Below, piece after piece: positions 1 through 64,000 of a stretch of 64,000 nt of DNA. The translations under genes and the position numbers were made by a program. The stretch spans positions 1 through 64,000 of IMG/VR virus record IMGVR_UViG_3300027804_003215; one strand, written 5' to 3'. The notes under the pieces were generated by a model, which ran no database searches, was not told the DNA's origin, and saw nothing but the letters and a program-made list of their open reading frames with translations. The stretch comes from a virus. Within the stretch, counting starts at the first letter, position 1; the number at the start of each line of letters is the position of its first letter.

Positions 1-1
1 T

Positions 2-109
2 ATCAAGGGTATCATGACTAGATACGCTAAGAAAATGGTTAACAACCGTTTCTATGGTAGAATCACAGTTGATGGAGTTAGAACATTCGATTTGAAAGAG
101 TTGAGATAA
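2..109 (+). CDS. Major capsid protein (T4 gp23-like), C-terminal fragment, 5' truncated by window edge
   Basis: Frame 2 reads IKGIMTRYAKKMVNNRFYGRITVDGVRTFDLKELR*. GxMTRY followed by FYG is the typical gp23-family C-terminus, and a strong terminator follows. Not in the ORF track. Confidence 0.8.
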   Translation: MKGIMTRYAKKMVNNRFYGRITVDGVRTFDLKELR

Positions 110-128
110 TATGGTCTAACCAAAATAT

Positions 129-157
129 AAAAGGGTCCTTCGGGACCCTTTTTTTTT
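129..157. terminator. Bidirectional intrinsic terminator with C(UUCG)G loop
   Basis: aaaagggtcc-ttcg-ggacccttttttttt: perfect stem with A-tract and T-tract, between convergent genes. Confidence 0.9.
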
Positions 158-416
158 AACAATTATTTGTTTGTTCTTGTGAAGGGTTGTTGTTGAGGAA
201 CCTAGTATTAATTATTGATAAAGATTTGGAAATTATTTCACTCTCCATTAACGAAAAAACTCCTTTGGAATGAGAGTAATCGATACATTTATTCAGAAAA
301 AAAAGAGACTGTTCGAAATTCAAATCATCTATCAAACTTCTAACGTCCTTAATGTTTTGGAATTTTATTGATTCAAATAGTTGACCCTCTGTTTCCTGGT
401 TGAAATTATTAATCAT
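156..416 (-). CDS. Hypothetical protein (86 aa)
   Basis: ORF ends at the bidirectional terminator; no recognisable motif. Confidence 0.6.
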   Translation of the reverse strand: MINNFNQETEGQLFESIKFQNIKDVRSLIDDLNFEQSLFFLNKCIDYSHSKGVFSLMESEIISKSLSIINTRFLNNNPSQEQTNNC

Positions 417-422
417 TTGTAA

Positions 423-429
423 TATTTAT
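423..429 (+). promoter_or_regulatory. TATTTAT candidate late-promoter motif (one of about 17 copies; see findings)
   Basis: Recurrent motif on the coding strand 4-34 nt upstream of structural-gene ATGs. Confidence 0.6.
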
Positions 430-442
430 TATAGTATAATTT

Positions 443-1318
443 ATGAAAAAATTCAAGATTAAAGAAGCGACTGGTGCAGGAAGTGTTGGTAAGTTTAAGG
501 TTCCGATTGTTTTATCACCTCAACCATGGACTGAAGATGAATTAGGACCTTTTGTTGAACCTGTATATAGTTATACGAACGCAGAACTTGCTTATGAAGA
601 ATCGGATGGAGATTTCAAACAGTCTCCTGAAGAAAGAGAAAAGATTGAAAGAAGAACAAAGAAAATTTCAAAAGTTGATAAATATTTAAAACAATTCTAT
701 ACAGGTCAAAGTGACGAGGGTGGAAGTAATATTGCGGATATAGAAAACCCTGAGGATGTCATTAAAAAGGCAGTGGGACCCCTCAAAGAGGAAAAGGAAT
801 TAGAAGAAGATTTGGCTGTTTGGTTCGGAACAAAGAAAAAACCTAAAGGAAGTAAAGAACCTAAGGGACCTTGGGTGAACATCTGTAGTAAAGTTAATGG
901 AAAACATCCACCTTGTGGTAGACCTGAAGCTAAAACAAAATCATATCCTAAGTGTAGAGCCGTTCACGTCGCCTCTAAAATGTCCGAATCTCAAAAAAGA
1001 GCCGCTTGTCAACAAAAAAGGAGAGAAGAGAAAAAAAACCCTAAAATTGGAACAGGAAACAAACCAACTATGGTCTCATACAAAACAAGAAAAGAATCTA
1101 TTAATTCCTTGGTAAAAAAAGTTTTGAAAGAAATTTACGAACCAAAAAAACTATATCCTGTCGAATCGGTTTATTCAGCAGTATCTAAAGCTCCTGTCGA
1201 GTTAAAAAGAATAGTTTCTCAATTGAAACCAATCCCTTGTGTAAACGACAATGGTGAAAAAAGAACGTGTTTCAAAATTCCTGAAGTATTGTATGTATAT
1301 TTTTCAGGAAATTATTGA
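443..1318 (+). CDS. Hypothetical, probable head-associated protein with basic Cys-containing WF..WV.I..KHPPCGR..YPKCR domain
   Basis: Domain pattern familiar from large-phage hypothetical proteins; several I/L-x-E sites (KIKE, PLKE, VLKE); preceded by TATTTAT. Confidence 0.6.
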   Translation: MKKFKIKEATGAGSVGKFKVPIVLSPQPWTEDELGPFVEPVYSYTNAELAYEESDGDFKQSPEEREKIERRTKKISKVDKYLKQFYTGQSDEGGSNIADIENPEDVIKKAVGPLKEEKELEEDLAVWFGTKKKPKGSKEPKGPWVNICSKVNGKHPPCGRPEAKTKSYPKCRAVHVASKMSESQKRAACQQKRREEKKNPKIGTGNKPTMVSYKTRKESINSLVKKVLKEIYEPKKLYPVESVYSAVSKAPVELKRIVSQLKPIPCVNDNGEKRTCFKIPEVLYVYFSGNY

Positions 1319-1725
1319 TTGACCTTTTGAAGAATATTTTTTAGGGAATGTTGAATGTTATTTGAAATCTCCATTTCAAGTTCCTCTTTTCTTTGCTCTA
1401 TTTCGGAGTCAAAATTTTCTAAAAGTTCACCATACAAGTCATTATTTTCGATATATACACTATGACTGTAATCATGGTTGGTAATTTGTATAGTTCTGCT
1501 TGTTATAACAATAAAAATGTCAAATTCGTCATTCCTAATAAACCTTTTATTTGATTTCGGAGCGTAATGAAGTTCTGAGTCTTTTTTGGAAATCAATTTG
1601 GAACATATGTCAATTGAGAATTGTTCCTCTGCTGCGATTGGAGGTCTTGGGTCGAATTTTTCTTTAAGTGTGAGGTATATCCTGAATAATATACGAGGGA
1701 TGTAACCTGTGATATTTCTTTCCAT
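1312..1725 (-). CDS. Hypothetical protein (137 aa)
   Basis: Clean ORF with a Bacteroidota-type promoter element directly upstream. Confidence 0.65.
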   Translation of the reverse strand: MERNITGYIPRILFRIYLTLKEKFDPRPPIAAEEQFSIDICSKLISKKDSELHYAPKSNKRFIRNDEFDIFIVITSRTIQITNHDYSHSVYIENNDLYGELLENFDSEIEQRKEELEMEISNNIQHSLKNILQKVNQ

Positions 1726-1729
1726 TCTA

Positions 1730-1761
1730 CAAAAATAAATGAAAAAAAATCAATTAACAAT
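1730..1761 (-). promoter_or_regulatory. Host-type (Bacteroidota sigma-A) promoter: ATTG-N20-TATTTTTG
   Basis: Minus strand TATTTTTG (1737-1730) matches TAnnTTTG, 4 nt before the ATG at 1725, with (A)TTG about 20 nt further upstream. Confidence 0.5.
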
Positions 1762-2224
1762 AGGAACCTGAGCAATGTTTTTTTCCATCTAAACCTGGCA
1801 TACGACCTTTACACACTTGAACTCCGTAACCCGAACTATATGCAGAAGGATAAACTTTGAATTTTGCTTTTGCCGCTGCTTTACCTCTAGAACAAAGTTT
1901 GGTTCCTGTTTTTTTTCTACCTTCTGTCATGTCCACCATTTCACCCTCATCTTCATGGTCTTTACCTTTAATTTGATTCATCATGAAATCAAAAACTTGG
2001 TCTAAGTTTTCTTTTGCCACAGTGATGTGGTCGGCAGCCCAATCATGACCATTTAATAGAATGTCGTCTATTACTTCAGGATTTAATTCTAAAAGTAAAT
2101 TAGCTTGACGGATTAATTGTTCTAAATTACTGAAGAACATGTAATTTGGAGATTCCTGCTCTTTTAAAACTTTATTCACAAGTCTTGAAATATCGCTTTC
2201 TGTTAATTTAACTATCTTTTTCAT
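1754..2224 (-). CDS. Hypothetical head-associated protein with C-terminal basic AKAKFKVYPSAY domain
   Basis: N-terminal KKIVKLTESDISRLVNKVLKEQ leader; the C-terminal domain pattern is common in large phages. Confidence 0.6.
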   Translation of the reverse strand: MKKIVKLTESDISRLVNKVLKEQESPNYMFFSNLEQLIRQANLLLELNPEVIDDILLNGHDWAADHITVAKENLDQVFDFMMNQIKGKDHEDEGEMVDMTEGRKKTGTKLCSRGKAAAKAKFKVYPSAYSSGYGVQVCKGRMPGLDGKKHCSGSYC

Positions 2225-3716
2225 TTACTACATTAAAGGTTAATTGTCTTTTATAAGTATCTTTCTCTCCTGAAGTATTCACTTGAATATCTACATAATA
2301 TTGATTTGGAATTTTATCTCTCATATCAATCATGAAATAATATTCATTGGGCGTTCTATTAATTGGTGTCCAATCTTGTACTTGAACTTCAGTTGTGCCC
2401 TCTTTAACATAAACTCGGTAGAAGGCTGTAACACCGTCTAAAGGTTGTTGTCCTGTGTAGGCTTTCTTAATTGTAACTCCAACCTTTCTTATGTCTGAAT
2501 TTATAATATTTTCATTTTGTAAAATACCATAAATATCAAAACCAAATTTTTCAGGCTCATGACTACTAACACCAATCTGTATTCCCGCTGAGTATTCTTG
2601 AAGAACAAATTGATTTTTGACGTTTCCCAAAGATTGTCCGTTTATTTTCAAATTTGACCAAACATCATAGAACATACATGGTGTTGGTGAACCTGTAAAT
2701 GAGTTCGGAATAATGCACTCATAAACTCCTCTTGTTCTTAAACAAGTTGTCAAACCTGACAAATTATTATAAACCGTTCCATCTCTTTGTTGGATTGTTA
2801 CTAAAGGTAATTCATCTAAATTAACAGCATCTCCGTTCTGATATATGTAAAGGTAAAGTTTGTTAACTTGGTTTTTCAAAAATCTATTTCTATCATCTTG
2901 AATTAAATCGTCATAGGTTGTAAGAAGGAACGGTTGATAAAAAGTTTGTGTATGTCTTGAGAAGAAGGCAACGCTGTAACTATCAGTCAGACCTGATATA
3001 TTCTCGATAGCAGGAAGATAAGCAATACCCCATCCTGTAACTCCTGTTAGGGTTCCGTTAAGAATGGAATTTATCTCGTTGCTCATATTCATGTTTATAT
3101 CCTCATTACCGAACTCAAAATGTTGGGTGGCTATTATGGTCAACCCTGAGAAATTAACCAAACCTTGGTTCTTATTATTGTATACACCAGGTTCTGACCA
3201 GTTGGATACAGTCTGAGTTTGAAACCAATTGGATGGTCTTAATGAATAGGCTCTTGGGTCCACGTAAGTTAAGGGGTTTGAACCACCAACTGCAGAATTT
3301 CTCGCTAAATTGAAGTCGTTGTAGTCATATCCCACACCTTCATCCCAAGTTTGAGTGTTTCCTGTAGTTCCTGATGTTTTTGGAATTCTAAACAAAATCA
3401 AATCAAATGAGCTTGCTCTTCTTCTGTCATTAGACATGAATGTGTTGAGTAACTCGTTGTCGAAAGAAGATGTGTTGGTCATTTTCAATGTGTGCGTCAT
3501 AGCAGATGTACAGCCTGTCGAAATAACTCCACTTTGTATGTTTTCAATCAACAAGTCTAAATCAAGGTCAAATAATATACGGGAAAAACCAAAATTAGGT
3601 ACAGCAATGTAGGAAGCTCCAAAGTTTAATTCCATAACAGGGTTTCTACCTGTATTAACTAAAGAATTCGAAACTATGGTGTTATTTTTATCTACGTATG
3701 ACCTTAAAACTGACAT
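2208..3716 (-). CDS. Putative virion structural protein (502 aa)
   Basis: Beta-rich, S/T/N-rich, W.EG.GYDY motif; TATTTAT upstream; 7 [ST]GxT motifs. Confidence 0.6.
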   Translation of the reverse strand: MSVLRSYVDKNNTIVSNSLVNTGRNPVMELNFGASYIAVPNFGFSRILFDLDLDLLIENIQSGVISTGCTSAMTHTLKMTNTSSFDNELLNTFMSNDRRRASSFDLILFRIPKTSGTTGNTQTWDEGVGYDYNDFNLARNSAVGGSNPLTYVDPRAYSLRPSNWFQTQTVSNWSEPGVYNNKNQGLVNFSGLTIIATQHFEFGNEDINMNMSNEINSILNGTLTGVTGWGIAYLPAIENISGLTDSYSVAFFSRHTQTFYQPFLLTTYDDLIQDDRNRFLKNQVNKLYLYIYQNGDAVNLDELPLVTIQQRDGTVYNNLSGLTTCLRTRGVYECIIPNSFTGSPTPCMFYDVWSNLKINGQSLGNVKNQFVLQEYSAGIQIGVSSHEPEKFGFDIYGILQNENIINSDIRKVGVTIKKAYTGQQPLDGVTAFYRVYVKEGTTEVQVQDWTPINRTPNEYYFMIDMRDKIPNQYYVDIQVNTSGEKDTYKRQLTFNVVNEKDS

Positions 3717-3735
3717 TAGACTTTTTTAATAAATA

Positions 3736-5268
3736 TCAATTAAGTCTAATATTACTGTTTAATATTTTATTCACAGCATTCCGCATTTGGGTTTGAATAT
3801 CTTTAGACTTGGTACCATCTTCCGTTTCATCAACAGGAGATAAACCTGGATAGGCGTGTGTATGTGTAAGAAGGAATCTCACAATCAAGTTTAAAAGTTC
3901 AAGTAATTCTTCACCTCTGACTAACGAAGAAGTTTTAGCTCTTATTTCGCCCGTGAATGCACTCAATGGTAGACCGTAAATGGAATTCGCGAAATTTATT
4001 TTTCCTTTGCCTTCGATTGAAGAATCTTGACTTAAAAGATAAATTTCTTGTCCCCCCATCACAGAATATGTTTTTGGTTTGGGTTCAAAAACCTCCGAGG
4101 TAATGGATTTAATTTCTGTTTGAGTTGGTAACCCAACAGTGTCTTTTTTCCATATCAACCCAAACTGACTATCAGATGATGCAGTTTCATCTGAAGGCAA
4201 TAATTTGATTCTGTTATTGAACAAAGTCAAATTATCTTTCATTATTTGTTGTATTGGAGTTGCGGGACTTGCGTCAGTGAGTAAATCATACGTAAACTTA
4301 CCAGGTCTAAAATAGATTGGAAATTTGTTTTGATTGTCAGAAAAAATTTTTGTCCCGTCACTCGTGACATTTTTACTATTACAAGTTTTAATAAAGTTAT
4401 TAATCAAATCTACTGCACTTTGAAATGGAAGGGCTTGGAAATCTTGTTTATAAATCAAAAATTTGTTAACCTCGGGAATTTCAGTAGAAACTTGAATGTT
4501 GTTTGTGTTTGTTTCTACGGCACTTTTTAATGAGTATAAATAAACTGCTCCGGTAAATCTATCAACGGTGTTTTCTGGGTTGAGAATGACCCATTCTATA
4601 AGGTGTCTTACAGGTAAAGTTATGGGTTTTGAGACAATTTGTTTTTTATAATTTTCTGAAACTTTTGTTTTATCAAAAATAGAGAGTTGTATGAAAGACC
4701 TATTGTCATTTGGTGGTGTTTCTAAATTTGATTGAGGTGTTGCACTATATTTTCCTGCACGTAAAAGTACATCAGTTTCTTTCACGATTACGTCTGTACT
4801 TCCTCTACCTAGTAAAGCATTGTCACCTGGTTCAGGATAAATTCCTTTCAGAAAACTCTTGGCGGGCCAAGTGCCATTTTGGTTTTTTATATTTTTCGGC
4901 GCTTTGAACTGCATTCCCGTTCCAGTAAATTTTGCACCTCCACTATTGTTAGTATTGAATGCTGAGTTTACTGAAAAAAAGTTACTTTGTACGTAGTACT
5001 GATTTTGGTATTTGAAATCAGAATTTACAAAAATAACTTGAATAAGTTCACCAACATTTGGAACTTGATAGATGAAATAAGGTAATAGAGGGTAAAAAAT
5101 TAAAGGGTCTCTTTCTGTCCAAATATCTTTTTCCTCATTCCAATCTGGTGATGTTATAGATTTTAAGACATCGGGGTAATTGATAATATTAATTCTTGCT
5201 CTCACTCTTCCGAGCATCAAAGGGTCTTGATTATTCAAAACAGTACATTGGTAAAATATTGGTGTCAT
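3736..5268 (-). CDS. Baseplate central spike / hub protein (gp5/gpV-like)
   Basis: N-terminal OB-fold signature DPLMLGRVRARI; C-terminal LVRGEEL...THTH metal-binding spike-tip motif. Confidence 0.7.
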   Translation of the reverse strand: MTPIFYQCTVLNNQDPLMLGRVRARINIINYPDVLKSITSPDWNEEKDIWTERDPLIFYPLLPYFIYQVPNVGELIQVIFVNSDFKYQNQYYVQSNFFSVNSAFNTNNSGGAKFTGTGMQFKAPKNIKNQNGTWPAKSFLKGIYPEPGDNALLGRGSTDVIVKETDVLLRAGKYSATPQSNLETPPNDNRSFIQLSIFDKTKVSENYKKQIVSKPITLPVRHLIEWVILNPENTVDRFTGAVYLYSLKSAVETNTNNIQVSTEIPEVNKFLIYKQDFQALPFQSAVDLINNFIKTCNSKNVTSDGTKIFSDNQNKFPIYFRPGKFTYDLLTDASPATPIQQIMKDNLTLFNNRIKLLPSDETASSDSQFGLIWKKDTVGLPTQTEIKSITSEVFEPKPKTYSVMGGQEIYLLSQDSSIEGKGKINFANSIYGLPLSAFTGEIRAKTSSLVRGEELLELLNLIVRFLLTHTHAYPGLSPVDETEDGTKSKDIQTQMRNAVNKILNSNIRLN

Positions 5269-5474
5269 TTGTTGTTTCTATTTTGGTACTCCTTGAGTAT
5301 CGAATTATACAACAATTCTACATTGTCTAATTCCAAAGTCAAATTTATAATCTGTCCCTTTTTGGCTTCAAAATCTGTGGACAACTTATCCATCCAATCA
5401 ACAAGTTTGCCGTTCGGAATATTTTTTATATTCGACAATTGCCCAAAGATTATATCGTATTCATTTTTTTCCAT
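5265..5474 (-). CDS. Hypothetical protein (69 aa)
   Basis: ATGA overlap with the downstream gene; fills the operon. Confidence 0.65.
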   Translation of the reverse strand: MEKNEYDIIFGQLSNIKNIPNGKLVDWMDKLSTDFEAKKGQIINLTLELDNVELLYNSILKEYQNRNNK

Positions 5475-5477
5475 TTC

Positions 5478-7577
5478 TTATCTTGGTAAACTGAAACAAG
5501 GTGGTCCACCTGGAACAAAACAATCGTTTACACCATTTTCTGCTTGTTCATCACTTCTTCCTCGATGAGTTGCTAAGTTGTAAATGAGCATCAAATTTGG
5601 TTGTCCGTTAGGTAATACTTGTGTGGGAAGTCCGGCCTCTTCTAAATATTTGATAGTATTCAGAAATGCTCTCTGAGGGGATTCCCCTGGTAAAAAATCA
5701 GAGAGAATTGCTAAAGCTAAATTTATTTTTTTTCTTTTATGTGGAGGTGGTCCTCCTGGTGCTTGAATTAAATTAAGAATATTTTTTATTTCGTCCATCA
5801 ATGATTGACATTTTCTGTAATCAAAGACGCCTTTCACAACATTGGCCGCAATTCCAATCAATCTTAAAGCTTGTTTGTAACCCTTTTTACGTTGTTCTTT
5901 TAATATGTCTAAAACTAAGGTTGTGATGATATTAAGCAATTCTTTTTTCAATATATCAAACAAGGCTTCTATGAAAATTGCACCAATTCTGCTAACCACT
6001 TGAACCATGAATTTTTTGAACTTTTTTATGAATTCAACAGAGTTGGTAATAATGTTTGATGCTTGAATATTCAATTGATTTATTGTGGTTGCCGTCGTAA
6101 TTGTTTGGTTGTAAGATAGATTATAAGAGTTTTCTACAACTTTCAACATTATGAAAATTGGTAATAATACTTTGGGACTGAGAACCGCACTAGCAACACC
6201 TAATGCAATATCTCTTATGATGTTTTCGCTAAATTTTGCCTCAGCGTTAAATCCTGCCGGAATGTATATCTTCCAATTTGGATTTTGTGATAAACTATCA
6301 ATTATGGTTTCCATTCTAGCAATTTGTTCTTCCTCCGTCAAGTTGTCTAATTGACTTTTGAATTCTATCAATTGGTCGGAAAGGTTTTGAGCATCCACAG
6401 GAACTTTTACATTATCACAATCCACAAGTTCAATTACACCGTTTTGAACGTTTGATACGTTGAGGTCAATATTTCTCAAATCAACTTCTGTGAACTCAAA
6501 AAAAGAATCGTCTATACCGTCCAGCTCTGCTATTTTTGATATTCCACTCACATCTATTTCAGTTTTTTGGTCAAAACATAAACCTAAAATTCTTTGTAAA
6601 ATTTTATAAAATTTTGATTGGTCGGAAATTGGACCAGCAGGTGCTGGTAGTTGTATGTTCATGAACTGAGACAAAAATTGTAAAATTTGAGCAACTAAGT
6701 CCGCGGAATCGAACAATTTAATGGAACTATAATAATCGGCTAACCATTGTCCAATTTTGTTCTCTGTGAAAGCGGTGACAACACCTGTTTCGTTACCTTC
6801 ACGATTAATTAGTGCGATTTTGTAATAATTACCCGTAATCCCAAACTCGTTGACTGTTGTATATTTTATGTTGAATAAATTCTGTCCACTCCTACCGCTA
6901 AAAAAAACATTGTAAGTTTGATTGAATGCGTTTTGAGTTTGAGTCAATTCATACAGTGTACGATTCATTGGAAATGGAACCTCTCCACCATAATTTCGGA
7001 ATTCAGTAATGTTGTTCTGTGTGGCACCAGTTGGTTCATATAAAATTCTTCCAACAGTTGAGGTGAAATCCTCTTTCAATAGACCGCTAGCCAAAGTAAT
7101 TAAATCTAATGATTGTAGAGGTACATATATTGCTTCTGAGACCGGTAATAAATCCATATCGGCTGCGGCGGTCGTACTTACCCCTTTGTATGTTTGTTCC
7201 TGACTACACCCTAAAGACTTTATTACCTCTTCCTGTAAGATATTTTGTATTTCTTGTTCCGATTTTCTTGCAGCACGTAACAATAGGTTTCTAATAGCTT
7301 TCATTTCAGTGCTTCCTGTACCTTTTGTAAGACCTATGAAATTAATCAATTGGTCCGATGAAGTTGGAACGTTTCTTTGAAACCTCTTTTGTTGTTGTGA
7401 AATTTTGTTAAGTTGATTAGCGGTTTGCTCAACTGACTTAGCGGTAGAATTTTTCAACTCACGTCTAATAGTTCTTTCTGCGTCTAACGTTTCCTTGTAA
7501 CGTTTAATAGCACTAATGTTACCACTAATCTGTTGACTAGAACTAGTAATATCTATGGAAGAATTCGTCGATTGCAT
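5478..7577 (-). CDS. Large hypothetical protein (699 aa), helical C-terminal half, possibly virion/baseplate associated
   Basis: Long ORF in the operon with the spike gene. Confidence 0.55.
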   Translation of the reverse strand: MQSTNSSIDITSSSQQISGNISAIKRYKETLDAERTIRRELKNSTAKSVEQTANQLNKISQQQKRFQRNVPTSSDQLINFIGLTKGTGSTEMKAIRNLLLRAARKSEQEIQNILQEEVIKSLGCSQEQTYKGVSTTAAADMDLLPVSEAIYVPLQSLDLITLASGLLKEDFTSTVGRILYEPTGATQNNITEFRNYGGEVPFPMNRTLYELTQTQNAFNQTYNVFFSGRSGQNLFNIKYTTVNEFGITGNYYKIALINREGNETGVVTAFTENKIGQWLADYYSSIKLFDSADLVAQILQFLSQFMNIQLPAPAGPISDQSKFYKILQRILGLCFDQKTEIDVSGISKIAELDGIDDSFFEFTEVDLRNIDLNVSNVQNGVIELVDCDNVKVPVDAQNLSDQLIEFKSQLDNLTEEEQIARMETIIDSLSQNPNWKIYIPAGFNAEAKFSENIIRDIALGVASAVLSPKVLLPIFIMLKVVENSYNLSYNQTITTATTINQLNIQASNIITNSVEFIKKFKKFMVQVVSRIGAIFIEALFDILKKELLNIITTLVLDILKEQRKKGYKQALRLIGIAANVVKGVFDYRKCQSLMDEIKNILNLIQAPGGPPPHKRKKINLALAILSDFLPGESPQRAFLNTIKYLEEAGLPTQVLPNGQPNLMLIYNLATHRGRSDEQAENGVNDCFVPGGPPCFSLPR

Positions 7578-7943
7578 TTACTTTATTTTGTATGTTTCTT
7601 CGTCTGAAGAAACATCCTTTTCAATCAAATTTTGGAGTAGGTCATCGTCCAAATCAGATAAAGTGAATGATTCAGTAGATGAGTTTGTTTTCTCCCAAAT
7701 GGTTGATTGAAGTTTTGATAAAGTCAATTTTTTCTCGACACAGTCGTTTACAATTTTTTGTTGTTTTTCGATGACAGGACCAATAGTTGTCATATCTTCT
7801 GGGTCCTTGAGCATTGACAACATTTTATTTTGAATTCTAATAGCAGTGTTTCTTTGTTCTACAAGTTCATTGTAAATCTCCTGCATCAAAGACAAAATTG
7901 AATCTTTAGTAAAATTTATTTCTTTTTTTTGCGGTCTTGGCAT
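7578..7943 (-). CDS. Hypothetical coiled-coil protein (121 aa)
   Basis: Stop abuts the next ATG; TATTTAT 4 nt upstream. Confidence 0.65.
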   Translation of the reverse strand: MPRPQKKEINFTKDSILSLMQEIYNELVEQRNTAIRIQNKMLSMLKDPEDMTTIGPVIEKQQKIVNDCVEKKLTLSKLQSTIWEKTNSSTESFTLSDLDDDLLQNLIEKDVSSDEETYKIK

Positions 7944-7959
7944 AACTATAAATAGTTAT

Positions 7960-8706
7960 TTATAAATTTTTGAACTTAATCATTGTAACTGTGTACAACT
8001 TCTTAAATTTCTTTATAGAACCTCTAATTTCTTTTGTACTCAGATTTGTCATCTCCCTCAAGGAAAGCAGTATAATATTTTTATTGAACTTATTATTTTC
8101 TTCTCCAGTAAAAATTGTTTCGTAATTATTGAAAAGGTCTATAAGGGCGATACCTAACTTTTTTTCATTCTCATTCAAATTTTCGGAGTCTACAAAATTT
8201 TTAAGTTCCTCTAAATATTTTGATAGAACGTAATTAGTATCAATCACGTCCTCATCAATTCTATAAATTAAATCAGCTCTTTCCTCCAAGCTTGAAGATA
8301 TATCTTCGTAAGAAACTTTTCTGTTGGTTTCCTTTTGGTCCTTAATAATTTGACCCATTAAGTAATTTTTACAAATTGTACCGAAATAGGAATATGCTTT
8401 TTTGTTTTTTGATGGTTTAAATTTGTCCACTTTGGTCATCAAAAAAGAATGTGTATCGGTATGAATTTCTATAAAATCCATATCTTTACGATAAAGCTTA
8501 TACCTCCTAATGATAGATGAAATCATCTTGTCCAAGGGTGCTCTAAGAAATTCGTTGTAAATCTTATTTTTTTCTTCTACCGTGTCCGCGACCAAAAATT
8601 TTTTGACTGCGTTTTCTTCTCTTACATCGAAATAGTTTTCTTTAACAGCTTTCCTCCCTCTTTTTTTTGATTTCACATCTTCTGTAGATGCGGAAAGAGT
8701 TTCCAA
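7960..8706 (-). CDS. Phage sigma factor, T4 gp55-like (late transcription)
   Basis: Sigma region-2-like KFKPSKNKKAYSYFGTICKNYL; N-terminal NYF; C-terminal LREMTNLSTKEIR HTH-like segment. Confidence 0.6.
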   Translation of the reverse strand: METLSASTEDVKSKKRGRKAVKENYFDVREENAVKKFLVADTVEEKNKIYNEFLRAPLDKMISSIIRRYKLYRKDMDFIEIHTDTHSFLMTKVDKFKPSKNKKAYSYFGTICKNYLMGQIIKDQKETNRKVSYEDISSSLEERADLIYRIDEDVIDTNYVLSKYLEELKNFVDSENLNENEKKLGIALIDLFNNYETIFTGEENNKFNKNIILLSLREMTNLSTKEIRGSIKKFKKLYTVTMIKFKNL

Positions 8707-8708
8707 AA

Positions 8709-9512
8709 TTATAATGTAGATGGTTCATATTTTATGACTCTGTCGTCAGTAAAGAAATATTCTTGTTTTGCACTTTGTATCCAAAATCTAACTTCAGGTT
8801 CTGATAGGATAGAATCACCAAACTTGTAATTCCAAAATATGGAACCTTCTCTCATATTTGTGTGTTTGTATCCTAGTCTTGGTATGGTCATGATTTGTAC
8901 TGAGTTGTAAGTTAATCTCAATAAAAATTCATAAATAAATGTTAATTGGAAATTAGGTTTGATACCACCGAAGTCTTCAAATATTGTTTTCTTCATTGCA
9001 GAACCAGAAACTTGGAAATTTTGGTAATCTTGTAATGTGTCGTTAGTTAAAATACCCATTTCTTGTGAAAAATTTGCAGCGAACGTAGCTTCATTTGTGA
9101 AACCTGCAAAACCACCTTTTTCGTCTGTTTCTACAACGACAGGTAAAAACATTTGAATTTCAGGATATGCCTGAGAGTATTTTTGAATATTTTCAAACCA
9201 AATATTTGAATATTCATCATCAAACTCAAGAACAGAAATCCATTCTGCTTTAGCATTTTTTACACCAAAATTTACTTGAGATGCAAAATTCGGAGTTTCA
9301 TTCCAAATCACTCTATTAACAGTGAGAGTTCCAAAGTCATAGGTGTTCAAAAAATTGGTGAGCTGTTCTTCTTTTGTTGCAACAATAAGTAATTCTTCAA
9401 TTTCAATTTTTTGATTTTTAATTGAGTCTATTGCTTTAGTAAAATAATCCGCGAAATCTTTTGTGACTGCAGATTTCAAAGGTAGAATAACGGATAGTGA
9501 AAGTTTTTTCAT
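8709..9512 (-). CDS. Glycosyltransferase, GT2-like (GT-A); start revised to MKKLSLSVILP at 9512
   Basis: SVILP strand, NFGV...EWISVLEFDDEY DxD-like motif; the revised start removes the overlap with the upstream gene. Confidence 0.7.
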   Translation of the reverse strand: MKKLSLSVILPLKSAVTKDFADYFTKAIDSIKNQKIEIEELLIVATKEEQLTNFLNTYDFGTLTVNRVIWNETPNFASQVNFGVKNAKAEWISVLEFDDEYSNIWFENIQKYSQAYPEIQMFLPVVVETDEKGGFAGFTNEATFAANFSQEMGILTNDTLQDYQNFQVSGSAMKKTIFEDFGGIKPNFQLTFIYEFLLRLTYNSVQIMTIPRLGYKHTNMREGSIFWNYKFGDSILSEPEVRFWIQSAKQEYFFTDDRVIKYEPSTL

Positions 9513-9513
9513 A

Positions 9514-10569
9514 TTAGTCGTTGAGTTTTGAAATTTGTTCTTCGAATGAGTTTGCTCGGGTTGTAAGATAAGAGTCGAATAGCTCAACAACCTCAGTTTC
9601 GAATTTTTGTTTATTGGTAAATTTTTCCGCAGTTTGTTCCATGTTGGTATACAAATCTGGTTTGATGTTATCCTCTAACCAATTTTGAATAAAATCTGCA
9701 ATGAAGTCAGTCATCAAAGTGACATCTGTAATCCATATACCATTGTCTTCATTTATCCAACTTGGTTGTAAATCAGGTATTTTACCCAAACAAGGTACAC
9801 CACAAGCCATCGATTCAAGTGGAAATGTACCAAAACCGGATTTATCATCAATCCACACACTCAAACAACACTCCTTGAGTGAATTTGCAAAATCTTTTTC
9901 ACTTAAACCTCTCATATCTCTAAAAGTAAACCATCTAAATTGTGGGAATTTGAGATAGAAAGTTTTGATAAGATTTATTGCGTCCTCTTGTTCTTTTGTA
10001 TGAACTGCAATAATCGGCATTGAAGGTAAATTTCTTTTTTGGAAATTTTCTGTAATGAAAGGTTCCACAATGTCAAAACTTGCTTGTCTCATAACTTTTT
10101 CTATGTATTCTTTCTGTTTACCTGACGTTGTGAGACATTTGTAGAAACCAAACTGAGACCAACCTTGTCCTGGTTGTAAAGTTTCAGTAATGTATGCGTA
10201 TGACTGAACTAAAACAATTTTTGCACATGGCAACTTTTTAACTTGGTCCATTACATAACCAAAAATTTCAGGAACCACTAAAAAATCCTCAGGAGTAATT
10301 TCTAAATTTTGACTTTCAATCGATTGATGAGGTAGTTTTTCCATGTATTCTTTACCTAACCAATTGGAAACTCCAGAATAATCATTTTTTTCGTGAAGGA
10401 TTATTGGATTAAATTCGGCGTTTTTCAAAGCCATCGCTAACTGATAAATGTATCTTACAGAGGCTCTGGCATTACCTTTTGTGTCTTGAACAAAAAGATA
10501 AATTTTAGCTTTTTTTTCTCGTAGATTTTTTATTGACAATTCTACTCTTTCTTTGTTTACGTTTGACAT
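9514..10569 (-). CDS. Glycosyltransferase, GT4-like (GT-B)
   Basis: SGFGTFPLESMACGVP C-terminal GT-B motif; VVPEI. Confidence 0.75.
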   Translation of the reverse strand: MSNVNKERVELSIKNLREKKAKIYLFVQDTKGNARASVRYIYQLAMALKNAEFNPIILHEKNDYSGVSNWLGKEYMEKLPHQSIESQNLEITPEDFLVVPEIFGYVMDQVKKLPCAKIVLVQSYAYITETLQPGQGWSQFGFYKCLTTSGKQKEYIEKVMRQASFDIVEPFITENFQKRNLPSMPIIAVHTKEQEDAINLIKTFYLKFPQFRWFTFRDMRGLSEKDFANSLKECCLSVWIDDKSGFGTFPLESMACGVPCLGKIPDLQPSWINEDNGIWITDVTLMTDFIADFIQNWLEDNIKPDLYTNMEQTAEKFTNKQKFETEVVELFDSYLTTRANSFEEQISKLND

Positions 10570-10570
10570 A

Positions 10571-10843
10571 TTAATAATGATTAATCAATTTTTTATTTAA
10601 AAGTGTATTGAATGCTATTTTGAATGGTATACTAACTTCTTTGGACTTCATTCCAAGCTTATCATCAATATCAGGATTTTCTGTAAGAAGAACTTCCATC
10701 AACATTTTGACCATTTCAAATTTTATTATATTAACTCTACTTTCAGTACCACCAGTAATATCAGACTCAATTTCTCTGATATCTAAATAATTTTCTATTT
10801 CGTCTAAATCAACAAAATAACTTTCACCTAAGACATTTAACAT
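10571..10843 (-). CDS. Hypothetical protein (90 aa)
   Basis: In-operon ORF. Confidence 0.65.
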   Translation of the reverse strand: MLNVLGESYFVDLDEIENYLDIREIESDITGGTESRVNIIKFEMVKMLMEVLLTENPDIDDKLGMKSKEVSIPFKIAFNTLLNKKLINHY

Positions 10844-11433
10844 ATTTCTGAAATTTTTTGTTTTAAATCCTTGATACTATCAACTTCGTGAGTTACATGG
10901 ATATGTGAATTATAAGAAGTTTTGAATTTAATTAAAGTTTTATCTGTAGGAGCATTCAATAATAATTTAGGATTAGCTGTTACCAAACAATCCAAAGTAG
11001 ACCACATCGAATCAATAGTTGTTTCACTATAAAATTTATAGTTCTCGACTAAACATCCAAACTTTGATAAGAAAAATAAAGAAGCGGGTTTGGATTTACC
11101 AATTTCATCTGAAATAATCCAAATATCATGATTGTCTCTATGGTCAATATAGAATTCATTCAAGTCATTCATTCCGTTATACTCAACGGAACCAGCATGA
11201 CCAAAAATTTCCATAGTATATTCTTTATATAGAAAATTATATACCTCATCTTCATCTTTAAATTTGAGGTGCTCCATCAAATTCAATGAGGTAACATCTG
11301 ATAAAACTTCATATCCAAAAGATTCTTTTTCTTCACTGAGAAAAGGGTTCTCTATATTCCATTTTTGATAGACCTCTTGAATTTTTTTCAGGGTATCTCT
11401 CAAAACTCCATTTATTTCAATACCAATTTTCAT
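10837..11433 (-). CDS. HAD-fold 5'(3')-deoxyribonucleotidase-like protein with degenerate catalytic motif
   Basis: MKIGIEINGVLRD aligns to IGIDxDGVLxD; C-terminal SYN motif. Confidence 0.55.
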   Translation of the reverse strand: MKIGIEINGVLRDTLKKIQEVYQKWNIENPFLSEEKESFGYEVLSDVTSLNLMEHLKFKDEDEVYNFLYKEYTMEIFGHAGSVEYNGMNDLNEFYIDHRDNHDIWIISDEIGKSKPASLFFLSKFGCLVENYKFYSETTIDSMWSTLDCLVTANPKLLLNAPTDKTLIKFKTSYNSHIHVTHEVDSIKDLKQKISEIC

Positions 11434-12161
11434 TCTTCGTATCTTTGTAAAATTTTACTTATCAATGGGTTTCTTACAACATCAACAGGTTTAAATTCAA
11501 AAACTCCAACGTCTTCCATTTCCTTGAATTTTAATAGAGCATCCCAAAGACCTGTTTGTGTTTTATCTTTGTGTCTATCAAATTGGTCCAAATCACCTGA
11601 GATAAAAAACTTAGAATTAAATCCAATTCTTGTTAGGAGTAACTTCATTTGATTAGGAGTTGCGTTTTGTGCTTCTTCAAAAATCAAAATTGAATTATCA
11701 ATATTCATACCTCTCATATATGCTAAAGCAAAAACTTCGATTGATTCTATCTCTTTGAGTTTTTCTCGAGCTTCTTTTCCGATAATTTTGTTCAAAAGAT
11801 AATAAGACGGAAAAATGTACGGGTCAAGTTTTTCCTCTACACCGCCAGGTAAACTACCTAATTTTTCTTCAGCTTCAACAGCTGGTCTTACAATTATTAT
11901 TTTTTCATATGAGTTTTCAGGGTCGGCTAAAAGGTCAATCGCACATTTCATGGCAATATAACTTTTACCAACACCCGCAGGACCAGAACAAATAGTAATT
12001 TGATTTGTTTTTAGTAATCTGTAATATTCTTTTTGACTTTCACTTAAAAATTTTTCTTTGGTTTTTTTCTTTATTATTTGATTTATAATTTCCTTTTTTG
12101 ATTTTGGTTTTTCATCAGGTGTTGGTAAGGGTGTCGATATTAATCTTTTAGTTTTACCCAT
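11430..12161 (-). CDS. phoH: PhoH-family ATPase
   Basis: GPAGVGKS Walker A, RPAVEAEEKLGSLPG, AYMRG, EEAQN, GDLDQFD. Confidence 0.95.
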   Translation of the reverse strand: MGKTKRLISTPLPTPDEKPKSKKEIINQIIKKKTKEKFLSESQKEYYRLLKTNQITICSGPAGVGKSYIAMKCAIDLLADPENSYEKIIIVRPAVEAEEKLGSLPGGVEEKLDPYIFPSYYLLNKIIGKEAREKLKEIESIEVFALAYMRGMNIDNSILIFEEAQNATPNQMKLLLTRIGFNSKFFISGDLDQFDRHKDKTQTGLWDALLKFKEMEDVGVFEFKPVDVVRNPLISKILQRYEE

Positions 12162-12177
12162 TTTTAAATTTTTAATT

Positions 12178-12564
12178 TTATTTTTTGTAATCTACATACT
12201 CTTTGACCTCTCTTATCTCGGATGAAGTTAAGGAATTAATTTCATTTTTAAGTTCAAACCTTTTATCATTTGTGAAATAAACTTTTCTTGCCATATCAAT
12301 AAATTCACCTTCGAAGCGACCGTCCTTTTCTAAAATTCTAAGTCTGTCCTCGATTTCCCAAAGATTGGAGTTTGTTGAAACTAACTCGTGATATAAATTT
12401 TCAATTAAGTTATTGTTCAAAAACTCCGCCGACAAATTGTATAAAAGTTCAAACTCCTTCTTGATGTATTCTAATTTTTCAGGGTTTGTAACTTTTGTCT
12501 TTTTAACTTGTAGGATTGAAAGTTTATCAATCAATTCACCTACACTTACTGGTACGTTAATCAT
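12178..12564 (-). CDS. DUF6165-like protein, often adjacent to glycosyltransferases
   Basis: PVSVGELIDKLSIL...LWEIEDRLR...ARKVYFTNDKR...EVKEY pattern. Confidence 0.7.
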   Translation of the reverse strand: MINVPVSVGELIDKLSILQVKKTKVTNPEKLEYIKKEFELLYNLSAEFLNNNLIENLYHELVSTNSNLWEIEDRLRILEKDGRFEGEFIDMARKVYFTNDKRFELKNEINSLTSSEIREVKEYVDYKK

Positions 12565-12568
12565 AATA

Positions 12569-13546
12569 TTAATTTTTATAATAGTTTATCCAATGTTCTA
12601 TCATTTCGTCTAACATAGTTTCAAAGTTATAATCGGGCGTCCACCCTGTGACCTTTTTTAACTTTGAACAATCCCCTTTCAAATTATTAAGTTCTTCTGG
12701 TCTCAAAAATTTTTCATCCAATTTTACATACATTTTGTAATCCAAATCAAGTTTTCTAAAAACATATTCACAAAGTTCTTTTACCGAGTGAGAAATTCCT
12801 GTAGAGCAAACAAAATCATCTGATTGTTCTTGTTGTAAAATTAACCACATGGCTTTAACAAAGTCTTTAGCGTGTCCCCAATCTCTTGTGGCATCCAAAT
12901 TACCTAATTTCAATTCGTTTGATAATCCAAGTTTTATTTTAACAGCTTCTTTACAGACTTTGTTTGTTACAAAATTTGTTCCTCTTCTTGGTGATTCGTG
13001 ATTAAACAAAATACCATTCGAGATGAACATACCGTATGAGTTTCTATAGTTTCTACAAATGTTATAAGAAAAAACTTTTGCACACCCATAAGGAGAAACT
13101 GGATTCATTGGGGTTGTTTCCCTCTGAAATCCATCATGGTCAATACAATTACCAAACATCTCTGATGATGATGCTTGATATATTTTTATATTCTTATCAA
13201 CAAGTTTAACTGCTTCTAAAATATTGAGTGTACCAAGTCCAGTAACATTTGCGGTGTAGATAGGTTGGTCGAAAGAAATTCTAACATGTGATTGTGCTGC
13301 TAAATTATAAATTTCGGATGGTTTACATTTTTGTATAACTGTTATGAGAGAAGATAAATCTGTAAGGTCGGCATAATGAAGTTTAATTTTGGAAAAAATC
13401 TTTTCTAATCTGGCTGTCTGATTTTCTGAAACAGAGTTTCTTTTCAAGGTTCCGTGGACTTCATAACCTTTTTCCAATAAAAATTCGGCCAAGTATGAAC
13501 CGTCTTGACCATTAATGCCCGTGATAAGTGCAATTTTATTTGTCAT
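12569..13546 (-). CDS. gmd: GDP-mannose 4,6-dehydratase
   Basis: ALITGINGQDGSYLAE, NLAAQSHV, QASSSEMFG, SPYGCAK, LFNHESPRRG, RDWGHAKD. Confidence 0.97.
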   Translation of the reverse strand: MTNKIALITGINGQDGSYLAEFLLEKGYEVHGTLKRNSVSENQTARLEKIFSKIKLHYADLTDLSSLITVIQKCKPSEIYNLAAQSHVRISFDQPIYTANVTGLGTLNILEAVKLVDKNIKIYQASSSEMFGNCIDHDGFQRETTPMNPVSPYGCAKVFSYNICRNYRNSYGMFISNGILFNHESPRRGTNFVTNKVCKEAVKIKLGLSNELKLGNLDATRDWGHAKDFVKAMWLILQQEQSDDFVCSTGISHSVKELCEYVFRKLDLDYKMYVKLDEKFLRPEELNNLKGDCSKLKKVTGWTPDYNFETMLDEMIEHWINYYKN

Positions 13547-13547
13547 T

Positions 13548-14333
13548 TTAATTTAGTCTAACGTAATTTAATTTTGAATTTGAAAAAATCGAAAACGTAG
13601 ATAAATTTGATGTTGTACAAAAAAGTTTTTTTGTTTTTCCGAGGCCGACAGCACCAAACACAATTTCTTGAATATGTTTTTTGATTGAATCTTCATTGTT
13701 GTGCTGTTTGAAAAAAGGGAGTTTTTCATCGTTTGAAGAAAAATCATCAAACGTTATCAACCTTTCCCCGTAACGCTCCGAAAATTGATTTTTATCTTGA
13801 ATGTTGTCTGACATTAAAAATATGTTTTCGAATTCTTCTTTATCTAATATATCAAAAATTTGTGATAATTGAATTGTTGTTAAATTATGAACGGTCTCCA
13901 TGTCTGTGGCACGTCTGTGAAAACCAATTGTATTTTCAAAATTTATTTGTGGAAACCTTGAATAAAACAAATATTCCATTTTCTCATTAAATAAAAAATG
14001 TTTTTTGATTATTTCCTCGGTCATTTCTAGATTTTCTTTCGAAAATGTTTTTGAGTTATAAGGGTCTAAACTAGTTTTTAGACTTAGTGACTCAATATCT
14101 ACGTAACTTTTTTTGTGTTCAAGCCAGTCTTGTTTGTCTTGAAGAAAACATATATCATAGATGTTTCCCTTACCGTATCCATAGATGTCTTCCAAATCAT
14201 AATATATTTTGAAAGTTTCATTTGGAAACGTCAGGTATAAATTTTGAATATGTACAACGGCCTCCGTGATGTAAGAAAAATAACCTCTTTGATGAATGTC
14301 CTTACCTCTTGCCGGTTTAAAAAACCTTAACAT
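13548..14333 (-). CDS. Putative fucosyltransferase-like glycosyltransferase (NodZ/GT23/O-FucT-like GT-B)
   Basis: RGYFS start, IGFHRRATD (HxRxTD donor-binding), IFLMSD, SNLS. Confidence 0.55.
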   Translation of the reverse strand: MLRFFKPARGKDIHQRGYFSYITEAVVHIQNLYLTFPNETFKIYYDLEDIYGYGKGNIYDICFLQDKQDWLEHKKSYVDIESLSLKTSLDPYNSKTFSKENLEMTEEIIKKHFLFNEKMEYLFYSRFPQINFENTIGFHRRATDMETVHNLTTIQLSQIFDILDKEEFENIFLMSDNIQDKNQFSERYGERLITFDDFSSNDEKLPFFKQHNNEDSIKKHIQEIVFGAVGLGKTKKLFCTTSNLSTFSIFSNSKLNYVRLN

Positions 14334-14335
14334 CC

Positions 14336-15499
14336 TTATTGGTATTTTAATAATATCTCACAAACTCTATCGATATCTTCATTGGTCATTTTGTCGTGGT
14401 TCGGAACATAAATTCCTCTCTCATCTATAATTGAACAATTAGGAAGTTTTTTCTCACCATAAAGTTTTTTGTAAAACGGTTGTGTTCCCATGGAACCAGA
14501 TATTAATGGTCTACAAGCAATGTTGTTGTCCTGTAAATCTTTAACTAAATTTTCTTTGTCTTCGCTAGATTTTGTAATCACAGGAATTGCGAAGTTGGAT
14601 GTGAATTCGTTTTCGAATGATTTTGGAAACCAAATTTTACCGTCCAATTTTGATTTATAATAAAGAAAATTATTATATCTGTTTTGTATCATCCCATCAA
14701 CTTTGTCAAGTTGTTGAAGTCCTATTTGGGCTTGTAAATCCGTACTACGAAGATTAAAACCGGGAATATAAAAAGTATAAAGAGCTGAAAAATTTGTTAC
14801 ATCCCAAGCTGAACGTAGTTCCTTTTGTTTATCTTCGGTTAAATCTCTGTCCCAACCATGACTTCTTAATTGAAGTAATGTTTCATATACCTCTTTATTA
14901 TTTGTTGAAATCATTCCCCCTTCTATGGTCGACATGGTGTGTCCAAAGTAAGTTGAGAATGAAGTCATAAGACCAAAGTTTCCAAGTTTTACATTTTCGA
15001 ATTTTGTGCCTTGTGACTCACAATTGTCCTCCAATAAAATGACATCATATTTTTCACAAAGTTCAGTGATTTTTTTGATGTTTGGGGATAGACCAAGAAC
15101 GGAAACTAAAATAAGAACAGAAGGACTTTCCTTAATAAAAATTTCTTCTAAGTGTTCCAAATCAACTGAGAGATTATCCAAATTACAATCCACTAATAAA
15201 GGTTCCATATCGAATTGTAACACAGGTGCTAAGTCAGTTGCCCAACATAATGAGGGAACACAAACTTTGTTATTTTTCATTTTATTCAAAACTTTCAATG
15301 CGTACAACATCAAAAGATTTGCAGAGGAACCAGAGTTTACAAAAACAGAATATTTGGTTCCTAACCAATTTGACCATTTGGATTCAAACTCTAAGGTCTT
15401 TGAGCCTTTTGTTAATCTTGGATAAGTTTTTAACCATTCTATTAGAGAATCAATGTCTTTGTTATCAATAGTATCTTGAATTAAATCAATACGTTTCAT
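14336..15499 (-). CDS. colD: GDP-4-keto-6-deoxy-D-mannose 3-dehydratase (ColD-like PLP enzyme, DegT/DnrJ fold)
   Basis: VNSGSSANL, EDNCES, SHGWDR; in STYFGHTMSTIEGG a His occupies the position of the Schiff-base Lys of aminotransferases; no Fe-S insertion. Confidence 0.75.
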   Translation of the reverse strand: MKRIDLIQDTIDNKDIDSLIEWLKTYPRLTKGSKTLEFESKWSNWLGTKYSVFVNSGSSANLLMLYALKVLNKMKNNKVCVPSLCWATDLAPVLQFDMEPLLVDCNLDNLSVDLEHLEEIFIKESPSVLILVSVLGLSPNIKKITELCEKYDVILLEDNCESQGTKFENVKLGNFGLMTSFSTYFGHTMSTIEGGMISTNNKEVYETLLQLRSHGWDRDLTEDKQKELRSAWDVTNFSALYTFYIPGFNLRSTDLQAQIGLQQLDKVDGMIQNRYNNFLYYKSKLDGKIWFPKSFENEFTSNFAIPVITKSSEDKENLVKDLQDNNIACRPLISGSMGTQPFYKKLYGEKKLPNCSIIDERGIYVPNHDKMTNEDIDRVCEILLKYQ

Positions 15500-16419
15500 T
15501 TTCTTAATGTATTATAATTTTTTATAAACCAATCAATAGTTTCATTAATACCAACATTAATATCTGTGAGTGAAAAGTCCATCGGTATGTCAGAAATAGC
15601 AGGTTTTCTAAACTGACCTCTTGGTTTGGATGCATCGAAAAACAATTTATCTTCGCTGATTTCGAATTTTTTCACGACCATCTTTACAATGTCCATCACA
15701 GAATGTTCTTGAGCATTTACTGCCATAAATGGAACCTCTGATTTCCAATTTTCGATAGCCCAAAGAATAATTCTCGCAAGGTCTCTCGAATGAATAAATT
15801 GTCTCAATGGTGTTCCATCTCCCCAAACTACAAAGTCCTCATTTTTTTCTTTGCAGTGATATGCTCGGTAAATAATGCCAGGAATCATGTGGCTGTGGTC
15901 AGGATGAAAGTTATCATGTGGACCATAAACGTTCGTTGGAACCACGTTAATCCAATTTCTACCTGTGAGATTTCTTATGATTTTTGTTTGATAACCTGAA
16001 AGTCTTTTCGCATACGAATATCCGTGATTTGATGGATGTGGTGGTGCAATGTCAATTTGGTCTGCGGTAAGAGGGTAGGTGATATTGGAATCTGGAAATA
16101 TACATGTAGATGATAAGTTTACGAAGTTTTCCACTCCTGAGGCAAAAGCCGCAGTAATCACGTTGTGATTAATTTTATAATTTTCTTCGAAAAATAATTC
16201 GTTGTTATTTGAATTTGCTTGGACACCCCCGACTTTGGCTGCACAGTGAATTATGGTGTCAACTCCATTATTTTTTACATTTTTAGTTATGTAATTAAGA
16301 GTGTTCTCTTCATTTTTGAGGTCTGCGTCTTTTCTTGTGTGGTAAACATGTCCATCACCTAAGATTTCTTTGAGTGCATTTCCTAATAATCCATTTGAAC
16401 CTGTTACTAAAACTTTCAT
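15496..16419 (-). CDS. fcl: GDP-L-fucose / GDP-L-colitose synthase (epimerase-reductase, Fcl/ColC)
   Basis: TGSNGLLG, AAKVGG, SSTCIFP, YSYAKR, PTNVYGPHDNF, WGDGTPLRQFIH. Confidence 0.9.
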   Translation of the reverse strand: MKVLVTGSNGLLGNALKEILGDGHVYHTRKDADLKNEENTLNYITKNVKNNGVDTIIHCAAKVGGVQANSNNNELFFEENYKINHNVITAAFASGVENFVNLSSTCIFPDSNITYPLTADQIDIAPPHPSNHGYSYAKRLSGYQTKIIRNLTGRNWINVVPTNVYGPHDNFHPDHSHMIPGIIYRAYHCKEKNEDFVVWGDGTPLRQFIHSRDLARIILWAIENWKSEVPFMAVNAQEHSVMDIVKMVVKKFEISEDKLFFDASKPRGQFRKPAISDIPMDFSLTDINVGINETIDWFIKNYNTLRK

Positions 16420-17198
16420 AATTTAATCCAATTTTTACAATACAAATCTTCAGTTCTGAAGCTGGCGTATGCTGGTCCAAACCATTTTTTTGGAATGATA
16501 ACTGTTGTGTTTTCGTTTTTGTTCAACCAAGCTGCCCACCAACTGAATGTAGAATTTGCAATTATGTTATTTTTACACATAGACATGAGATATAAATCTT
16601 CGTAGTCTGAGTTGTTTGAAACCAAAGTTTTATTTTCTATGAAATCAAAATTTTGTTTACACCAATTTAAATCATCTGAAAAAATTAGAAAATGTTTTTC
16701 TTTTCCGATTTTTTCTACAGCTTCGATATAATATTCAATTGGTTGTGTTGGATGATGATTTGGTAATCCGACGTAATCACCACGTCTTACGTGAATTGAA
16801 CAAGTATCTTGATTAAGAATTTCACCGTATTTTTTTAATAGTCTATTTGATGTATGTTCATCTATTTCAAATAGTTCTAAGATTTCATTTCTATAGTCAG
16901 AAAAATATTTTTCACTTTGAAAGTGTCCAATCAATTTCACATTACCCCCTATCTTCGGAATTGGATAAAATTCAAATCCTCTTTCACCGTGATGTTGCAT
17001 TTGTGGGAGTTTGTCTGAAAATTCAATTTTTCTCAAAATATTGTTTACATAAGCGCTGAATGGTTTGTGTGGAATTACCATTTCTCTTGTGTCACAAATA
17101 AATTTTTTACCATCTCTTAATGAAACTGCGTAAGCGGTGGCTATTTGAAATAAAACGTTCCCGAGACCCCCCATCAATTTTGTAGATACTATTTCCAT
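16416..17198 (-). CDS. Alpha-1,2-fucosyl/colitosyltransferase (GT11)
   Basis: GGLGNVLFQ, FQSEKYF, HVRRGDY, FSDD, IIANSTFSWWAAWL. Confidence 0.92.
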   Translation of the reverse strand: MEIVSTKLMGGLGNVLFQIATAYAVSLRDGKKFICDTREMVIPHKPFSAYVNNILRKIEFSDKLPQMQHHGERGFEFYPIPKIGGNVKLIGHFQSEKYFSDYRNEILELFEIDEHTSNRLLKKYGEILNQDTCSIHVRRGDYVGLPNHHPTQPIEYYIEAVEKIGKEKHFLIFSDDLNWCKQNFDFIENKTLVSNNSDYEDLYLMSMCKNNIIANSTFSWWAAWLNKNENTTVIIPKKWFGPAYASFRTEDLYCKNWIKL

Positions 17199-17998
17199 TA
17201 TATTGTCTTTGAAACAAAGTCTTTGATTGTGTTTTCTATTCTCGCTCTATGGTCATTGTATTTCATAGACTCAAGGTAATTGTGTTCAACGTGCTCTAAC
17301 ATACTATTATAGGTGGTTGGATTAAGACCCTTACACACGTCGACTAGTTCATCCAAATTTTTGACGTGGAAAAAACCTCTTTTATCAAAGAAGTCTCCAA
17401 TATTTTCACAACCTATATAAATGGGAATAGTCTTAGTTTGAAAACAATCAATTAATTTTTCTGTAAACCAGTTATTTGAAAAAACATTTTCTACAACAAT
17501 ATGGAATTGAGAATAAAAAAGTTCGTTCTTCCAAACATTACTTTTCATGGTTCTAAAGTTTGTTCCATGAGAGAATGATGAATTAATACTGTTATAGATA
17601 TGATAGGGTATGTTATCAATTGCAGTCAATGCTTGTGGAATGGAATGACGTAATACGTGTCCAGCACACTGAGTTTTTCCACCAATCAAAGTTGTAATAC
17701 AAAACTCTTTTTCTGCGAAATCAAAATCTTTAATCCAAGTTGTTCCATATGGAAAAAGTTTTGCATTTGGGCATGATTTTAAAATATTTTCATCCCAAGT
17801 AAGAATCAAATCGAATTTGTCACAATTATTAATTGCAGCTTGTCTGAAACCAGAAACTTCATTTGGTTCAATAGTCCATAAAACTCTAATTGCATTCTTC
17901 GGAGTGCTTGGAATTATGTCAACATAAAGTTCACAAGGAACATGGGTTTGAAAATGGATATCCAAACCGAAGTTTGCAATAATTGATAAATTGTGCAT
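17198..17998 (-). CDS. GT10-like (alpha-1,3/4-fucosyltransferase) glycosyltransferase; start revised to MHNLSII
   Basis: FHIVVEN..NNWFTEKLIDCF..TIPIYIG GT10 motif. Confidence 0.7.
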   Translation of the reverse strand: MHNLSIIANFGLDIHFQTHVPCELYVDIIPSTPKNAIRVLWTIEPNEVSGFRQAAINNCDKFDLILTWDENILKSCPNAKLFPYGTTWIKDFDFAEKEFCITTLIGGKTQCAGHVLRHSIPQALTAIDNIPYHIYNSINSSFSHGTNFRTMKSNVWKNELFYSQFHIVVENVFSNNWFTEKLIDCFQTKTIPIYIGCENIGDFFDKRGFFHVKNLDELVDVCKGLNPTTYNSMLEHVEHNYLESMKYNDHRARIENTIKDFVSKTI

Positions 17999-18002
17999 AT
18001 TA

Positions 18003-18773
18003 TTATTTTTTTGTCCAAAATATTCCACATTGGTCAACCACAGTCATAGGTTCATCAAAAGAATTGTCCTTTCTGAATTTTTCAACCGCGTTTTTGCAAT
18101 TTGGAATACAATAATCATCGATTATTACACGACCTCCTGAAACTACTTTATGATAACAGGAGTCAAAAACATCCATAGTGGATTTGAACATATCACCATC
18201 CATTCTCAAAATACTCAATTTTTCAATTTGAGGATTGTTTGGTAAGGTGTCTTCAAACCAACCTTCTAAGAAAATAACACTCTCATCCAACGCACCATAC
18301 ATCTCAAAATTATTTTTTACTTGAGCTAGTGATACTCTTAAGAAGTCTATAGTGTGATGAGGGTCACCTTCATCTTCTTTTACTTTTGGAGGTGGTAAAC
18401 CTCTGAATGAATCTGCAACAAAAACCTTTTTGTTCATGCCGTAGAGTTCGAAATATTTCCTAGCAAAAATCGAAGCACCACCTCTCCATACACCAGTTTC
18501 TATGAAGTCTCCTTCAATATTATTTTCTCTTACATAGTCTAAAGACTCGTGAAGATTTTCCATTCTTTTCAGACCAATCATGGTGTGGGCAAATTGAGGC
18601 CAATCTCTTCCAGTAAGTCTTTCTCCTTGAACTGGCTGAGAAACAATTGATTCCATAATTTCGTCTGAAGGATAGACCCCATTACTAAAAAAAGAATTTT
18701 TTATCGAGTCACTTCCTACCGAATCAATTAGTACTCTCTGAATGAACAAAAGTTTTAATCTTATATTTTCCAT
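18003..18773 (-). CDS. TylF/MycF/NovP-family sugar O-methyltransferase
   Basis: TMIGLKR, GDFIETGVWRGG, ADSFRGLP, GWFEDTLP, LRMDGD, IIDDY. Confidence 0.93.
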   Translation of the reverse strand: MENIRLKLLFIQRVLIDSVGSDSIKNSFFSNGVYPSDEIMESIVSQPVQGERLTGRDWPQFAHTMIGLKRMENLHESLDYVRENNIEGDFIETGVWRGGASIFARKYFELYGMNKKVFVADSFRGLPPPKVKEDEGDPHHTIDFLRVSLAQVKNNFEMYGALDESVIFLEGWFEDTLPNNPQIEKLSILRMDGDMFKSTMDVFDSCYHKVVSGGRVIIDDYCIPNCKNAVEKFRKDNSFDEPMTVVDQCGIFWTKK

Positions 18774-18774
18774 A

Positions 18775-19326
18775 TTAATTTCTTTTAATTATAGTTAATC
18801 CATTATTGTTTTTGAAAATCTCGTGTATGGTCCACTCAGGATTTTTTTCCAAGAACTCTTCAATAGCAGGCCATATACCAACTTCACTGTTAATTTCACC
18901 CACAGTTCTGAAAGTTTCTGTATCATGAAAAACGATGTATTTTTTTACTTTTTTCGAGTGAACTTCTAATTCAACTTTTATTTGGGGATATGTGTGTAAA
19001 GTATCGATGAATAACAAATCACATTCAGGAATGTCGACAGTCCTACTATCTGATAAAATAAATGAGAAGTCAATTCCTCTTTCTTTTGATGAGGTTTCAA
19101 CAAGTGGTAAATCTGTCGAATTATATTCTGAAGGATTTTTATAATCTACTGAGATTAATTTTTTTGGGTTACCTGACAAAAATGCCCAAGTAGAGACAAT
19201 AGTTCTTACTCCCATTTCCACAATAGTTTCACATTCTTCGGCATATTTTTTAAGAGTTGGAAGATGTTCGTTGATATCACTTGGAGTCATTTTCTTCCTT
19301 TCGTACATTAATTCAATTTGGTCCAT
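18775..19326 (-). CDS. Class I SAM-dependent methyltransferase (Methyltransf_24-like)
   Basis: SDINEHLP, VEMGVR, DLLFIDTLH, FHDT, NNGLT. Confidence 0.85.
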   Translation of the reverse strand: MDQIELMYERKKMTPSDINEHLPTLKKYAEECETIVEMGVRTIVSTWAFLSGNPKKLISVDYKNPSEYNSTDLPLVETSSKERGIDFSFILSDSRTVDIPECDLLFIDTLHTYPQIKVELEVHSKKVKKYIVFHDTETFRTVGEINSEVGIWPAIEEFLEKNPEWTIHEIFKNNNGLTIIKRN

Positions 19327-19327
19327 T

Positions 19328-20017
19328 TTATATTAATTTATGTTTAGTTTTTACGTGGTTAATTTCGTCCCACATGTTTTTATTATACATACTCGAAATT
19401 TGGTGAGGATGCATTCTATTAGTTATTAAAATATTAGGTACAATTATTGGAAGTCCATATCTTCTGTAAAGTTGATAGTACATTTCGCAGTCCATTAACA
19501 TTACAAGGTCTTCATCAAATAAACAAGGGTCGTTATTGATAAAAGACAAAACTGAAGGGGAACTTATTGTGTTAGTTCCCGTGGCAATATTTGAGTTCCA
19601 ATAAGGAACCATAAAATTTGAAAACGTTTTTCCATCATCATGAGTGTGATTACAACCATTTACAACCCACTTAGCTCCGTTTTCGAATTCTTTTATGATT
19701 TTTTCCAAAGCGGTTTCGTCGTAAAAAAAATCATCTTGAAAAATTATTTTGACTATGTCTCCTTTCGAATTTTTAATTGCATTATTTGTGTTCGCGGGAC
19801 CGTTTCCAAGTTTATCTTGATTTTTAAAATAGTTTATTTCGAAATAATTTTTATATTCCGAACATAAAATTTCTATTTCTGAATTTTTACTGTGGTCTGA
19901 AACTACAACTTCAAAATTTTTATAAGTTTGTTTTGAGATTTTATCTAAATTGTTTTTCAAAAATTCTATCCCTCTTCCAAACTGCTCCCACGTAGGTATA
20001 CAAATCGAGACTTTCAT
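19328..20017 (-). CDS. Glycosyltransferase family 2
   Basis: VSICIPT, QTYKNFEVVVSDHS, FQDD. Confidence 0.9.
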   Translation of the reverse strand: MKVSICIPTWEQFGRGIEFLKNNLDKISKQTYKNFEVVVSDHSKNSEIEILCSEYKNYFEINYFKNQDKLGNGPANTNNAIKNSKGDIVKIIFQDDFFYDETALEKIIKEFENGAKWVVNGCNHTHDDGKTFSNFMVPYWNSNIATGTNTISSPSVLSFINNDPCLFDEDLVMLMDCEMYYQLYRRYGLPIIVPNILITNRMHPHQISSMYNKNMWDEINHVKTKHKLI

Positions 20018-20018
20018 T

Positions 20019-20729
20019 TTATAATTTAGAATATGGTTTTTTGGCCCTGATTTTATTCACCGTTTGTGTAACATTTGCCATGTTCACCTTATGGTCATTA
20101 AGAGGGTTTGATTCGTTATAAATGTATAAAATGTCAGGTAAAAATCTATAATGTTCCTCTCCCGACATTTCTAACATTGGAAACATGAATGCTAAGTCTC
20201 CTGCCACATTCCAATAATTTCCTTTCTCGTCTTTCAAATCTTCTAATTCAATTTTTTTCCAAAGCCAAGATTTCCATGTTCGTAAATGAGAAAGAGTGAA
20301 AACTTCCCGTCTCACATTCGTATATCGTGTCGGAGGGTTTGCAAAACCAGGTCTTCCGTCGTGATACTTGAAAGAGCCACTGGTCATCCAAACGTTTGGG
20401 TCTTTGTAAACCTCGGAAATTTTTTCTAAAACTTTCGGGTTTGGGAGCCAGTCATCCCCATCAATTTCAACACAGATTTCTTCACCATCAAGAGCTCTAA
20501 ACCGTATTACTTGGTCATAGTTTCCTGGTTGATAAAACTTGCAATGATTTTCTATTAGAATAAATCTATTGTCATCTTTAATTGCAAATTTAATTTTTTC
20601 AACTGTTTTATCAGTAGACATATCATCTGTTATATAACATTTGAAGTCCTTGAAACTCTGAGACATAATTGAAAAAATACATCTTTCAATAAATTTCTCG
20701 CAGTTGTATGTAGTCGTTAAAATAGTCAT
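20019..20729 (-). CDS. Glycosyltransferase family 2
   Basis: TTYNCEKFI, DDMSTD, EIDGDDWL. Confidence 0.9.
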   Translation of the reverse strand: MTILTTTYNCEKFIERCIFSIMSQSFKDFKCYITDDMSTDKTVEKIKFAIKDDNRFILIENHCKFYQPGNYDQVIRFRALDGEEICVEIDGDDWLPNPKVLEKISEVYKDPNVWMTSGSFKYHDGRPGFANPPTRYTNVRREVFTLSHLRTWKSWLWKKIELEDLKDEKGNYWNVAGDLAFMFPMLEMSGEEHYRFLPDILYIYNESNPLNDHKVNMANVTQTVNKIRAKKPYSKL

Positions 20730-22354
20730 GAAATAATTTTGAAATATTCCTCTTTGATTTTTTCAGCTACTTTTGAAGAATGATATTTTTCTAAATCTTG
20801 AGGTGGGTCAAATTTTTCTTTATCAAGAATGAAACCATTAGAGTTAACCTTGAAAATCCAACCTGATTTTCCACACAACCATCCTTCAATTGTACTTCTT
20901 CCTAACTGTATACCTGCGGTCTCCTTACAATTCTTGATATACTTTTCAACGTTCCAAGTCGCTGGAAAGTGTTTTACGTGTTTTTCGTTCAAGAGTAATG
21001 GTAAATAATTTGACTTATCTTCACCCACTATCCAAAGTTCTAAACCGTTGTTATCACAATATTCTGAAAGTTCCATCAGTGTGTCTTTTCTCAAATAGTC
21101 GATTGTGCCTACGAACAGAACGTAGTTTCCTTCTTTGTTTCCATTTGAATTAAATTTCTCGTTGTCGATAGGGTTGTATATGATTTCAATGTTCTCTTCC
21201 TTAACTTCGAAGTTTTCAATTAAAAAGGTTTTGATTTCCGGTCTGATTGCTATGAATTTTTTGATTGTGTCATCAAGATGAGGTTCTTCCAAACTTATTA
21301 CTTCGGAGTGAATAGAATAAATCTTAGGTATCTCAGGATAGAAACTACAAATCCTTTCAGCGACTGGTTTATGTTGAATATGTATAATGTCAAAATCAAC
21401 CTCTGAAACTCTGTACATTACATTTTCTTTAGAGGGTTCAAAACCCTTTTCAGTTTGAATTCCCCATTTACCATCCCCTAACTTAAAACCTGGTGCTTGT
21501 TCAAATGGTAGAACTCTAATCCCTAATTTTCTCGCCATATCAGTGAGAGGTCCACCAATTTGAGAAAGAATAGTTACGTTACAATTTAATTGTGTAAGAC
21601 TTTTGGCTAATTCGTATACATACAATTCTGACCCTGTGAATGTTTTGAACATGAGACAAGAAATCAAAACTTTTAATTTCTTATTTTTATCTATTGGAAG
21701 TTTGACAGGCAGATTTTCTGAAAACATTTTTTCGAACTTTTGTCTATTTTGTTCCCACTGTTCATTGGTTTGTCCGATAGATTTGTGAGTTATTCTAATA
21801 TTTGAAATAACACCAACTTTTACACCTTCGATAAAGTTTTCAAAGGAAAATGGAATGTCATAAAAATGAAATCCCTCAAATTCTTCATTAAATTTTTTCT
21901 TAATTCTTTTCTTATGAATTGCAATAAAAAGTCCGTCAACAACGATAGAGGGTTCAATTCCATTACCGAAAGCTTCGGAATATTTTGATTCCCATTTTTT
22001 ACCTCCACTTTCATGGTTTACAATTCCAATCATTTTTTTTCTATCTTCCCACCACATACCTGATTTTGGCATGTAAGTTGTACCAGCAACACCTAAAATT
22101 CCGTAATCACTTTTTTCGAAGTGTTTGGTGATTTTGGGGAACCATGCCGAAGAATCAAAGTATAAGTCATCGTGACAAAGCACTACAATATCAGTTTCAG
22201 ATTCATCCAAGATTTCGTTGTAAACCTGAGCCAATGACTTTTCACCATTGTTGATTTTTTCAATAACTTTTACCTTTTTAAATCCCGAACTTTTAATCAA
22301 ATATTCGGTGAACTCTGGTTTGGTTGATTTTGTTGAATAACCTATTGTAATCAT
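20726..22354 (-). CDS. Bifunctional glycosyltransferase (N-terminal GT-A, C-terminal GT4-like GT-B)
   Basis: YN..CHDDL, DGLFIA, GFHFYD in the N-half; TGSELYVYELA and GRSTIEGWLCG in the C-half. Confidence 0.8.
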   Translation of the reverse strand: MITIGYSTKSTKPEFTEYLIKSSGFKKVKVIEKINNGEKSLAQVYNEILDESETDIVVLCHDDLYFDSSAWFPKITKHFEKSDYGILGVAGTTYMPKSGMWWEDRKKMIGIVNHESGGKKWESKYSEAFGNGIEPSIVVDGLFIAIHKKRIKKKFNEEFEGFHFYDIPFSFENFIEGVKVGVISNIRITHKSIGQTNEQWEQNRQKFEKMFSENLPVKLPIDKNKKLKVLISCLMFKTFTGSELYVYELAKSLTQLNCNVTILSQIGGPLTDMARKLGIRVLPFEQAPGFKLGDGKWGIQTEKGFEPSKENVMYRVSEVDFDIIHIQHKPVAERICSFYPEIPKIYSIHSEVISLEEPHLDDTIKKFIAIRPEIKTFLIENFEVKEENIEIIYNPIDNEKFNSNGNKEGNYVLFVGTIDYLRKDTLMELSEYCDNNGLELWIVGEDKSNYLPLLLNEKHVKHFPATWNVEKYIKNCKETAGIQLGRSTIEGWLCGKSGWIFKVNSNGFILDKEKFDPPQDLEKYHSSKVAEKIKEEYFKIIS

Positions 22355-22521
22355 TTCAAAATTTTATTTTTGGATTCTTTGATAATTTCGTGGGCTGTTT
22401 TTTCGGGTTCCTTTCTTGCTCGAGAAATACAGTCCAACATAAACTCGGCTAATTGATTTTTCTTTTCTAATTTCTTAATAAGGTCTATTAAGGTGTCAAG
22501 ATTTTCATAATATTTTCCCAT
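22351..22521 (-). CDS. Small hypothetical protein (56 aa), not in the ORF track
   Basis: MGKYYENLDTLIDLIKKLEKKNQLAEFMLDCISRARKEPEKTAHEIIKESKNKILK*; fills the gap and has an ATGA overlap with the next gene. Confidence 0.65.
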   Translation of the reverse strand: MGKYYENLDTLIDLIKKLEKKNQLAEFMLDCISRARKEPEKTAHEIIKESKNKILK

Positions 22522-22538
22522 CGTGTTAGGTTTAAAAA

Positions 22539-23132
22539 TTAAATACCTGTACTACCGAAACCTTTATCACCCCTATCTGAATCACCTAAACTATCTACCT
22601 CATCAAATTTCACAAATTTACCACAAACAACGGGACACAACACAGCTTGAGCAACTTTCATTCCTTTTTCGATTGTTATAGAACTATTATTTGTGTTGAA
22701 CACGGGAACTTTGATTTCTCCCAAATAACCTCGGTCAACTGTACCAGGGGTATTCAAAACAGTCAAACCCATGTTGATTGCAAGACCGCTCTTAGGTCTT
22801 ACCTGTATTTCATAACCTTCAGGAATATCAAATGACAATCCTGTCGGTACTAAAGCTCTACCAAATGGACCTAAAACAATTTTTTCTGTAGAATATAAAT
22901 CAAAACCAGAGTCTAATTCATAAACGTAAGAAGGTGATTTAGTATCTTCTGACAGTCTCTTGAATTTGATGACTTTTGTATTTTGTTCTCTCATAAATTC
23001 TTGTTCCAAATCTTCAAAAGAGATGTTGATAAGGTTAGAAAGTTCATCGTCATCACCTGTGTCTGTTTTTTTGATTTCCTCTTGTAATTTTTCAAAGAGG
23101 CCTTTTAATTCATCATCGTAATTTGTTTCCAT
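22539..23132 (-). CDS. dut: Trimeric dUTPase with acidic N-terminal extension
   Basis: SGFDL, QVRPKSGLA, NTPGTVDRGYLGEI, AQAV, RGDKGFGSTG. Confidence 0.95.
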   Translation of the reverse strand: METNYDDELKGLFEKLQEEIKKTDTGDDDELSNLINISFEDLEQEFMREQNTKVIKFKRLSEDTKSPSYVYELDSGFDLYSTEKIVLGPFGRALVPTGLSFDIPEGYEIQVRPKSGLAINMGLTVLNTPGTVDRGYLGEIKVPVFNTNNSSITIEKGMKVAQAVLCPVVCGKFVKFDEVDSLGDSDRGDKGFGSTGI

Positions 23133-23133
23133 A

Positions 23134-23835
23134 TTATTTTAAATTTGTGATTTTTTTTACAACATCTATTAGACAACGTACATCCGCTTCACAATAATCA
23201 GAAATTCCTTTGTAATCTTTTTTATTCCAAAATGCGTCGTGAACCTTGTTCCCTGTGACTTCCATTGTTTTTGGAGATGGTACATTAAGACAAACACTCA
23301 TAAGTTCTAATGAAGCTATTGATGTATAGTTATTGAATTGCCAAAATTCCTTGGTATCAAATGCTTTGATTTCCCAAGGTTTTGTATCATGACCTGGTAG
23401 AATCTTTGGTGGTTTTAAACCATTCATTATCATTCTTTTTGCAAGAACGGGTATATCAAATCCTTTTACGTTATGTCCACATAAGAAAAAACCTAATTCA
23501 CCAACTTTTTCCAAAAGTTTTTGAACATCAAATAGAAGTTTTTTTTCTTCAACATCGTTGAATGACTGAACTTTAGTGATATTTGAATCTGTTACAAATG
23601 CAACACTTACACAGACAACTCTATTAAATTCAGGAACTAAAGCCGACCTATTAACAAACATTTCTGAGATTGGTTTGTCTGCATCTTCAGGAAATCTTTT
23701 TTGAAACCAATCTAAATAATTTTGAAACTGAAATGAGAGCGCAGGTCTGTTTTTTACCAAGTCATCCCACGTCGGCTCAATTCCGACAGTTTCAATATCT
23801 AAGAATAAAAGTTTATTGAAAGGTATGTTTATCAT
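23134..23835 (-). CDS. Stand-alone DEDD 3'-5' exonuclease (PolB-exonuclease-related)
   Basis: FLDIET, GHNVKGFDIP, KPWE..DT, YCEADV. Confidence 0.85.
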   Translation of the reverse strand: MINIPFNKLLFLDIETVGIEPTWDDLVKNRPALSFQFQNYLDWFQKRFPEDADKPISEMFVNRSALVPEFNRVVCVSVAFVTDSNITKVQSFNDVEEKKLLFDVQKLLEKVGELGFFLCGHNVKGFDIPVLAKRMIMNGLKPPKILPGHDTKPWEIKAFDTKEFWQFNNYTSIASLELMSVCLNVPSPKTMEVTGNKVHDAFWNKKDYKGISDYCEADVRCLIDVVKKITNLK

Positions 23836-25043
23836 ACAATTGATTTGTAGAACTCAGCTCTTGATTTGGTTACAATAGATAAATCATATTTGTCTTTTAC
23901 AGTCTCATACAATCTTTCACCCATGTCTTTAACCATGTTTGGGTTTTTCAATAATTTTTCAATGTATTTGGCCCAATCGGAGTGATTTCTATTCTCATCA
24001 ACAAGAAGAGCGTTTCCATCAACAAAGTTACCGTTTTGTAGTGAATGTTTCAAATCAATTGTGTAAGGACCGATATTTGAAGCAATTAGTGCTTTTTTAT
24101 AGAAACCAGCTTCAATTACTTTAAGTTGAGATTTTACTCTATTGAACATTGTGTTTTTAATCGGTGCTAAAGAAACATCAAATTTAGAGTAGTTCTTTGC
24201 ATACGATGTTACGGGTTTAGTCCAAACTCTGAGATATGCTTCATTCATTGCATTAAAGTAATCTTCTTTACCATATTGTAGTAAATGTTTTTTGTATTCC
24301 TCGGACACGGTAGAATATTTTTGTGTGAAAATTTCTTCGTATCTGGCCCATACGGTTTCGTGAGGTAAAATGTCTCTTTTTTTGTGTTCTCCATTTGCTG
24401 AATTTATTTCAGTAACACTACCTCTAGTATCAAATCCACACAAAACAAATTGTAATTCATCTTTATACCTTTCAAGTTTACTGAATGATTGGTCTAAAAG
24501 TTGTATGTCATGAAGATGTGATGAACCACCGAGCCACCCAATTCTCAAACGGTCTGAGGGTAAAGTAGGTTCTTTGAATTGTGTTTCGTTCGGATTGATT
24601 GCATTTGGAAAAATTACGACGTTAGGGTTTAATTTTTTAATTTCGTCAGCAAAGATTGTAGTTGTAGTACTGACATATTTGGCAACCCTCAAATTAGCAA
24701 CAATCTTTTCATTTATCTTATTGAATTTGATTACATCATGAATAGGATGTTCTTTTCCTGGCATCCAATAATCGTCAATGTCACAGACGGTAGCAATACC
24801 CATTTTATTTAGTTCTTGTATTACTTCCGCCGCTTTGTCAAAATCAGGACCTATACTTCTGTGAAGTGCGACTATTTGGTATTTTTTGAAAAAATCTAAA
24901 TTATTGAGTGGAACCTCAAAGGAAATATCTACGTGAAAATCTTCAGGATACAAATTTTGTAAAAAAATGTGTGGGTCTACTGACCTGAACTTACCTACTC
25001 CCGTTCTGTCGGATGGAATTACTAATACGTTAATTTTGGACAT
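23832..25043 (-). CDS. Glycosyltransferase, GT4-like
   Basis: DIDDYW, PNAI, IGWLGGSSH, FNRVKSQLKVIEAG. Confidence 0.8.
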   Translation of the reverse strand: MSKINVLVIPSDRTGVGKFRSVDPHIFLQNLYPEDFHVDISFEVPLNNLDFFKKYQIVALHRSIGPDFDKAAEVIQELNKMGIATVCDIDDYWMPGKEHPIHDVIKFNKINEKIVANLRVAKYVSTTTTIFADEIKKLNPNVVIFPNAINPNETQFKEPTLPSDRLRIGWLGGSSHLHDIQLLDQSFSKLERYKDELQFVLCGFDTRGSVTEINSANGEHKKRDILPHETVWARYEEIFTQKYSTVSEEYKKHLLQYGKEDYFNAMNEAYLRVWTKPVTSYAKNYSKFDVSLAPIKNTMFNRVKSQLKVIEAGFYKKALIASNIGPYTIDLKHSLQNGNFVDGNALLVDENRNHSDWAKYIEKLLKNPNMVKDMGERLYETVKDKYDLSIVTKSRAEFYKSIV

Positions 25044-25097
25044 GATTTTTTATTATGTCCTGAAAATATAACAATTTTCACTGAATAAAGAAAGATG

Positions 25098-25682
25098 TTA
25101 AGAAATCTTTTTGACCTTCGTTATTTTACCTTCGAAAATGTGTTTTCCAACTTTGAATGAAAAAATCTCGTTTGTCTTTTCTGTTGACTCTGAAATCAAA
25201 CCCTGCTCTTTCAATGTTTCTCTTACGGCTTCTTTAATCATTTTTTTCAAATCTGATGGTTCGTTAGAAACCTTTGGTGCCTGAACTGTTTTAGGTTTAG
25301 CACTATCGGGAGTATAATTGTTGGATTGCTCTTTCATTAATCGAGATGCCTTTTCAATTAGCTCATCTGACAGTCCTACAGATTGTTGTTGAGGCTTTTC
25401 AATCGGATGTTCAATCATCAATTTTTTGATTTCATCAGGCAGTCTAGAATTTTTGATTGCGTCGATAGTTGGTGGACCTGATGGTGCTTGTCTCGAAACA
25501 GGAACATTTTGAGTAGGTTGTTGCATGAACTCAGAGGGAATATTATATTTTGCTTGAGGTACATTAAATGACTCCAAAGGAGTTGATTCATTCATGGAAG
25601 GTTTTGCATTACCTCTACCCATCTCATTGTGTTTATCCATTATTTGTTTCGAAATCATCAATTTTTGCATCAACTGGTCCAT
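25098..25682 (-). CDS. Hypothetical protein (194 aa)
   Basis: ORF containing LKKMIKEAVRETLKEQGLISES. Confidence 0.6.
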   Translation of the reverse strand: MDQLMQKLMISKQIMDKHNEMGRGNAKPSMNESTPLESFNVPQAKYNIPSEFMQQPTQNVPVSRQAPSGPPTIDAIKNSRLPDEIKKLMIEHPIEKPQQQSVGLSDELIEKASRLMKEQSNNYTPDSAKPKTVQAPKVSNEPSDLKKMIKEAVRETLKEQGLISESTEKTNEIFSFKVGKHIFEGKITKVKKIS

Positions 25683-25685
25683 AAA

Positions 25686-26069
25686 TTAAAATTTTGCTAT
25701 ATAAATTATACGTGAAGCTCTTTTATCTCCTTGTGGATTGAAACCTGGCCTCATCTGAGTAAAATTTTCTCCTGTTGGGTTGAAAGATAAGATTTTATCT
25801 AATCTGAACAATCTCCAACCTGGAAGAACACCATCTCCGACAGCCACCTTATGTGAAGCACCTTCTCTATCCCAAGCACACAAATTTGTATTTTGACTTC
25901 TTTTATCTACAAACAAGCACACCGGTTCGATAGTTCTGAGCCCTCTACCACCAGGTTCATCCCCATCATAATAGATAGAAACAACTTTTTTTCGGTCAAT
26001 AGCATCTCCAATACTTTGTATTGAAGCTATCTCCGTAATTAAAGTTTTTAGTATCTTGTTTAGTCTCAT
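25686..26069 (-). CDS. Stand-alone WYL-domain protein
   Basis: VSIYY...RTIEPVCL...LCAWD...WRLFRLDKI. Confidence 0.75.
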   Translation of the reverse strand: MRLNKILKTLITEIASIQSIGDAIDRKKVVSIYYDGDEPGGRGLRTIEPVCLFVDKRSQNTNLCAWDREGASHKVAVGDGVLPGWRLFRLDKILSFNPTGENFTQMRPGFNPQGDKRASRIIYIAKF

Positions 26070-26365
26070 GTTGTGAAGTTAGGATATGGATTAGACGAGT
26101 TGTATTTGTTGATTTTTATTTCATTTTTTCTTTCTACAACGTCGGTAATTGTTCCTGCATTAACGTTATAGACATCGAGATAAGAACCAGTACCTCTTCC
26201 CATAGAATCTCCATCAGCGACTGCATCACGGTTTACAGATGAGTATTGGTTTCCAACACCATTGTAGTCATTCTTTGGAATTAATTTAGCTCTCTCAGCA
26301 TCTGCAACTGCTGTCAGTGTGTTTTTTTCTGTTTGACTCAAATCGAGTGTGATTTGTTCTGACAT
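26066..26365 (-). CDS. Hypothetical protein (99 aa) with internal ER..I..N.YN duplication
   Basis: ATGA overlap; AERAKLIPKNDYN vs VERKNEIKINKYN. Confidence 0.6.
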   Translation of the reverse strand: MSEQITLDLSQTEKNTLTAVADAERAKLIPKNDYNGVGNQYSSVNRDAVADGDSMGRGTGSYLDVYNVNAGTITDVVERKNEIKINKYNSSNPYPNFTT

Positions 26366-26369
26366 AGAA

Positions 26370-26837
26370 TTAAAGTTTAGATATTATTTCGTTTATTCTT
26401 TTAAGGCTCTCTGTTACAGCCGTGTCATATTTTTCGACAGTGGATTTGTGTTTTTGTGAAGGTCTTACATTTGTGAAATCTTTCTTCTCGTGAGGTTTGA
26501 TGAATTGGTTTTGCATACCCGTGTTCATTTTATTTGTTTTGGTCATATTCAAACCTTCTCTCATTTTTCTTAGTTGGTCATTTACCCAATTTTTCATCAT
26601 TACTCCACCGTTCAAAATAAAGGCCGGCTCCTTATGATTTCCTTTGAAGTTGTCAAAAAAGTTTTTAATTCTTTTTAGTTGTTTGTATGTAATGTAATTT
26701 TTACTTTGTAATTCTTTGTTCCTTTTGAAACCTTCTGAATTTTCATCCGCATTCTTCACCATTGCAGATGATTTTTTCATATGTTCCTGTTTATCCTTTG
26801 GGAATTCAACAAACTTATCGTAAAGTGATTTATTCAC
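26370..26837 (-). CDS. Hypothetical basic protein (155 aa)
   Basis: ITYKQLKRIKNFFD...LNGG..MKNWV pattern. Confidence 0.6.
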   Translation of the reverse strand: MNKSLYDKFVEFPKDKQEHMKKSSAMVKNADENSEGFKRNKELQSKNYITYKQLKRIKNFFDNFKGNHKEPAFILNGGVMMKNWVNDQLRKMREGLNMTKTNKMNTGMQNQFIKPHEKKDFTNVRPSQKHKSTVEKYDTAVTESLKRINEIISKL

Positions 26838-27654
26838 GGTTAATAATTTTGATTAAATCTTTTTTTGACATTCCTTGTTTTTCCATTTGTTTCAATAATG
26901 TCAACAAATTCTTTTTTATGATATTTGGAACTTCTTTTTCTTCTTCTTTTTCTTTTTCGAGAACATCAGACTTATTAGAATTTTTTTGTTTCATCAAAAT
27001 ATCTTCCAACATTTTAATCGCCTTTTGTCTTTGAATTTCAGATAAAGTTGCTCTTGTTACAAAATTTTTATCTTTTTTGTATGGAGACTTGGCATCTTTT
27101 TTTCCCGAAGGGTCTTTACCTTGTTCTTCAGTTCTTTCCCAAGCATCCATTTCATCCATACCTAACTCATCTTTGAAATATTTGAATGTTTCTTTACCAT
27201 CAAGTTCTTTTGTTTCTTCATATCCAAACGCACCTGACATATCTTCTTCTTTAACTTCTTCAACCGACTCACCATAATAAGTTCTATAACCACGAGCAAT
27301 TGGGTCATTAGTAATTCTAGCCGCAGCTACAGTTTGGTCCATTGTTTTTTCAGGATGAAGTCTTGGGTCAAGAATTGGTATTTTTGAATTAGACATTGAA
27401 CCATCTGAGTTTACAAGTTCTTCAATTTCTCCACCTACTTCCTTCGTAGTCTTTTTCTTTTTTTTCTTAACCAAAGAGTTAATATATTTTTTTACATCCT
27501 CAACTTTGTCTGCAGGGACTTTAACCATCACATCTTTTTTTCTGGCTTCCGTCAGAGTGTTCTCTGATGAGAAATAAAGATGGAATTCTTTAGCTTTTTC
27601 TCTTATCAAAAAATAATAAGGACTGGAATAAAATTCTTTGTCTATCTCAATCAT
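26830..27654 (-). CDS. Hypothetical protein (274 aa)
   Basis: ORF preceded by minus-strand TATTTAT. Confidence 0.6.
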   Translation of the reverse strand: MIEIDKEFYSSPYYFLIREKAKEFHLYFSSENTLTEARKKDVMVKVPADKVEDVKKYINSLVKKKKKKTTKEVGGEIEELVNSDGSMSNSKIPILDPRLHPEKTMDQTVAAARITNDPIARGYRTYYGESVEEVKEEDMSGAFGYEETKELDGKETFKYFKDELGMDEMDAWERTEEQGKDPSGKKDAKSPYKKDKNFVTRATLSEIQRQKAIKMLEDILMKQKNSNKSDVLEKEKEEEKEVPNIIKKNLLTLLKQMEKQGMSKKDLIKIINRE

Positions 27655-27669
27655 ACAAATTCTTTATAC

Positions 27670-27696
27670 ATAAATACTATCTCACAAAGTATTTAT
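27670..27696. promoter_or_regulatory. Back-to-back divergent TATTTAT motifs
   Basis: ataaata at 27670-27676 serves the minus-strand gene at 27654; tatttat at 27690-27696 serves the ATG at 27706. Confidence 0.6.
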
Positions 27697-27705
27697 CATA
27701 AGTTT

Positions 27706-30700
27706 ATGGCTTATCAGAATATTCTACAGTACAATTACAGAAAATATGGTTTAGTTCCTGTCAGAGAAATCTCAGATATATGTCTGGCAACTGACGAAAG
27801 AGAATTCAACCAAGAGGTTGTTTTTTCTCCGCTTCTCATTGGACAAACTGATGGAAACGTAATGCCTTTCAGGTTTGATTTTGATTCTTCAGCCACAACA
27901 CTTTGTCAGAGAACAACTTGTTCTTTTGACTCCGACACAATAGTATCAGAAAACTATTGGAACCCTGATGATATTGACCCAAATATTTGTCCAACAGCAT
28001 CGACATTGTGTAATGTCGGTTTGACCGGTATAGACAACGGACTTGTAAAACAAATATCAGGTGAGACAATAGATATTACAACCGGACTTTATACAAACAT
28101 TAACGACAAGTTTAGTCGTTACAAATATGACAGACGTTTCAAAATGCACCCTATCACTGGTTTTACAACAACAAATAACAGACTTTGGAACGACAACTCA
28201 TACACCTATAATTTAGATTACACCACCTATGGAGATGAAGTAGGTTATTTCGCAAGATTACAAGGGGGATTTTTCCAAGGATTCTACAAATTAGCTGGAT
28301 ACGAATATCAAATTTTTCCCGAAAGACCAAATCTCGGTTGGAGTGCTGAGTTCATGTTGAGGTATAGATGGACAGGTACTACTAATATTGGTCTCAATAA
28401 CCGCTATCCCGATAACAAAGGTACTTTCTTTTTCATGGGGGCAAGAGCCGAAAACAAATTCTATCACTACGCTGATGGCAGTCCGAAACAAGATACAGGA
28501 TACACAAGGGTTACATCGGGTCTAACTTGCATGAATACTTGTGAGTGCGGTCTATCAGGAATTTCAAACTCTCATAGTTGTATACCTGTTTATCAACCCT
28601 CAGGAGTAACCTCGACAAATTGTAATTGTGGATGTCCTTGTTCTTGTGGAACTTATGCTTCAATACCTGAATTAGACCCACTTTATGATGGTGTTTCAAA
28701 TGCCATGTCTATAAGACTTTCAGGGGACACAGGAAACCCAAGAGTTTGTGTTAAAGTTTATACTATTACAGGAGGTTGTGAAACCACTGGAACTTGTACG
28801 ACAGGACTAACATATCATACAGGAACGTCCGTAACTGAATGGTGCTCAACAAGGGGTATATTTGATTTTTGTACCGGAACCACTTACTCAGAAACAGAAC
28901 ATTGGGTTCAAATAGATGCTGTGTTCAGAAGAAGAGAATGGTTTGAATTATGTGATTTGAGAGATTTGGGTGGTTTAGGATTGATTGTTTCCAAAGAATA
29001 TACGGCCACTACGGCTAACAATACGTTAAGTTTAATCGAACCTCCTATAACCCATGACAATGTCGAACCCGCCACAACTGAAGTTGTACATTTTAAAGAC
29101 TCTTGGTTCGAAGAAAAAAGATATAGATTAGGTGATTTTATAATTTATGTGAACGGAAGACCATTTATGATTATTCCTGATTTTGAGGAAATAATTCCAA
29201 GACTTCTTAATACACCAAGAGAAAAACAAATTGGTGTAGGATATAATATTTCTCTCGGAGGAGGTACTCAAGGTCTTCATGACAACCTTACTTTATCTGG
29301 AGGATGTCCACCTTCTCTTACAGGAATGACCTACCAACAAGACCCTGAGTGTCTCACCACTGAAGACTTAACACATACAATTTATTCAGGTTTAACAACA
29401 GAAATAAAATTGGAAGAAATTTTCGGGGGAAGTTTTATTGGTGATATAAGTGCCTTTAGAATGTATACTGAGCCATTGGATGCCTCTGAGGTTGCCCACA
29501 ATTTTAGATTGTTAAAACAAAGATACCAACTATTAGACCCTAATTGTGTTGTTTGTGTAATTGATTGTCCTCCAAACGATTTAATATATTCTTTCTACCC
29601 ATGCCCAACACCAACACAAACATCAACTCCAACAAATACACCATCAAACACGCCAACACAAACCGTAACACCAACTAACACAATAACACCCACACCAACA
29701 AATCTAAGAACACAATTCATTGTTTGTTCAGGGGTCACATCTTACGATGCCTGCAATTGTACTGACACAGGTACAATATGGGGTGATAAACCAAATTTTG
29801 ATGACAATATAGAATTTTATGATTCCGTGTTCGGACCTAACACTACAGACTTGACAGGTTATTTTGCGTATGGTAATGTGGTTGTGGAACTTAACTCAAG
29901 TGGTATAACTATAAGTCCGTATTCATTATGTACTACTCAAACACCAACACCTTCTTTCACACAAACTTCAACACCAACACAAACATCAACACCTACACAA
30001 ACTCAAACTAATACCGAAACTCCAACTAATACACCAACAAATACTACCACCTCAACACCTACTCCAACCAATTCAAGGTTCCAATTTAATGTCTGTTCAG
30101 GAACTACACTAAGTGATGCATGTTTGTGTCTTGATACGGGTACAATTTGGGGTGATGAACCAATTTTTGATGAAAATATTCAATTCTTTAATTCAATATC
30201 AGGTCCCAACACTGTGGATTTAACTGGTTATTATTCATATAACGATGTTGTTATTGAATTGGATTCTGATGGATTCACAATTGGTGCATTCTCATTGTGT
30301 CCGACACAAACTCCAACAAATACTGTTACTCCAACAAATTCCGAAACGCCAACACAGACTCCTACTGAAACTCCTACTCAGACAGAAACGCCAACACAGA
30401 CTCCTACTGAAACTCCTACTCAGACAGAAACACCAACACAAACCGAGACACCTACTCAGACTGAAACACCAACCCCTACAGAAACCCCAACACAAACTCA
30501 GACTTCAACTCCAACTGAAACTCCAACTCAAACAGAAACTCCTACTCAGACTGAAACACCAACACAAACAGAAACTCCTACTCAGACTGAAACACCAACA
30601 CAAACAGAAACCCCTACTCAGACTGAGACCTCTACACAAACTCCAACCGAAACACCAACTCAAACCGCAACTCCGTCAACTACAGCTACAATTGGTTCCA

Positions 30701-31404
30701 CTTCAACTCCAACTGAAACAAGTACTCCAACACCTACCGAAACACCAACCGAAACACCAACAAATACAACAACGCAAACTCCAACAGAAACATCTACTCA
30801 AACACCAACACAAACCGAGACACCTACTCAGACTGAAACACCAACCACGACTACTACCGAGACATTGACAGCAACCCCTACAGAAACGCCAACACAAACT
30901 GAAACACCTACCTCATCTGTTACATCTACACCGACCGAAACTCCTACTCAAACTCCTTCTCAAACAGAAACTTCTACTCCGACAAATACAGAAACGCCAA
31001 CTCAGACAGAAACTCCGACTCAAACTCCAACTAATACAGAAACTCCTACGAATACACCAACAACTTCAGAAACACCTACACCAACACCAACCTTACCTGA
31101 CGATAATTTCTTGTTACAGGAAGACTACTTTATGATTTTACAAGAGGATGGATTTGGAATTTATATTCAATTCCCGACACCTACCCCAACTCCTACAGTT
31201 ACAGAAACACCAACTAATACTCCAACTGAAACTTCAACAAGTACTCCGACAAACACAACAAGCATCACTCCGACGCCAACTTCAACACCTACTCAAACAT
31301 CTACACCAACAGTAACACCTACTGAACCATTCTTCCTATTATTTGAAGATAGTTCAATTGCTACGGCAGAAAATAACGATAATATTGAAATAGATATAAT
31401 ATAA
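27706..31404 (+). CDS. Large putative virion fibre/decoration protein: Cys-rich LamG-like region, two Cys-bounded repeat domains, long mucin-like Thr/Pro/Glu tract, acidic LLxED C-terminal motifs; start revised to MAYQNIL
   Basis: GDISAFRMYTEPLDASEVAHNF is a typical LamG/ConA C-terminal element; TPTQTETP repeats; the revised start follows TATTTAT and avoids antisense overlap. Confidence 0.7.
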   Translation: MAYQNILQYNYRKYGLVPVREISDICLATDEREFNQEVVFSPLLIGQTDGNVMPFRFDFDSSATTLCQRTTCSFDSDTIVSENYWNPDDIDPNICPTASTLCNVGLTGIDNGLVKQISGETIDITTGLYTNINDKFSRYKYDRRFKMHPITGFTTTNNRLWNDNSYTYNLDYTTYGDEVGYFARLQGGFFQGFYKLAGYEYQIFPERPNLGWSAEFMLRYRWTGTTNIGLNNRYPDNKGTFFFMGARAENKFYHYADGSPKQDTGYTRVTSGLTCMNTCECGLSGISNSHSCIPVYQPSGVTSTNCNCGCPCSCGTYASIPELDPLYDGVSNAMSIRLSGDTGNPRVCVKVYTITGGCETTGTCTTGLTYHTGTSVTEWCSTRGIFDFCTGTTYSETEHWVQIDAVFRRREWFELCDLRDLGGLGLIVSKEYTATTANNTLSLIEPPITHDNVEPATTEVVHFKDSWFEEKRYRLGDFIIYVNGRPFMIIPDFEEIIPRLLNTPREKQIGVGYNISLGGGTQGLHDNLTLSGGCPPSLTGMTYQQDPECLTTEDLTHTIYSGLTTEIKLEEIFGGSFIGDISAFRMYTEPLDASEVAHNFRLLKQRYQLLDPNCVVCVIDCPPNDLIYSFYPCPTPTQTSTPTNTPSNTPTQTVTPTNTITPTPTNLRTQFIVCSGVTSYDACNCTDTGTIWGDKPNFDDNIEFYDSVFGPNTTDLTGYFAYGNVVVELNSSGITISPYSLCTTQTPTPSFTQTSTPTQTSTPTQTQTNTETPTNTPTNTTTSTPTPTNSRFQFNVCSGTTLSDACLCLDTGTIWGDEPIFDENIQFFNSISGPNTVDLTGYYSYNDVVIELDSDGFTIGAFSLCPTQTPTNTVTPTNSETPTQTPTETPTQTETPTQTPTETPTQTETPTQTETPTQTETPTPTETPTQTQTSTPTETPTQTETPTQTETPTQTETPTQTETPTQTETPTQTETSTQTPTETPTQTATPSTTATIGSTSTPTETSTPTPTETPTETPTNTTTQTPTETSTQTPTQTETPTQTETPTTTTTETLTATPTETPTQTETPTSSVTSTPTETPTQTPSQTETSTPTNTETPTQTETPTQTPTNTETPTNTPTTSETPTPTPTLPDDNFLLQEDYFMILQEDGFGIYIQFPTPTPTPTVTETPTNTPTETSTSTPTNTTSITPTPTSTPTQTSTPTVTPTEPFFLLFEDSSIATAENNDNIEIDII
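30301..31092 (+). repeat. Coding low-complexity repeat (TPTQTE/TPTE)n with exact 42 bp and 36 bp tandem duplications
   Basis: 42-mer gaaacgccaacacagactcctactgaaactcctactcagaca at 30343 and 30385; 36-mer caaacagaaactcctactcagactgaaacaccaaca at 30529 and 30565. Confidence 0.95.
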
Positions 31405-31418
31405 AAAAATAGATTAAA

Positions 31419-31925
31419 ATGGCAAATACAAAAATAAGCGCGTTACCAACATTTACGGGAAATACTAATGGGTCGTTTATTGTTATGAACAATAGTGGTA
31501 ATACGGAATCATTTAAGGTGGCTAAAGAAACACTATTTAGTGGATATACAACAAATGTTGTGTCACCCGTCTCAGGAAGTTGGACTTTATCTGCAGGAAC
31601 AAATACTGTTAGTTTTACAGTTACTGCAGGTGAATCATATGTTATGTGGGTGAATGGAAATATTCCAAACGGTATTATTAATTGGAATGCAACAGTAACA
31701 CTATCAAACACAAACGTTCCTGCAATAGGTGTTCAGTATGGTTGGTATTATCTTGCGGGAAATGCTTTGGTGTTAACATCAATACCAAGTCAGATAGTTG
31801 GAACTGCGGGAGCCATTATTACCACATCACCACCAGCTTCAAATTCAAACACCTTTACATTTGGTATAACCAATAACAGTGGAACATCTCAAATAATATA
31901 TTACGGATATATCAAAATAAGTTAA
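31419..31925 (+). CDS. Putative fibre/decoration protein with MANTKISALP N-terminus
   Basis: KIS.LP N-terminal motif typical of phage fibre accessory proteins; beta-rich. Confidence 0.6.
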   Translation: MANTKISALPTFTGNTNGSFIVMNNSGNTESFKVAKETLFSGYTTNVVSPVSGSWTLSAGTNTVSFTVTAGESYVMWVNGNIPNGIINWNATVTLSNTNVPAIGVQYGWYYLAGNALVLTSIPSQIVGTAGAIITTSPPASNSNTFTFGITNNSGTSQIIYYGYIKIS

Positions 31926-31971
31926 AATCAAAATACGGACTATAAAAACATATTTATAAAATAAAAACAAA

Positions 31972-33069
31972 ATGCCTAATTTACCTATATCCCAATTACC
32001 ATTAGCAGTTTCAGGACAACCTGAATCTTGGATGGCGATTGTAAACTACGATGTTGACCCATCAGGGATTACAAATAAAATATATTTTTCATCATTAACA
32101 GAACAATTTTCAGGTTCAACGGGAACGTCAGGTACTTCAGGAACAAGTGGAATAGACGGAACATCTGGTACGAGCGGAATAGATGGTACATCTGGAACAT
32201 CCGGTTCATCTGGAACAAGTGGAATAGACGGAACTTCAGGAACATCTGGTTCATCAGGAACAAGTGGAATAGACGGAACATCTGGTACGAGCGGAATAGA
32301 TGGTACATCAGGAACATCTGGAACAAGCGGAGTAGACGGTACTTCAGGAACATCTGGTTCATCAGGTACATCTGGAACAAGTGGAATAGACGGAACATCT
32401 GGTACGAGCGGAATAGATGGTACATCTGGAACAAGTGGAATAGACGGAACTTCAGGAACATCTGGTTCATCAGGAACAAGTGGAATAGACGGAACTTCAG
32501 GAACATCTGGTTCATCAGGAACAAGTGGTACTTCAGCACCAACACCACCTTTTGCACTTGTTTACGGTTTATTTGCACAAACCGCAGATAGTACTACCAT
32601 AAGTGCGACTACAGTTGAGACTTCACTTATTAATGGTGGTGTGGGTACTTTAAGTGTTCCTGCAAATGGATTTTCTGTTGGTGATAGTTTCAGAGCAGAT
32701 TTCGGGGGCATAATAACGGCAGCAAATAATCAAACCATTGATTTGAGAGTAAAAACGGGTTCGGTCGTTTTAGCGGATAGTTTAGCCCAACCTATTACAA
32801 ATATCACAAATAACGTTTGGTCTCTTTCAATAAACTTCACAATAAGAGCAACTGGTACTACAGGTGTTGCATCAATAGTGACTTTGGGAACATTCAATTA
32901 TACAAAAACTGTAAATGGAACTATTGAGGGATTTTCATTCAATACCGTGAATAATACAACATTTGATACGACCGTAAGCAATACATTGGATGTAACATTA
33001 CAGTGGGGAAGTGCGAATGCCGGTAATTTAGTTTACAGTGATATTTTCGTCTTGAATAAAATTTATTGA
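31972..33069 (+). CDS. Collagen-like fibre protein (proline-free Gly-X-Y) with C-terminal globular domain
   Basis: 47 uninterrupted Gly-X-Y triplets (GTS, GID, GSS); N-terminus [10 protein letters not shown]. Confidence 0.75.
32113..32535 (+). repeat. Coding repeat of 47 Gly-X-Y triplets
   Basis: Counted directly from the translation; recurring DNA blocks such as ggaacaagtggaatagacgga. Confidence 0.95.
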
Positions 33070-33072
33070 TTT

Positions 33073-33600
33073 ATGTCAGATTGTGGTGTAACTATATCAA
33101 GTATCAATTTTAGTGGACAACTCACTAATGTAGTTTTCATGCCTGACTCAGGTGGAACAATTACTCTTGGTGAAAAAGTTTTTCCATTTACGTATGAATC
33201 CGATTATGTTTACGGAACATTTTATTGTTATCTACCAAGTTGCAAATACACCTATACAGTTGTAATACCAGGACCAACGCCCACACCAACAGTCACACCT
33301 CCAATTACTCCAACACCTCACCCAACACCCACACCAACACCCGCTCTCGTTTATATGGACAATCTTTGGACAGATTCTGTTTGGAATAATGCTTGTGATG
33401 AAGCCGGTTACGGACCTTCAAATGTTACAATTTACTCATTTATTCCATTCCCTGAATTGGTTGCTGGTGATTATGTTTATGGAAATCCTTTATGTACAAT
33501 ACCTCCAATCGGAGCTCAAATGACAATTACCGATGGTAATACATGGATACAAATCGACCTACTGACAGGTTTAGTTGTGAACATTGGAATTTGTCCATAA
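33073..33600 (+). CDS. Putative virion decoration protein with PT linker and a Cys-bounded C-terminal domain
   Basis: PTPTPTVTPP linker; NAC...ICP domain resembling the repeats in neighbouring genes. Confidence 0.6.
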   Translation: MSDCGVTISSINFSGQLTNVVFMPDSGGTITLGEKVFPFTYESDYVYGTFYCYLPSCKYTYTVVIPGPTPTPTVTPPITPTPHPTPTPTPALVYMDNLWTDSVWNNACDEAGYGPSNVTIYSFIPFPELVAGDYVYGNPLCTIPPIGAQMTITDGNTWIQIDLLTGLVVNIGICP

Positions 33601-33661
33601 GTTAATTGAAAAAAGAAAAATTTTTCTTCGGGGACAAGTATTTATATAAAAAAGATTTAAA

Positions 33662-34900
33662 ATGGCGTGCAGTAAATATAATCTAACGAATACAGGAACC
33701 ACAATCGTCACATTCAATTATCAAAGATGTGATGATGCACTGTGGCAATATCAAGTGGAATTATTACCAAATGAAGTGAAAAACATTTGGTTGTTAAACA
33801 ATACTTATTCATCGGCATTTCCGAGAATTGTAGTTGTAAATGAGGGTGAATTTCCATCACTTACTGTAACTCCAACTCCAAGTACAACTCCCGCAGTAAC
33901 ACCTACTCCTACAAATACAAAAACACCTACACCAACCCCGACTAACACTCAAACGCCTACACCAACTAACGTTGTAAGATATGCTTTTGGTGGTGTTTGT
34001 CATAGTGAATCAGACCCAACTGATGCTTGTGAGTGTATTAGTACATCGACTCTTTTTGGTAATAATCCAGAATTCAGTGCTTCAACTTTATTCTGGTCTA
34101 GTTCCGTTGGAAATACAGGTAATGCTGTAGGATTTTATAATGTTGATGGAACAATTTATCAGTTAAGCTATTGTGATGGAGTAACAGGATGTACTTCTGG
34201 TTCAACAGTTTTAACAACTTCAATCTGTCCAACTCCTACGGCAACTATTACTCCATCCCCCACACAAACTCCAACATCAACACCACCTAACACACCAACT
34301 CAAACAAGTACTTCTACCCCAACCCCTACCCCTGTTAGATTTTCATTCTCAGTAGGTTCAGGTGCTACAATCAATGACGCTTGTGCATCAGGTGTTGTTG
34401 GTACTATATGGGGTAATGACCCGGTCTTCGACCAATCAACTCAGTTCTATCCGGATAGTTTCGGTCCAGCGGTTATGGAGGCAGGTTTCTATAGTAATTC
34501 TGGATTAGGTGTAGAAATTGATAGTTCAGGAAACCCTGGCACATTTGAACTTTGTTCGGCTTTACCAACACAAACACCTACGATGACACCAACAACTACA
34601 GAAACACCAACACCTACTCCTACAACAACACCGACGGCAACTCGTGGGTATTATGAATATACTTTAGGTTCAGGTGCAACATCGGTTGACGCTTGTTCAG
34701 GTTATACCTCATCACCTAACACAGTATATGGTTCAGTTGCTGGTGGAATAGGTCCTAACGTAGGTGAGACACTTTACCAAACAGCCGGCAATCCACCTGC
34801 TGACCCAGTTGCTGATGGATACTATTCAAATGGAACCGCTTGGTATTTGGTGAGTGGTGGTTCAGGATTGATTACAAGCTCTGACCCTAACGGTTGTTAA
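33662..34900 (+). CDS. Putative virion decoration protein: three Cys-bounded DAC domains separated by Thr/Pro linkers
   Basis: Internal repeats visible in translation; TATTTAT upstream. Confidence 0.65.
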   Translation: MACSKYNLTNTGTTIVTFNYQRCDDALWQYQVELLPNEVKNIWLLNNTYSSAFPRIVVVNEGEFPSLTVTPTPSTTPAVTPTPTNTKTPTPTPTNTQTPTPTNVVRYAFGGVCHSESDPTDACECISTSTLFGNNPEFSASTLFWSSSVGNTGNAVGFYNVDGTIYQLSYCDGVTGCTSGSTVLTTSICPTPTATITPSPTQTPTSTPPNTPTQTSTSTPTPTPVRFSFSVGSGATINDACASGVVGTIWGNDPVFDQSTQFYPDSFGPAVMEAGFYSNSGLGVEIDSSGNPGTFELCSALPTQTPTMTPTTTETPTPTPTTTPTATRGYYEYTLGSGATSVDACSGYTSSPNTVYGSVAGGIGPNVGETLYQTAGNPPADPVADGYYSNGTAWYLVSGGSGLITSSDPNGC

Positions 34901-34921
34901 TAAAAAAACTTTTATAAAATT

Positions 34922-34950
34922 AAACCCTCTACTTTCGTGGAGGGTTTTTT
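34922..34950 (+). terminator. Intrinsic terminator
   Basis: aaaccctctac-tttc-gtggagggtttttt. Confidence 0.85.
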
Positions 34951-34972
34951 ATTTTTATAAAAAATATATTTC

Positions 34973-36241
34973 ATGAACAAAATTTTTATTCAAATCGCAT
35001 CTTACAGAGACCCACAGCTTGTTCCAACAATTAAAGATATGTTGGCAAATGCCAAAAAACCTGAAAACCTTGTCATAGGTATTGCAAGACAATATTCTGA
35101 AACTGATGGTTTTGATAACTTGGATGAATGGAAAGATGATAAAAGATTCAGAATTTTGAATATCCCATACCAAGAAGCAAAGGGTGTTTGTTGGGCAAGA
35201 CACTTAGTTCAACAACTTTATAAAAATGAAAAGTATACAATGCAAATAGATTCTCATATGAGATTTGAAAAGGATTGGGATGATTCTTTAATAAAAATGA
35301 TTAAGGGTCTACAAAAGGACGGGTACAAAAAACCTCTACTTACGGGTTACGTACCTTCCTTTGACCCTGACAACGACCCCGCAGGGAGAGCAAAAGATGC
35401 TTGGAGAATGGTATTCGATAGATTTATCCCTGAAGGGGCTGTTTTCTTTTTACCCGAAACAATACCAGGTTGGAGAGAAATGACAAAACCTGTAACTGCA
35501 AGATTTTATTCAGCACATTTTTGTTTCACTTTGGGTGAGTTCTCTAAAGAAGTTCAACACAATCCTGAATATTATTTTCATGGCGAAGAGATTTCAATAG
35601 CGGCGAGAGCTTACACGTGGGGATACGACTTATTTCATCCACACATTCCTGTTGTATACCATGAGTATACTCGTAAAGGAAGAACAAAGCAGTGGGATGA
35701 CGATAAAACATGGGGGGATAAAAACAAACATTCACATCTGACAAATAGAAAATTATTTGGTATGGATGGTGAGAAACAAGAAGGTCATGATGGTCCGTAC
35801 GGATTCGGAACGGTAAGAACCTTAAGAGATTACGAAAAATATTCGGGTTTGTTGTTTGAAAAAAGAGCGGTACAAAGATATACATTAGACAAAAATTACC
35901 CTCCAAATCCTTATAATTACGAAAATGAAGAATCTTGGAAAAAAGATTTTGCTTCAGTTTATAAACATTGTATTGACGTTGGATATTCAAGTGTTCCTGA
36001 AAAGGATTATGATTTTTGGGTAGTTGCTTTCCACGGACCGAACGATGAAACATTGTTTAGAAAAGATGCGGATAAAAACGAGATTGCCAGAATGATGAAT
36101 GACCCAGACAAATATTGTAAAATTTGGAGAGAATTTCAAACAGACGTTCTTCCGAAATATTGGGTTGTATGGCCTCACTCTGAATCAAAAGGTTGGTGTG
36201 ATAGATTAACGGGACAACTAAACCACAATCACGTAAGTTAA
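34973..36241 (+). CDS. GT60-like polypeptide/hydroxyproline N-acetylglucosaminyltransferase with C-terminal extra domain
   Basis: IFIQIASYRDPQL, AKGVCWAR, MQIDSHMRFEKDWD (DxH), FHGEEI..AARAYTWGYDLFHP: signatures of the Skp1 GlcNAc-transferase (GT60) family. Confidence 0.8.
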   Translation: MNKIFIQIASYRDPQLVPTIKDMLANAKKPENLVIGIARQYSETDGFDNLDEWKDDKRFRILNIPYQEAKGVCWARHLVQQLYKNEKYTMQIDSHMRFEKDWDDSLIKMIKGLQKDGYKKPLLTGYVPSFDPDNDPAGRAKDAWRMVFDRFIPEGAVFFLPETIPGWREMTKPVTARFYSAHFCFTLGEFSKEVQHNPEYYFHGEEISIAARAYTWGYDLFHPHIPVVYHEYTRKGRTKQWDDDKTWGDKNKHSHLTNRKLFGMDGEKQEGHDGPYGFGTVRTLRDYEKYSGLLFEKRAVQRYTLDKNYPPNPYNYENEESWKKDFASVYKHCIDVGYSSVPEKDYDFWVVAFHGPNDETLFRKDADKNEIARMMNDPDKYCKIWREFQTDVLPKYWVVWPHSESKGWCDRLTGQLNHNHVS

Positions 36242-36975
36242 TGAATCTATCCAATATACCCAAATTTGTTGTTAATTTGGAACGAAGACCTGACCGGTTG
36301 GAACATATCAAAAAAGAAATGGAGTACATCGGTTGGGACTTTGAATTATTCAAAGCAATTGATTTGAACAATCACGGAGGTTGTAGTTTATCTCATTTCG
36401 AGATTTTGAAATTGGCGAAAGAAAGAAATTACGAGTCTGTAATGGTCATAGAAGATGATTGTACATTTTTACCTTATTCAAAAAGTTTAATAAATAAGAT
36501 TGAAAATGAGACTGATGATTTTGAATTCGGTGTGATAAATTTTGCCCCCACTTTGAATAGACCAGTATTACAAAGTTCAAATCAACCTTTGTTCTTGGAT
36601 ATAACAACCCTTCCTCCAAAAAAAGAACATGAAAGGGGAATATTTGCAACAAATTTTATGTTATACCATAATTCTATTTATGATGGAGTTATGGAAATAG
36701 CAAAACCTGAAAATTTGGGTTACTATGCGATTGATGATTTTATTTATCAATTTGTCTACCCAAGAAAACAGAGTTATTCTCCAATCCTACCATTAGCACC
36801 GCAAATTAGTAGTTGGTCTGATGTTTCTCAAGGACAATATAATAACTTTTACACTCAAACTTACAACTGGAATTTATACAGTCCCTTTAAAATTCCTACT
36901 GAGTTTTTGAATGGTGTCAACCTTAAAGAACTTAAAGAAAATAATATTCACAAAGATTTTTATTATGTCAGTTAA
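36241..36975 (+). CDS. Glycosyltransferase family 25
   Basis: VVNLERRPDRLE, GCSLSH, VIEDDC. Confidence 0.85.
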   Translation: MNLSNIPKFVVNLERRPDRLEHIKKEMEYIGWDFELFKAIDLNNHGGCSLSHFEILKLAKERNYESVMVIEDDCTFLPYSKSLINKIENETDDFEFGVINFAPTLNRPVLQSSNQPLFLDITTLPPKKEHERGIFATNFMLYHNSIYDGVMEIAKPENLGYYAIDDFIYQFVYPRKQSYSPILPLAPQISSWSDVSQGQYNNFYTQTYNWNLYSPFKIPTEFLNGVNLKELKENNIHKDFYYVS

Positions 36976-37846
36976 ATTTATTACTTGTATCTACAGTGAT
37001 TTGAATGGTACAGAGTTTGGAGGAAGACCTCAAAGAGTAAGTCATTATAGATACAGTTTATTATCTCTACTTAAAATGACTGAAGCCGATTTTTTGTGTT
37101 ACACATCAGACAGAGAATTGGAAAATCTAAAAACCTTTTTTTATGAAACACACCAAATCAATCCAAGTAAATTGGAATTTAAAGTTTTTGATTTAACTCA
37201 AACAAAATTCAAAGATTTGATTTTATCCTATAAGGATGTTGGTGCAATAAAAGCAGGTGACAGATGTATTGAAATTCAATATTCAAAATTTCATTGGTGG
37301 TGGAATGAAGATAAAAGTTATGATTACTACTATTGGATTGACGCAGGTCTTTCTCATTGTGGTTTAATCCCTTTAAAATATTTGACCAATAACCAACTTG
37401 AAAGAAGGTATTATGAATCCAATCTCTTTAATAATGATTTTTTGAAAAATATGATTGAAGATACGGGTGATAAGTTTTTACTCATTGGTAAAGAGAATGA
37501 GAGAAACTATTGGTCAGGAACATTGGACCCCAAATGGTATAAAAACTATGATAGAAGTATTCACATCATTGGTGGGCTTTTTGGAGGACACAGAAGCAAG
37601 TGGGATGAAGTTGTAAACTTATTCGAAAGTTATGCAAAAAATGTTATTGAAGATATCAAACAATTGCCCCACGAAGAAAACATCATGAGTCTCATGTTTT
37701 TCAATCATCAAGATTTGTTTTATAGAAAACATTTCGATATTTGGTGGTGTAGGGACAATGCACCAAGTGGAGTAGATGAAACTTTCTTTACATTGAATAA
37801 AAGCTTTTTCAGAATATTAGAAGAATTTAATAGAATTTATGAATAA
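36965..37846 (+). CDS. HtrL/YibB (WlaTC)-like glycosyltransferase; start revised to MSVKFITC
   Basis: YYYWIDAGLSH, IIGGLFGG, HEENIM. Confidence 0.65.
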   Translation: MSVKFITCIYSDLNGTEFGGRPQRVSHYRYSLLSLLKMTEADFLCYTSDRELENLKTFFYETHQINPSKLEFKVFDLTQTKFKDLILSYKDVGAIKAGDRCIEIQYSKFHWWWNEDKSYDYYYWIDAGLSHCGLIPLKYLTNNQLERRYYESNLFNNDFLKNMIEDTGDKFLLIGKENERNYWSGTLDPKWYKNYDRSIHIIGGLFGGHRSKWDEVVNLFESYAKNVIEDIKQLPHEENIMSLMFFNHQDLFYRKHFDIWWCRDNAPSGVDETFFTLNKSFFRILEEFNRIYE

Positions 37847-47601: not shown

Positions 47602-48000
47602 TTACTTAACTTCAACGTTTGTTCTTCCGTCGTTCCAATATTCTTCGCCACCATAATAAACAAAAATTTCTTCATCTTGTTCTATATCTCTCAAGGCAAA
47701 AAACTCAAAGGTGTCATTTTCGAGATTGGACCTCCAATTTGCATTGGGGGTATTACTATGGTTATAAAAACTTGAAAGTCCACAACCAACAACTTGTTTA
47801 TCCCAATCGGATGTTCCTTGAGGCCAATTGAAACGGTAATTCATTAAAATTGCACTAGTGGTTTTTTTGGGGATTTCTAAATCCAAATAAGGGGTTACCT
47901 CGAAAATTTCGTCTTTAAGAATTTTCTGAGAAGCGAAAACCCCTTTACCATGAATGGAACTATTGTCCAAGTATATTTTCGTTGACGGATATAAACGCAT
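47602..48000 (-). CDS. SET-domain protein-lysine methyltransferase; start revised to MRLYPSTK
   Basis: IHGKGVFA, SFYNHSNTPNA, ALRDIEQDEEIFVYYG..YW. Confidence 0.9.
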   Translation of the reverse strand: MRLYPSTKIYLDNSSIHGKGVFASQKILKDEIFEVTPYLDLEIPKKTTSAILMNYRFNWPQGTSDWDKQVVGCGLSSFYNHSNTPNANWRSNLENDTFEFFALRDIEQDEEIFVYYGGEEYWNDGRTNVEVK

Positions 48001-48043
48001 AGCTTTTGATTGAAATATAACAAACAGAAATATATTTATCAAT

Positions 48044-48559
48044 ATGGCAGAAAACTTAGTTCCTATAACTAGACTTGGTAAATTCTTTGGTGGCGAAGAT
48101 TATACTCTTGATATTGATATGGGTCAGGAATGGTTAATCGGTGATATGAACTTCACTGTTGTTTTGTACAGAATTGACAGATATAAAACCAAAACAGATG
48201 ATGTCTACGGTGAGGTGTTAGAAGACGGAATTCAATTCTTGGCACCTGTTGAGTTGAAAGGTTATGTTCAAGTTTTAGCTCCAACAAACAAATTCCTTGG
48301 AAATTCAAGAGTGGAACAACAAGAGCCCGGTAATATGAGGTTCAGTGTATATCAAAAAACATTAGATGATTTACAAGTTGAAATTTTCATGGGAGACTAT
48401 TTGGGTTATTATGAGAGTGAGGACAGGGTCAGATATTATGTTGTCTCGGATGACGGGTATGTTAAGTCGGACAATAAACACACTTATGGTGGATACAAAC
48501 CGTTCTACAGAACGGTTGTTGCTACTTATGTGAGTGAAAATGAATTCAGGGGTATATAA
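48044..48559 (+). CDS. Putative head-closure / neck protein (gp14-like)
   Basis: TDDVYGE, F..PVEL motifs; position before the tail terminator and sheath. Confidence 0.55.
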   Translation: MAENLVPITRLGKFFGGEDYTLDIDMGQEWLIGDMNFTVVLYRIDRYKTKTDDVYGEVLEDGIQFLAPVELKGYVQVLAPTNKFLGNSRVEQQEPGNMRFSVYQKTLDDLQVEIFMGDYLGYYESEDRVRYYVVSDDGYVKSDNKHTYGGYKPFYRTVVATYVSENEFRGI

Positions 48560-48972
48560 TGAAAATATTAATAAAAGAGTCTCAGTTCGACAATTTGTTT
48601 TTGGGTGCAAGAGTAATGGTATATTACAACTTACACAAACATACTTTTTCGGTAACATACTCAGGAAAGGTCATCATTCATGCTGATTATGTAAAACTTG
48701 ATGACGTTGAATTCAGAGTGAGAGAGGCTGGTAAATCTAAAGTTAGAGATGAAAAAAGAAAAAATGTTCATGCCTTTGTCATTGGTAATTTGATTGATTA
48801 TTGTGAGTTCCCTTGTGAAGATTTGGCCGAGCCTGAGGATGGTGTGGTAGTAACATATGACCCTTACAAGTATGATAGTTTCGTGATTAAAAAAACAGGG
48901 AAACCGGTCTATAACGCTAGTGAGGTTGAAATGGTCAATCTCAAAAATAAAATATATATAATTGAAGATTAA
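48559..48972 (+). CDS. Phage hypothetical protein with MKILIKESQ leader
   Basis: VYYNLHKHTFSV...EKRKNVHAFVIG...YDPYKYDSF pattern. Confidence 0.6.
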   Translation: MKILIKESQFDNLFLGARVMVYYNLHKHTFSVTYSGKVIIHADYVKLDDVEFRVREAGKSKVRDEKRKNVHAFVIGNLIDYCEFPCEDLAEPEDGVVVTYDPYKYDSFVIKKTGKPVYNASEVEMVNLKNKIYIIED

Positions 48973-48974
48973 AG

Positions 48975-50015
48975 ATGCCTTTACCTAAACAAGTCAAACC
49001 AACATTACCGTTAGTCCCAAAGAAAACTTTGAGTGCAAGAAGGGAGCAACTTTTGGAGTACATAAAAAAAGATGGTACTTATCTTCCGAAGTCTGTTCTT
49101 CATGCCGATTTGGATAAGGGTATGTTGGAGTTTTCAAAAAATGAGTTGAAAGTAGTAACCGCTGGTAAAATTGTCCCTTTCCTTGATATAATCATTACAA
49201 CTCAGAATTGGTCACAATATTTGGAAACATGGAAATTTGTTGATTTGGATTACAACCCTAGTCCTCCCTTTATAACTTTAGTCAGAAGCCCTGAGGTTAA
49301 GTATGGTTCGAACCCCGCAACAAAATATAACATACCAAATAGGAAACAGTTTTATTATGCTTCGGTACCAACTTGGGATGGAAACATGCAAGGAATGGAC
49401 ATATATACAATACCTCAACCTGTACCTGTGGATATCAATTATAGTTTGAAAATAATTTGTAACAGGATGAGGGAGCTCAACCAACTCAATAAAAATGTAA
49501 TGCAGACTTTTGCATCAAGACAAGCATATACTTTTATTAAGGGGCAATACGTTCCGATTATTTTGAACAATGTTGGTGACGAGTCTCAAATGAATATGGA
49601 CGCAAGAAAATATTATGTTCAATCTTATGATTTCACAATGCTAGGTTATTTGATTGATGAAGAAGAATTCGAAGTAAAACCGGCAATCCAAAGAGTTACT
49701 CAATTAGTTGAAGTTGATACTTCCGTACTTAAAAAGAAAAGAAAAATTTGGCCCGAGAACCCAAGTCAGTTCCCAACTCAATTTTTATTTTTATCGGGAG
49801 TAACTTCTCTCAGTGAAAAAATAGATTTCACTGCAAACATGTCAATTTTATCTACCGACAACATCTCATCTTACGATGTATACATTAATGGTAACTTTTA
49901 CGGGACTGACGTACCATTTATTCAAATAACATACAACGATGTACTCAACGTACAAGTAGAAAAAATTGACAACACCAAAGAAGCGATTATAAACTTTGAC
50001 AACAAATTAGTTTAA
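48975..50015 (+). CDS. Putative tail terminator / sheath-completion protein (gp15-like)
   Basis: PVPVDINYSLKI..RMRELNQLN motif; directly upstream of the sheath. Confidence 0.55.
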   Translation: MPLPKQVKPTLPLVPKKTLSARREQLLEYIKKDGTYLPKSVLHADLDKGMLEFSKNELKVVTAGKIVPFLDIIITTQNWSQYLETWKFVDLDYNPSPPFITLVRSPEVKYGSNPATKYNIPNRKQFYYASVPTWDGNMQGMDIYTIPQPVPVDINYSLKIICNRMRELNQLNKNVMQTFASRQAYTFIKGQYVPIILNNVGDESQMNMDARKYYVQSYDFTMLGYLIDEEEFEVKPAIQRVTQLVEVDTSVLKKKRKIWPENPSQFPTQFLFLSGVTSLSEKIDFTANMSILSTDNISSYDVYINGNFYGTDVPFIQITYNDVLNVQVEKIDNTKEAIINFDNKLV

Positions 50016-50173
50016 TCTTCCCCGTATATATCTTTTTTCTCTTGACACTTTTCGAGTATCAGATTTTCCAAAAATTTATAAATTTTAATTCCCCTCTTAT
50101 CACAATACTTTTTTAGGATTTCGTGTACTGCAGGGTCAATTTTTATGTTTTTGATTTCTTTCTTTGTCCTCAT
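50012..50173 (-). CDS. Small ribbon-helix-helix DNA-binding protein (53 aa), not in the ORF track
   Basis: MRTKKEIKNIKIDPAVHEILKKYCDKRGIKIYKFLENLILEKCQEKKDIYGED*: alternating strand KNIKI, helix, G turn, helix; has its own TATTTAT motif. Confidence 0.7.
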   Translation of the reverse strand: MRTKKEIKNIKIDPAVHEILKKYCDKRGIKIYKFLENLILEKCQEKKDIYGED

Positions 50174-50207
50174 GGTAGAAAAAAGGCAGAATTTATTCTC
50201 ACCGTTT

Positions 50208-50258
50208 ATAAATAGATAGTTAAAAGTAAAGTTTTTTCATTCGTATTAGAATATTTAT
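50208..50258. promoter_or_regulatory. Divergent TATTTAT motifs for the RHH gene and the tail sheath
   Basis: ataaata 50208-50214 and tatttat 50252-50258, each 34 nt from its ATG. Confidence 0.6.
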
Positions 50259-50292
50259 CAATAAAATAAATCTGACAGAATAATTTTTAATA

Positions 50293-53200
50293 ATGGCAAC
50301 AACAACTGTAAACCAAAAAGTTTATGTTTCACCTGGCGTCTATACTTCTGAGACCGACTTATCATTTGTGGCTCAAAGCGTTGGTGTAACAACATTAGGT
50401 TTGGTAGGAGAGACTATAAAAGGTCCTGCTTTCGAACCCGTTTTCATAACAAACTATGATGAGTTTCAAGCCTTCTTTGGAGGAACTGAACCAGTGAAGT
50501 TTGTAAATACACAAATTCCAAAGTACGAGGCTGCATATATTGCAAAATCTTACTTACAACAATCAAACCAACTTTTTGTAACGAGAGTGTTGGGATTGTC
50601 TGGTTACGACGCGGGTCCGTCTTGGAGCATTTCCTTGGTGGCAAATCCTGACCCAACAACAATTGATATTGACACAGGAGTTGCTGCAATCAATTTTACA
50701 AGTGCGTTCTCAGGAAACACTGGAGGAACAGTAAATTTCTCAAGTTTACCAGCGGTAATTGCAACAAACTTCAACAGTCTTTATACTTTGAATGATGGTA
50801 GTACTTCTACCTTCAATAACGATTTTACAGATGCATTATTATCTGTATTCTCTAATAACAGTTTATCAGGTAACACAGCATTTGCTTGGGGAGCAATTCC
50901 AAGTTCAACTTACTTCAACGTATTAGGTGCAGGATATACTGGTTTCACAAACGAGTTCAGTGTTGATAATGTAAACTTAGACAATAATGATTTGTCTGCG
51001 GGAGACAATGATGCATGGTACTACGCTAACTTTGATTTACAAACAGGTAATGATTATGGTGGATACTCATTTTATTGGGCAATCAATCAAATGATTAATC
51101 CAAGTGCTGGAATTTTCTCAGGAACTGTATCAGGAACAATTTTTACATATTCGGGAAGTGCATATAGTGAGTGGAATAACATGGTTGTTGCAACACTTCG
51201 TTCAAGAGGTATCTCTTTATTTACAAACAGTTCAACAAGTCAAAACCACGGACCAATTTATGAGGTGACTGGATTGACTGATGTTGATTTAGTTTGTAAC
51301 GGTCAATACACAGGGGTTACACAAAATCCTTTTTCTCTTTTTGGAATCTCAGGTGTTACTAAAGACGGTGATACTTTCCAATTTGAAACTTCATTACAAT
51401 CAACATCTTCTGAATTCATTACGAAAGTATTAGGTGTTGACAACTTTGGTAAACCAAGAAACGAGGTTCCTCTATTTGTTGAAGAAATTTATTCAGGTTC
51501 TTTAACATATGGTTATAATCTGAGTTATATTAGAGGATTAAATTGTAATTTGATTGCGTTACCAGGTGCTAGACCTGAAACAGGAACTCCTTCAAGTTCT
51601 TCTATTGCTTGGAAACTTCAAAAATATCAATCTCCAAAAACACCTTTCATTGTTTCTGAATTAAGAGGTAATAAGGTGTATGATTTGTTTAGATTTATAT
51701 CTATATCTGATGGAGATGCTGCAAACTCGGAGGTAAAAGTTTCTATTGCTAATATGTCATATAATAATATGACTTTCGATATTTTGATTAGAAATTTCTT
51801 TGACACAGATGCTAATCCTGTCGTAATTGAAAAGTTCACCAATTGTACAATGGACCCAGGTTCTAACAACTTCGTTGCTAAGAAAATTGGTTCTTCGGAT
51901 GGTGAGTTTGCATTAATCTCAAGATATGTGATGGTTGAAATGGCTGAAAACGCTCCAATCGACGCATTACCTTGTGGATTTAATGGTTACACTCAAAGAA
52001 TTTATGAAAGTACTACAAATCAAGGACCAAACATTGTTTACAAAACAAGATATTTTTATCCTCAAGAAACAATATGGAATCCTCCATTTGGAAATACATC
52101 AGGTGGACCTAATACTACTTTAGCACCTGGTGATGTTATAAGAAGAACATATTTAGGTTTTTCATCTTACTATGGTATTGATGATTCTTTCCTACAATAT
52201 TTGGGACAACAAAATCCTCAAATTGATTGGGCTGATACAACTGAATCTATTCCTTGGAACGGACTTACAAAAGGTTTCCATATGGACTCAGGTGCTACTG
52301 TAATTTCAATTGGAAATATCTACACAACTAGCGGTCAACCGGCATATGAGTGTGGTGTTGCTAATTTTACAGCTGACCCTGAAACTCAAGAAAACCCTTA
52401 CTACTTCATCTATTCAAGAAAATTCACAGTATGTTTTGCTGGTGGATTTGATGGATGGGACATTTATAGTGAACATAGAACAAATGAAGACAGGTTCCAA
52501 CTCGGAGCGTCAGGTTACTTAGCTGGGGCGGCACCTTCTGTAAGATATCCAAATGCAACAGGTCAAGGATTGTTCAAGAGAATTGTTGTAGAAAACAATA
52601 CTCAAGACTTCGCTAACACTGACTACTACGCTTATTTGTTGGGTATTTTGACATACCGTAACCCTGAATCAACTAACATTAACGTTTTCGCAACTGCAAG
52701 TATCGACTACGTAAATAACTCTAACTTGTGTGAAGAAGCAATCGACATGATACAGTTCCAAAGAGCTGACTCTGTTTATATTGTTACTACACCTGACTAC
52801 GATATGTATAGTCCTGATGGAAGTGACGCACTACAAATTATTTACCCTCAGGAGGCTGTAGATAATTTGGATAACACAGGAATTGACTCTAACTATACTT
52901 CAACTTACTATCCTTGGATTTTAACAAGGGATACTGTTAACAACACACAAATCTATCTACCAGCAACTGGTGAGGTTTGTAGAAACTTAGCTTTGACTGA
53001 CAACATTTCCTTCCCTTGGTTCGCAACAGCGGGTTACACAAGAGGTTTGGTAAATTCCATCAAAGCGAGAGTTAAGTTGACACAAGAAGATAGAGATACT
53101 CTTTATCAAGGTAGAATTAATCCTATCGCAACATTTGCTGATGTAGGAACCGTAATTTGGGGTAATAAAACACTACAAGTTGCAGATACCGCACTTAACA

Positions 53201-53508
53201 GATTAAACGTAAGAAGATTGTTGTTACAAGCTCGTAAATTAATTTCAGCGGTAGCGGTTAGATTGTTGTTCGAACAGAACGACCAAATCGTGAGACAACA
53301 GTTCTTGGATAGTGTGAACCCAATCCTCGATGGAATTAGAAGAGATAGAGGTCTTTACGATTTCCGTGTAACAGTTTCTTCTTCTCCTGAAGATTTGGAC
53401 AGAAACACATTAACAGGTAAAATTTACCTTAAACCAACGAAAGCTCTTGAGTTCATTGATATTGAATTCTTTATCACACCAACAGGAGCTTCGTTCGAAA
53501 ATATCTAA
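50293..53508 (+). CDS. Contractile tail sheath protein with large insertions
   Basis: VSPGVYTSETDLS, GPAFEP, PWFATAGYTRG, RDTLYQGRINPI, WGNKTLQ, RLNVRRLL, KPTKALEFI. Confidence 0.95.
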   Translation: MATTTVNQKVYVSPGVYTSETDLSFVAQSVGVTTLGLVGETIKGPAFEPVFITNYDEFQAFFGGTEPVKFVNTQIPKYEAAYIAKSYLQQSNQLFVTRVLGLSGYDAGPSWSISLVANPDPTTIDIDTGVAAINFTSAFSGNTGGTVNFSSLPAVIATNFNSLYTLNDGSTSTFNNDFTDALLSVFSNNSLSGNTAFAWGAIPSSTYFNVLGAGYTGFTNEFSVDNVNLDNNDLSAGDNDAWYYANFDLQTGNDYGGYSFYWAINQMINPSAGIFSGTVSGTIFTYSGSAYSEWNNMVVATLRSRGISLFTNSSTSQNHGPIYEVTGLTDVDLVCNGQYTGVTQNPFSLFGISGVTKDGDTFQFETSLQSTSSEFITKVLGVDNFGKPRNEVPLFVEEIYSGSLTYGYNLSYIRGLNCNLIALPGARPETGTPSSSSIAWKLQKYQSPKTPFIVSELRGNKVYDLFRFISISDGDAANSEVKVSIANMSYNNMTFDILIRNFFDTDANPVVIEKFTNCTMDPGSNNFVAKKIGSSDGEFALISRYVMVEMAENAPIDALPCGFNGYTQRIYESTTNQGPNIVYKTRYFYPQETIWNPPFGNTSGGPNTTLAPGDVIRRTYLGFSSYYGIDDSFLQYLGQQNPQIDWADTTESIPWNGLTKGFHMDSGATVISIGNIYTTSGQPAYECGVANFTADPETQENPYYFIYSRKFTVCFAGGFDGWDIYSEHRTNEDRFQLGASGYLAGAAPSVRYPNATGQGLFKRIVVENNTQDFANTDYYAYLLGILTYRNPESTNINVFATASIDYVNNSNLCEEAIDMIQFQRADSVYIVTTPDYDMYSPDGSDALQIIYPQEAVDNLDNTGIDSNYTSTYYPWILTRDTVNNTQIYLPATGEVCRNLALTDNISFPWFATAGYTRGLVNSIKARVKLTQEDRDTLYQGRINPIATFADVGTVIWGNKTLQVADTALNRLNVRRLLLQARKLISAVAVRLLFEQNDQIVRQQFLDSVNPILDGIRRDRGLYDFRVTVSSSPEDLDRNTLTGKIYLKPTKALEFIDIEFFITPTGASFENI

Positions 53509-53513
53509 TAAGG

Positions 53514-53541
53514 AAGGGGGGCTTAGCTCCCCCCTTTTTTT
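53514..53541 (+). terminator. Intrinsic terminator after the sheath
   Basis: aaggggggc-tta-gctcccccc-ttttttt. Confidence 0.8.
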
Positions 53542-53549
53542 AGCCTTTT

Positions 53550-54374
53550 ATGGAACCTATTATTAAAGAAGCTTTTATAGATGAAACAACCCCCGAACTC
53601 AAGTATTATGCTTTTGATTGGGATGATAATATTGTCCATATGCCGACCGAAATTATCTTATTAGATGAAGATGGTAATGAGGTAGGTATGAGTACAGAAG
53701 ATTTTGCGAAGTACAGGACGGACATAGGAAAAAAAGATATTAATTATAAAGGAAAAAAAATTACTGGTTTTGCGGAAAACGCTTTCAGAAATTTTAGAAC
53801 TGAGGGAGACAAGAAGTTTATAACAGATTCCCTCAAAGCAAAATTAGGACCCGCTTTTAAAGACTTCAGAGAAGCTATTAACAATGGGTCCATTTTCTCT
53901 ATCATCACAGCCAGAGGACACAACCCAAACGCAATTAAAGAATCGGTCTACAACTACATTTTAACTGGTTTCGGAGGTATAAATAAAGATGAACTTTTGA
54001 AAAATTTACGGAAGTACCGTTCTTTTGTTGGTGAAGAAGAGATGGATGATGATGAGTTAATTAAGACATACTTAGCGATGAACAAATATTTTCCTGTAAC
54101 TTTTGGGGACGAAAAAAATGCGATTAATCCTGAGGAGGCTAAAGTGATGGCGATGCAAGATTTTGTTGATTACATTAAAGGTATGGCTGCAGTTCTTAAC
54201 AAAAAGGCTTTTCTTAAAAAAGATATAGGAAATAAATTCATTCCTTCTAAACCAATTATTGGATTTTCTGATGATGATTTAAGAAACGTAGAAGTAATGA
54301 AAAAAGCTTTTAAAAATAAACCAGAGATAAAAACTTATTCTACTGCTGGAGGAAAGAAGAAAGAAGTAAAATAA
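53550..54374 (+). CDS. HAD-superfamily phosphatase-like protein
   Basis: FDWDDNI (DxD), IITARGH, K, FSDDDLRN (motif IV). Confidence 0.65.
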   Translation: MEPIIKEAFIDETTPELKYYAFDWDDNIVHMPTEIILLDEDGNEVGMSTEDFAKYRTDIGKKDINYKGKKITGFAENAFRNFRTEGDKKFITDSLKAKLGPAFKDFREAINNGSIFSIITARGHNPNAIKESVYNYILTGFGGINKDELLKNLRKYRSFVGEEEMDDDELIKTYLAMNKYFPVTFGDEKNAINPEEAKVMAMQDFVDYIKGMAAVLNKKAFLKKDIGNKFIPSKPIIGFSDDDLRNVEVMKKAFKNKPEIKTYSTAGGKKKEVK

Positions 54375-54465
54375 TATTTATCATTTCGTGAAAAAAGTAA
54401 ATAGAAATATTTTCTAACACCCTATATTTATAGGATATAAACAATAGAAACAAAATTATAATAAC

Positions 54466-54954
54466 ATGGCTGATTTACTGATGAAAATGCCAATACCTTA
54501 TGAACCGAAACGACAGAATCGATTCATTCTTAGATTTCCTTCTTCATTGGGTATAAATGAGTGGTTTGTTGAATCTGCAGCAAGACCATCTATTAAAATC
54601 GCATCTAAAGAAATTGAATTTTTGAATACGTCTACTTTCGTTGCGGGAAGATTTAATTGGGACCCAATTTCTGTTAAGTTCAGAGACCCAATTGGTCCTT
54701 CAGCTGCACAAGCACTTATGGAGTGGGTACGTTTACACGCCGAGTCCGTGACAGGTCGTATGGGATATGCTGCGGGTTACAAAAAAGACATCGACCTCGA
54801 GATGTTGGACCCAACAGGAGTTGTTGTAGAAAAATGGATTTTATACGGAACGTTTTTAACCTCTGTAAATTTTGGTTCATTGGCATACAACACCGACAAC
54901 TTAGCTGATATTCAAGCGGAACTTAGAATGGACAGATGTGTGTTAGTTTACTAA
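54466..54954 (+). CDS. Tail tube protein (T4 gp19-like)
   Basis: EPKRQNRF, RPSI, AGRFNWDPISVKFRDPI, YKKDIDLEMLDPTGVVVEKWILYG. Confidence 0.9.
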   Translation: MADLLMKMPIPYEPKRQNRFILRFPSSLGINEWFVESAARPSIKIASKEIEFLNTSTFVAGRFNWDPISVKFRDPIGPSAAQALMEWVRLHAESVTGRMGYAAGYKKDIDLEMLDPTGVVVEKWILYGTFLTSVNFGSLAYNTDNLADIQAELRMDRCVLVY

Positions 54955-54987
54955 TACTCTTTATAAAAAATCAATAGCATTTATATT

Positions 54988-55024
54988 TAACCGTAAAGAC
55001 ATAAACTTTACGGTTATTTTTTTT
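54988..55024 (+). terminator. Hairpin / terminator between tube and chaperone genes
   Basis: taaccgtaaag-acataaa-ctttacggtta-tttttttt: 11 bp perfect stem. Confidence 0.8.
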
Positions 55025-55026
55025 AT

Positions 55027-55773
55027 ATGGAAGATAAATCAAGAGAATTCGGTCAACAATTTTTAAGTTTACCCCACGACGTAGTCCCCCTTCCTTCAGG
55101 CGGAAGATTTTATAAAAACAAAAAGAAATCCCTCAAGGTTGGATATTTGACAGCCGCAGATGAGAATATATTATTGGGTGGTACAGATGATATCACAGGT
55201 TCTTTATTAAGAAACAAAATCTATGAACCTGATATGAGAATTGATGATTTACTCGAGGGAGACGTTGAGGCAATTTTGATTTTCTTGAGAAACACATCAT
55301 TTGGTCCCGAAATGCAACTAACTTTGATTGACCCTCAAACTAAAAAGAGTTTCGAGACAAATGTTAGATTGGATGAATTAGATATAAAACAACCGAAACA
55401 AGACCCTAACGAAGACGGAACATATAACACCACACTACCAAAGTCGGGAGTTAATGTCAAATTAAAAATTCTAACCTACGGAGAACAAACTGAACTTCAA
55501 AAAATTTTGGACTCATATCCACAGGGTAGAGTACCCCCTAAGGTAACACTTTTATTACAAAGACAAATATTGGAAATAGACGGTAACTCGGACAAGGGAG
55601 AAATTGCAAAATTTGTTGAACAACTCCCTATCTCAGATTCCAAATACATAAGAAATTTCTTGTTCGATAATGAACCAAGATTAGATTTAAGAAGAGTTGT
55701 AATTGCCCCATCAGGAGAAAAACTAACTGTGAACGTTAGTTTTGGGGTTGAATTTTTTCGCCCTTTCTTCTGA
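55027..55773 (+). CDS. Tail/baseplate-hub assembly chaperone (T4 gp26-like)
   Basis: LPSGGRFY, YLTAADENIL, LLEGDVEAILIFLR, LPKSG, DSKYIR, C-terminal GVEFF; lies between tube and tape measure. Confidence 0.75.
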   Translation: MEDKSREFGQQFLSLPHDVVPLPSGGRFYKNKKKSLKVGYLTAADENILLGGTDDITGSLLRNKIYEPDMRIDDLLEGDVEAILIFLRNTSFGPEMQLTLIDPQTKKSFETNVRLDELDIKQPKQDPNEDGTYNTTLPKSGVNVKLKILTYGEQTELQKILDSYPQGRVPPKVTLLLQRQILEIDGNSDKGEIAKFVEQLPISDSKYIRNFLFDNEPRLDLRRVVIAPSGEKLTVNVSFGVEFFRPFF

Positions 55774-55915
55774 TTATAGAAAGAACCAATTAGACGAGTT
55801 TTATTATTTAAGTACACTTCTGAAGGTAAGTTATTCAGACTTCCTCATAATGCCCATATTTGTACGGAAATATCTTTTGGACAAGTGGATAGAGATTAAT
55901 TCAACAGAAAAATAA
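55754..55915 (+). CDS. Overlapping +1-frame ORF (gp51/gpT-like chaperone extension), probably reached by frameshift
   Basis: FFALSSDYRKNQLDEFYYLSTLLKVSYSDFLIMPIFVRKYLLDKWIEINSTEK*; no upstream ATG; not in the ORF track. Confidence 0.7.
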   Translation, partial: FFALSSDYRKNQLDEFYYLSTLLKVSYSDFLIMPIFVRKYLLDKWIEINSTEK

Positions 55916-55944
55916 AAAAACTCTATTTATAGAAAAATACACAG

Positions 55945-57855
55945 ATGTTTTTTCAGTCAACAGACGAACAGAATGAAGCTGCAAAACAGGCGGTTAAAGC
56001 CACGGATTTTAGTGCACTTTCAACAGAGTTAGATAAGACGTTGAAAAGAATGACGGACTTGAAAGAAGGGGCGTCAGCAGTTTTCAGTATGTTCCAAGAT
56101 TTAATTATTCAATCTGAGGAATTGAATAAGACCTTTGTTGGTGGTAGATTGAGAATACAGGAGATGCAAAAAGCTATAAACGACGCAGCTCCTGATGTAG
56201 TACGTTTAGGCGGAACATATGAAGATGTTAGTAAGACTATCAGCGAAATTGCTGCTGGTACAAGAACTCAAATTGTTGCATCAACAAAAGATGTAAGAGA
56301 GTTATTTGCTGCGGGAGAAATCATAGGAACATCGGTACTGAAAATAGTAGACGCTTTTGATAAAGTAGGTATAAGTTACGACAACATTGCAGAGAACTTA
56401 GCTGATTCTATTAGTTACGTTCAAGGAATAGGACAAAATGCGAAAGTCGTTATGCAATCCGTTGTTGCAAACACAGAACAACTTTCAAGATTTAATTTTG
56501 CAAACGGAGTTCAAGGTTTAACAAAAATGGCAGCACAAGCTTCGATGATGAGGTTTGATATGGGAAAAACATTTGATTTTGCTGAAAAAATGTTGGACCC
56601 TGAAGCCGCAATTGAAATGTCATCAGCCTTCCAAAGACTTGGAGTATCTGTAGGCAATTTGACCGACCCTCTTTCTCTTGTTAATCAATCCCTAACAGAC
56701 CCGTCAGGTTTACAGAATTCTCTGATAAACATGACCAAACAGTTCACATATTTTGACGAACAAACAAGAAGTTTTAAGATTAATCCTCAAGGAATTTTAA
56801 CTATGAGAGAGCTGGCGAACGCCACAGGGATAAGTGCTGCTGAGTTGAGAAAAACCGCACTAGCCGCGGCAGAGATGGACGCTAAGCTAGCAAAAATTAA
56901 TACAACGGGATTGAATTTTGACGTCAGTGATGAAAACAAAATGTTGATTGCCAACGTTGCAAGGATGGGAGAAGGGGGAGAATATGAGGTGAGTATTAAA
57001 GATGATAGAGGAAACGAATATCAACAGAAATTAACTGAATTGACTGAAACAGAATTCAAAAGACTTATAGAACAACAATCAAAAGCACCCAAAACAATTG
57101 AAGAAATCCAACAATCACAATTGAATACGGCTGAGTTGATGTTGGGTGAAATTAAAGGATTGAGAGAGACTATGTCAACCGCGTTCTTCAATCTACCCAA
57201 TGTTCAAAGTTCGATTGAAAGTACAACCAAACTTACAAGAGAGTCCATGGGAGCGTTTCAAAAAGTCATGGAAACATCAGGATTCAGAGAAAGATTGAGT
57301 AATATTAGGAAAGAGGAAACAGCTATTCGACAACAGGGATTAAGTCCAGAAAAGGAAAAAGAAGCTCTCAACAAATTATTCACAGAAGCTACCGAAGCAA
57401 TTAAAAAACAAGCCCCTGAAATTTTGAGAGGAGCAGGTGTTGCTATTTCTACAATCAAAGAAGAATCAAACGAACAAGTAAAAGCGTTCACAGATAGTGT
57501 CGACAAATATTTTAATATTCTTTTCAAAAGCGAAGATAAAAGACCCAAACCAGGAAGTAGTCAATATGCCACACCAACACAATACGGACTTCTGTCAACA
57601 AGTTATGCGAACCCTGTTGCTGCGAGCACCGCAGCTGCAACCGCTCTTGGATTAGCCAAACCTGGTCCTTTGGAGGTAGAATTCTTAAACCCTACTTTGA
57701 CTGTTAATGTAAATGTTTCAACACCAGCTGGTGTGGATTCTACCGCTCTTACACAGATAATCAAAGATGCACAAGTTCCATTACAACAAGAACTTTATAA
57801 TGCTGTAAGAAAAGTTGCAATCAATAAAGGGGAGATAAAATCCGTAACGGCTTGA
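55945..57855 (+). CDS. Tape-measure-like protein (636 aa)
   Basis: Helical, A/Q/E/K-rich; directly after the chaperone pair. Confidence 0.65.
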   Translation: MFFQSTDEQNEAAKQAVKATDFSALSTELDKTLKRMTDLKEGASAVFSMFQDLIIQSEELNKTFVGGRLRIQEMQKAINDAAPDVVRLGGTYEDVSKTISEIAAGTRTQIVASTKDVRELFAAGEIIGTSVLKIVDAFDKVGISYDNIAENLADSISYVQGIGQNAKVVMQSVVANTEQLSRFNFANGVQGLTKMAAQASMMRFDMGKTFDFAEKMLDPEAAIEMSSAFQRLGVSVGNLTDPLSLVNQSLTDPSGLQNSLINMTKQFTYFDEQTRSFKINPQGILTMRELANATGISAAELRKTALAAAEMDAKLAKINTTGLNFDVSDENKMLIANVARMGEGGEYEVSIKDDRGNEYQQKLTELTETEFKRLIEQQSKAPKTIEEIQQSQLNTAELMLGEIKGLRETMSTAFFNLPNVQSSIESTTKLTRESMGAFQKVMETSGFRERLSNIRKEETAIRQQGLSPEKEKEALNKLFTEATEAIKKQAPEILRGAGVAISTIKEESNEQVKAFTDSVDKYFNILFKSEDKRPKPGSSQYATPTQYGLLSTSYANPVAASTAAATALGLAKPGPLEVEFLNPTLTVNVNVSTPAGVDSTALTQIIKDAQVPLQQELYNAVRKVAINKGEIKSVTA

Positions 57856-57902
57856 TGACTGAAAAAAACGTTTTTTCTCTATTTATTTATAAATAAGTTG
57901 GA

Positions 57903-60900
57903 ATGGCAGGTAGCCCATTAGATTTAGTAAACTCAGATGCTTTCAGAAAAAAGTTAATCACAAGGAACCTAACACCTTATGCTAAGGCTCCTAACAGACC
58001 TTCATTACCCACCAATCTTCCATATATACAAACAGATAGCTCTGTACAAGATAGTCCTGACCAACTAATTGATGAACCTTCATTTGCTAACCAATTATAC
58101 CCTCTAAATCAATGGGGGGCAGAAGGAGGATTTCAACAAGTACCTGACCCTGGTGCACTTCTCAACACCAAATCAAACGAGGGCGAATACGGACCAGGTC
58201 AACAAGATGCTCACATATTAGACCAAGCCTCAATTGAACAATACAATTGGAAACCCAAAAATGCGTATTCCAATGGTACTCAAGAAGTTTTAGATAGTGG
58301 TGAGTATATTACTGAGCCTGATTGGATAAGAAGCGGTACACCAAATCTATATAATAACCAACCATATCCAACGACATTTGTACCCTCAGCATACGCACCA
58401 GTATCAATTCTTCTTTCACCAGACCCAGTTGGTAGTAACGGTCTGATGAGTCAAGACTCTTTTTTGGCTCAATTGGGTTCCAAAACACTTAAAAAAGAAT
58501 TTCAAGAGAGAATTGCAACAAACATATATCAAAATACAGTAGGAAGAGCAAACCTATTTAATGTGAATAGTGGTACGGATATTCTCAATTTGGTTACCAC
58601 CAGAGTTCCTTTGATAGAGCCGAATTGGGTGATTACAGTCCCCGAAAATCCAATACTTGCAGCATCAGATTTTGCTTTGAGATTAGCGGGAAGTATAATC
58701 CCTGTTTCACCTATACCTGGCTCTTATTTTGACACAAGTATAGTATTAGGTCAACCAACAACAATTCAACAGATTCGTAATGCTTTCAGACAATCAAATA
58801 GTGGTATAGGAAAGTTTTTCAATAGACTTCTTGGAGCAGACAGGACAGGGTCTCAAATTTTCTTAAATAATACTGGTGGTGGGCAAAAATCTAGATTGTT
58901 TGGTAATTTAAAATTCAACAGATTTAAACCAGGTTACGATAGAAACATTTTCGATAGATTGGGAGGAGTTCTTGTTGGGGCAAGAGAAAACAACTCTAAT
59001 TTTTATATTGGTTCTGTCACTTCAGAACCATCACAAATATTTTCACCAGCAGGAGATTTACCTGTTAGTGAGTTCGGTGCTGAGGTACAAGCCCCTGTTT
59101 ATGGTCCGAGTGAACTAGCTCAACTATATGAGGGACCGAATAGAGAAATCAGATTGGGTGCGAATGCACCGGCTTATGCAGATGGTGGAGGTTTAGAAGG
59201 GGGGTTGACTTGGGTTTCTCCAAAATATAAAGGTAATGCTGGTAAAAAAGTTGGTATAGGTGGTGAAGTAACAAACCCTGATGAAAATTTCAGACCATCC
59301 TCATATGTTACTACTGAGTCCACAAATATCGCATTCAGGAACGGGTCCATAATGGACGACACCCAAAGATTGATTGATAGTCAACCTAATGGTGGTAGAA
59401 GATTACAACACGTTGGAAACGCAATTGACCAAGTAAGTAAAGTATTCCATGATGGGTATAAAGAAATGACAAAAGGCTCAAGGGTACTTACGTACGTCGG
59501 TTCTTTGGGTCAAGAGGTGGGTTCGGAGTATTGTCGAGTTTTTGCTAAAGATTTACCTTATGCAGAATATTCAGACCTACAAAAGAAAGATGGGGTTGTT
59601 AATGAGGGTAGGAGATTTTCTTATTCTGTTTTTGACAAAACTTACAATCTGAATATCGCACCAAACAAACAAGAAGGTGGACAAGATTCGTCAAACCTTA
59701 TAGGAACGGGTGACCAAGCTTATGCAAAAAAGTATATGTTCTCCATTGAAAATTTAGCATGGAGAACCTCACATACACCAGGAGTGAATGTGAATGATTT
59801 ACCTATCTGTGAAAGAGGACCTAATGGAGGAAGAGTAATGTGGTTCCCACCTTACGGATTAACCTTCAGTGAGAGTTCAAGGGCTTCATGGAAACCCCAA
59901 GACTTTTTGGGTAGACCGGAAAAAGTTTACACATATACAAACTCAGAAAGAGATGGTACAATTACTTGGAAAATTGTTGTAGACCACCCTTCTGTGTTGA
60001 ATGTGATTGTAAATAAAGTACTTGCAAATAATTCAAGTTCCGAAAGAATTAATGGACTTCTCGATTCATTTTTTGCGGGTTGTAAAAAATATGACTTGTA
60101 TGAGTTGGCAAAAAAATATTATACCATTTCACCAAACGAACTATCAGTCCTACAACAAATAATTTCTTCCAAAGATGCAAGTAGAGAGGTTGTTGGTACA
60201 ATCAGAGACAACCAAGCTTCGGGTGGTCTGGACACAGGAAACCAAAGTCAAATTTCAACTCAACCAAATCAACAAACACCTTCACAGAACTTTCAACAAT
60301 TTGAAAACTTCGCATTATTCTTTCCAAATGCCCAACCCGTTGAAGGTTCATCAGTTTCTAACTATACAGATTATTACAGCATTTACAATGCTCAAATGAA
60401 CGGGACATATGAGGGTTCTTCAGTAACTTTTTTTGATGACGTAATTGCAAAGAATTATGACGAAATTCAAAATAAATTTGTGGACCAATTGGCACAATAT
60501 TTGAAAGAAAATACAAATTCTGTGGTCACTATCTTCTTGGAGGCTTCAGCATCTGCTCCTGGTACAAATGATTATAACTTGAAACTATCTCAAAGGAGAG
60601 GTGAAAGTGTTATCAAGTTTTTTTCAGAGAATAGTAAATTGAAAAACTATGTTTCTAATAGAAGAATTGTTTTTCCTCCTGTAAATGCTCAAGGTGAAAA
60701 TGGTGAAGTAAGACAATACAATGGGACGACATATGTTCCGAACGTCAAGACACAAAGATGTTCTGAGATAGTGAGTAATTCTTCAAATCTTAATGATAGT
60801 AATCCTAATATAACAAATCAGACTGCAATGGCTTGTAGAAGGGTCAGTATCTCCAAAATACAAGTAAGTAGTCCACAACCCGTACAACCGACCGCTCAAC

Positions 60901-62882
60901 CTAACATCCCTACAGGTTCAGGTTTACCCTCAACAAATCAAGAGAGACCAATTCCAAGAACAGACGTGGAACCTAAATTTGTAAAATCAGATTGGGTGAC
61001 TAAAAGAATTGTAAGAAACTTGATATCGGAGTGTGATTATTTCGAAACGATAAAACAAGAGACGCCCATGGTTTATGATAACTTGAAACAAAAACTCAAG
61101 TTTTTTCAACCAAGTTTCCACTCTACAACACCAGAAGGATTGAACTCGAGACTTACTTTCCTCCAACAATGTATGAGACCTGGTGATACAATCCCAACCG
61201 TAAACCCACAACCAAATGGTAATTATCAATTGGATTTCAATAATGCAATAAATTCTGCATTTGGAATACCACCGGTTTTGGTTCTAAGAATTGGAGATTT
61301 TTATCACACCAAGATTATACCTAATAGTTTACAATTGAAGTTTGAAGGTTTGGATATCAACCCTGAGGGAATTGGTATTCAACCTATGATTGCTGAGGTT
61401 ACCCTTAGTTTTAATTTTGTAGGTGGACAGGGACTTGCAACCGCAATTGATAGATTACAAAACGCACTTTCTTTCAATTATTATGCAAACACTGAGATGT
61501 GGGACGAAAGAGCTGATGCGACCGATACTGAAAATTTGAAAGTATTGAGTAATGAGTTTCTTCAGATGGTACAAATGCCTTCTGCTCCAACAACAAATCA
61601 AGTTCAAAACACAGGTGGTCTTAATAACGCCAATACGATTGGAAATAAAGTGAATAGTAATATTTCCTCAACCGGAGAAACGGGTGTGATGAGTTATACA
61701 CAATTTATGGATACACTATCCAATCAAACTCAAACATATTTCCAAAACGTATTCAACCAAAGTAGAAGTACTTTCAGACAATATAACAACGCAATTCTAC
61801 AGCAATGGTCTTTGAATAACATTTATCAAAGTGGAAGTTTGTTATCAAACCCATCTCAACCAAACGAAATTTTACTCTACGGGAAAAACGATTCTTACCA
61901 AAGTAACATTGATAGAATTTTCGAAGACCTAATAAGAGATATTAAAAATGATTCAGACGGTTTCGTCAAATTAATCAATTCTTCGGGTGTTAATTTCTCA
62001 GGTAAGGCTCAGAGATTGATTAAAGACAACTATTTGAATTTTGTTAAAAACAAAAGAAATACTTATTCAAACCCGTTGGCAAAACTAATTCAAGATACTA
62101 CATACAACCAACAAAATTATATTCAATACCTTTCAAGAGTTAATACAGTGTTATTTGTTACAGGTCCTAATAATGGTACAGATGGATTTCAACAAAAAAA
62201 CGGAAATGTTGTTGTGTATGATTTACAACAAAAAACAAATGAATACACCGAAATGGTTGAAGACGGTGCTAAAATAGGACAAGGTATTCTTGACTATTAT
62301 AATGTTTTGAAGAGTCAAACTGATTTCAAAGTTGGTGACAAAAGTTACTCTGGATATTTGACATATTGGGACTCATCTTCCAACCCACAACAACTAACAA
62401 ATGAAGTATTCATACCTTTTAGTAAGAATATTCTCTTTGGTGAGAAAGAGTTTAGAAGACAATATGCGATTTTATCAAATGATATTAAATCTGAAAATTA
62501 CAATAATTTCAAAACCGCAATTATAGGTCAGCTATTGACAGACCCAAGTTTGGCTGGAAGAAACGGAAGAGACAACTTTAATGAAGTGTTTGACCAATAT
62601 TGGTTGAAGACAGCGAAACCTCTTTTTGATGAGGAAGATTCTTTAACAAATACATTTTTGGACACTTTAGAAAAAGATAAACTGAAAAACTTTTTGAATT
62701 TCACACCTTATCCTTCGGGCAAAGTTAGAGAATTTACTTTTAATAGAACCGATTCTCCAAGTGATGCTCAGAAGAAATTAATAAAATCTTTGGGTGCTGT
62801 TAACAATAGTGAAAGAAATAAATCTAGTTGGAATTCATCTGACGGAGCAAATGTTTATATTTCAAAAGTAAAACTTAACTAA
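57903..62882 (+). CDS. Large baseplate / tail-tip protein with inserted OmpA-like peptidoglycan-binding domain
   Basis: WFPPYGLTFSESS...FLGRPEKVYTYTNSER tube-initiator-like motif; ASASAP..NDYNLKLSQRRGESV; PPVLVLRIGDFY. Confidence 0.65.
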   Translation: MAGSPLDLVNSDAFRKKLITRNLTPYAKAPNRPSLPTNLPYIQTDSSVQDSPDQLIDEPSFANQLYPLNQWGAEGGFQQVPDPGALLNTKSNEGEYGPGQQDAHILDQASIEQYNWKPKNAYSNGTQEVLDSGEYITEPDWIRSGTPNLYNNQPYPTTFVPSAYAPVSILLSPDPVGSNGLMSQDSFLAQLGSKTLKKEFQERIATNIYQNTVGRANLFNVNSGTDILNLVTTRVPLIEPNWVITVPENPILAASDFALRLAGSIIPVSPIPGSYFDTSIVLGQPTTIQQIRNAFRQSNSGIGKFFNRLLGADRTGSQIFLNNTGGGQKSRLFGNLKFNRFKPGYDRNIFDRLGGVLVGARENNSNFYIGSVTSEPSQIFSPAGDLPVSEFGAEVQAPVYGPSELAQLYEGPNREIRLGANAPAYADGGGLEGGLTWVSPKYKGNAGKKVGIGGEVTNPDENFRPSSYVTTESTNIAFRNGSIMDDTQRLIDSQPNGGRRLQHVGNAIDQVSKVFHDGYKEMTKGSRVLTYVGSLGQEVGSEYCRVFAKDLPYAEYSDLQKKDGVVNEGRRFSYSVFDKTYNLNIAPNKQEGGQDSSNLIGTGDQAYAKKYMFSIENLAWRTSHTPGVNVNDLPICERGPNGGRVMWFPPYGLTFSESSRASWKPQDFLGRPEKVYTYTNSERDGTITWKIVVDHPSVLNVIVNKVLANNSSSERINGLLDSFFAGCKKYDLYELAKKYYTISPNELSVLQQIISSKDASREVVGTIRDNQASGGLDTGNQSQISTQPNQQTPSQNFQQFENFALFFPNAQPVEGSSVSNYTDYYSIYNAQMNGTYEGSSVTFFDDVIAKNYDEIQNKFVDQLAQYLKENTNSVVTIFLEASASAPGTNDYNLKLSQRRGESVIKFFSENSKLKNYVSNRRIVFPPVNAQGENGEVRQYNGTTYVPNVKTQRCSEIVSNSSNLNDSNPNITNQTAMACRRVSISKIQVSSPQPVQPTAQPNIPTGSGLPSTNQERPIPRTDVEPKFVKSDWVTKRIVRNLISECDYFETIKQETPMVYDNLKQKLKFFQPSFHSTTPEGLNSRLTFLQQCMRPGDTIPTVNPQPNGNYQLDFNNAINSAFGIPPVLVLRIGDFYHTKIIPNSLQLKFEGLDINPEGIGIQPMIAEVTLSFNFVGGQGLATAIDRLQNALSFNYYANTEMWDERADATDTENLKVLSNEFLQMVQMPSAPTTNQVQNTGGLNNANTIGNKVNSNISSTGETGVMSYTQFMDTLSNQTQTYFQNVFNQSRSTFRQYNNAILQQWSLNNIYQSGSLLSNPSQPNEILLYGKNDSYQSNIDRIFEDLIRDIKNDSDGFVKLINSSGVNFSGKAQRLIKDNYLNFVKNKRNTYSNPLAKLIQDTTYNQQNYIQYLSRVNTVLFVTGPNNGTDGFQQKNGNVVVYDLQQKTNEYTEMVEDGAKIGQGILDYYNVLKSQTDFKVGDKSYSGYLTYWDSSSNPQQLTNEVFIPFSKNILFGEKEFRRQYAILSNDIKSENYNNFKTAIIGQLLTDPSLAGRNGRDNFNEVFDQYWLKTAKPLFDEEDSLTNTFLDTLEKDKLKNFLNFTPYPSGKVREFTFNRTDSPSDAQKKLIKSLGAVNNSERNKSSWNSSDGANVYISKVKLN

Positions 62883-63202
62883 TGTATCCATATTACAATA
62901 GATATACGGAATTTTTATTGAACGGACAACAATCCGTGGTACCGTTTGTGACCTTGCCTTCAAAATCTACCGATAAGAGTTACATTTATAAAGTTGGTCA
63001 AAGTAGATTGGATAAGGTCTCACAACAGTTTTATAATTCACCTGTTTACAATTGGTTGATATTACAAGCCAATCCAATATTCGGGGGGTTAGAAAACACA
63101 ATCTATGATGGGGCAATATTAGTCATTCCGTTTCCTTTGGTTCCTTCTTTACAGGATTATAAGTCGGCGGTAGAAAACTATTTTTATTATTATGGCAGGT
63201 AA
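62882..63202 (+). CDS. Baseplate wedge / tail-X-like LysM-type protein
   Basis: SRLDKVSQQFYNSPVYNWLILQANP...LVIP. Confidence 0.75.
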   Translation: MYPYYNRYTEFLLNGQQSVVPFVTLPSKSTDKSYIYKVGQSRLDKVSQQFYNSPVYNWLILQANPIFGGLENTIYDGAILVIPFPLVPSLQDYKSAVENYFYYYGR

Positions 63203-64000
63203 TTTTCAAGGAGACTTGAGCGGTGATATTTTGGTTGAATTTGACTATAATAACATCGTAATAGTAGACCCAAATAAAACAGTTGATAGTAAAGGAGTAA
63301 TAAGTGAAAGATTACTCGACCACGAGAATTTGGTTATGTATGCCAATCTCGAAGCCCAAGTTTTACCAAGAACAAAACTTTCACTTGGCACACAACCTGG
63401 TGAAAACGTAAGTACCACAATGACAATTGCTGGTATTAATTTCTTAAAACCAAATAAGGACAATTACATGACCTCTGGTTATTTGGACGAACTGACTGGA
63501 AAAAATAGTTTAGTTGGTAGGGGTCAAAATCAAATGTCAGAGCAAAGGAAGGTTGACTCAAAAAACAACGCATATTTTGCTCGAGGTGTTGTTGACAGTC
63601 AAAGTATTGTTGACAATGGATTGTTGGGAATTACTTCAATATCCGTGAAGACATCAACATCATTCATACCTTCAGTTTCAATGCAACTTGAAGATGTTCA
63701 AGGGAGAGCCTTGTTTCAATTAGGGGACCAATCCCCATATGCCGCGTTTTTCAACTTACCTTACCCTCAATTTTATCTTACTCTTAAAGGGTATTATGGC
63801 CAAGCAATTCGTTACCAACTTAATTTAGAAAAGTTTGATGCTAGATTTAATTCCACAACAGGAAACTATAGTATTACTTTAGAATTCAAAGGTTTTAAGT
63901 TCAATATTTTGAATGAGGTTTTAGTATCTCATCTGATTGCAACACCTCACATGTATAATAAAAGATTTAGTGTAACGAATAATGTTGCTCAGGCGAACAC
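63192..64000 (+). CDS. Large baseplate hub-type protein, 3' truncated by window edge
   Basis: ATG at 63192 (MAGNFQGDLSGDILVEFDYNNI...) open to the window end; LGITSISV...LEDVQGRALF...FFNLPYPQFYLTLKGYYG. Confidence 0.6.
   Translation, partial: MAGNFQGDLSGDILVEFDYNNIVIVDPNKTVDSKGVISERLLDHENLVMYANLEAQVLPRTKLSLGTQPGENVSTTMTIAGINFLKPNKDNYMTSGYLDELTGKNSLVGRGQNQMSEQRKVDSKNNAYFARGVVDSQSIVDNGLLGITSISVKTSTSFIPSVSMQLEDVQGRALFQLGDQSPYAAFFNLPYPQFYLTLKGYYGQAIRYQLNLEKFDARFNSTTGNYSITLEFKGFKFNILNEVLVSHLIATPHMYNKRFSVTNNVAQAN

What the first reader, a model, noticed from the sequence alone, without database searches (positions are those of the whole stretch)
2208..53508. [S/T]-G-x-T motif strongly enriched in structural proteins: a possible glycosylation sequon
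Manual counts outside low-complexity repeats: about 7 in the 502 aa protein (STGCT, TSGTT, TTGNT, FSGLT, LTGVT, ISGLT, LSGLT), about 14 in the 27706 protein, 3 in the 168 aa protein, 3 in the collagen protein, 6 in the 412 aa protein and 7 in the sheath. Six of the sheath copies cluster in the roughly 230 aa N-terminal insertion, which is expected to be surface-exposed. I found none in the DNA polymerase, SNF2 helicase or dUTPase although these contain SG/TG dipeptides. S-A-x-T variants (SAMT, SATT, SAGT, SAST) also occur. Unrelated folds sharing one short motif suggests selection for an enzyme-recognition site. It differs from the Bacteroidota host O-glycosylation motif D-[S/T]-[A/I/L/M/V/T].
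Basis: partly seen in the sequence, partly recalled or inferred. Interest (0 to 1): 0.85.

Follow-up and report, generated by a model that had tools for sequence, protein, structure and literature searches.

The report
Enriched S/T-G-x-T motif in virion proteins
A four-residue motif, Ser/Thr-Gly/Ala-x-Thr, is far too common in the particle proteins of this uncultured freshwater jumbo phage, and across related and unrelated phages it appears only where one phage-specific glycosyltransferase gene is present, so it is a credible but unproven sugar-attachment site.

Summary
The collagen-like protein is not enriched (3 against 4-6 expected).

In an unbiased scan of about 38,000 three-residue patterns over the masked proteome, SGxT, TGxT and SAxT rank 1, 2 and 3. 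Non-virion proteins sit at expectation (4 against 4.3). T4 and three other phages show nothing.

Specificity is sharp:
- Position 0 takes only S or T, not N or D.
- Position 1 takes only G or A.
- Position 3 takes only T, not S, V or I.

The enrichment is a lineage trait. It appears in three lineages that carry a homologue of the GT-B glycosyltransferase at 23832-25043, including an otherwise unrelated 735-kb phage. It is absent from four related contigs that lack the gene, where the orthologous sheath has 0 sites.

The GT60-like enzyme does not track the motif. It tracks TPTPT mucin-like linkers instead.

Some copies are structural repeat signatures (SprB repeats, a Cys-domain). Glycosylation itself is untested.

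The parts
2208..3716 (-). 502-aa protein with 7 [ST]GxT sites plus 1 SAxT. CBM-like jelly-roll followed by two Ig-like domains. More than 3400 homologues.
   Evidence: Counts and shuffles. Homologues. AF2 model pLDDT 86. Fold matches 8wab_B Z 16.5 and 7vbo_A Z 13.8. All 7 sites lie in loops 1-5 residues before a beta strand (DSSP).
27580..31404 (+). 1274-aa Thr-rich protein with 14 [ST]GxT sites, long TPTPT-type linkers and a repeated Cys-domain (CSG[VT]T..DAC.C).
31419..31925 (+). 168-aa protein with 3 sites (weak excess, p about 0.02).
31972..33069 (+). Collagen-like tail-fibre protein with 3 sites. Not enriched once composition is controlled.
   Evidence: Pfam Collagen and PHROG tail fibre. 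Shuffles 3 vs 3.8-6.2.
33662..34900 (+). 412-aa Thr-rich protein with 6 sites. It shares the Cys-domain and TP linkers with the 1274-aa protein.
50293..53508 (+). Tail sheath, 1071 aa, with 8 sites. Seven lie in residues 140-356 and one at 666; none lies in the conserved C-terminal core.
   Evidence: Pfam sheath domains. Counts. Orthologue conservation and turnover. Comparison with GT-less lineages.
23832..25043 (-). Candidate enzyme: 403-aa GT-B (Glycos_transf_1 / GT4-like) glycosyltransferase. Its presence tracks the motif enrichment.
   Evidence: Pfam. Phyletic pattern. Independent lineage LR756501. Virus-only clusters.
20726..22354 (-). 542-aa fusion of Glyco_tranf_2_5 with a GT4 N-terminal domain. 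Second gene with the same phyletic pattern among relatives, but absent from LR756501.
   Evidence: Pfam..
34973..36241 (+). GT60-like (PF11397) glycosyltransferase. Not linked to the motif; co-occurs with TP-rich mucin-like linkers.
   Evidence: Pfam E 8e-68. Homologues in Xoo-sp13, XacN1, CM1 and RAS14. No enrichment there. TP linkers.
12569..20729 (-). Sugar-nucleotide and glycan-extension cluster: GDP-mannose dehydratase, DegT aminotransferase, epimerase, GT11, GT10, TylF-type methyltransferases and two GT2 enzymes. Possible source and extenders of the glycan. Absent from the G006-type enriched lineage.
   Evidence: Pfam. Distribution.

Best explanation
S/T-[G/A]-x-T is a short linear motif kept by selection in exposed loops of virion-module proteins of this uncultured jumbo myophage. 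It usually sits just before a beta strand.

The most likely reason is that it is the recognition site of a phage-encoded cytoplasmic protein glycosyltransferase, which O-glycosylates one of its hydroxyl residues before or during assembly. The best candidate initiating enzyme is the GT-B protein at 23832-25043, perhaps working with the GT2_5/GT4 fusion at 20726-22354. The rest of the cluster (GDP-sugar synthesis, fucosyl-type transferases, methyltransferases) could extend and decorate the glycan. The GT60-like enzyme at 34973-36241 probably serves a second, separate target, the TPTPT linkers.

Shown: the enrichment, its residue specificity, its restriction to virion-module proteins, its lineage distribution and its co-occurrence with the GT gene.

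Inferred: that the motif is an enzyme site, that the modification is a glycan, which residue is the acceptor, and which enzyme acts.
For: - Enrichment is robust to global and local shuffles and ranks 1-3 of about 38,000 patterns.
- O/E is about 3.5 in virion-module proteins and 1.0 in enzymes.
- The carriers share no sequence homology apart from the 1274/412-aa pair.
- The specificity profile is sequon-like. S 5.0 and T 3.9 but N 0.86 and D 1.5 at position 0. G 4.45 and A 2.9 only at position 1. T 4.45 but S 0.75, V 1.2 and I 1.0 at position 3.
- Sheath orthologues keep 4-12 sites, with turnover of positions in the N-terminal part.
- In the 502-aa family the counts are lineage-structured, 0-1 against 2-8.
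- Related contigs with a GT1b homologue have S[GA]xT O/E 2.5-4.3 (G006, G025, G023, G017, own). G003 is also enriched (2.5) but carries only the GT2_5 homologue in its fragment. Those without have 0.5-1.3 (G007, G008, G020, G001).
- The syntenic GT-less phage G007 has 0 sites in its sheath, its 502-aa homologue and its 1274-aa homologue. Sheaths of the GT-less G009 and G010 also have 0, against 6 and 11 in G006 and G023.
- Only 2 of 85 own ORFs show this phyletic pattern.
- The 735-kb phage LR756501 carries a GT1b homologue. Within its sampled 229 kb that is the only ORF of G006's 403 with hits in both the own contig and LR756501. It also shows SGxT 41 vs 11.7.
- In the G006 lineage the motif sits in a different sequence context ([ILV]-S-A-[REKD]-T-[DE] in large proteins). 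That argues against a single fold-specific cause.
- Precedent: jumbo phage XacN1 has virion glycoproteins and its own glycosyltransferases (PMC5852040).
Against: - No chemical evidence of any modification.
- The GT correlation rests on about three independent lineages and on mostly incomplete contigs. Other genes of the unsampled two thirds of this genome could co-vary equally.
- G002 carries both GTs yet shows only 12 vs 9, although it holds few virion genes.
- ESCO13, with a 28%-identical GT, shows no enrichment.
- The same tetrapeptide is part of purely structural repeats: SprB ([ST]GGTxPY), BspA-type LRRs in related phages (IPSGVTSIG) and the CSGxT Cys-domain.
- All mapped sites lie at loop-to-strand junctions, which also fits a structural role.
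- Solvent exposure on the assembled virion could not be computed.
- These glycosyltransferases could instead modify DNA or host glycans.
Confidence: 0.45

Rival explanations
1. Structural motif. S/T-G/A-x-T is a favoured loop-to-beta-strand junction (tight turn at Gly, Thr starting the strand) in the particular beta-sandwich, repeat and fibre domains that these lineages happen to use. The excess reflects the domain repertoire, not a trans-acting enzyme.
For: - All 7 sites of the 502-aa model, and the 4 sites in the usable part of the sheath model, sit at strand ends, hairpin turns or just before strands.
- A hydrophobic residue is favoured at position -1 (40 vs 24.5).
- SprB repeats, BspA-type LRRs and the Cys-domain carry the tetrapeptide as part of their consensus.
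- Several sites are positionally conserved over 74-100% identity.
Against: - T4, Xoo-sp13, RAS14 and ESCO13, all rich in beta-sandwich virion proteins, show O/E of about 1.
- Asx-turn equivalents (D, N) at position 0 and beta-branched V or I at position 3 are not enriched.
- Orthologous sheaths and 502-aa homologues fold without the motif. They carry charged residues or partial motifs at the same columns.
- Enrichment co-varies across unrelated proteins within a genome.
- The G006 lineage shows it in a different sequence context.
Confidence: 0.25
2. The motif is a recognition site for some other trans-acting factor, such as a non-glycan modification, an assembly chaperone or a decoration protein. 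The CBM-like 502-aa protein is one possibility. The link to the glycosyltransferase is then indirect.
For: The genome-wide, lineage-specific co-enrichment needs a trans factor but does not say which. Only one third of this phage's roughly 300-kb genome is in hand.
Against: - Of the 85 ORFs in hand, only two, both glycosyltransferases, match the pattern.
- Only the GT is shared with LR756501 in the sampled part.
- The strict need for hydroxyl residues (S/T, and T not V or I) suits O-linked chemistry.
Confidence: 0.15
3. No function. The pattern is a by-product of shared ancestry, local composition and repeats, and the GT co-occurrence is a coincidence of lineage.
For: The enriched relatives G006, G025, G023 and G017 form one lineage with its own gene content; inverse patterns exist for dUTPase and 26370-26837. 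The motif was first picked by eye.
Against: - It ranks 1-3 in an unbiased scan, p 3e-11 before correction over about 38,000 patterns.
- Local shuffles hold.
- Carriers are not homologous.
- Three separate lineages are enriched, including one that shares only the GT within its sampled part.
- The control tetrapeptides SGxS and SGxV lie at 0.8-1.65 of expectation in all genomes tested, with no split between enriched and non-enriched genomes.
Confidence: 0.1

Closest known systems
Mycobacteriophage virion O-glycosylation (Freeman et al. 2023, Cell Host Microbe; cited in PMC12619734)
   Same: Phage-encoded glycosyltransferases act in the host cytoplasm on major virion proteins.
   Different: There the glycans sit on C-terminal extensions of the capsid and tail-tube subunits (as summarised in PMC12619734). 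Here the candidate sites are a defined four-residue motif scattered through internal loops of the sheath, fibre-like and Ig/CBM-like proteins, and nothing has been shown chemically.
Chlorovirus PBCV-1 major capsid protein glycosylation by virus-encoded enzymes (PMC5408694, PMC7019647; listed)
   Same: A virus-encoded glycosylation machinery with unusual, methylated and fucose-type sugars, independent of host pathways.
   Different: A eukaryotic giant virus. By my recollection its glycans are N-linked. No relation to the enzymes here was tested.
Jumbo phage XacN1 virion glycoproteins (PMC5852040)
   Same: A jumbo myophage with its own glycosyltransferases and at least two glycoproteins detected in the virion. 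It carries a 47%-identical homologue of this phage's GT60-like enzyme.
   Different: Its relatives Xoo-sp13 and RAS14 show no [ST]GxT excess. They share the TP-rich linkers, not the motif. XacN1 itself was not scanned.
Bacteroidota general O-glycosylation sequon D-[ST]-[AILMVT] (from general knowledge)
   Same: A three-residue O-glycosylation sequon in the probable host phylum.
   Different: It acts in the periplasm on exported host proteins. The sequence differs, and no Asp is favoured before the hydroxyl residue here.
SprB repeat (PF13573) and BspA-type leucine-rich repeats
   Same: Both contain [ST]G[GVL]T as part of a structural repeat consensus. The 724-aa protein at 93232-95406 has 5 SprB repeats, and LRR proteins of related phages carry IPSGVTSIG.
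   Different: They explain about 10 of about 67 masked copies on this contig. They do not explain the sheath, the 502-aa protein or the N-terminal half of the 1274-aa protein.

Membership tests
Phage-encoded virion protein glycosylation system | Phage genome encodes glycosyltransferases not explained by DNA glucosylation alone | tested here: met
   At least 12 GT domains plus a GDP-sugar pathway and methyltransferases. GT1b and the GT2_5 fusion fall in virus-only clusters. A role in DNA or host-glycan modification is not excluded.
Phage-encoded virion protein glycosylation system | Glycan chemically attached to virion proteins | not testable with these tools
   Uncultured phage; no proteomic or mass data.
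Enzyme recognition sequon | Motif over-represented after composition control, and only in the substrate class | tested here: met
Enzyme recognition sequon | Motif density co-varies with presence of the enzyme across lineages | tested here: met
   For the GT at 23832-25043: covering about three independent lineages with it and four related contigs without. Correlative, not corrected for phylogeny. For the GT60-like enzyme the same test was not met.
Enzyme recognition sequon | Sites exposed on the folded or assembled substrate | tested here: inconclusive
   Sites lie in loops next to strands in the 502-aa model. The sheath model is too poor (pLDDT 42). No coordinates were available for accessibility.
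Generic ST-turn / Asx-turn structural motif | Asp or Asn can replace Ser or Thr at the capping position; beta-branched residues can replace Thr in the strand | tested here: not met
   In virion-module proteins NGxT has O/E 0.86, DGxT 1.5, [ST]GxV 1.2 and [ST]GxI 1.0, against 3.9-5.0 for the motif.
Tail sheath (gp18-like) | Sheath C-terminal and subtilisin-like domains | tested here: met
   PF17482 meets its curated cut-off (27.1 vs 26.9 bits). PF04984 falls below its cut-off (25.1 vs 31.4 bits, E 1.7e-5). tblastn hits to annotated sheaths.
GT60 / PF11397 polypeptide GlcNAc-transferase-like | Match to PF11397 above the curated cut-off | tested here: met
   E 7.6e-68, 230 bits against a cut-off of 21. 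Activity and acceptor were not tested.
HK97-fold major capsid protein (considered for the 502-aa ORF) | HK97 fold | tested here: inconclusive
   The model is all-beta. Its best matches are CBM jelly-rolls and Ig-like domains. No capsid protein appeared among the matches, which does not exclude every capsid role, such as decoration.

The most novel reading that the evidence does not exclude
A family of phage-specific GT-B glycosyltransferases (prototype 23832-25043) O-glycosylates virion proteins at a defined sequon, S/T-[G/A]-x-T. Phage lineages that acquire the enzyme then evolve dozens of sequons across unrelated surface proteins (sheath, fibres, Ig/CBM-like proteins). A second enzyme (GT60-like) separately glycosylates TPTPT linkers. 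This would be the first defined O-glycosylation sequon for bacteriophage particles, and it would be readable from sequence alone.
Probability: 0.4. Interest if true: 0.85.

Novelty: new variant of a known kind. Interest (0 to 1): 0.74.

Why it matters
Glycosylated phage particles are known from very few systems, and no sequence rule predicts which phage proteins carry sugars. If this motif is a true sequon, glycosylated virions could be recognised directly in metagenomes: motif excess plus the GT gene. The enzyme-substrate pair would be easy to test by co-expression. It would also show that gaining one enzyme reshapes the surface sequence of a whole virion. A glycan coat on the sheath and fibres of abundant freshwater phages, with probable Bacteroidota hosts, would bear on particle stability, adsorption and recognition by hosts and grazers.

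Tried and rejected
- **DNA-level motif:** rejected. TCAGG-type words are frame-specific to the coding frame.
- **Link to the GT60-like enzyme:** rejected. Xoo-sp13 and RAS14 have it without enrichment.
- **Link to the conserved GT2 (8709-9590) and GT1-like (9514-10569):** rejected. GT1-like is present in every related contig tested. GT2 is present in all four non-enriched contigs and missing from two enriched ones.
- **502-aa protein as HK97 capsid protein:** not supported by the model.
- **The search for related loci with alignment A1:** failed for lack of conserved stretches.
- **Lineage of the motif-free sister P0127:** not in IMG/VR.
- **PDB sequence searches for both GTs:** nothing useful. 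NCBIfam gave only sub-threshold hits. A literature search for PF13712 gave nothing.
- **The 502-aa protein and the GT2_5 fusion:** no match in cultured phage records.
- **ESCO13 (28% GT1b-like):** no enrichment.
- **Ser-codon (TCA) bias at the motif:** seen in the own genome but not reproduced in sheath orthologues.
Full report
**What the window is.** The window is the first 64 kb of a single 99,480-bp virus contig with about 34% G+C. It encodes:
- a gp18-type tail sheath (50293-53508), a tail tube and a baseplate hub;
- a family-B DNA polymerase and a helicase;
- a very large set of glycan genes: GDP-mannose 4,6-dehydratase, a DegT aminotransferase, an epimerase, GT11, GT10, TylF-type methyltransferases, several GT2 and GT1/GT4 enzymes, a GT60-like PF11397 enzyme, GT25 and HtrL-like proteins.

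Homologues of the 502-aa ORF lie on contigs of up to 330 kb, so this is a fragment of an uncultured jumbo myophage. SprB repeats in a tail protein fit a Bacteroidota host. A recent paper describes large freshwater Bacteroidota phages with core glycosyltransferases (PMC12619734); I did not test whether this phage is one of them.

**The observation.**
- Per-protein shuffles that keep global composition, and shuffles within 20-residue blocks that keep local composition, both leave a strong excess in the 502-aa, 1274-aa, 412-aa and sheath proteins, and a weak one in the 168-aa protein. The collagen-like protein is not enriched.
- Beyond the window, the 364-aa (88218-89312) and 724-aa (93232-95406) proteins are also enriched.
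- The motif had been chosen by eye, so I scanned every three-residue pattern of six gapped shapes (about 38,000) on the low-complexity-masked proteome. SGxT, TGxT and SAxT came first, second and third. Without masking, the TPT, TQT and TET linker patterns dominate.
- Virion-module proteins hold 73 sites against about 20 expected. The enzyme and replication blocks hold 4 against 4.2-4.5.
- The same scan on 99 kb of T4 and on whole genomes of Xoo-sp13, RAS14 and ESCO13 shows no excess.

**Anatomy of the motif.** Only position -1 adds information: it is hydrophobic in 40 sites against 24.5 expected. Varying one position at a time gives a sharp profile.

| Position | Enriched (O/E) | Not enriched (O/E) |
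|---|---|---|
| 0 | S 5.0, T 3.9 | N 0.86, D 1.5, A 0.5 |
| 1 | G 4.45, A 2.9 | all others ≤1.2 |
| 3 | T 4.45 | S 0.75, V 1.2, I 1.0 |

K, R, P, H and W never occupy x, but the numbers are too small to be significant. The pattern is not a DNA word, because the underlying words are frame-specific. The carriers are not homologous by BLAST, apart from the 1274/412-aa pair. About ten copies are repeat signatures: [ST]GGTxPY in five SprB repeats and CSG[VTA]T..DAC in a repeated Cys-domain.

**Structure.** With 113 homologues, the 502-aa protein gave a confident model (pLDDT 86, pTM 0.88). It is all-beta.
- Residues 1-270 resemble carbohydrate-binding jelly-rolls (8wab_B Z 16.5, rmsd 2.8, 169 aligned; 7vbo_A Z 13.8).
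- Two Ig-like domains follow.
- It is therefore not an HK97 capsid protein, and its place in the virion is unproven.
- All seven sites lie in loops one to five residues before a strand.

The sheath model failed (pLDDT 42). In its only usable part (residues 130-290), sites 140, 143, 192 and 216 lie at a strand end, in a hairpin turn, or at loop-to-strand starts. Accessibility could not be computed.

**Evolution within families.**
- Fifty-five distinct sheath orthologues (at least 74% identical) carry 4-12 sites each. Sites 326, 340, 353, 666 and 680 are conserved. Sites in the 129-281 region come and go, and S and T alternate at position 0.
- In 104 representatives of the 502-aa family (28-55% identity), counts are lineage-structured. 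One large clade has 0-1 and most others 2-8, against 0.2-0.6 expected.
- In that family the sites cluster in a few loops, where motif-poor members carry charged residues.

**The natural experiment.** I fetched whole related contigs and scored S[GA]xT on masked proteomes, counting identical repeat contexts once.

| Contig | GT1b homologue | S[GA]xT observed / expected |
|---|---|---|
| own | yes | 60 / 15.9 |
| G006 (complete, 295 kb) | yes | 67 / 25.9 |
| G025 | yes | 64 / 20.8 |
| G023 | yes | 48 / 16.3 |
| G017 | yes | 52 / 12.0 |
| G003 | not in fragment (has GT2_5 homologue) | 23 / 9.2 |
| G002 (few virion genes) | yes | 12 / 9.0 |
| G007 (277 kb) | no | 35 / 27.3 |
| G008 (236 kb) | no | 20 / 21.9 |
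| G020 | no | 5 / 9.7 |
| G001 | no | 5 / 7.2 |

- The controls SGxS and SGxV lie at 0.8-1.65 of expectation in all genomes, with no split between enriched and non-enriched ones.
- G007 is syntenic with this phage over most genes. Yet its sheath (41% identical), its 502-aa homologue and its 1274-aa homologue have no site at all.
- Sheaths of G009 and G010 also have none, whereas those of G006 and G023 have 6 and 11, at positions different from this phage's.
- At alignable columns the motif-free sheaths carry partial motifs (V-KQYT, Y-TGDN, D-SRIL). The fold therefore does not need the full motif.

**Which gene goes with it.**
- Of the 85 ORFs of this contig, exactly two have homologues in all four distant enriched contigs and in none of the four non-enriched ones: 23832-25043 (GT-B, Glycos_transf_1-like) and 20726-22354 (Glyco_tranf_2_5 plus a GT4 N-domain) (also over 44 records).
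- The conserved GT2 (8709-9590) and GT1-like (9514-10569) do not track the motif. GT1-like is in every lineage. GT2 is in all four non-enriched contigs and missing from two enriched ones.
- As an outside test I searched cultured and deposited phage records. A 36%-identical homologue of 23832-25043 lies in the 735-kb uncultured phage LR756501.
- In 229 kb sampled around that gene, SGxT is 41 against 11.7 (rank 21 of the scan) and TGxT is 24 against 12.6. The excess is concentrated in large proteins, in the same hydrophobic-SGxT context.
- Of the 403 ORFs of G006, the GT homologue is the only one with hits both in this contig and in that part of LR756501.
- ESCO13, with only a 28%-identical relative, shows nothing.
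- Both GTs fall in clusters made up entirely of viral sequences.

**The GT60-like enzyme.** Its homologues (45-50% identical) occur in the jumbo phages Xoo-sp13, XacN1, CM1 and RAS14. Xoo-sp13 and RAS14 have no [ST]GxT excess. They do have many proteins with long TPTPT-type linkers, as this phage does. Seven genomes without the enzyme have none. XacN1 virions contain at least two glycoproteins (PMC5852040). This fits a second, mucin-type target for that enzyme, as another note of this scan proposed (e1-6033972).

**Reading.** The excess is real, sequence-specific, restricted to virion-module proteins and lineage-specific, and it travels with one phage-specific glycosyltransferase across about three independent lineages. 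The simplest account is a recognition site for that enzyme.

Against it:
- No modification has been shown.
- The lineages are few and the contigs mostly partial.
- The tetrapeptide is also part of structural repeats.
- All mapped sites sit at loop-to-strand junctions, which a structural explanation also predicts.

I put the sequon reading at about 0.45, a structural origin at 0.25, another trans-acting factor at 0.15 and no function at 0.1.

Noticed in passing
window 27580-31404, 33073-33600, 33662-34900; contig 95817-96722: Long TPTPT / TQT / TET mucin-like linkers occur only in genomes that carry the GT60-like (PF11397) enzyme. They are present in this phage, Xoo-sp13 and RAS14, and absent in seven genomes without it. 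This suggests a second, separate glycosylation target.
   Followed up: partly
window 2208-3716 (-): The highly conserved 502-aa protein (more than 3400 homologues, none in cultured phages) is predicted as a carbohydrate-binding-module-like jelly-roll plus two Ig-like domains. It is not a capsid-fold protein, and its role in the particle is unknown.
   Followed up: partly
all SGxT sites of the 99-kb contig: Ser at position 0 is encoded by TCA in 30 of 36 sites, against 39-42% in other Ser-Gly dipeptides. Sheath orthologues show no such difference. This may be a trace of Ser/Thr toggling (TCA/ACA).
   Followed up: partly
related contigs G006, G007, G020 (loci L178-L208, L240-L244): N-G-x-T is about twofold over expectation in these relatives but not in this phage. 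Their proteomes are also dominated by Cys patterns (CPxC, GCP, CxxHG), which suggests a large family of Cys-motif proteins.
   Followed up: no
related loci L155, L169 (and contigs G023, G025): BspA-type leucine-rich-repeat proteins with repeated IPSGVTSIG / CSGLTSI units sit in the tail-fibre regions of related phages.
   Followed up: no
contig 93232-95406 (L084:13232-15406): A 724-aa tail protein with five SprB repeats (PF13573), a repeat typical of Bacteroidota gliding-motility adhesins. This supports a Bacteroidota host.
   Followed up: partly
window 22539-23132 and 26370-26837: The dUTPase-like gene and a 155-aa ORF show the inverse phyletic pattern to the two glycosyltransferases: absent from the G006-type lineage and present in all four non-enriched contigs.
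   Followed up: no
related contig G003, 38390-39421 and 39608-39952 (L142): A 343-aa protein with 8 motif copies lies directly upstream of a fragment of a GT60-like gene.
   Followed up: no
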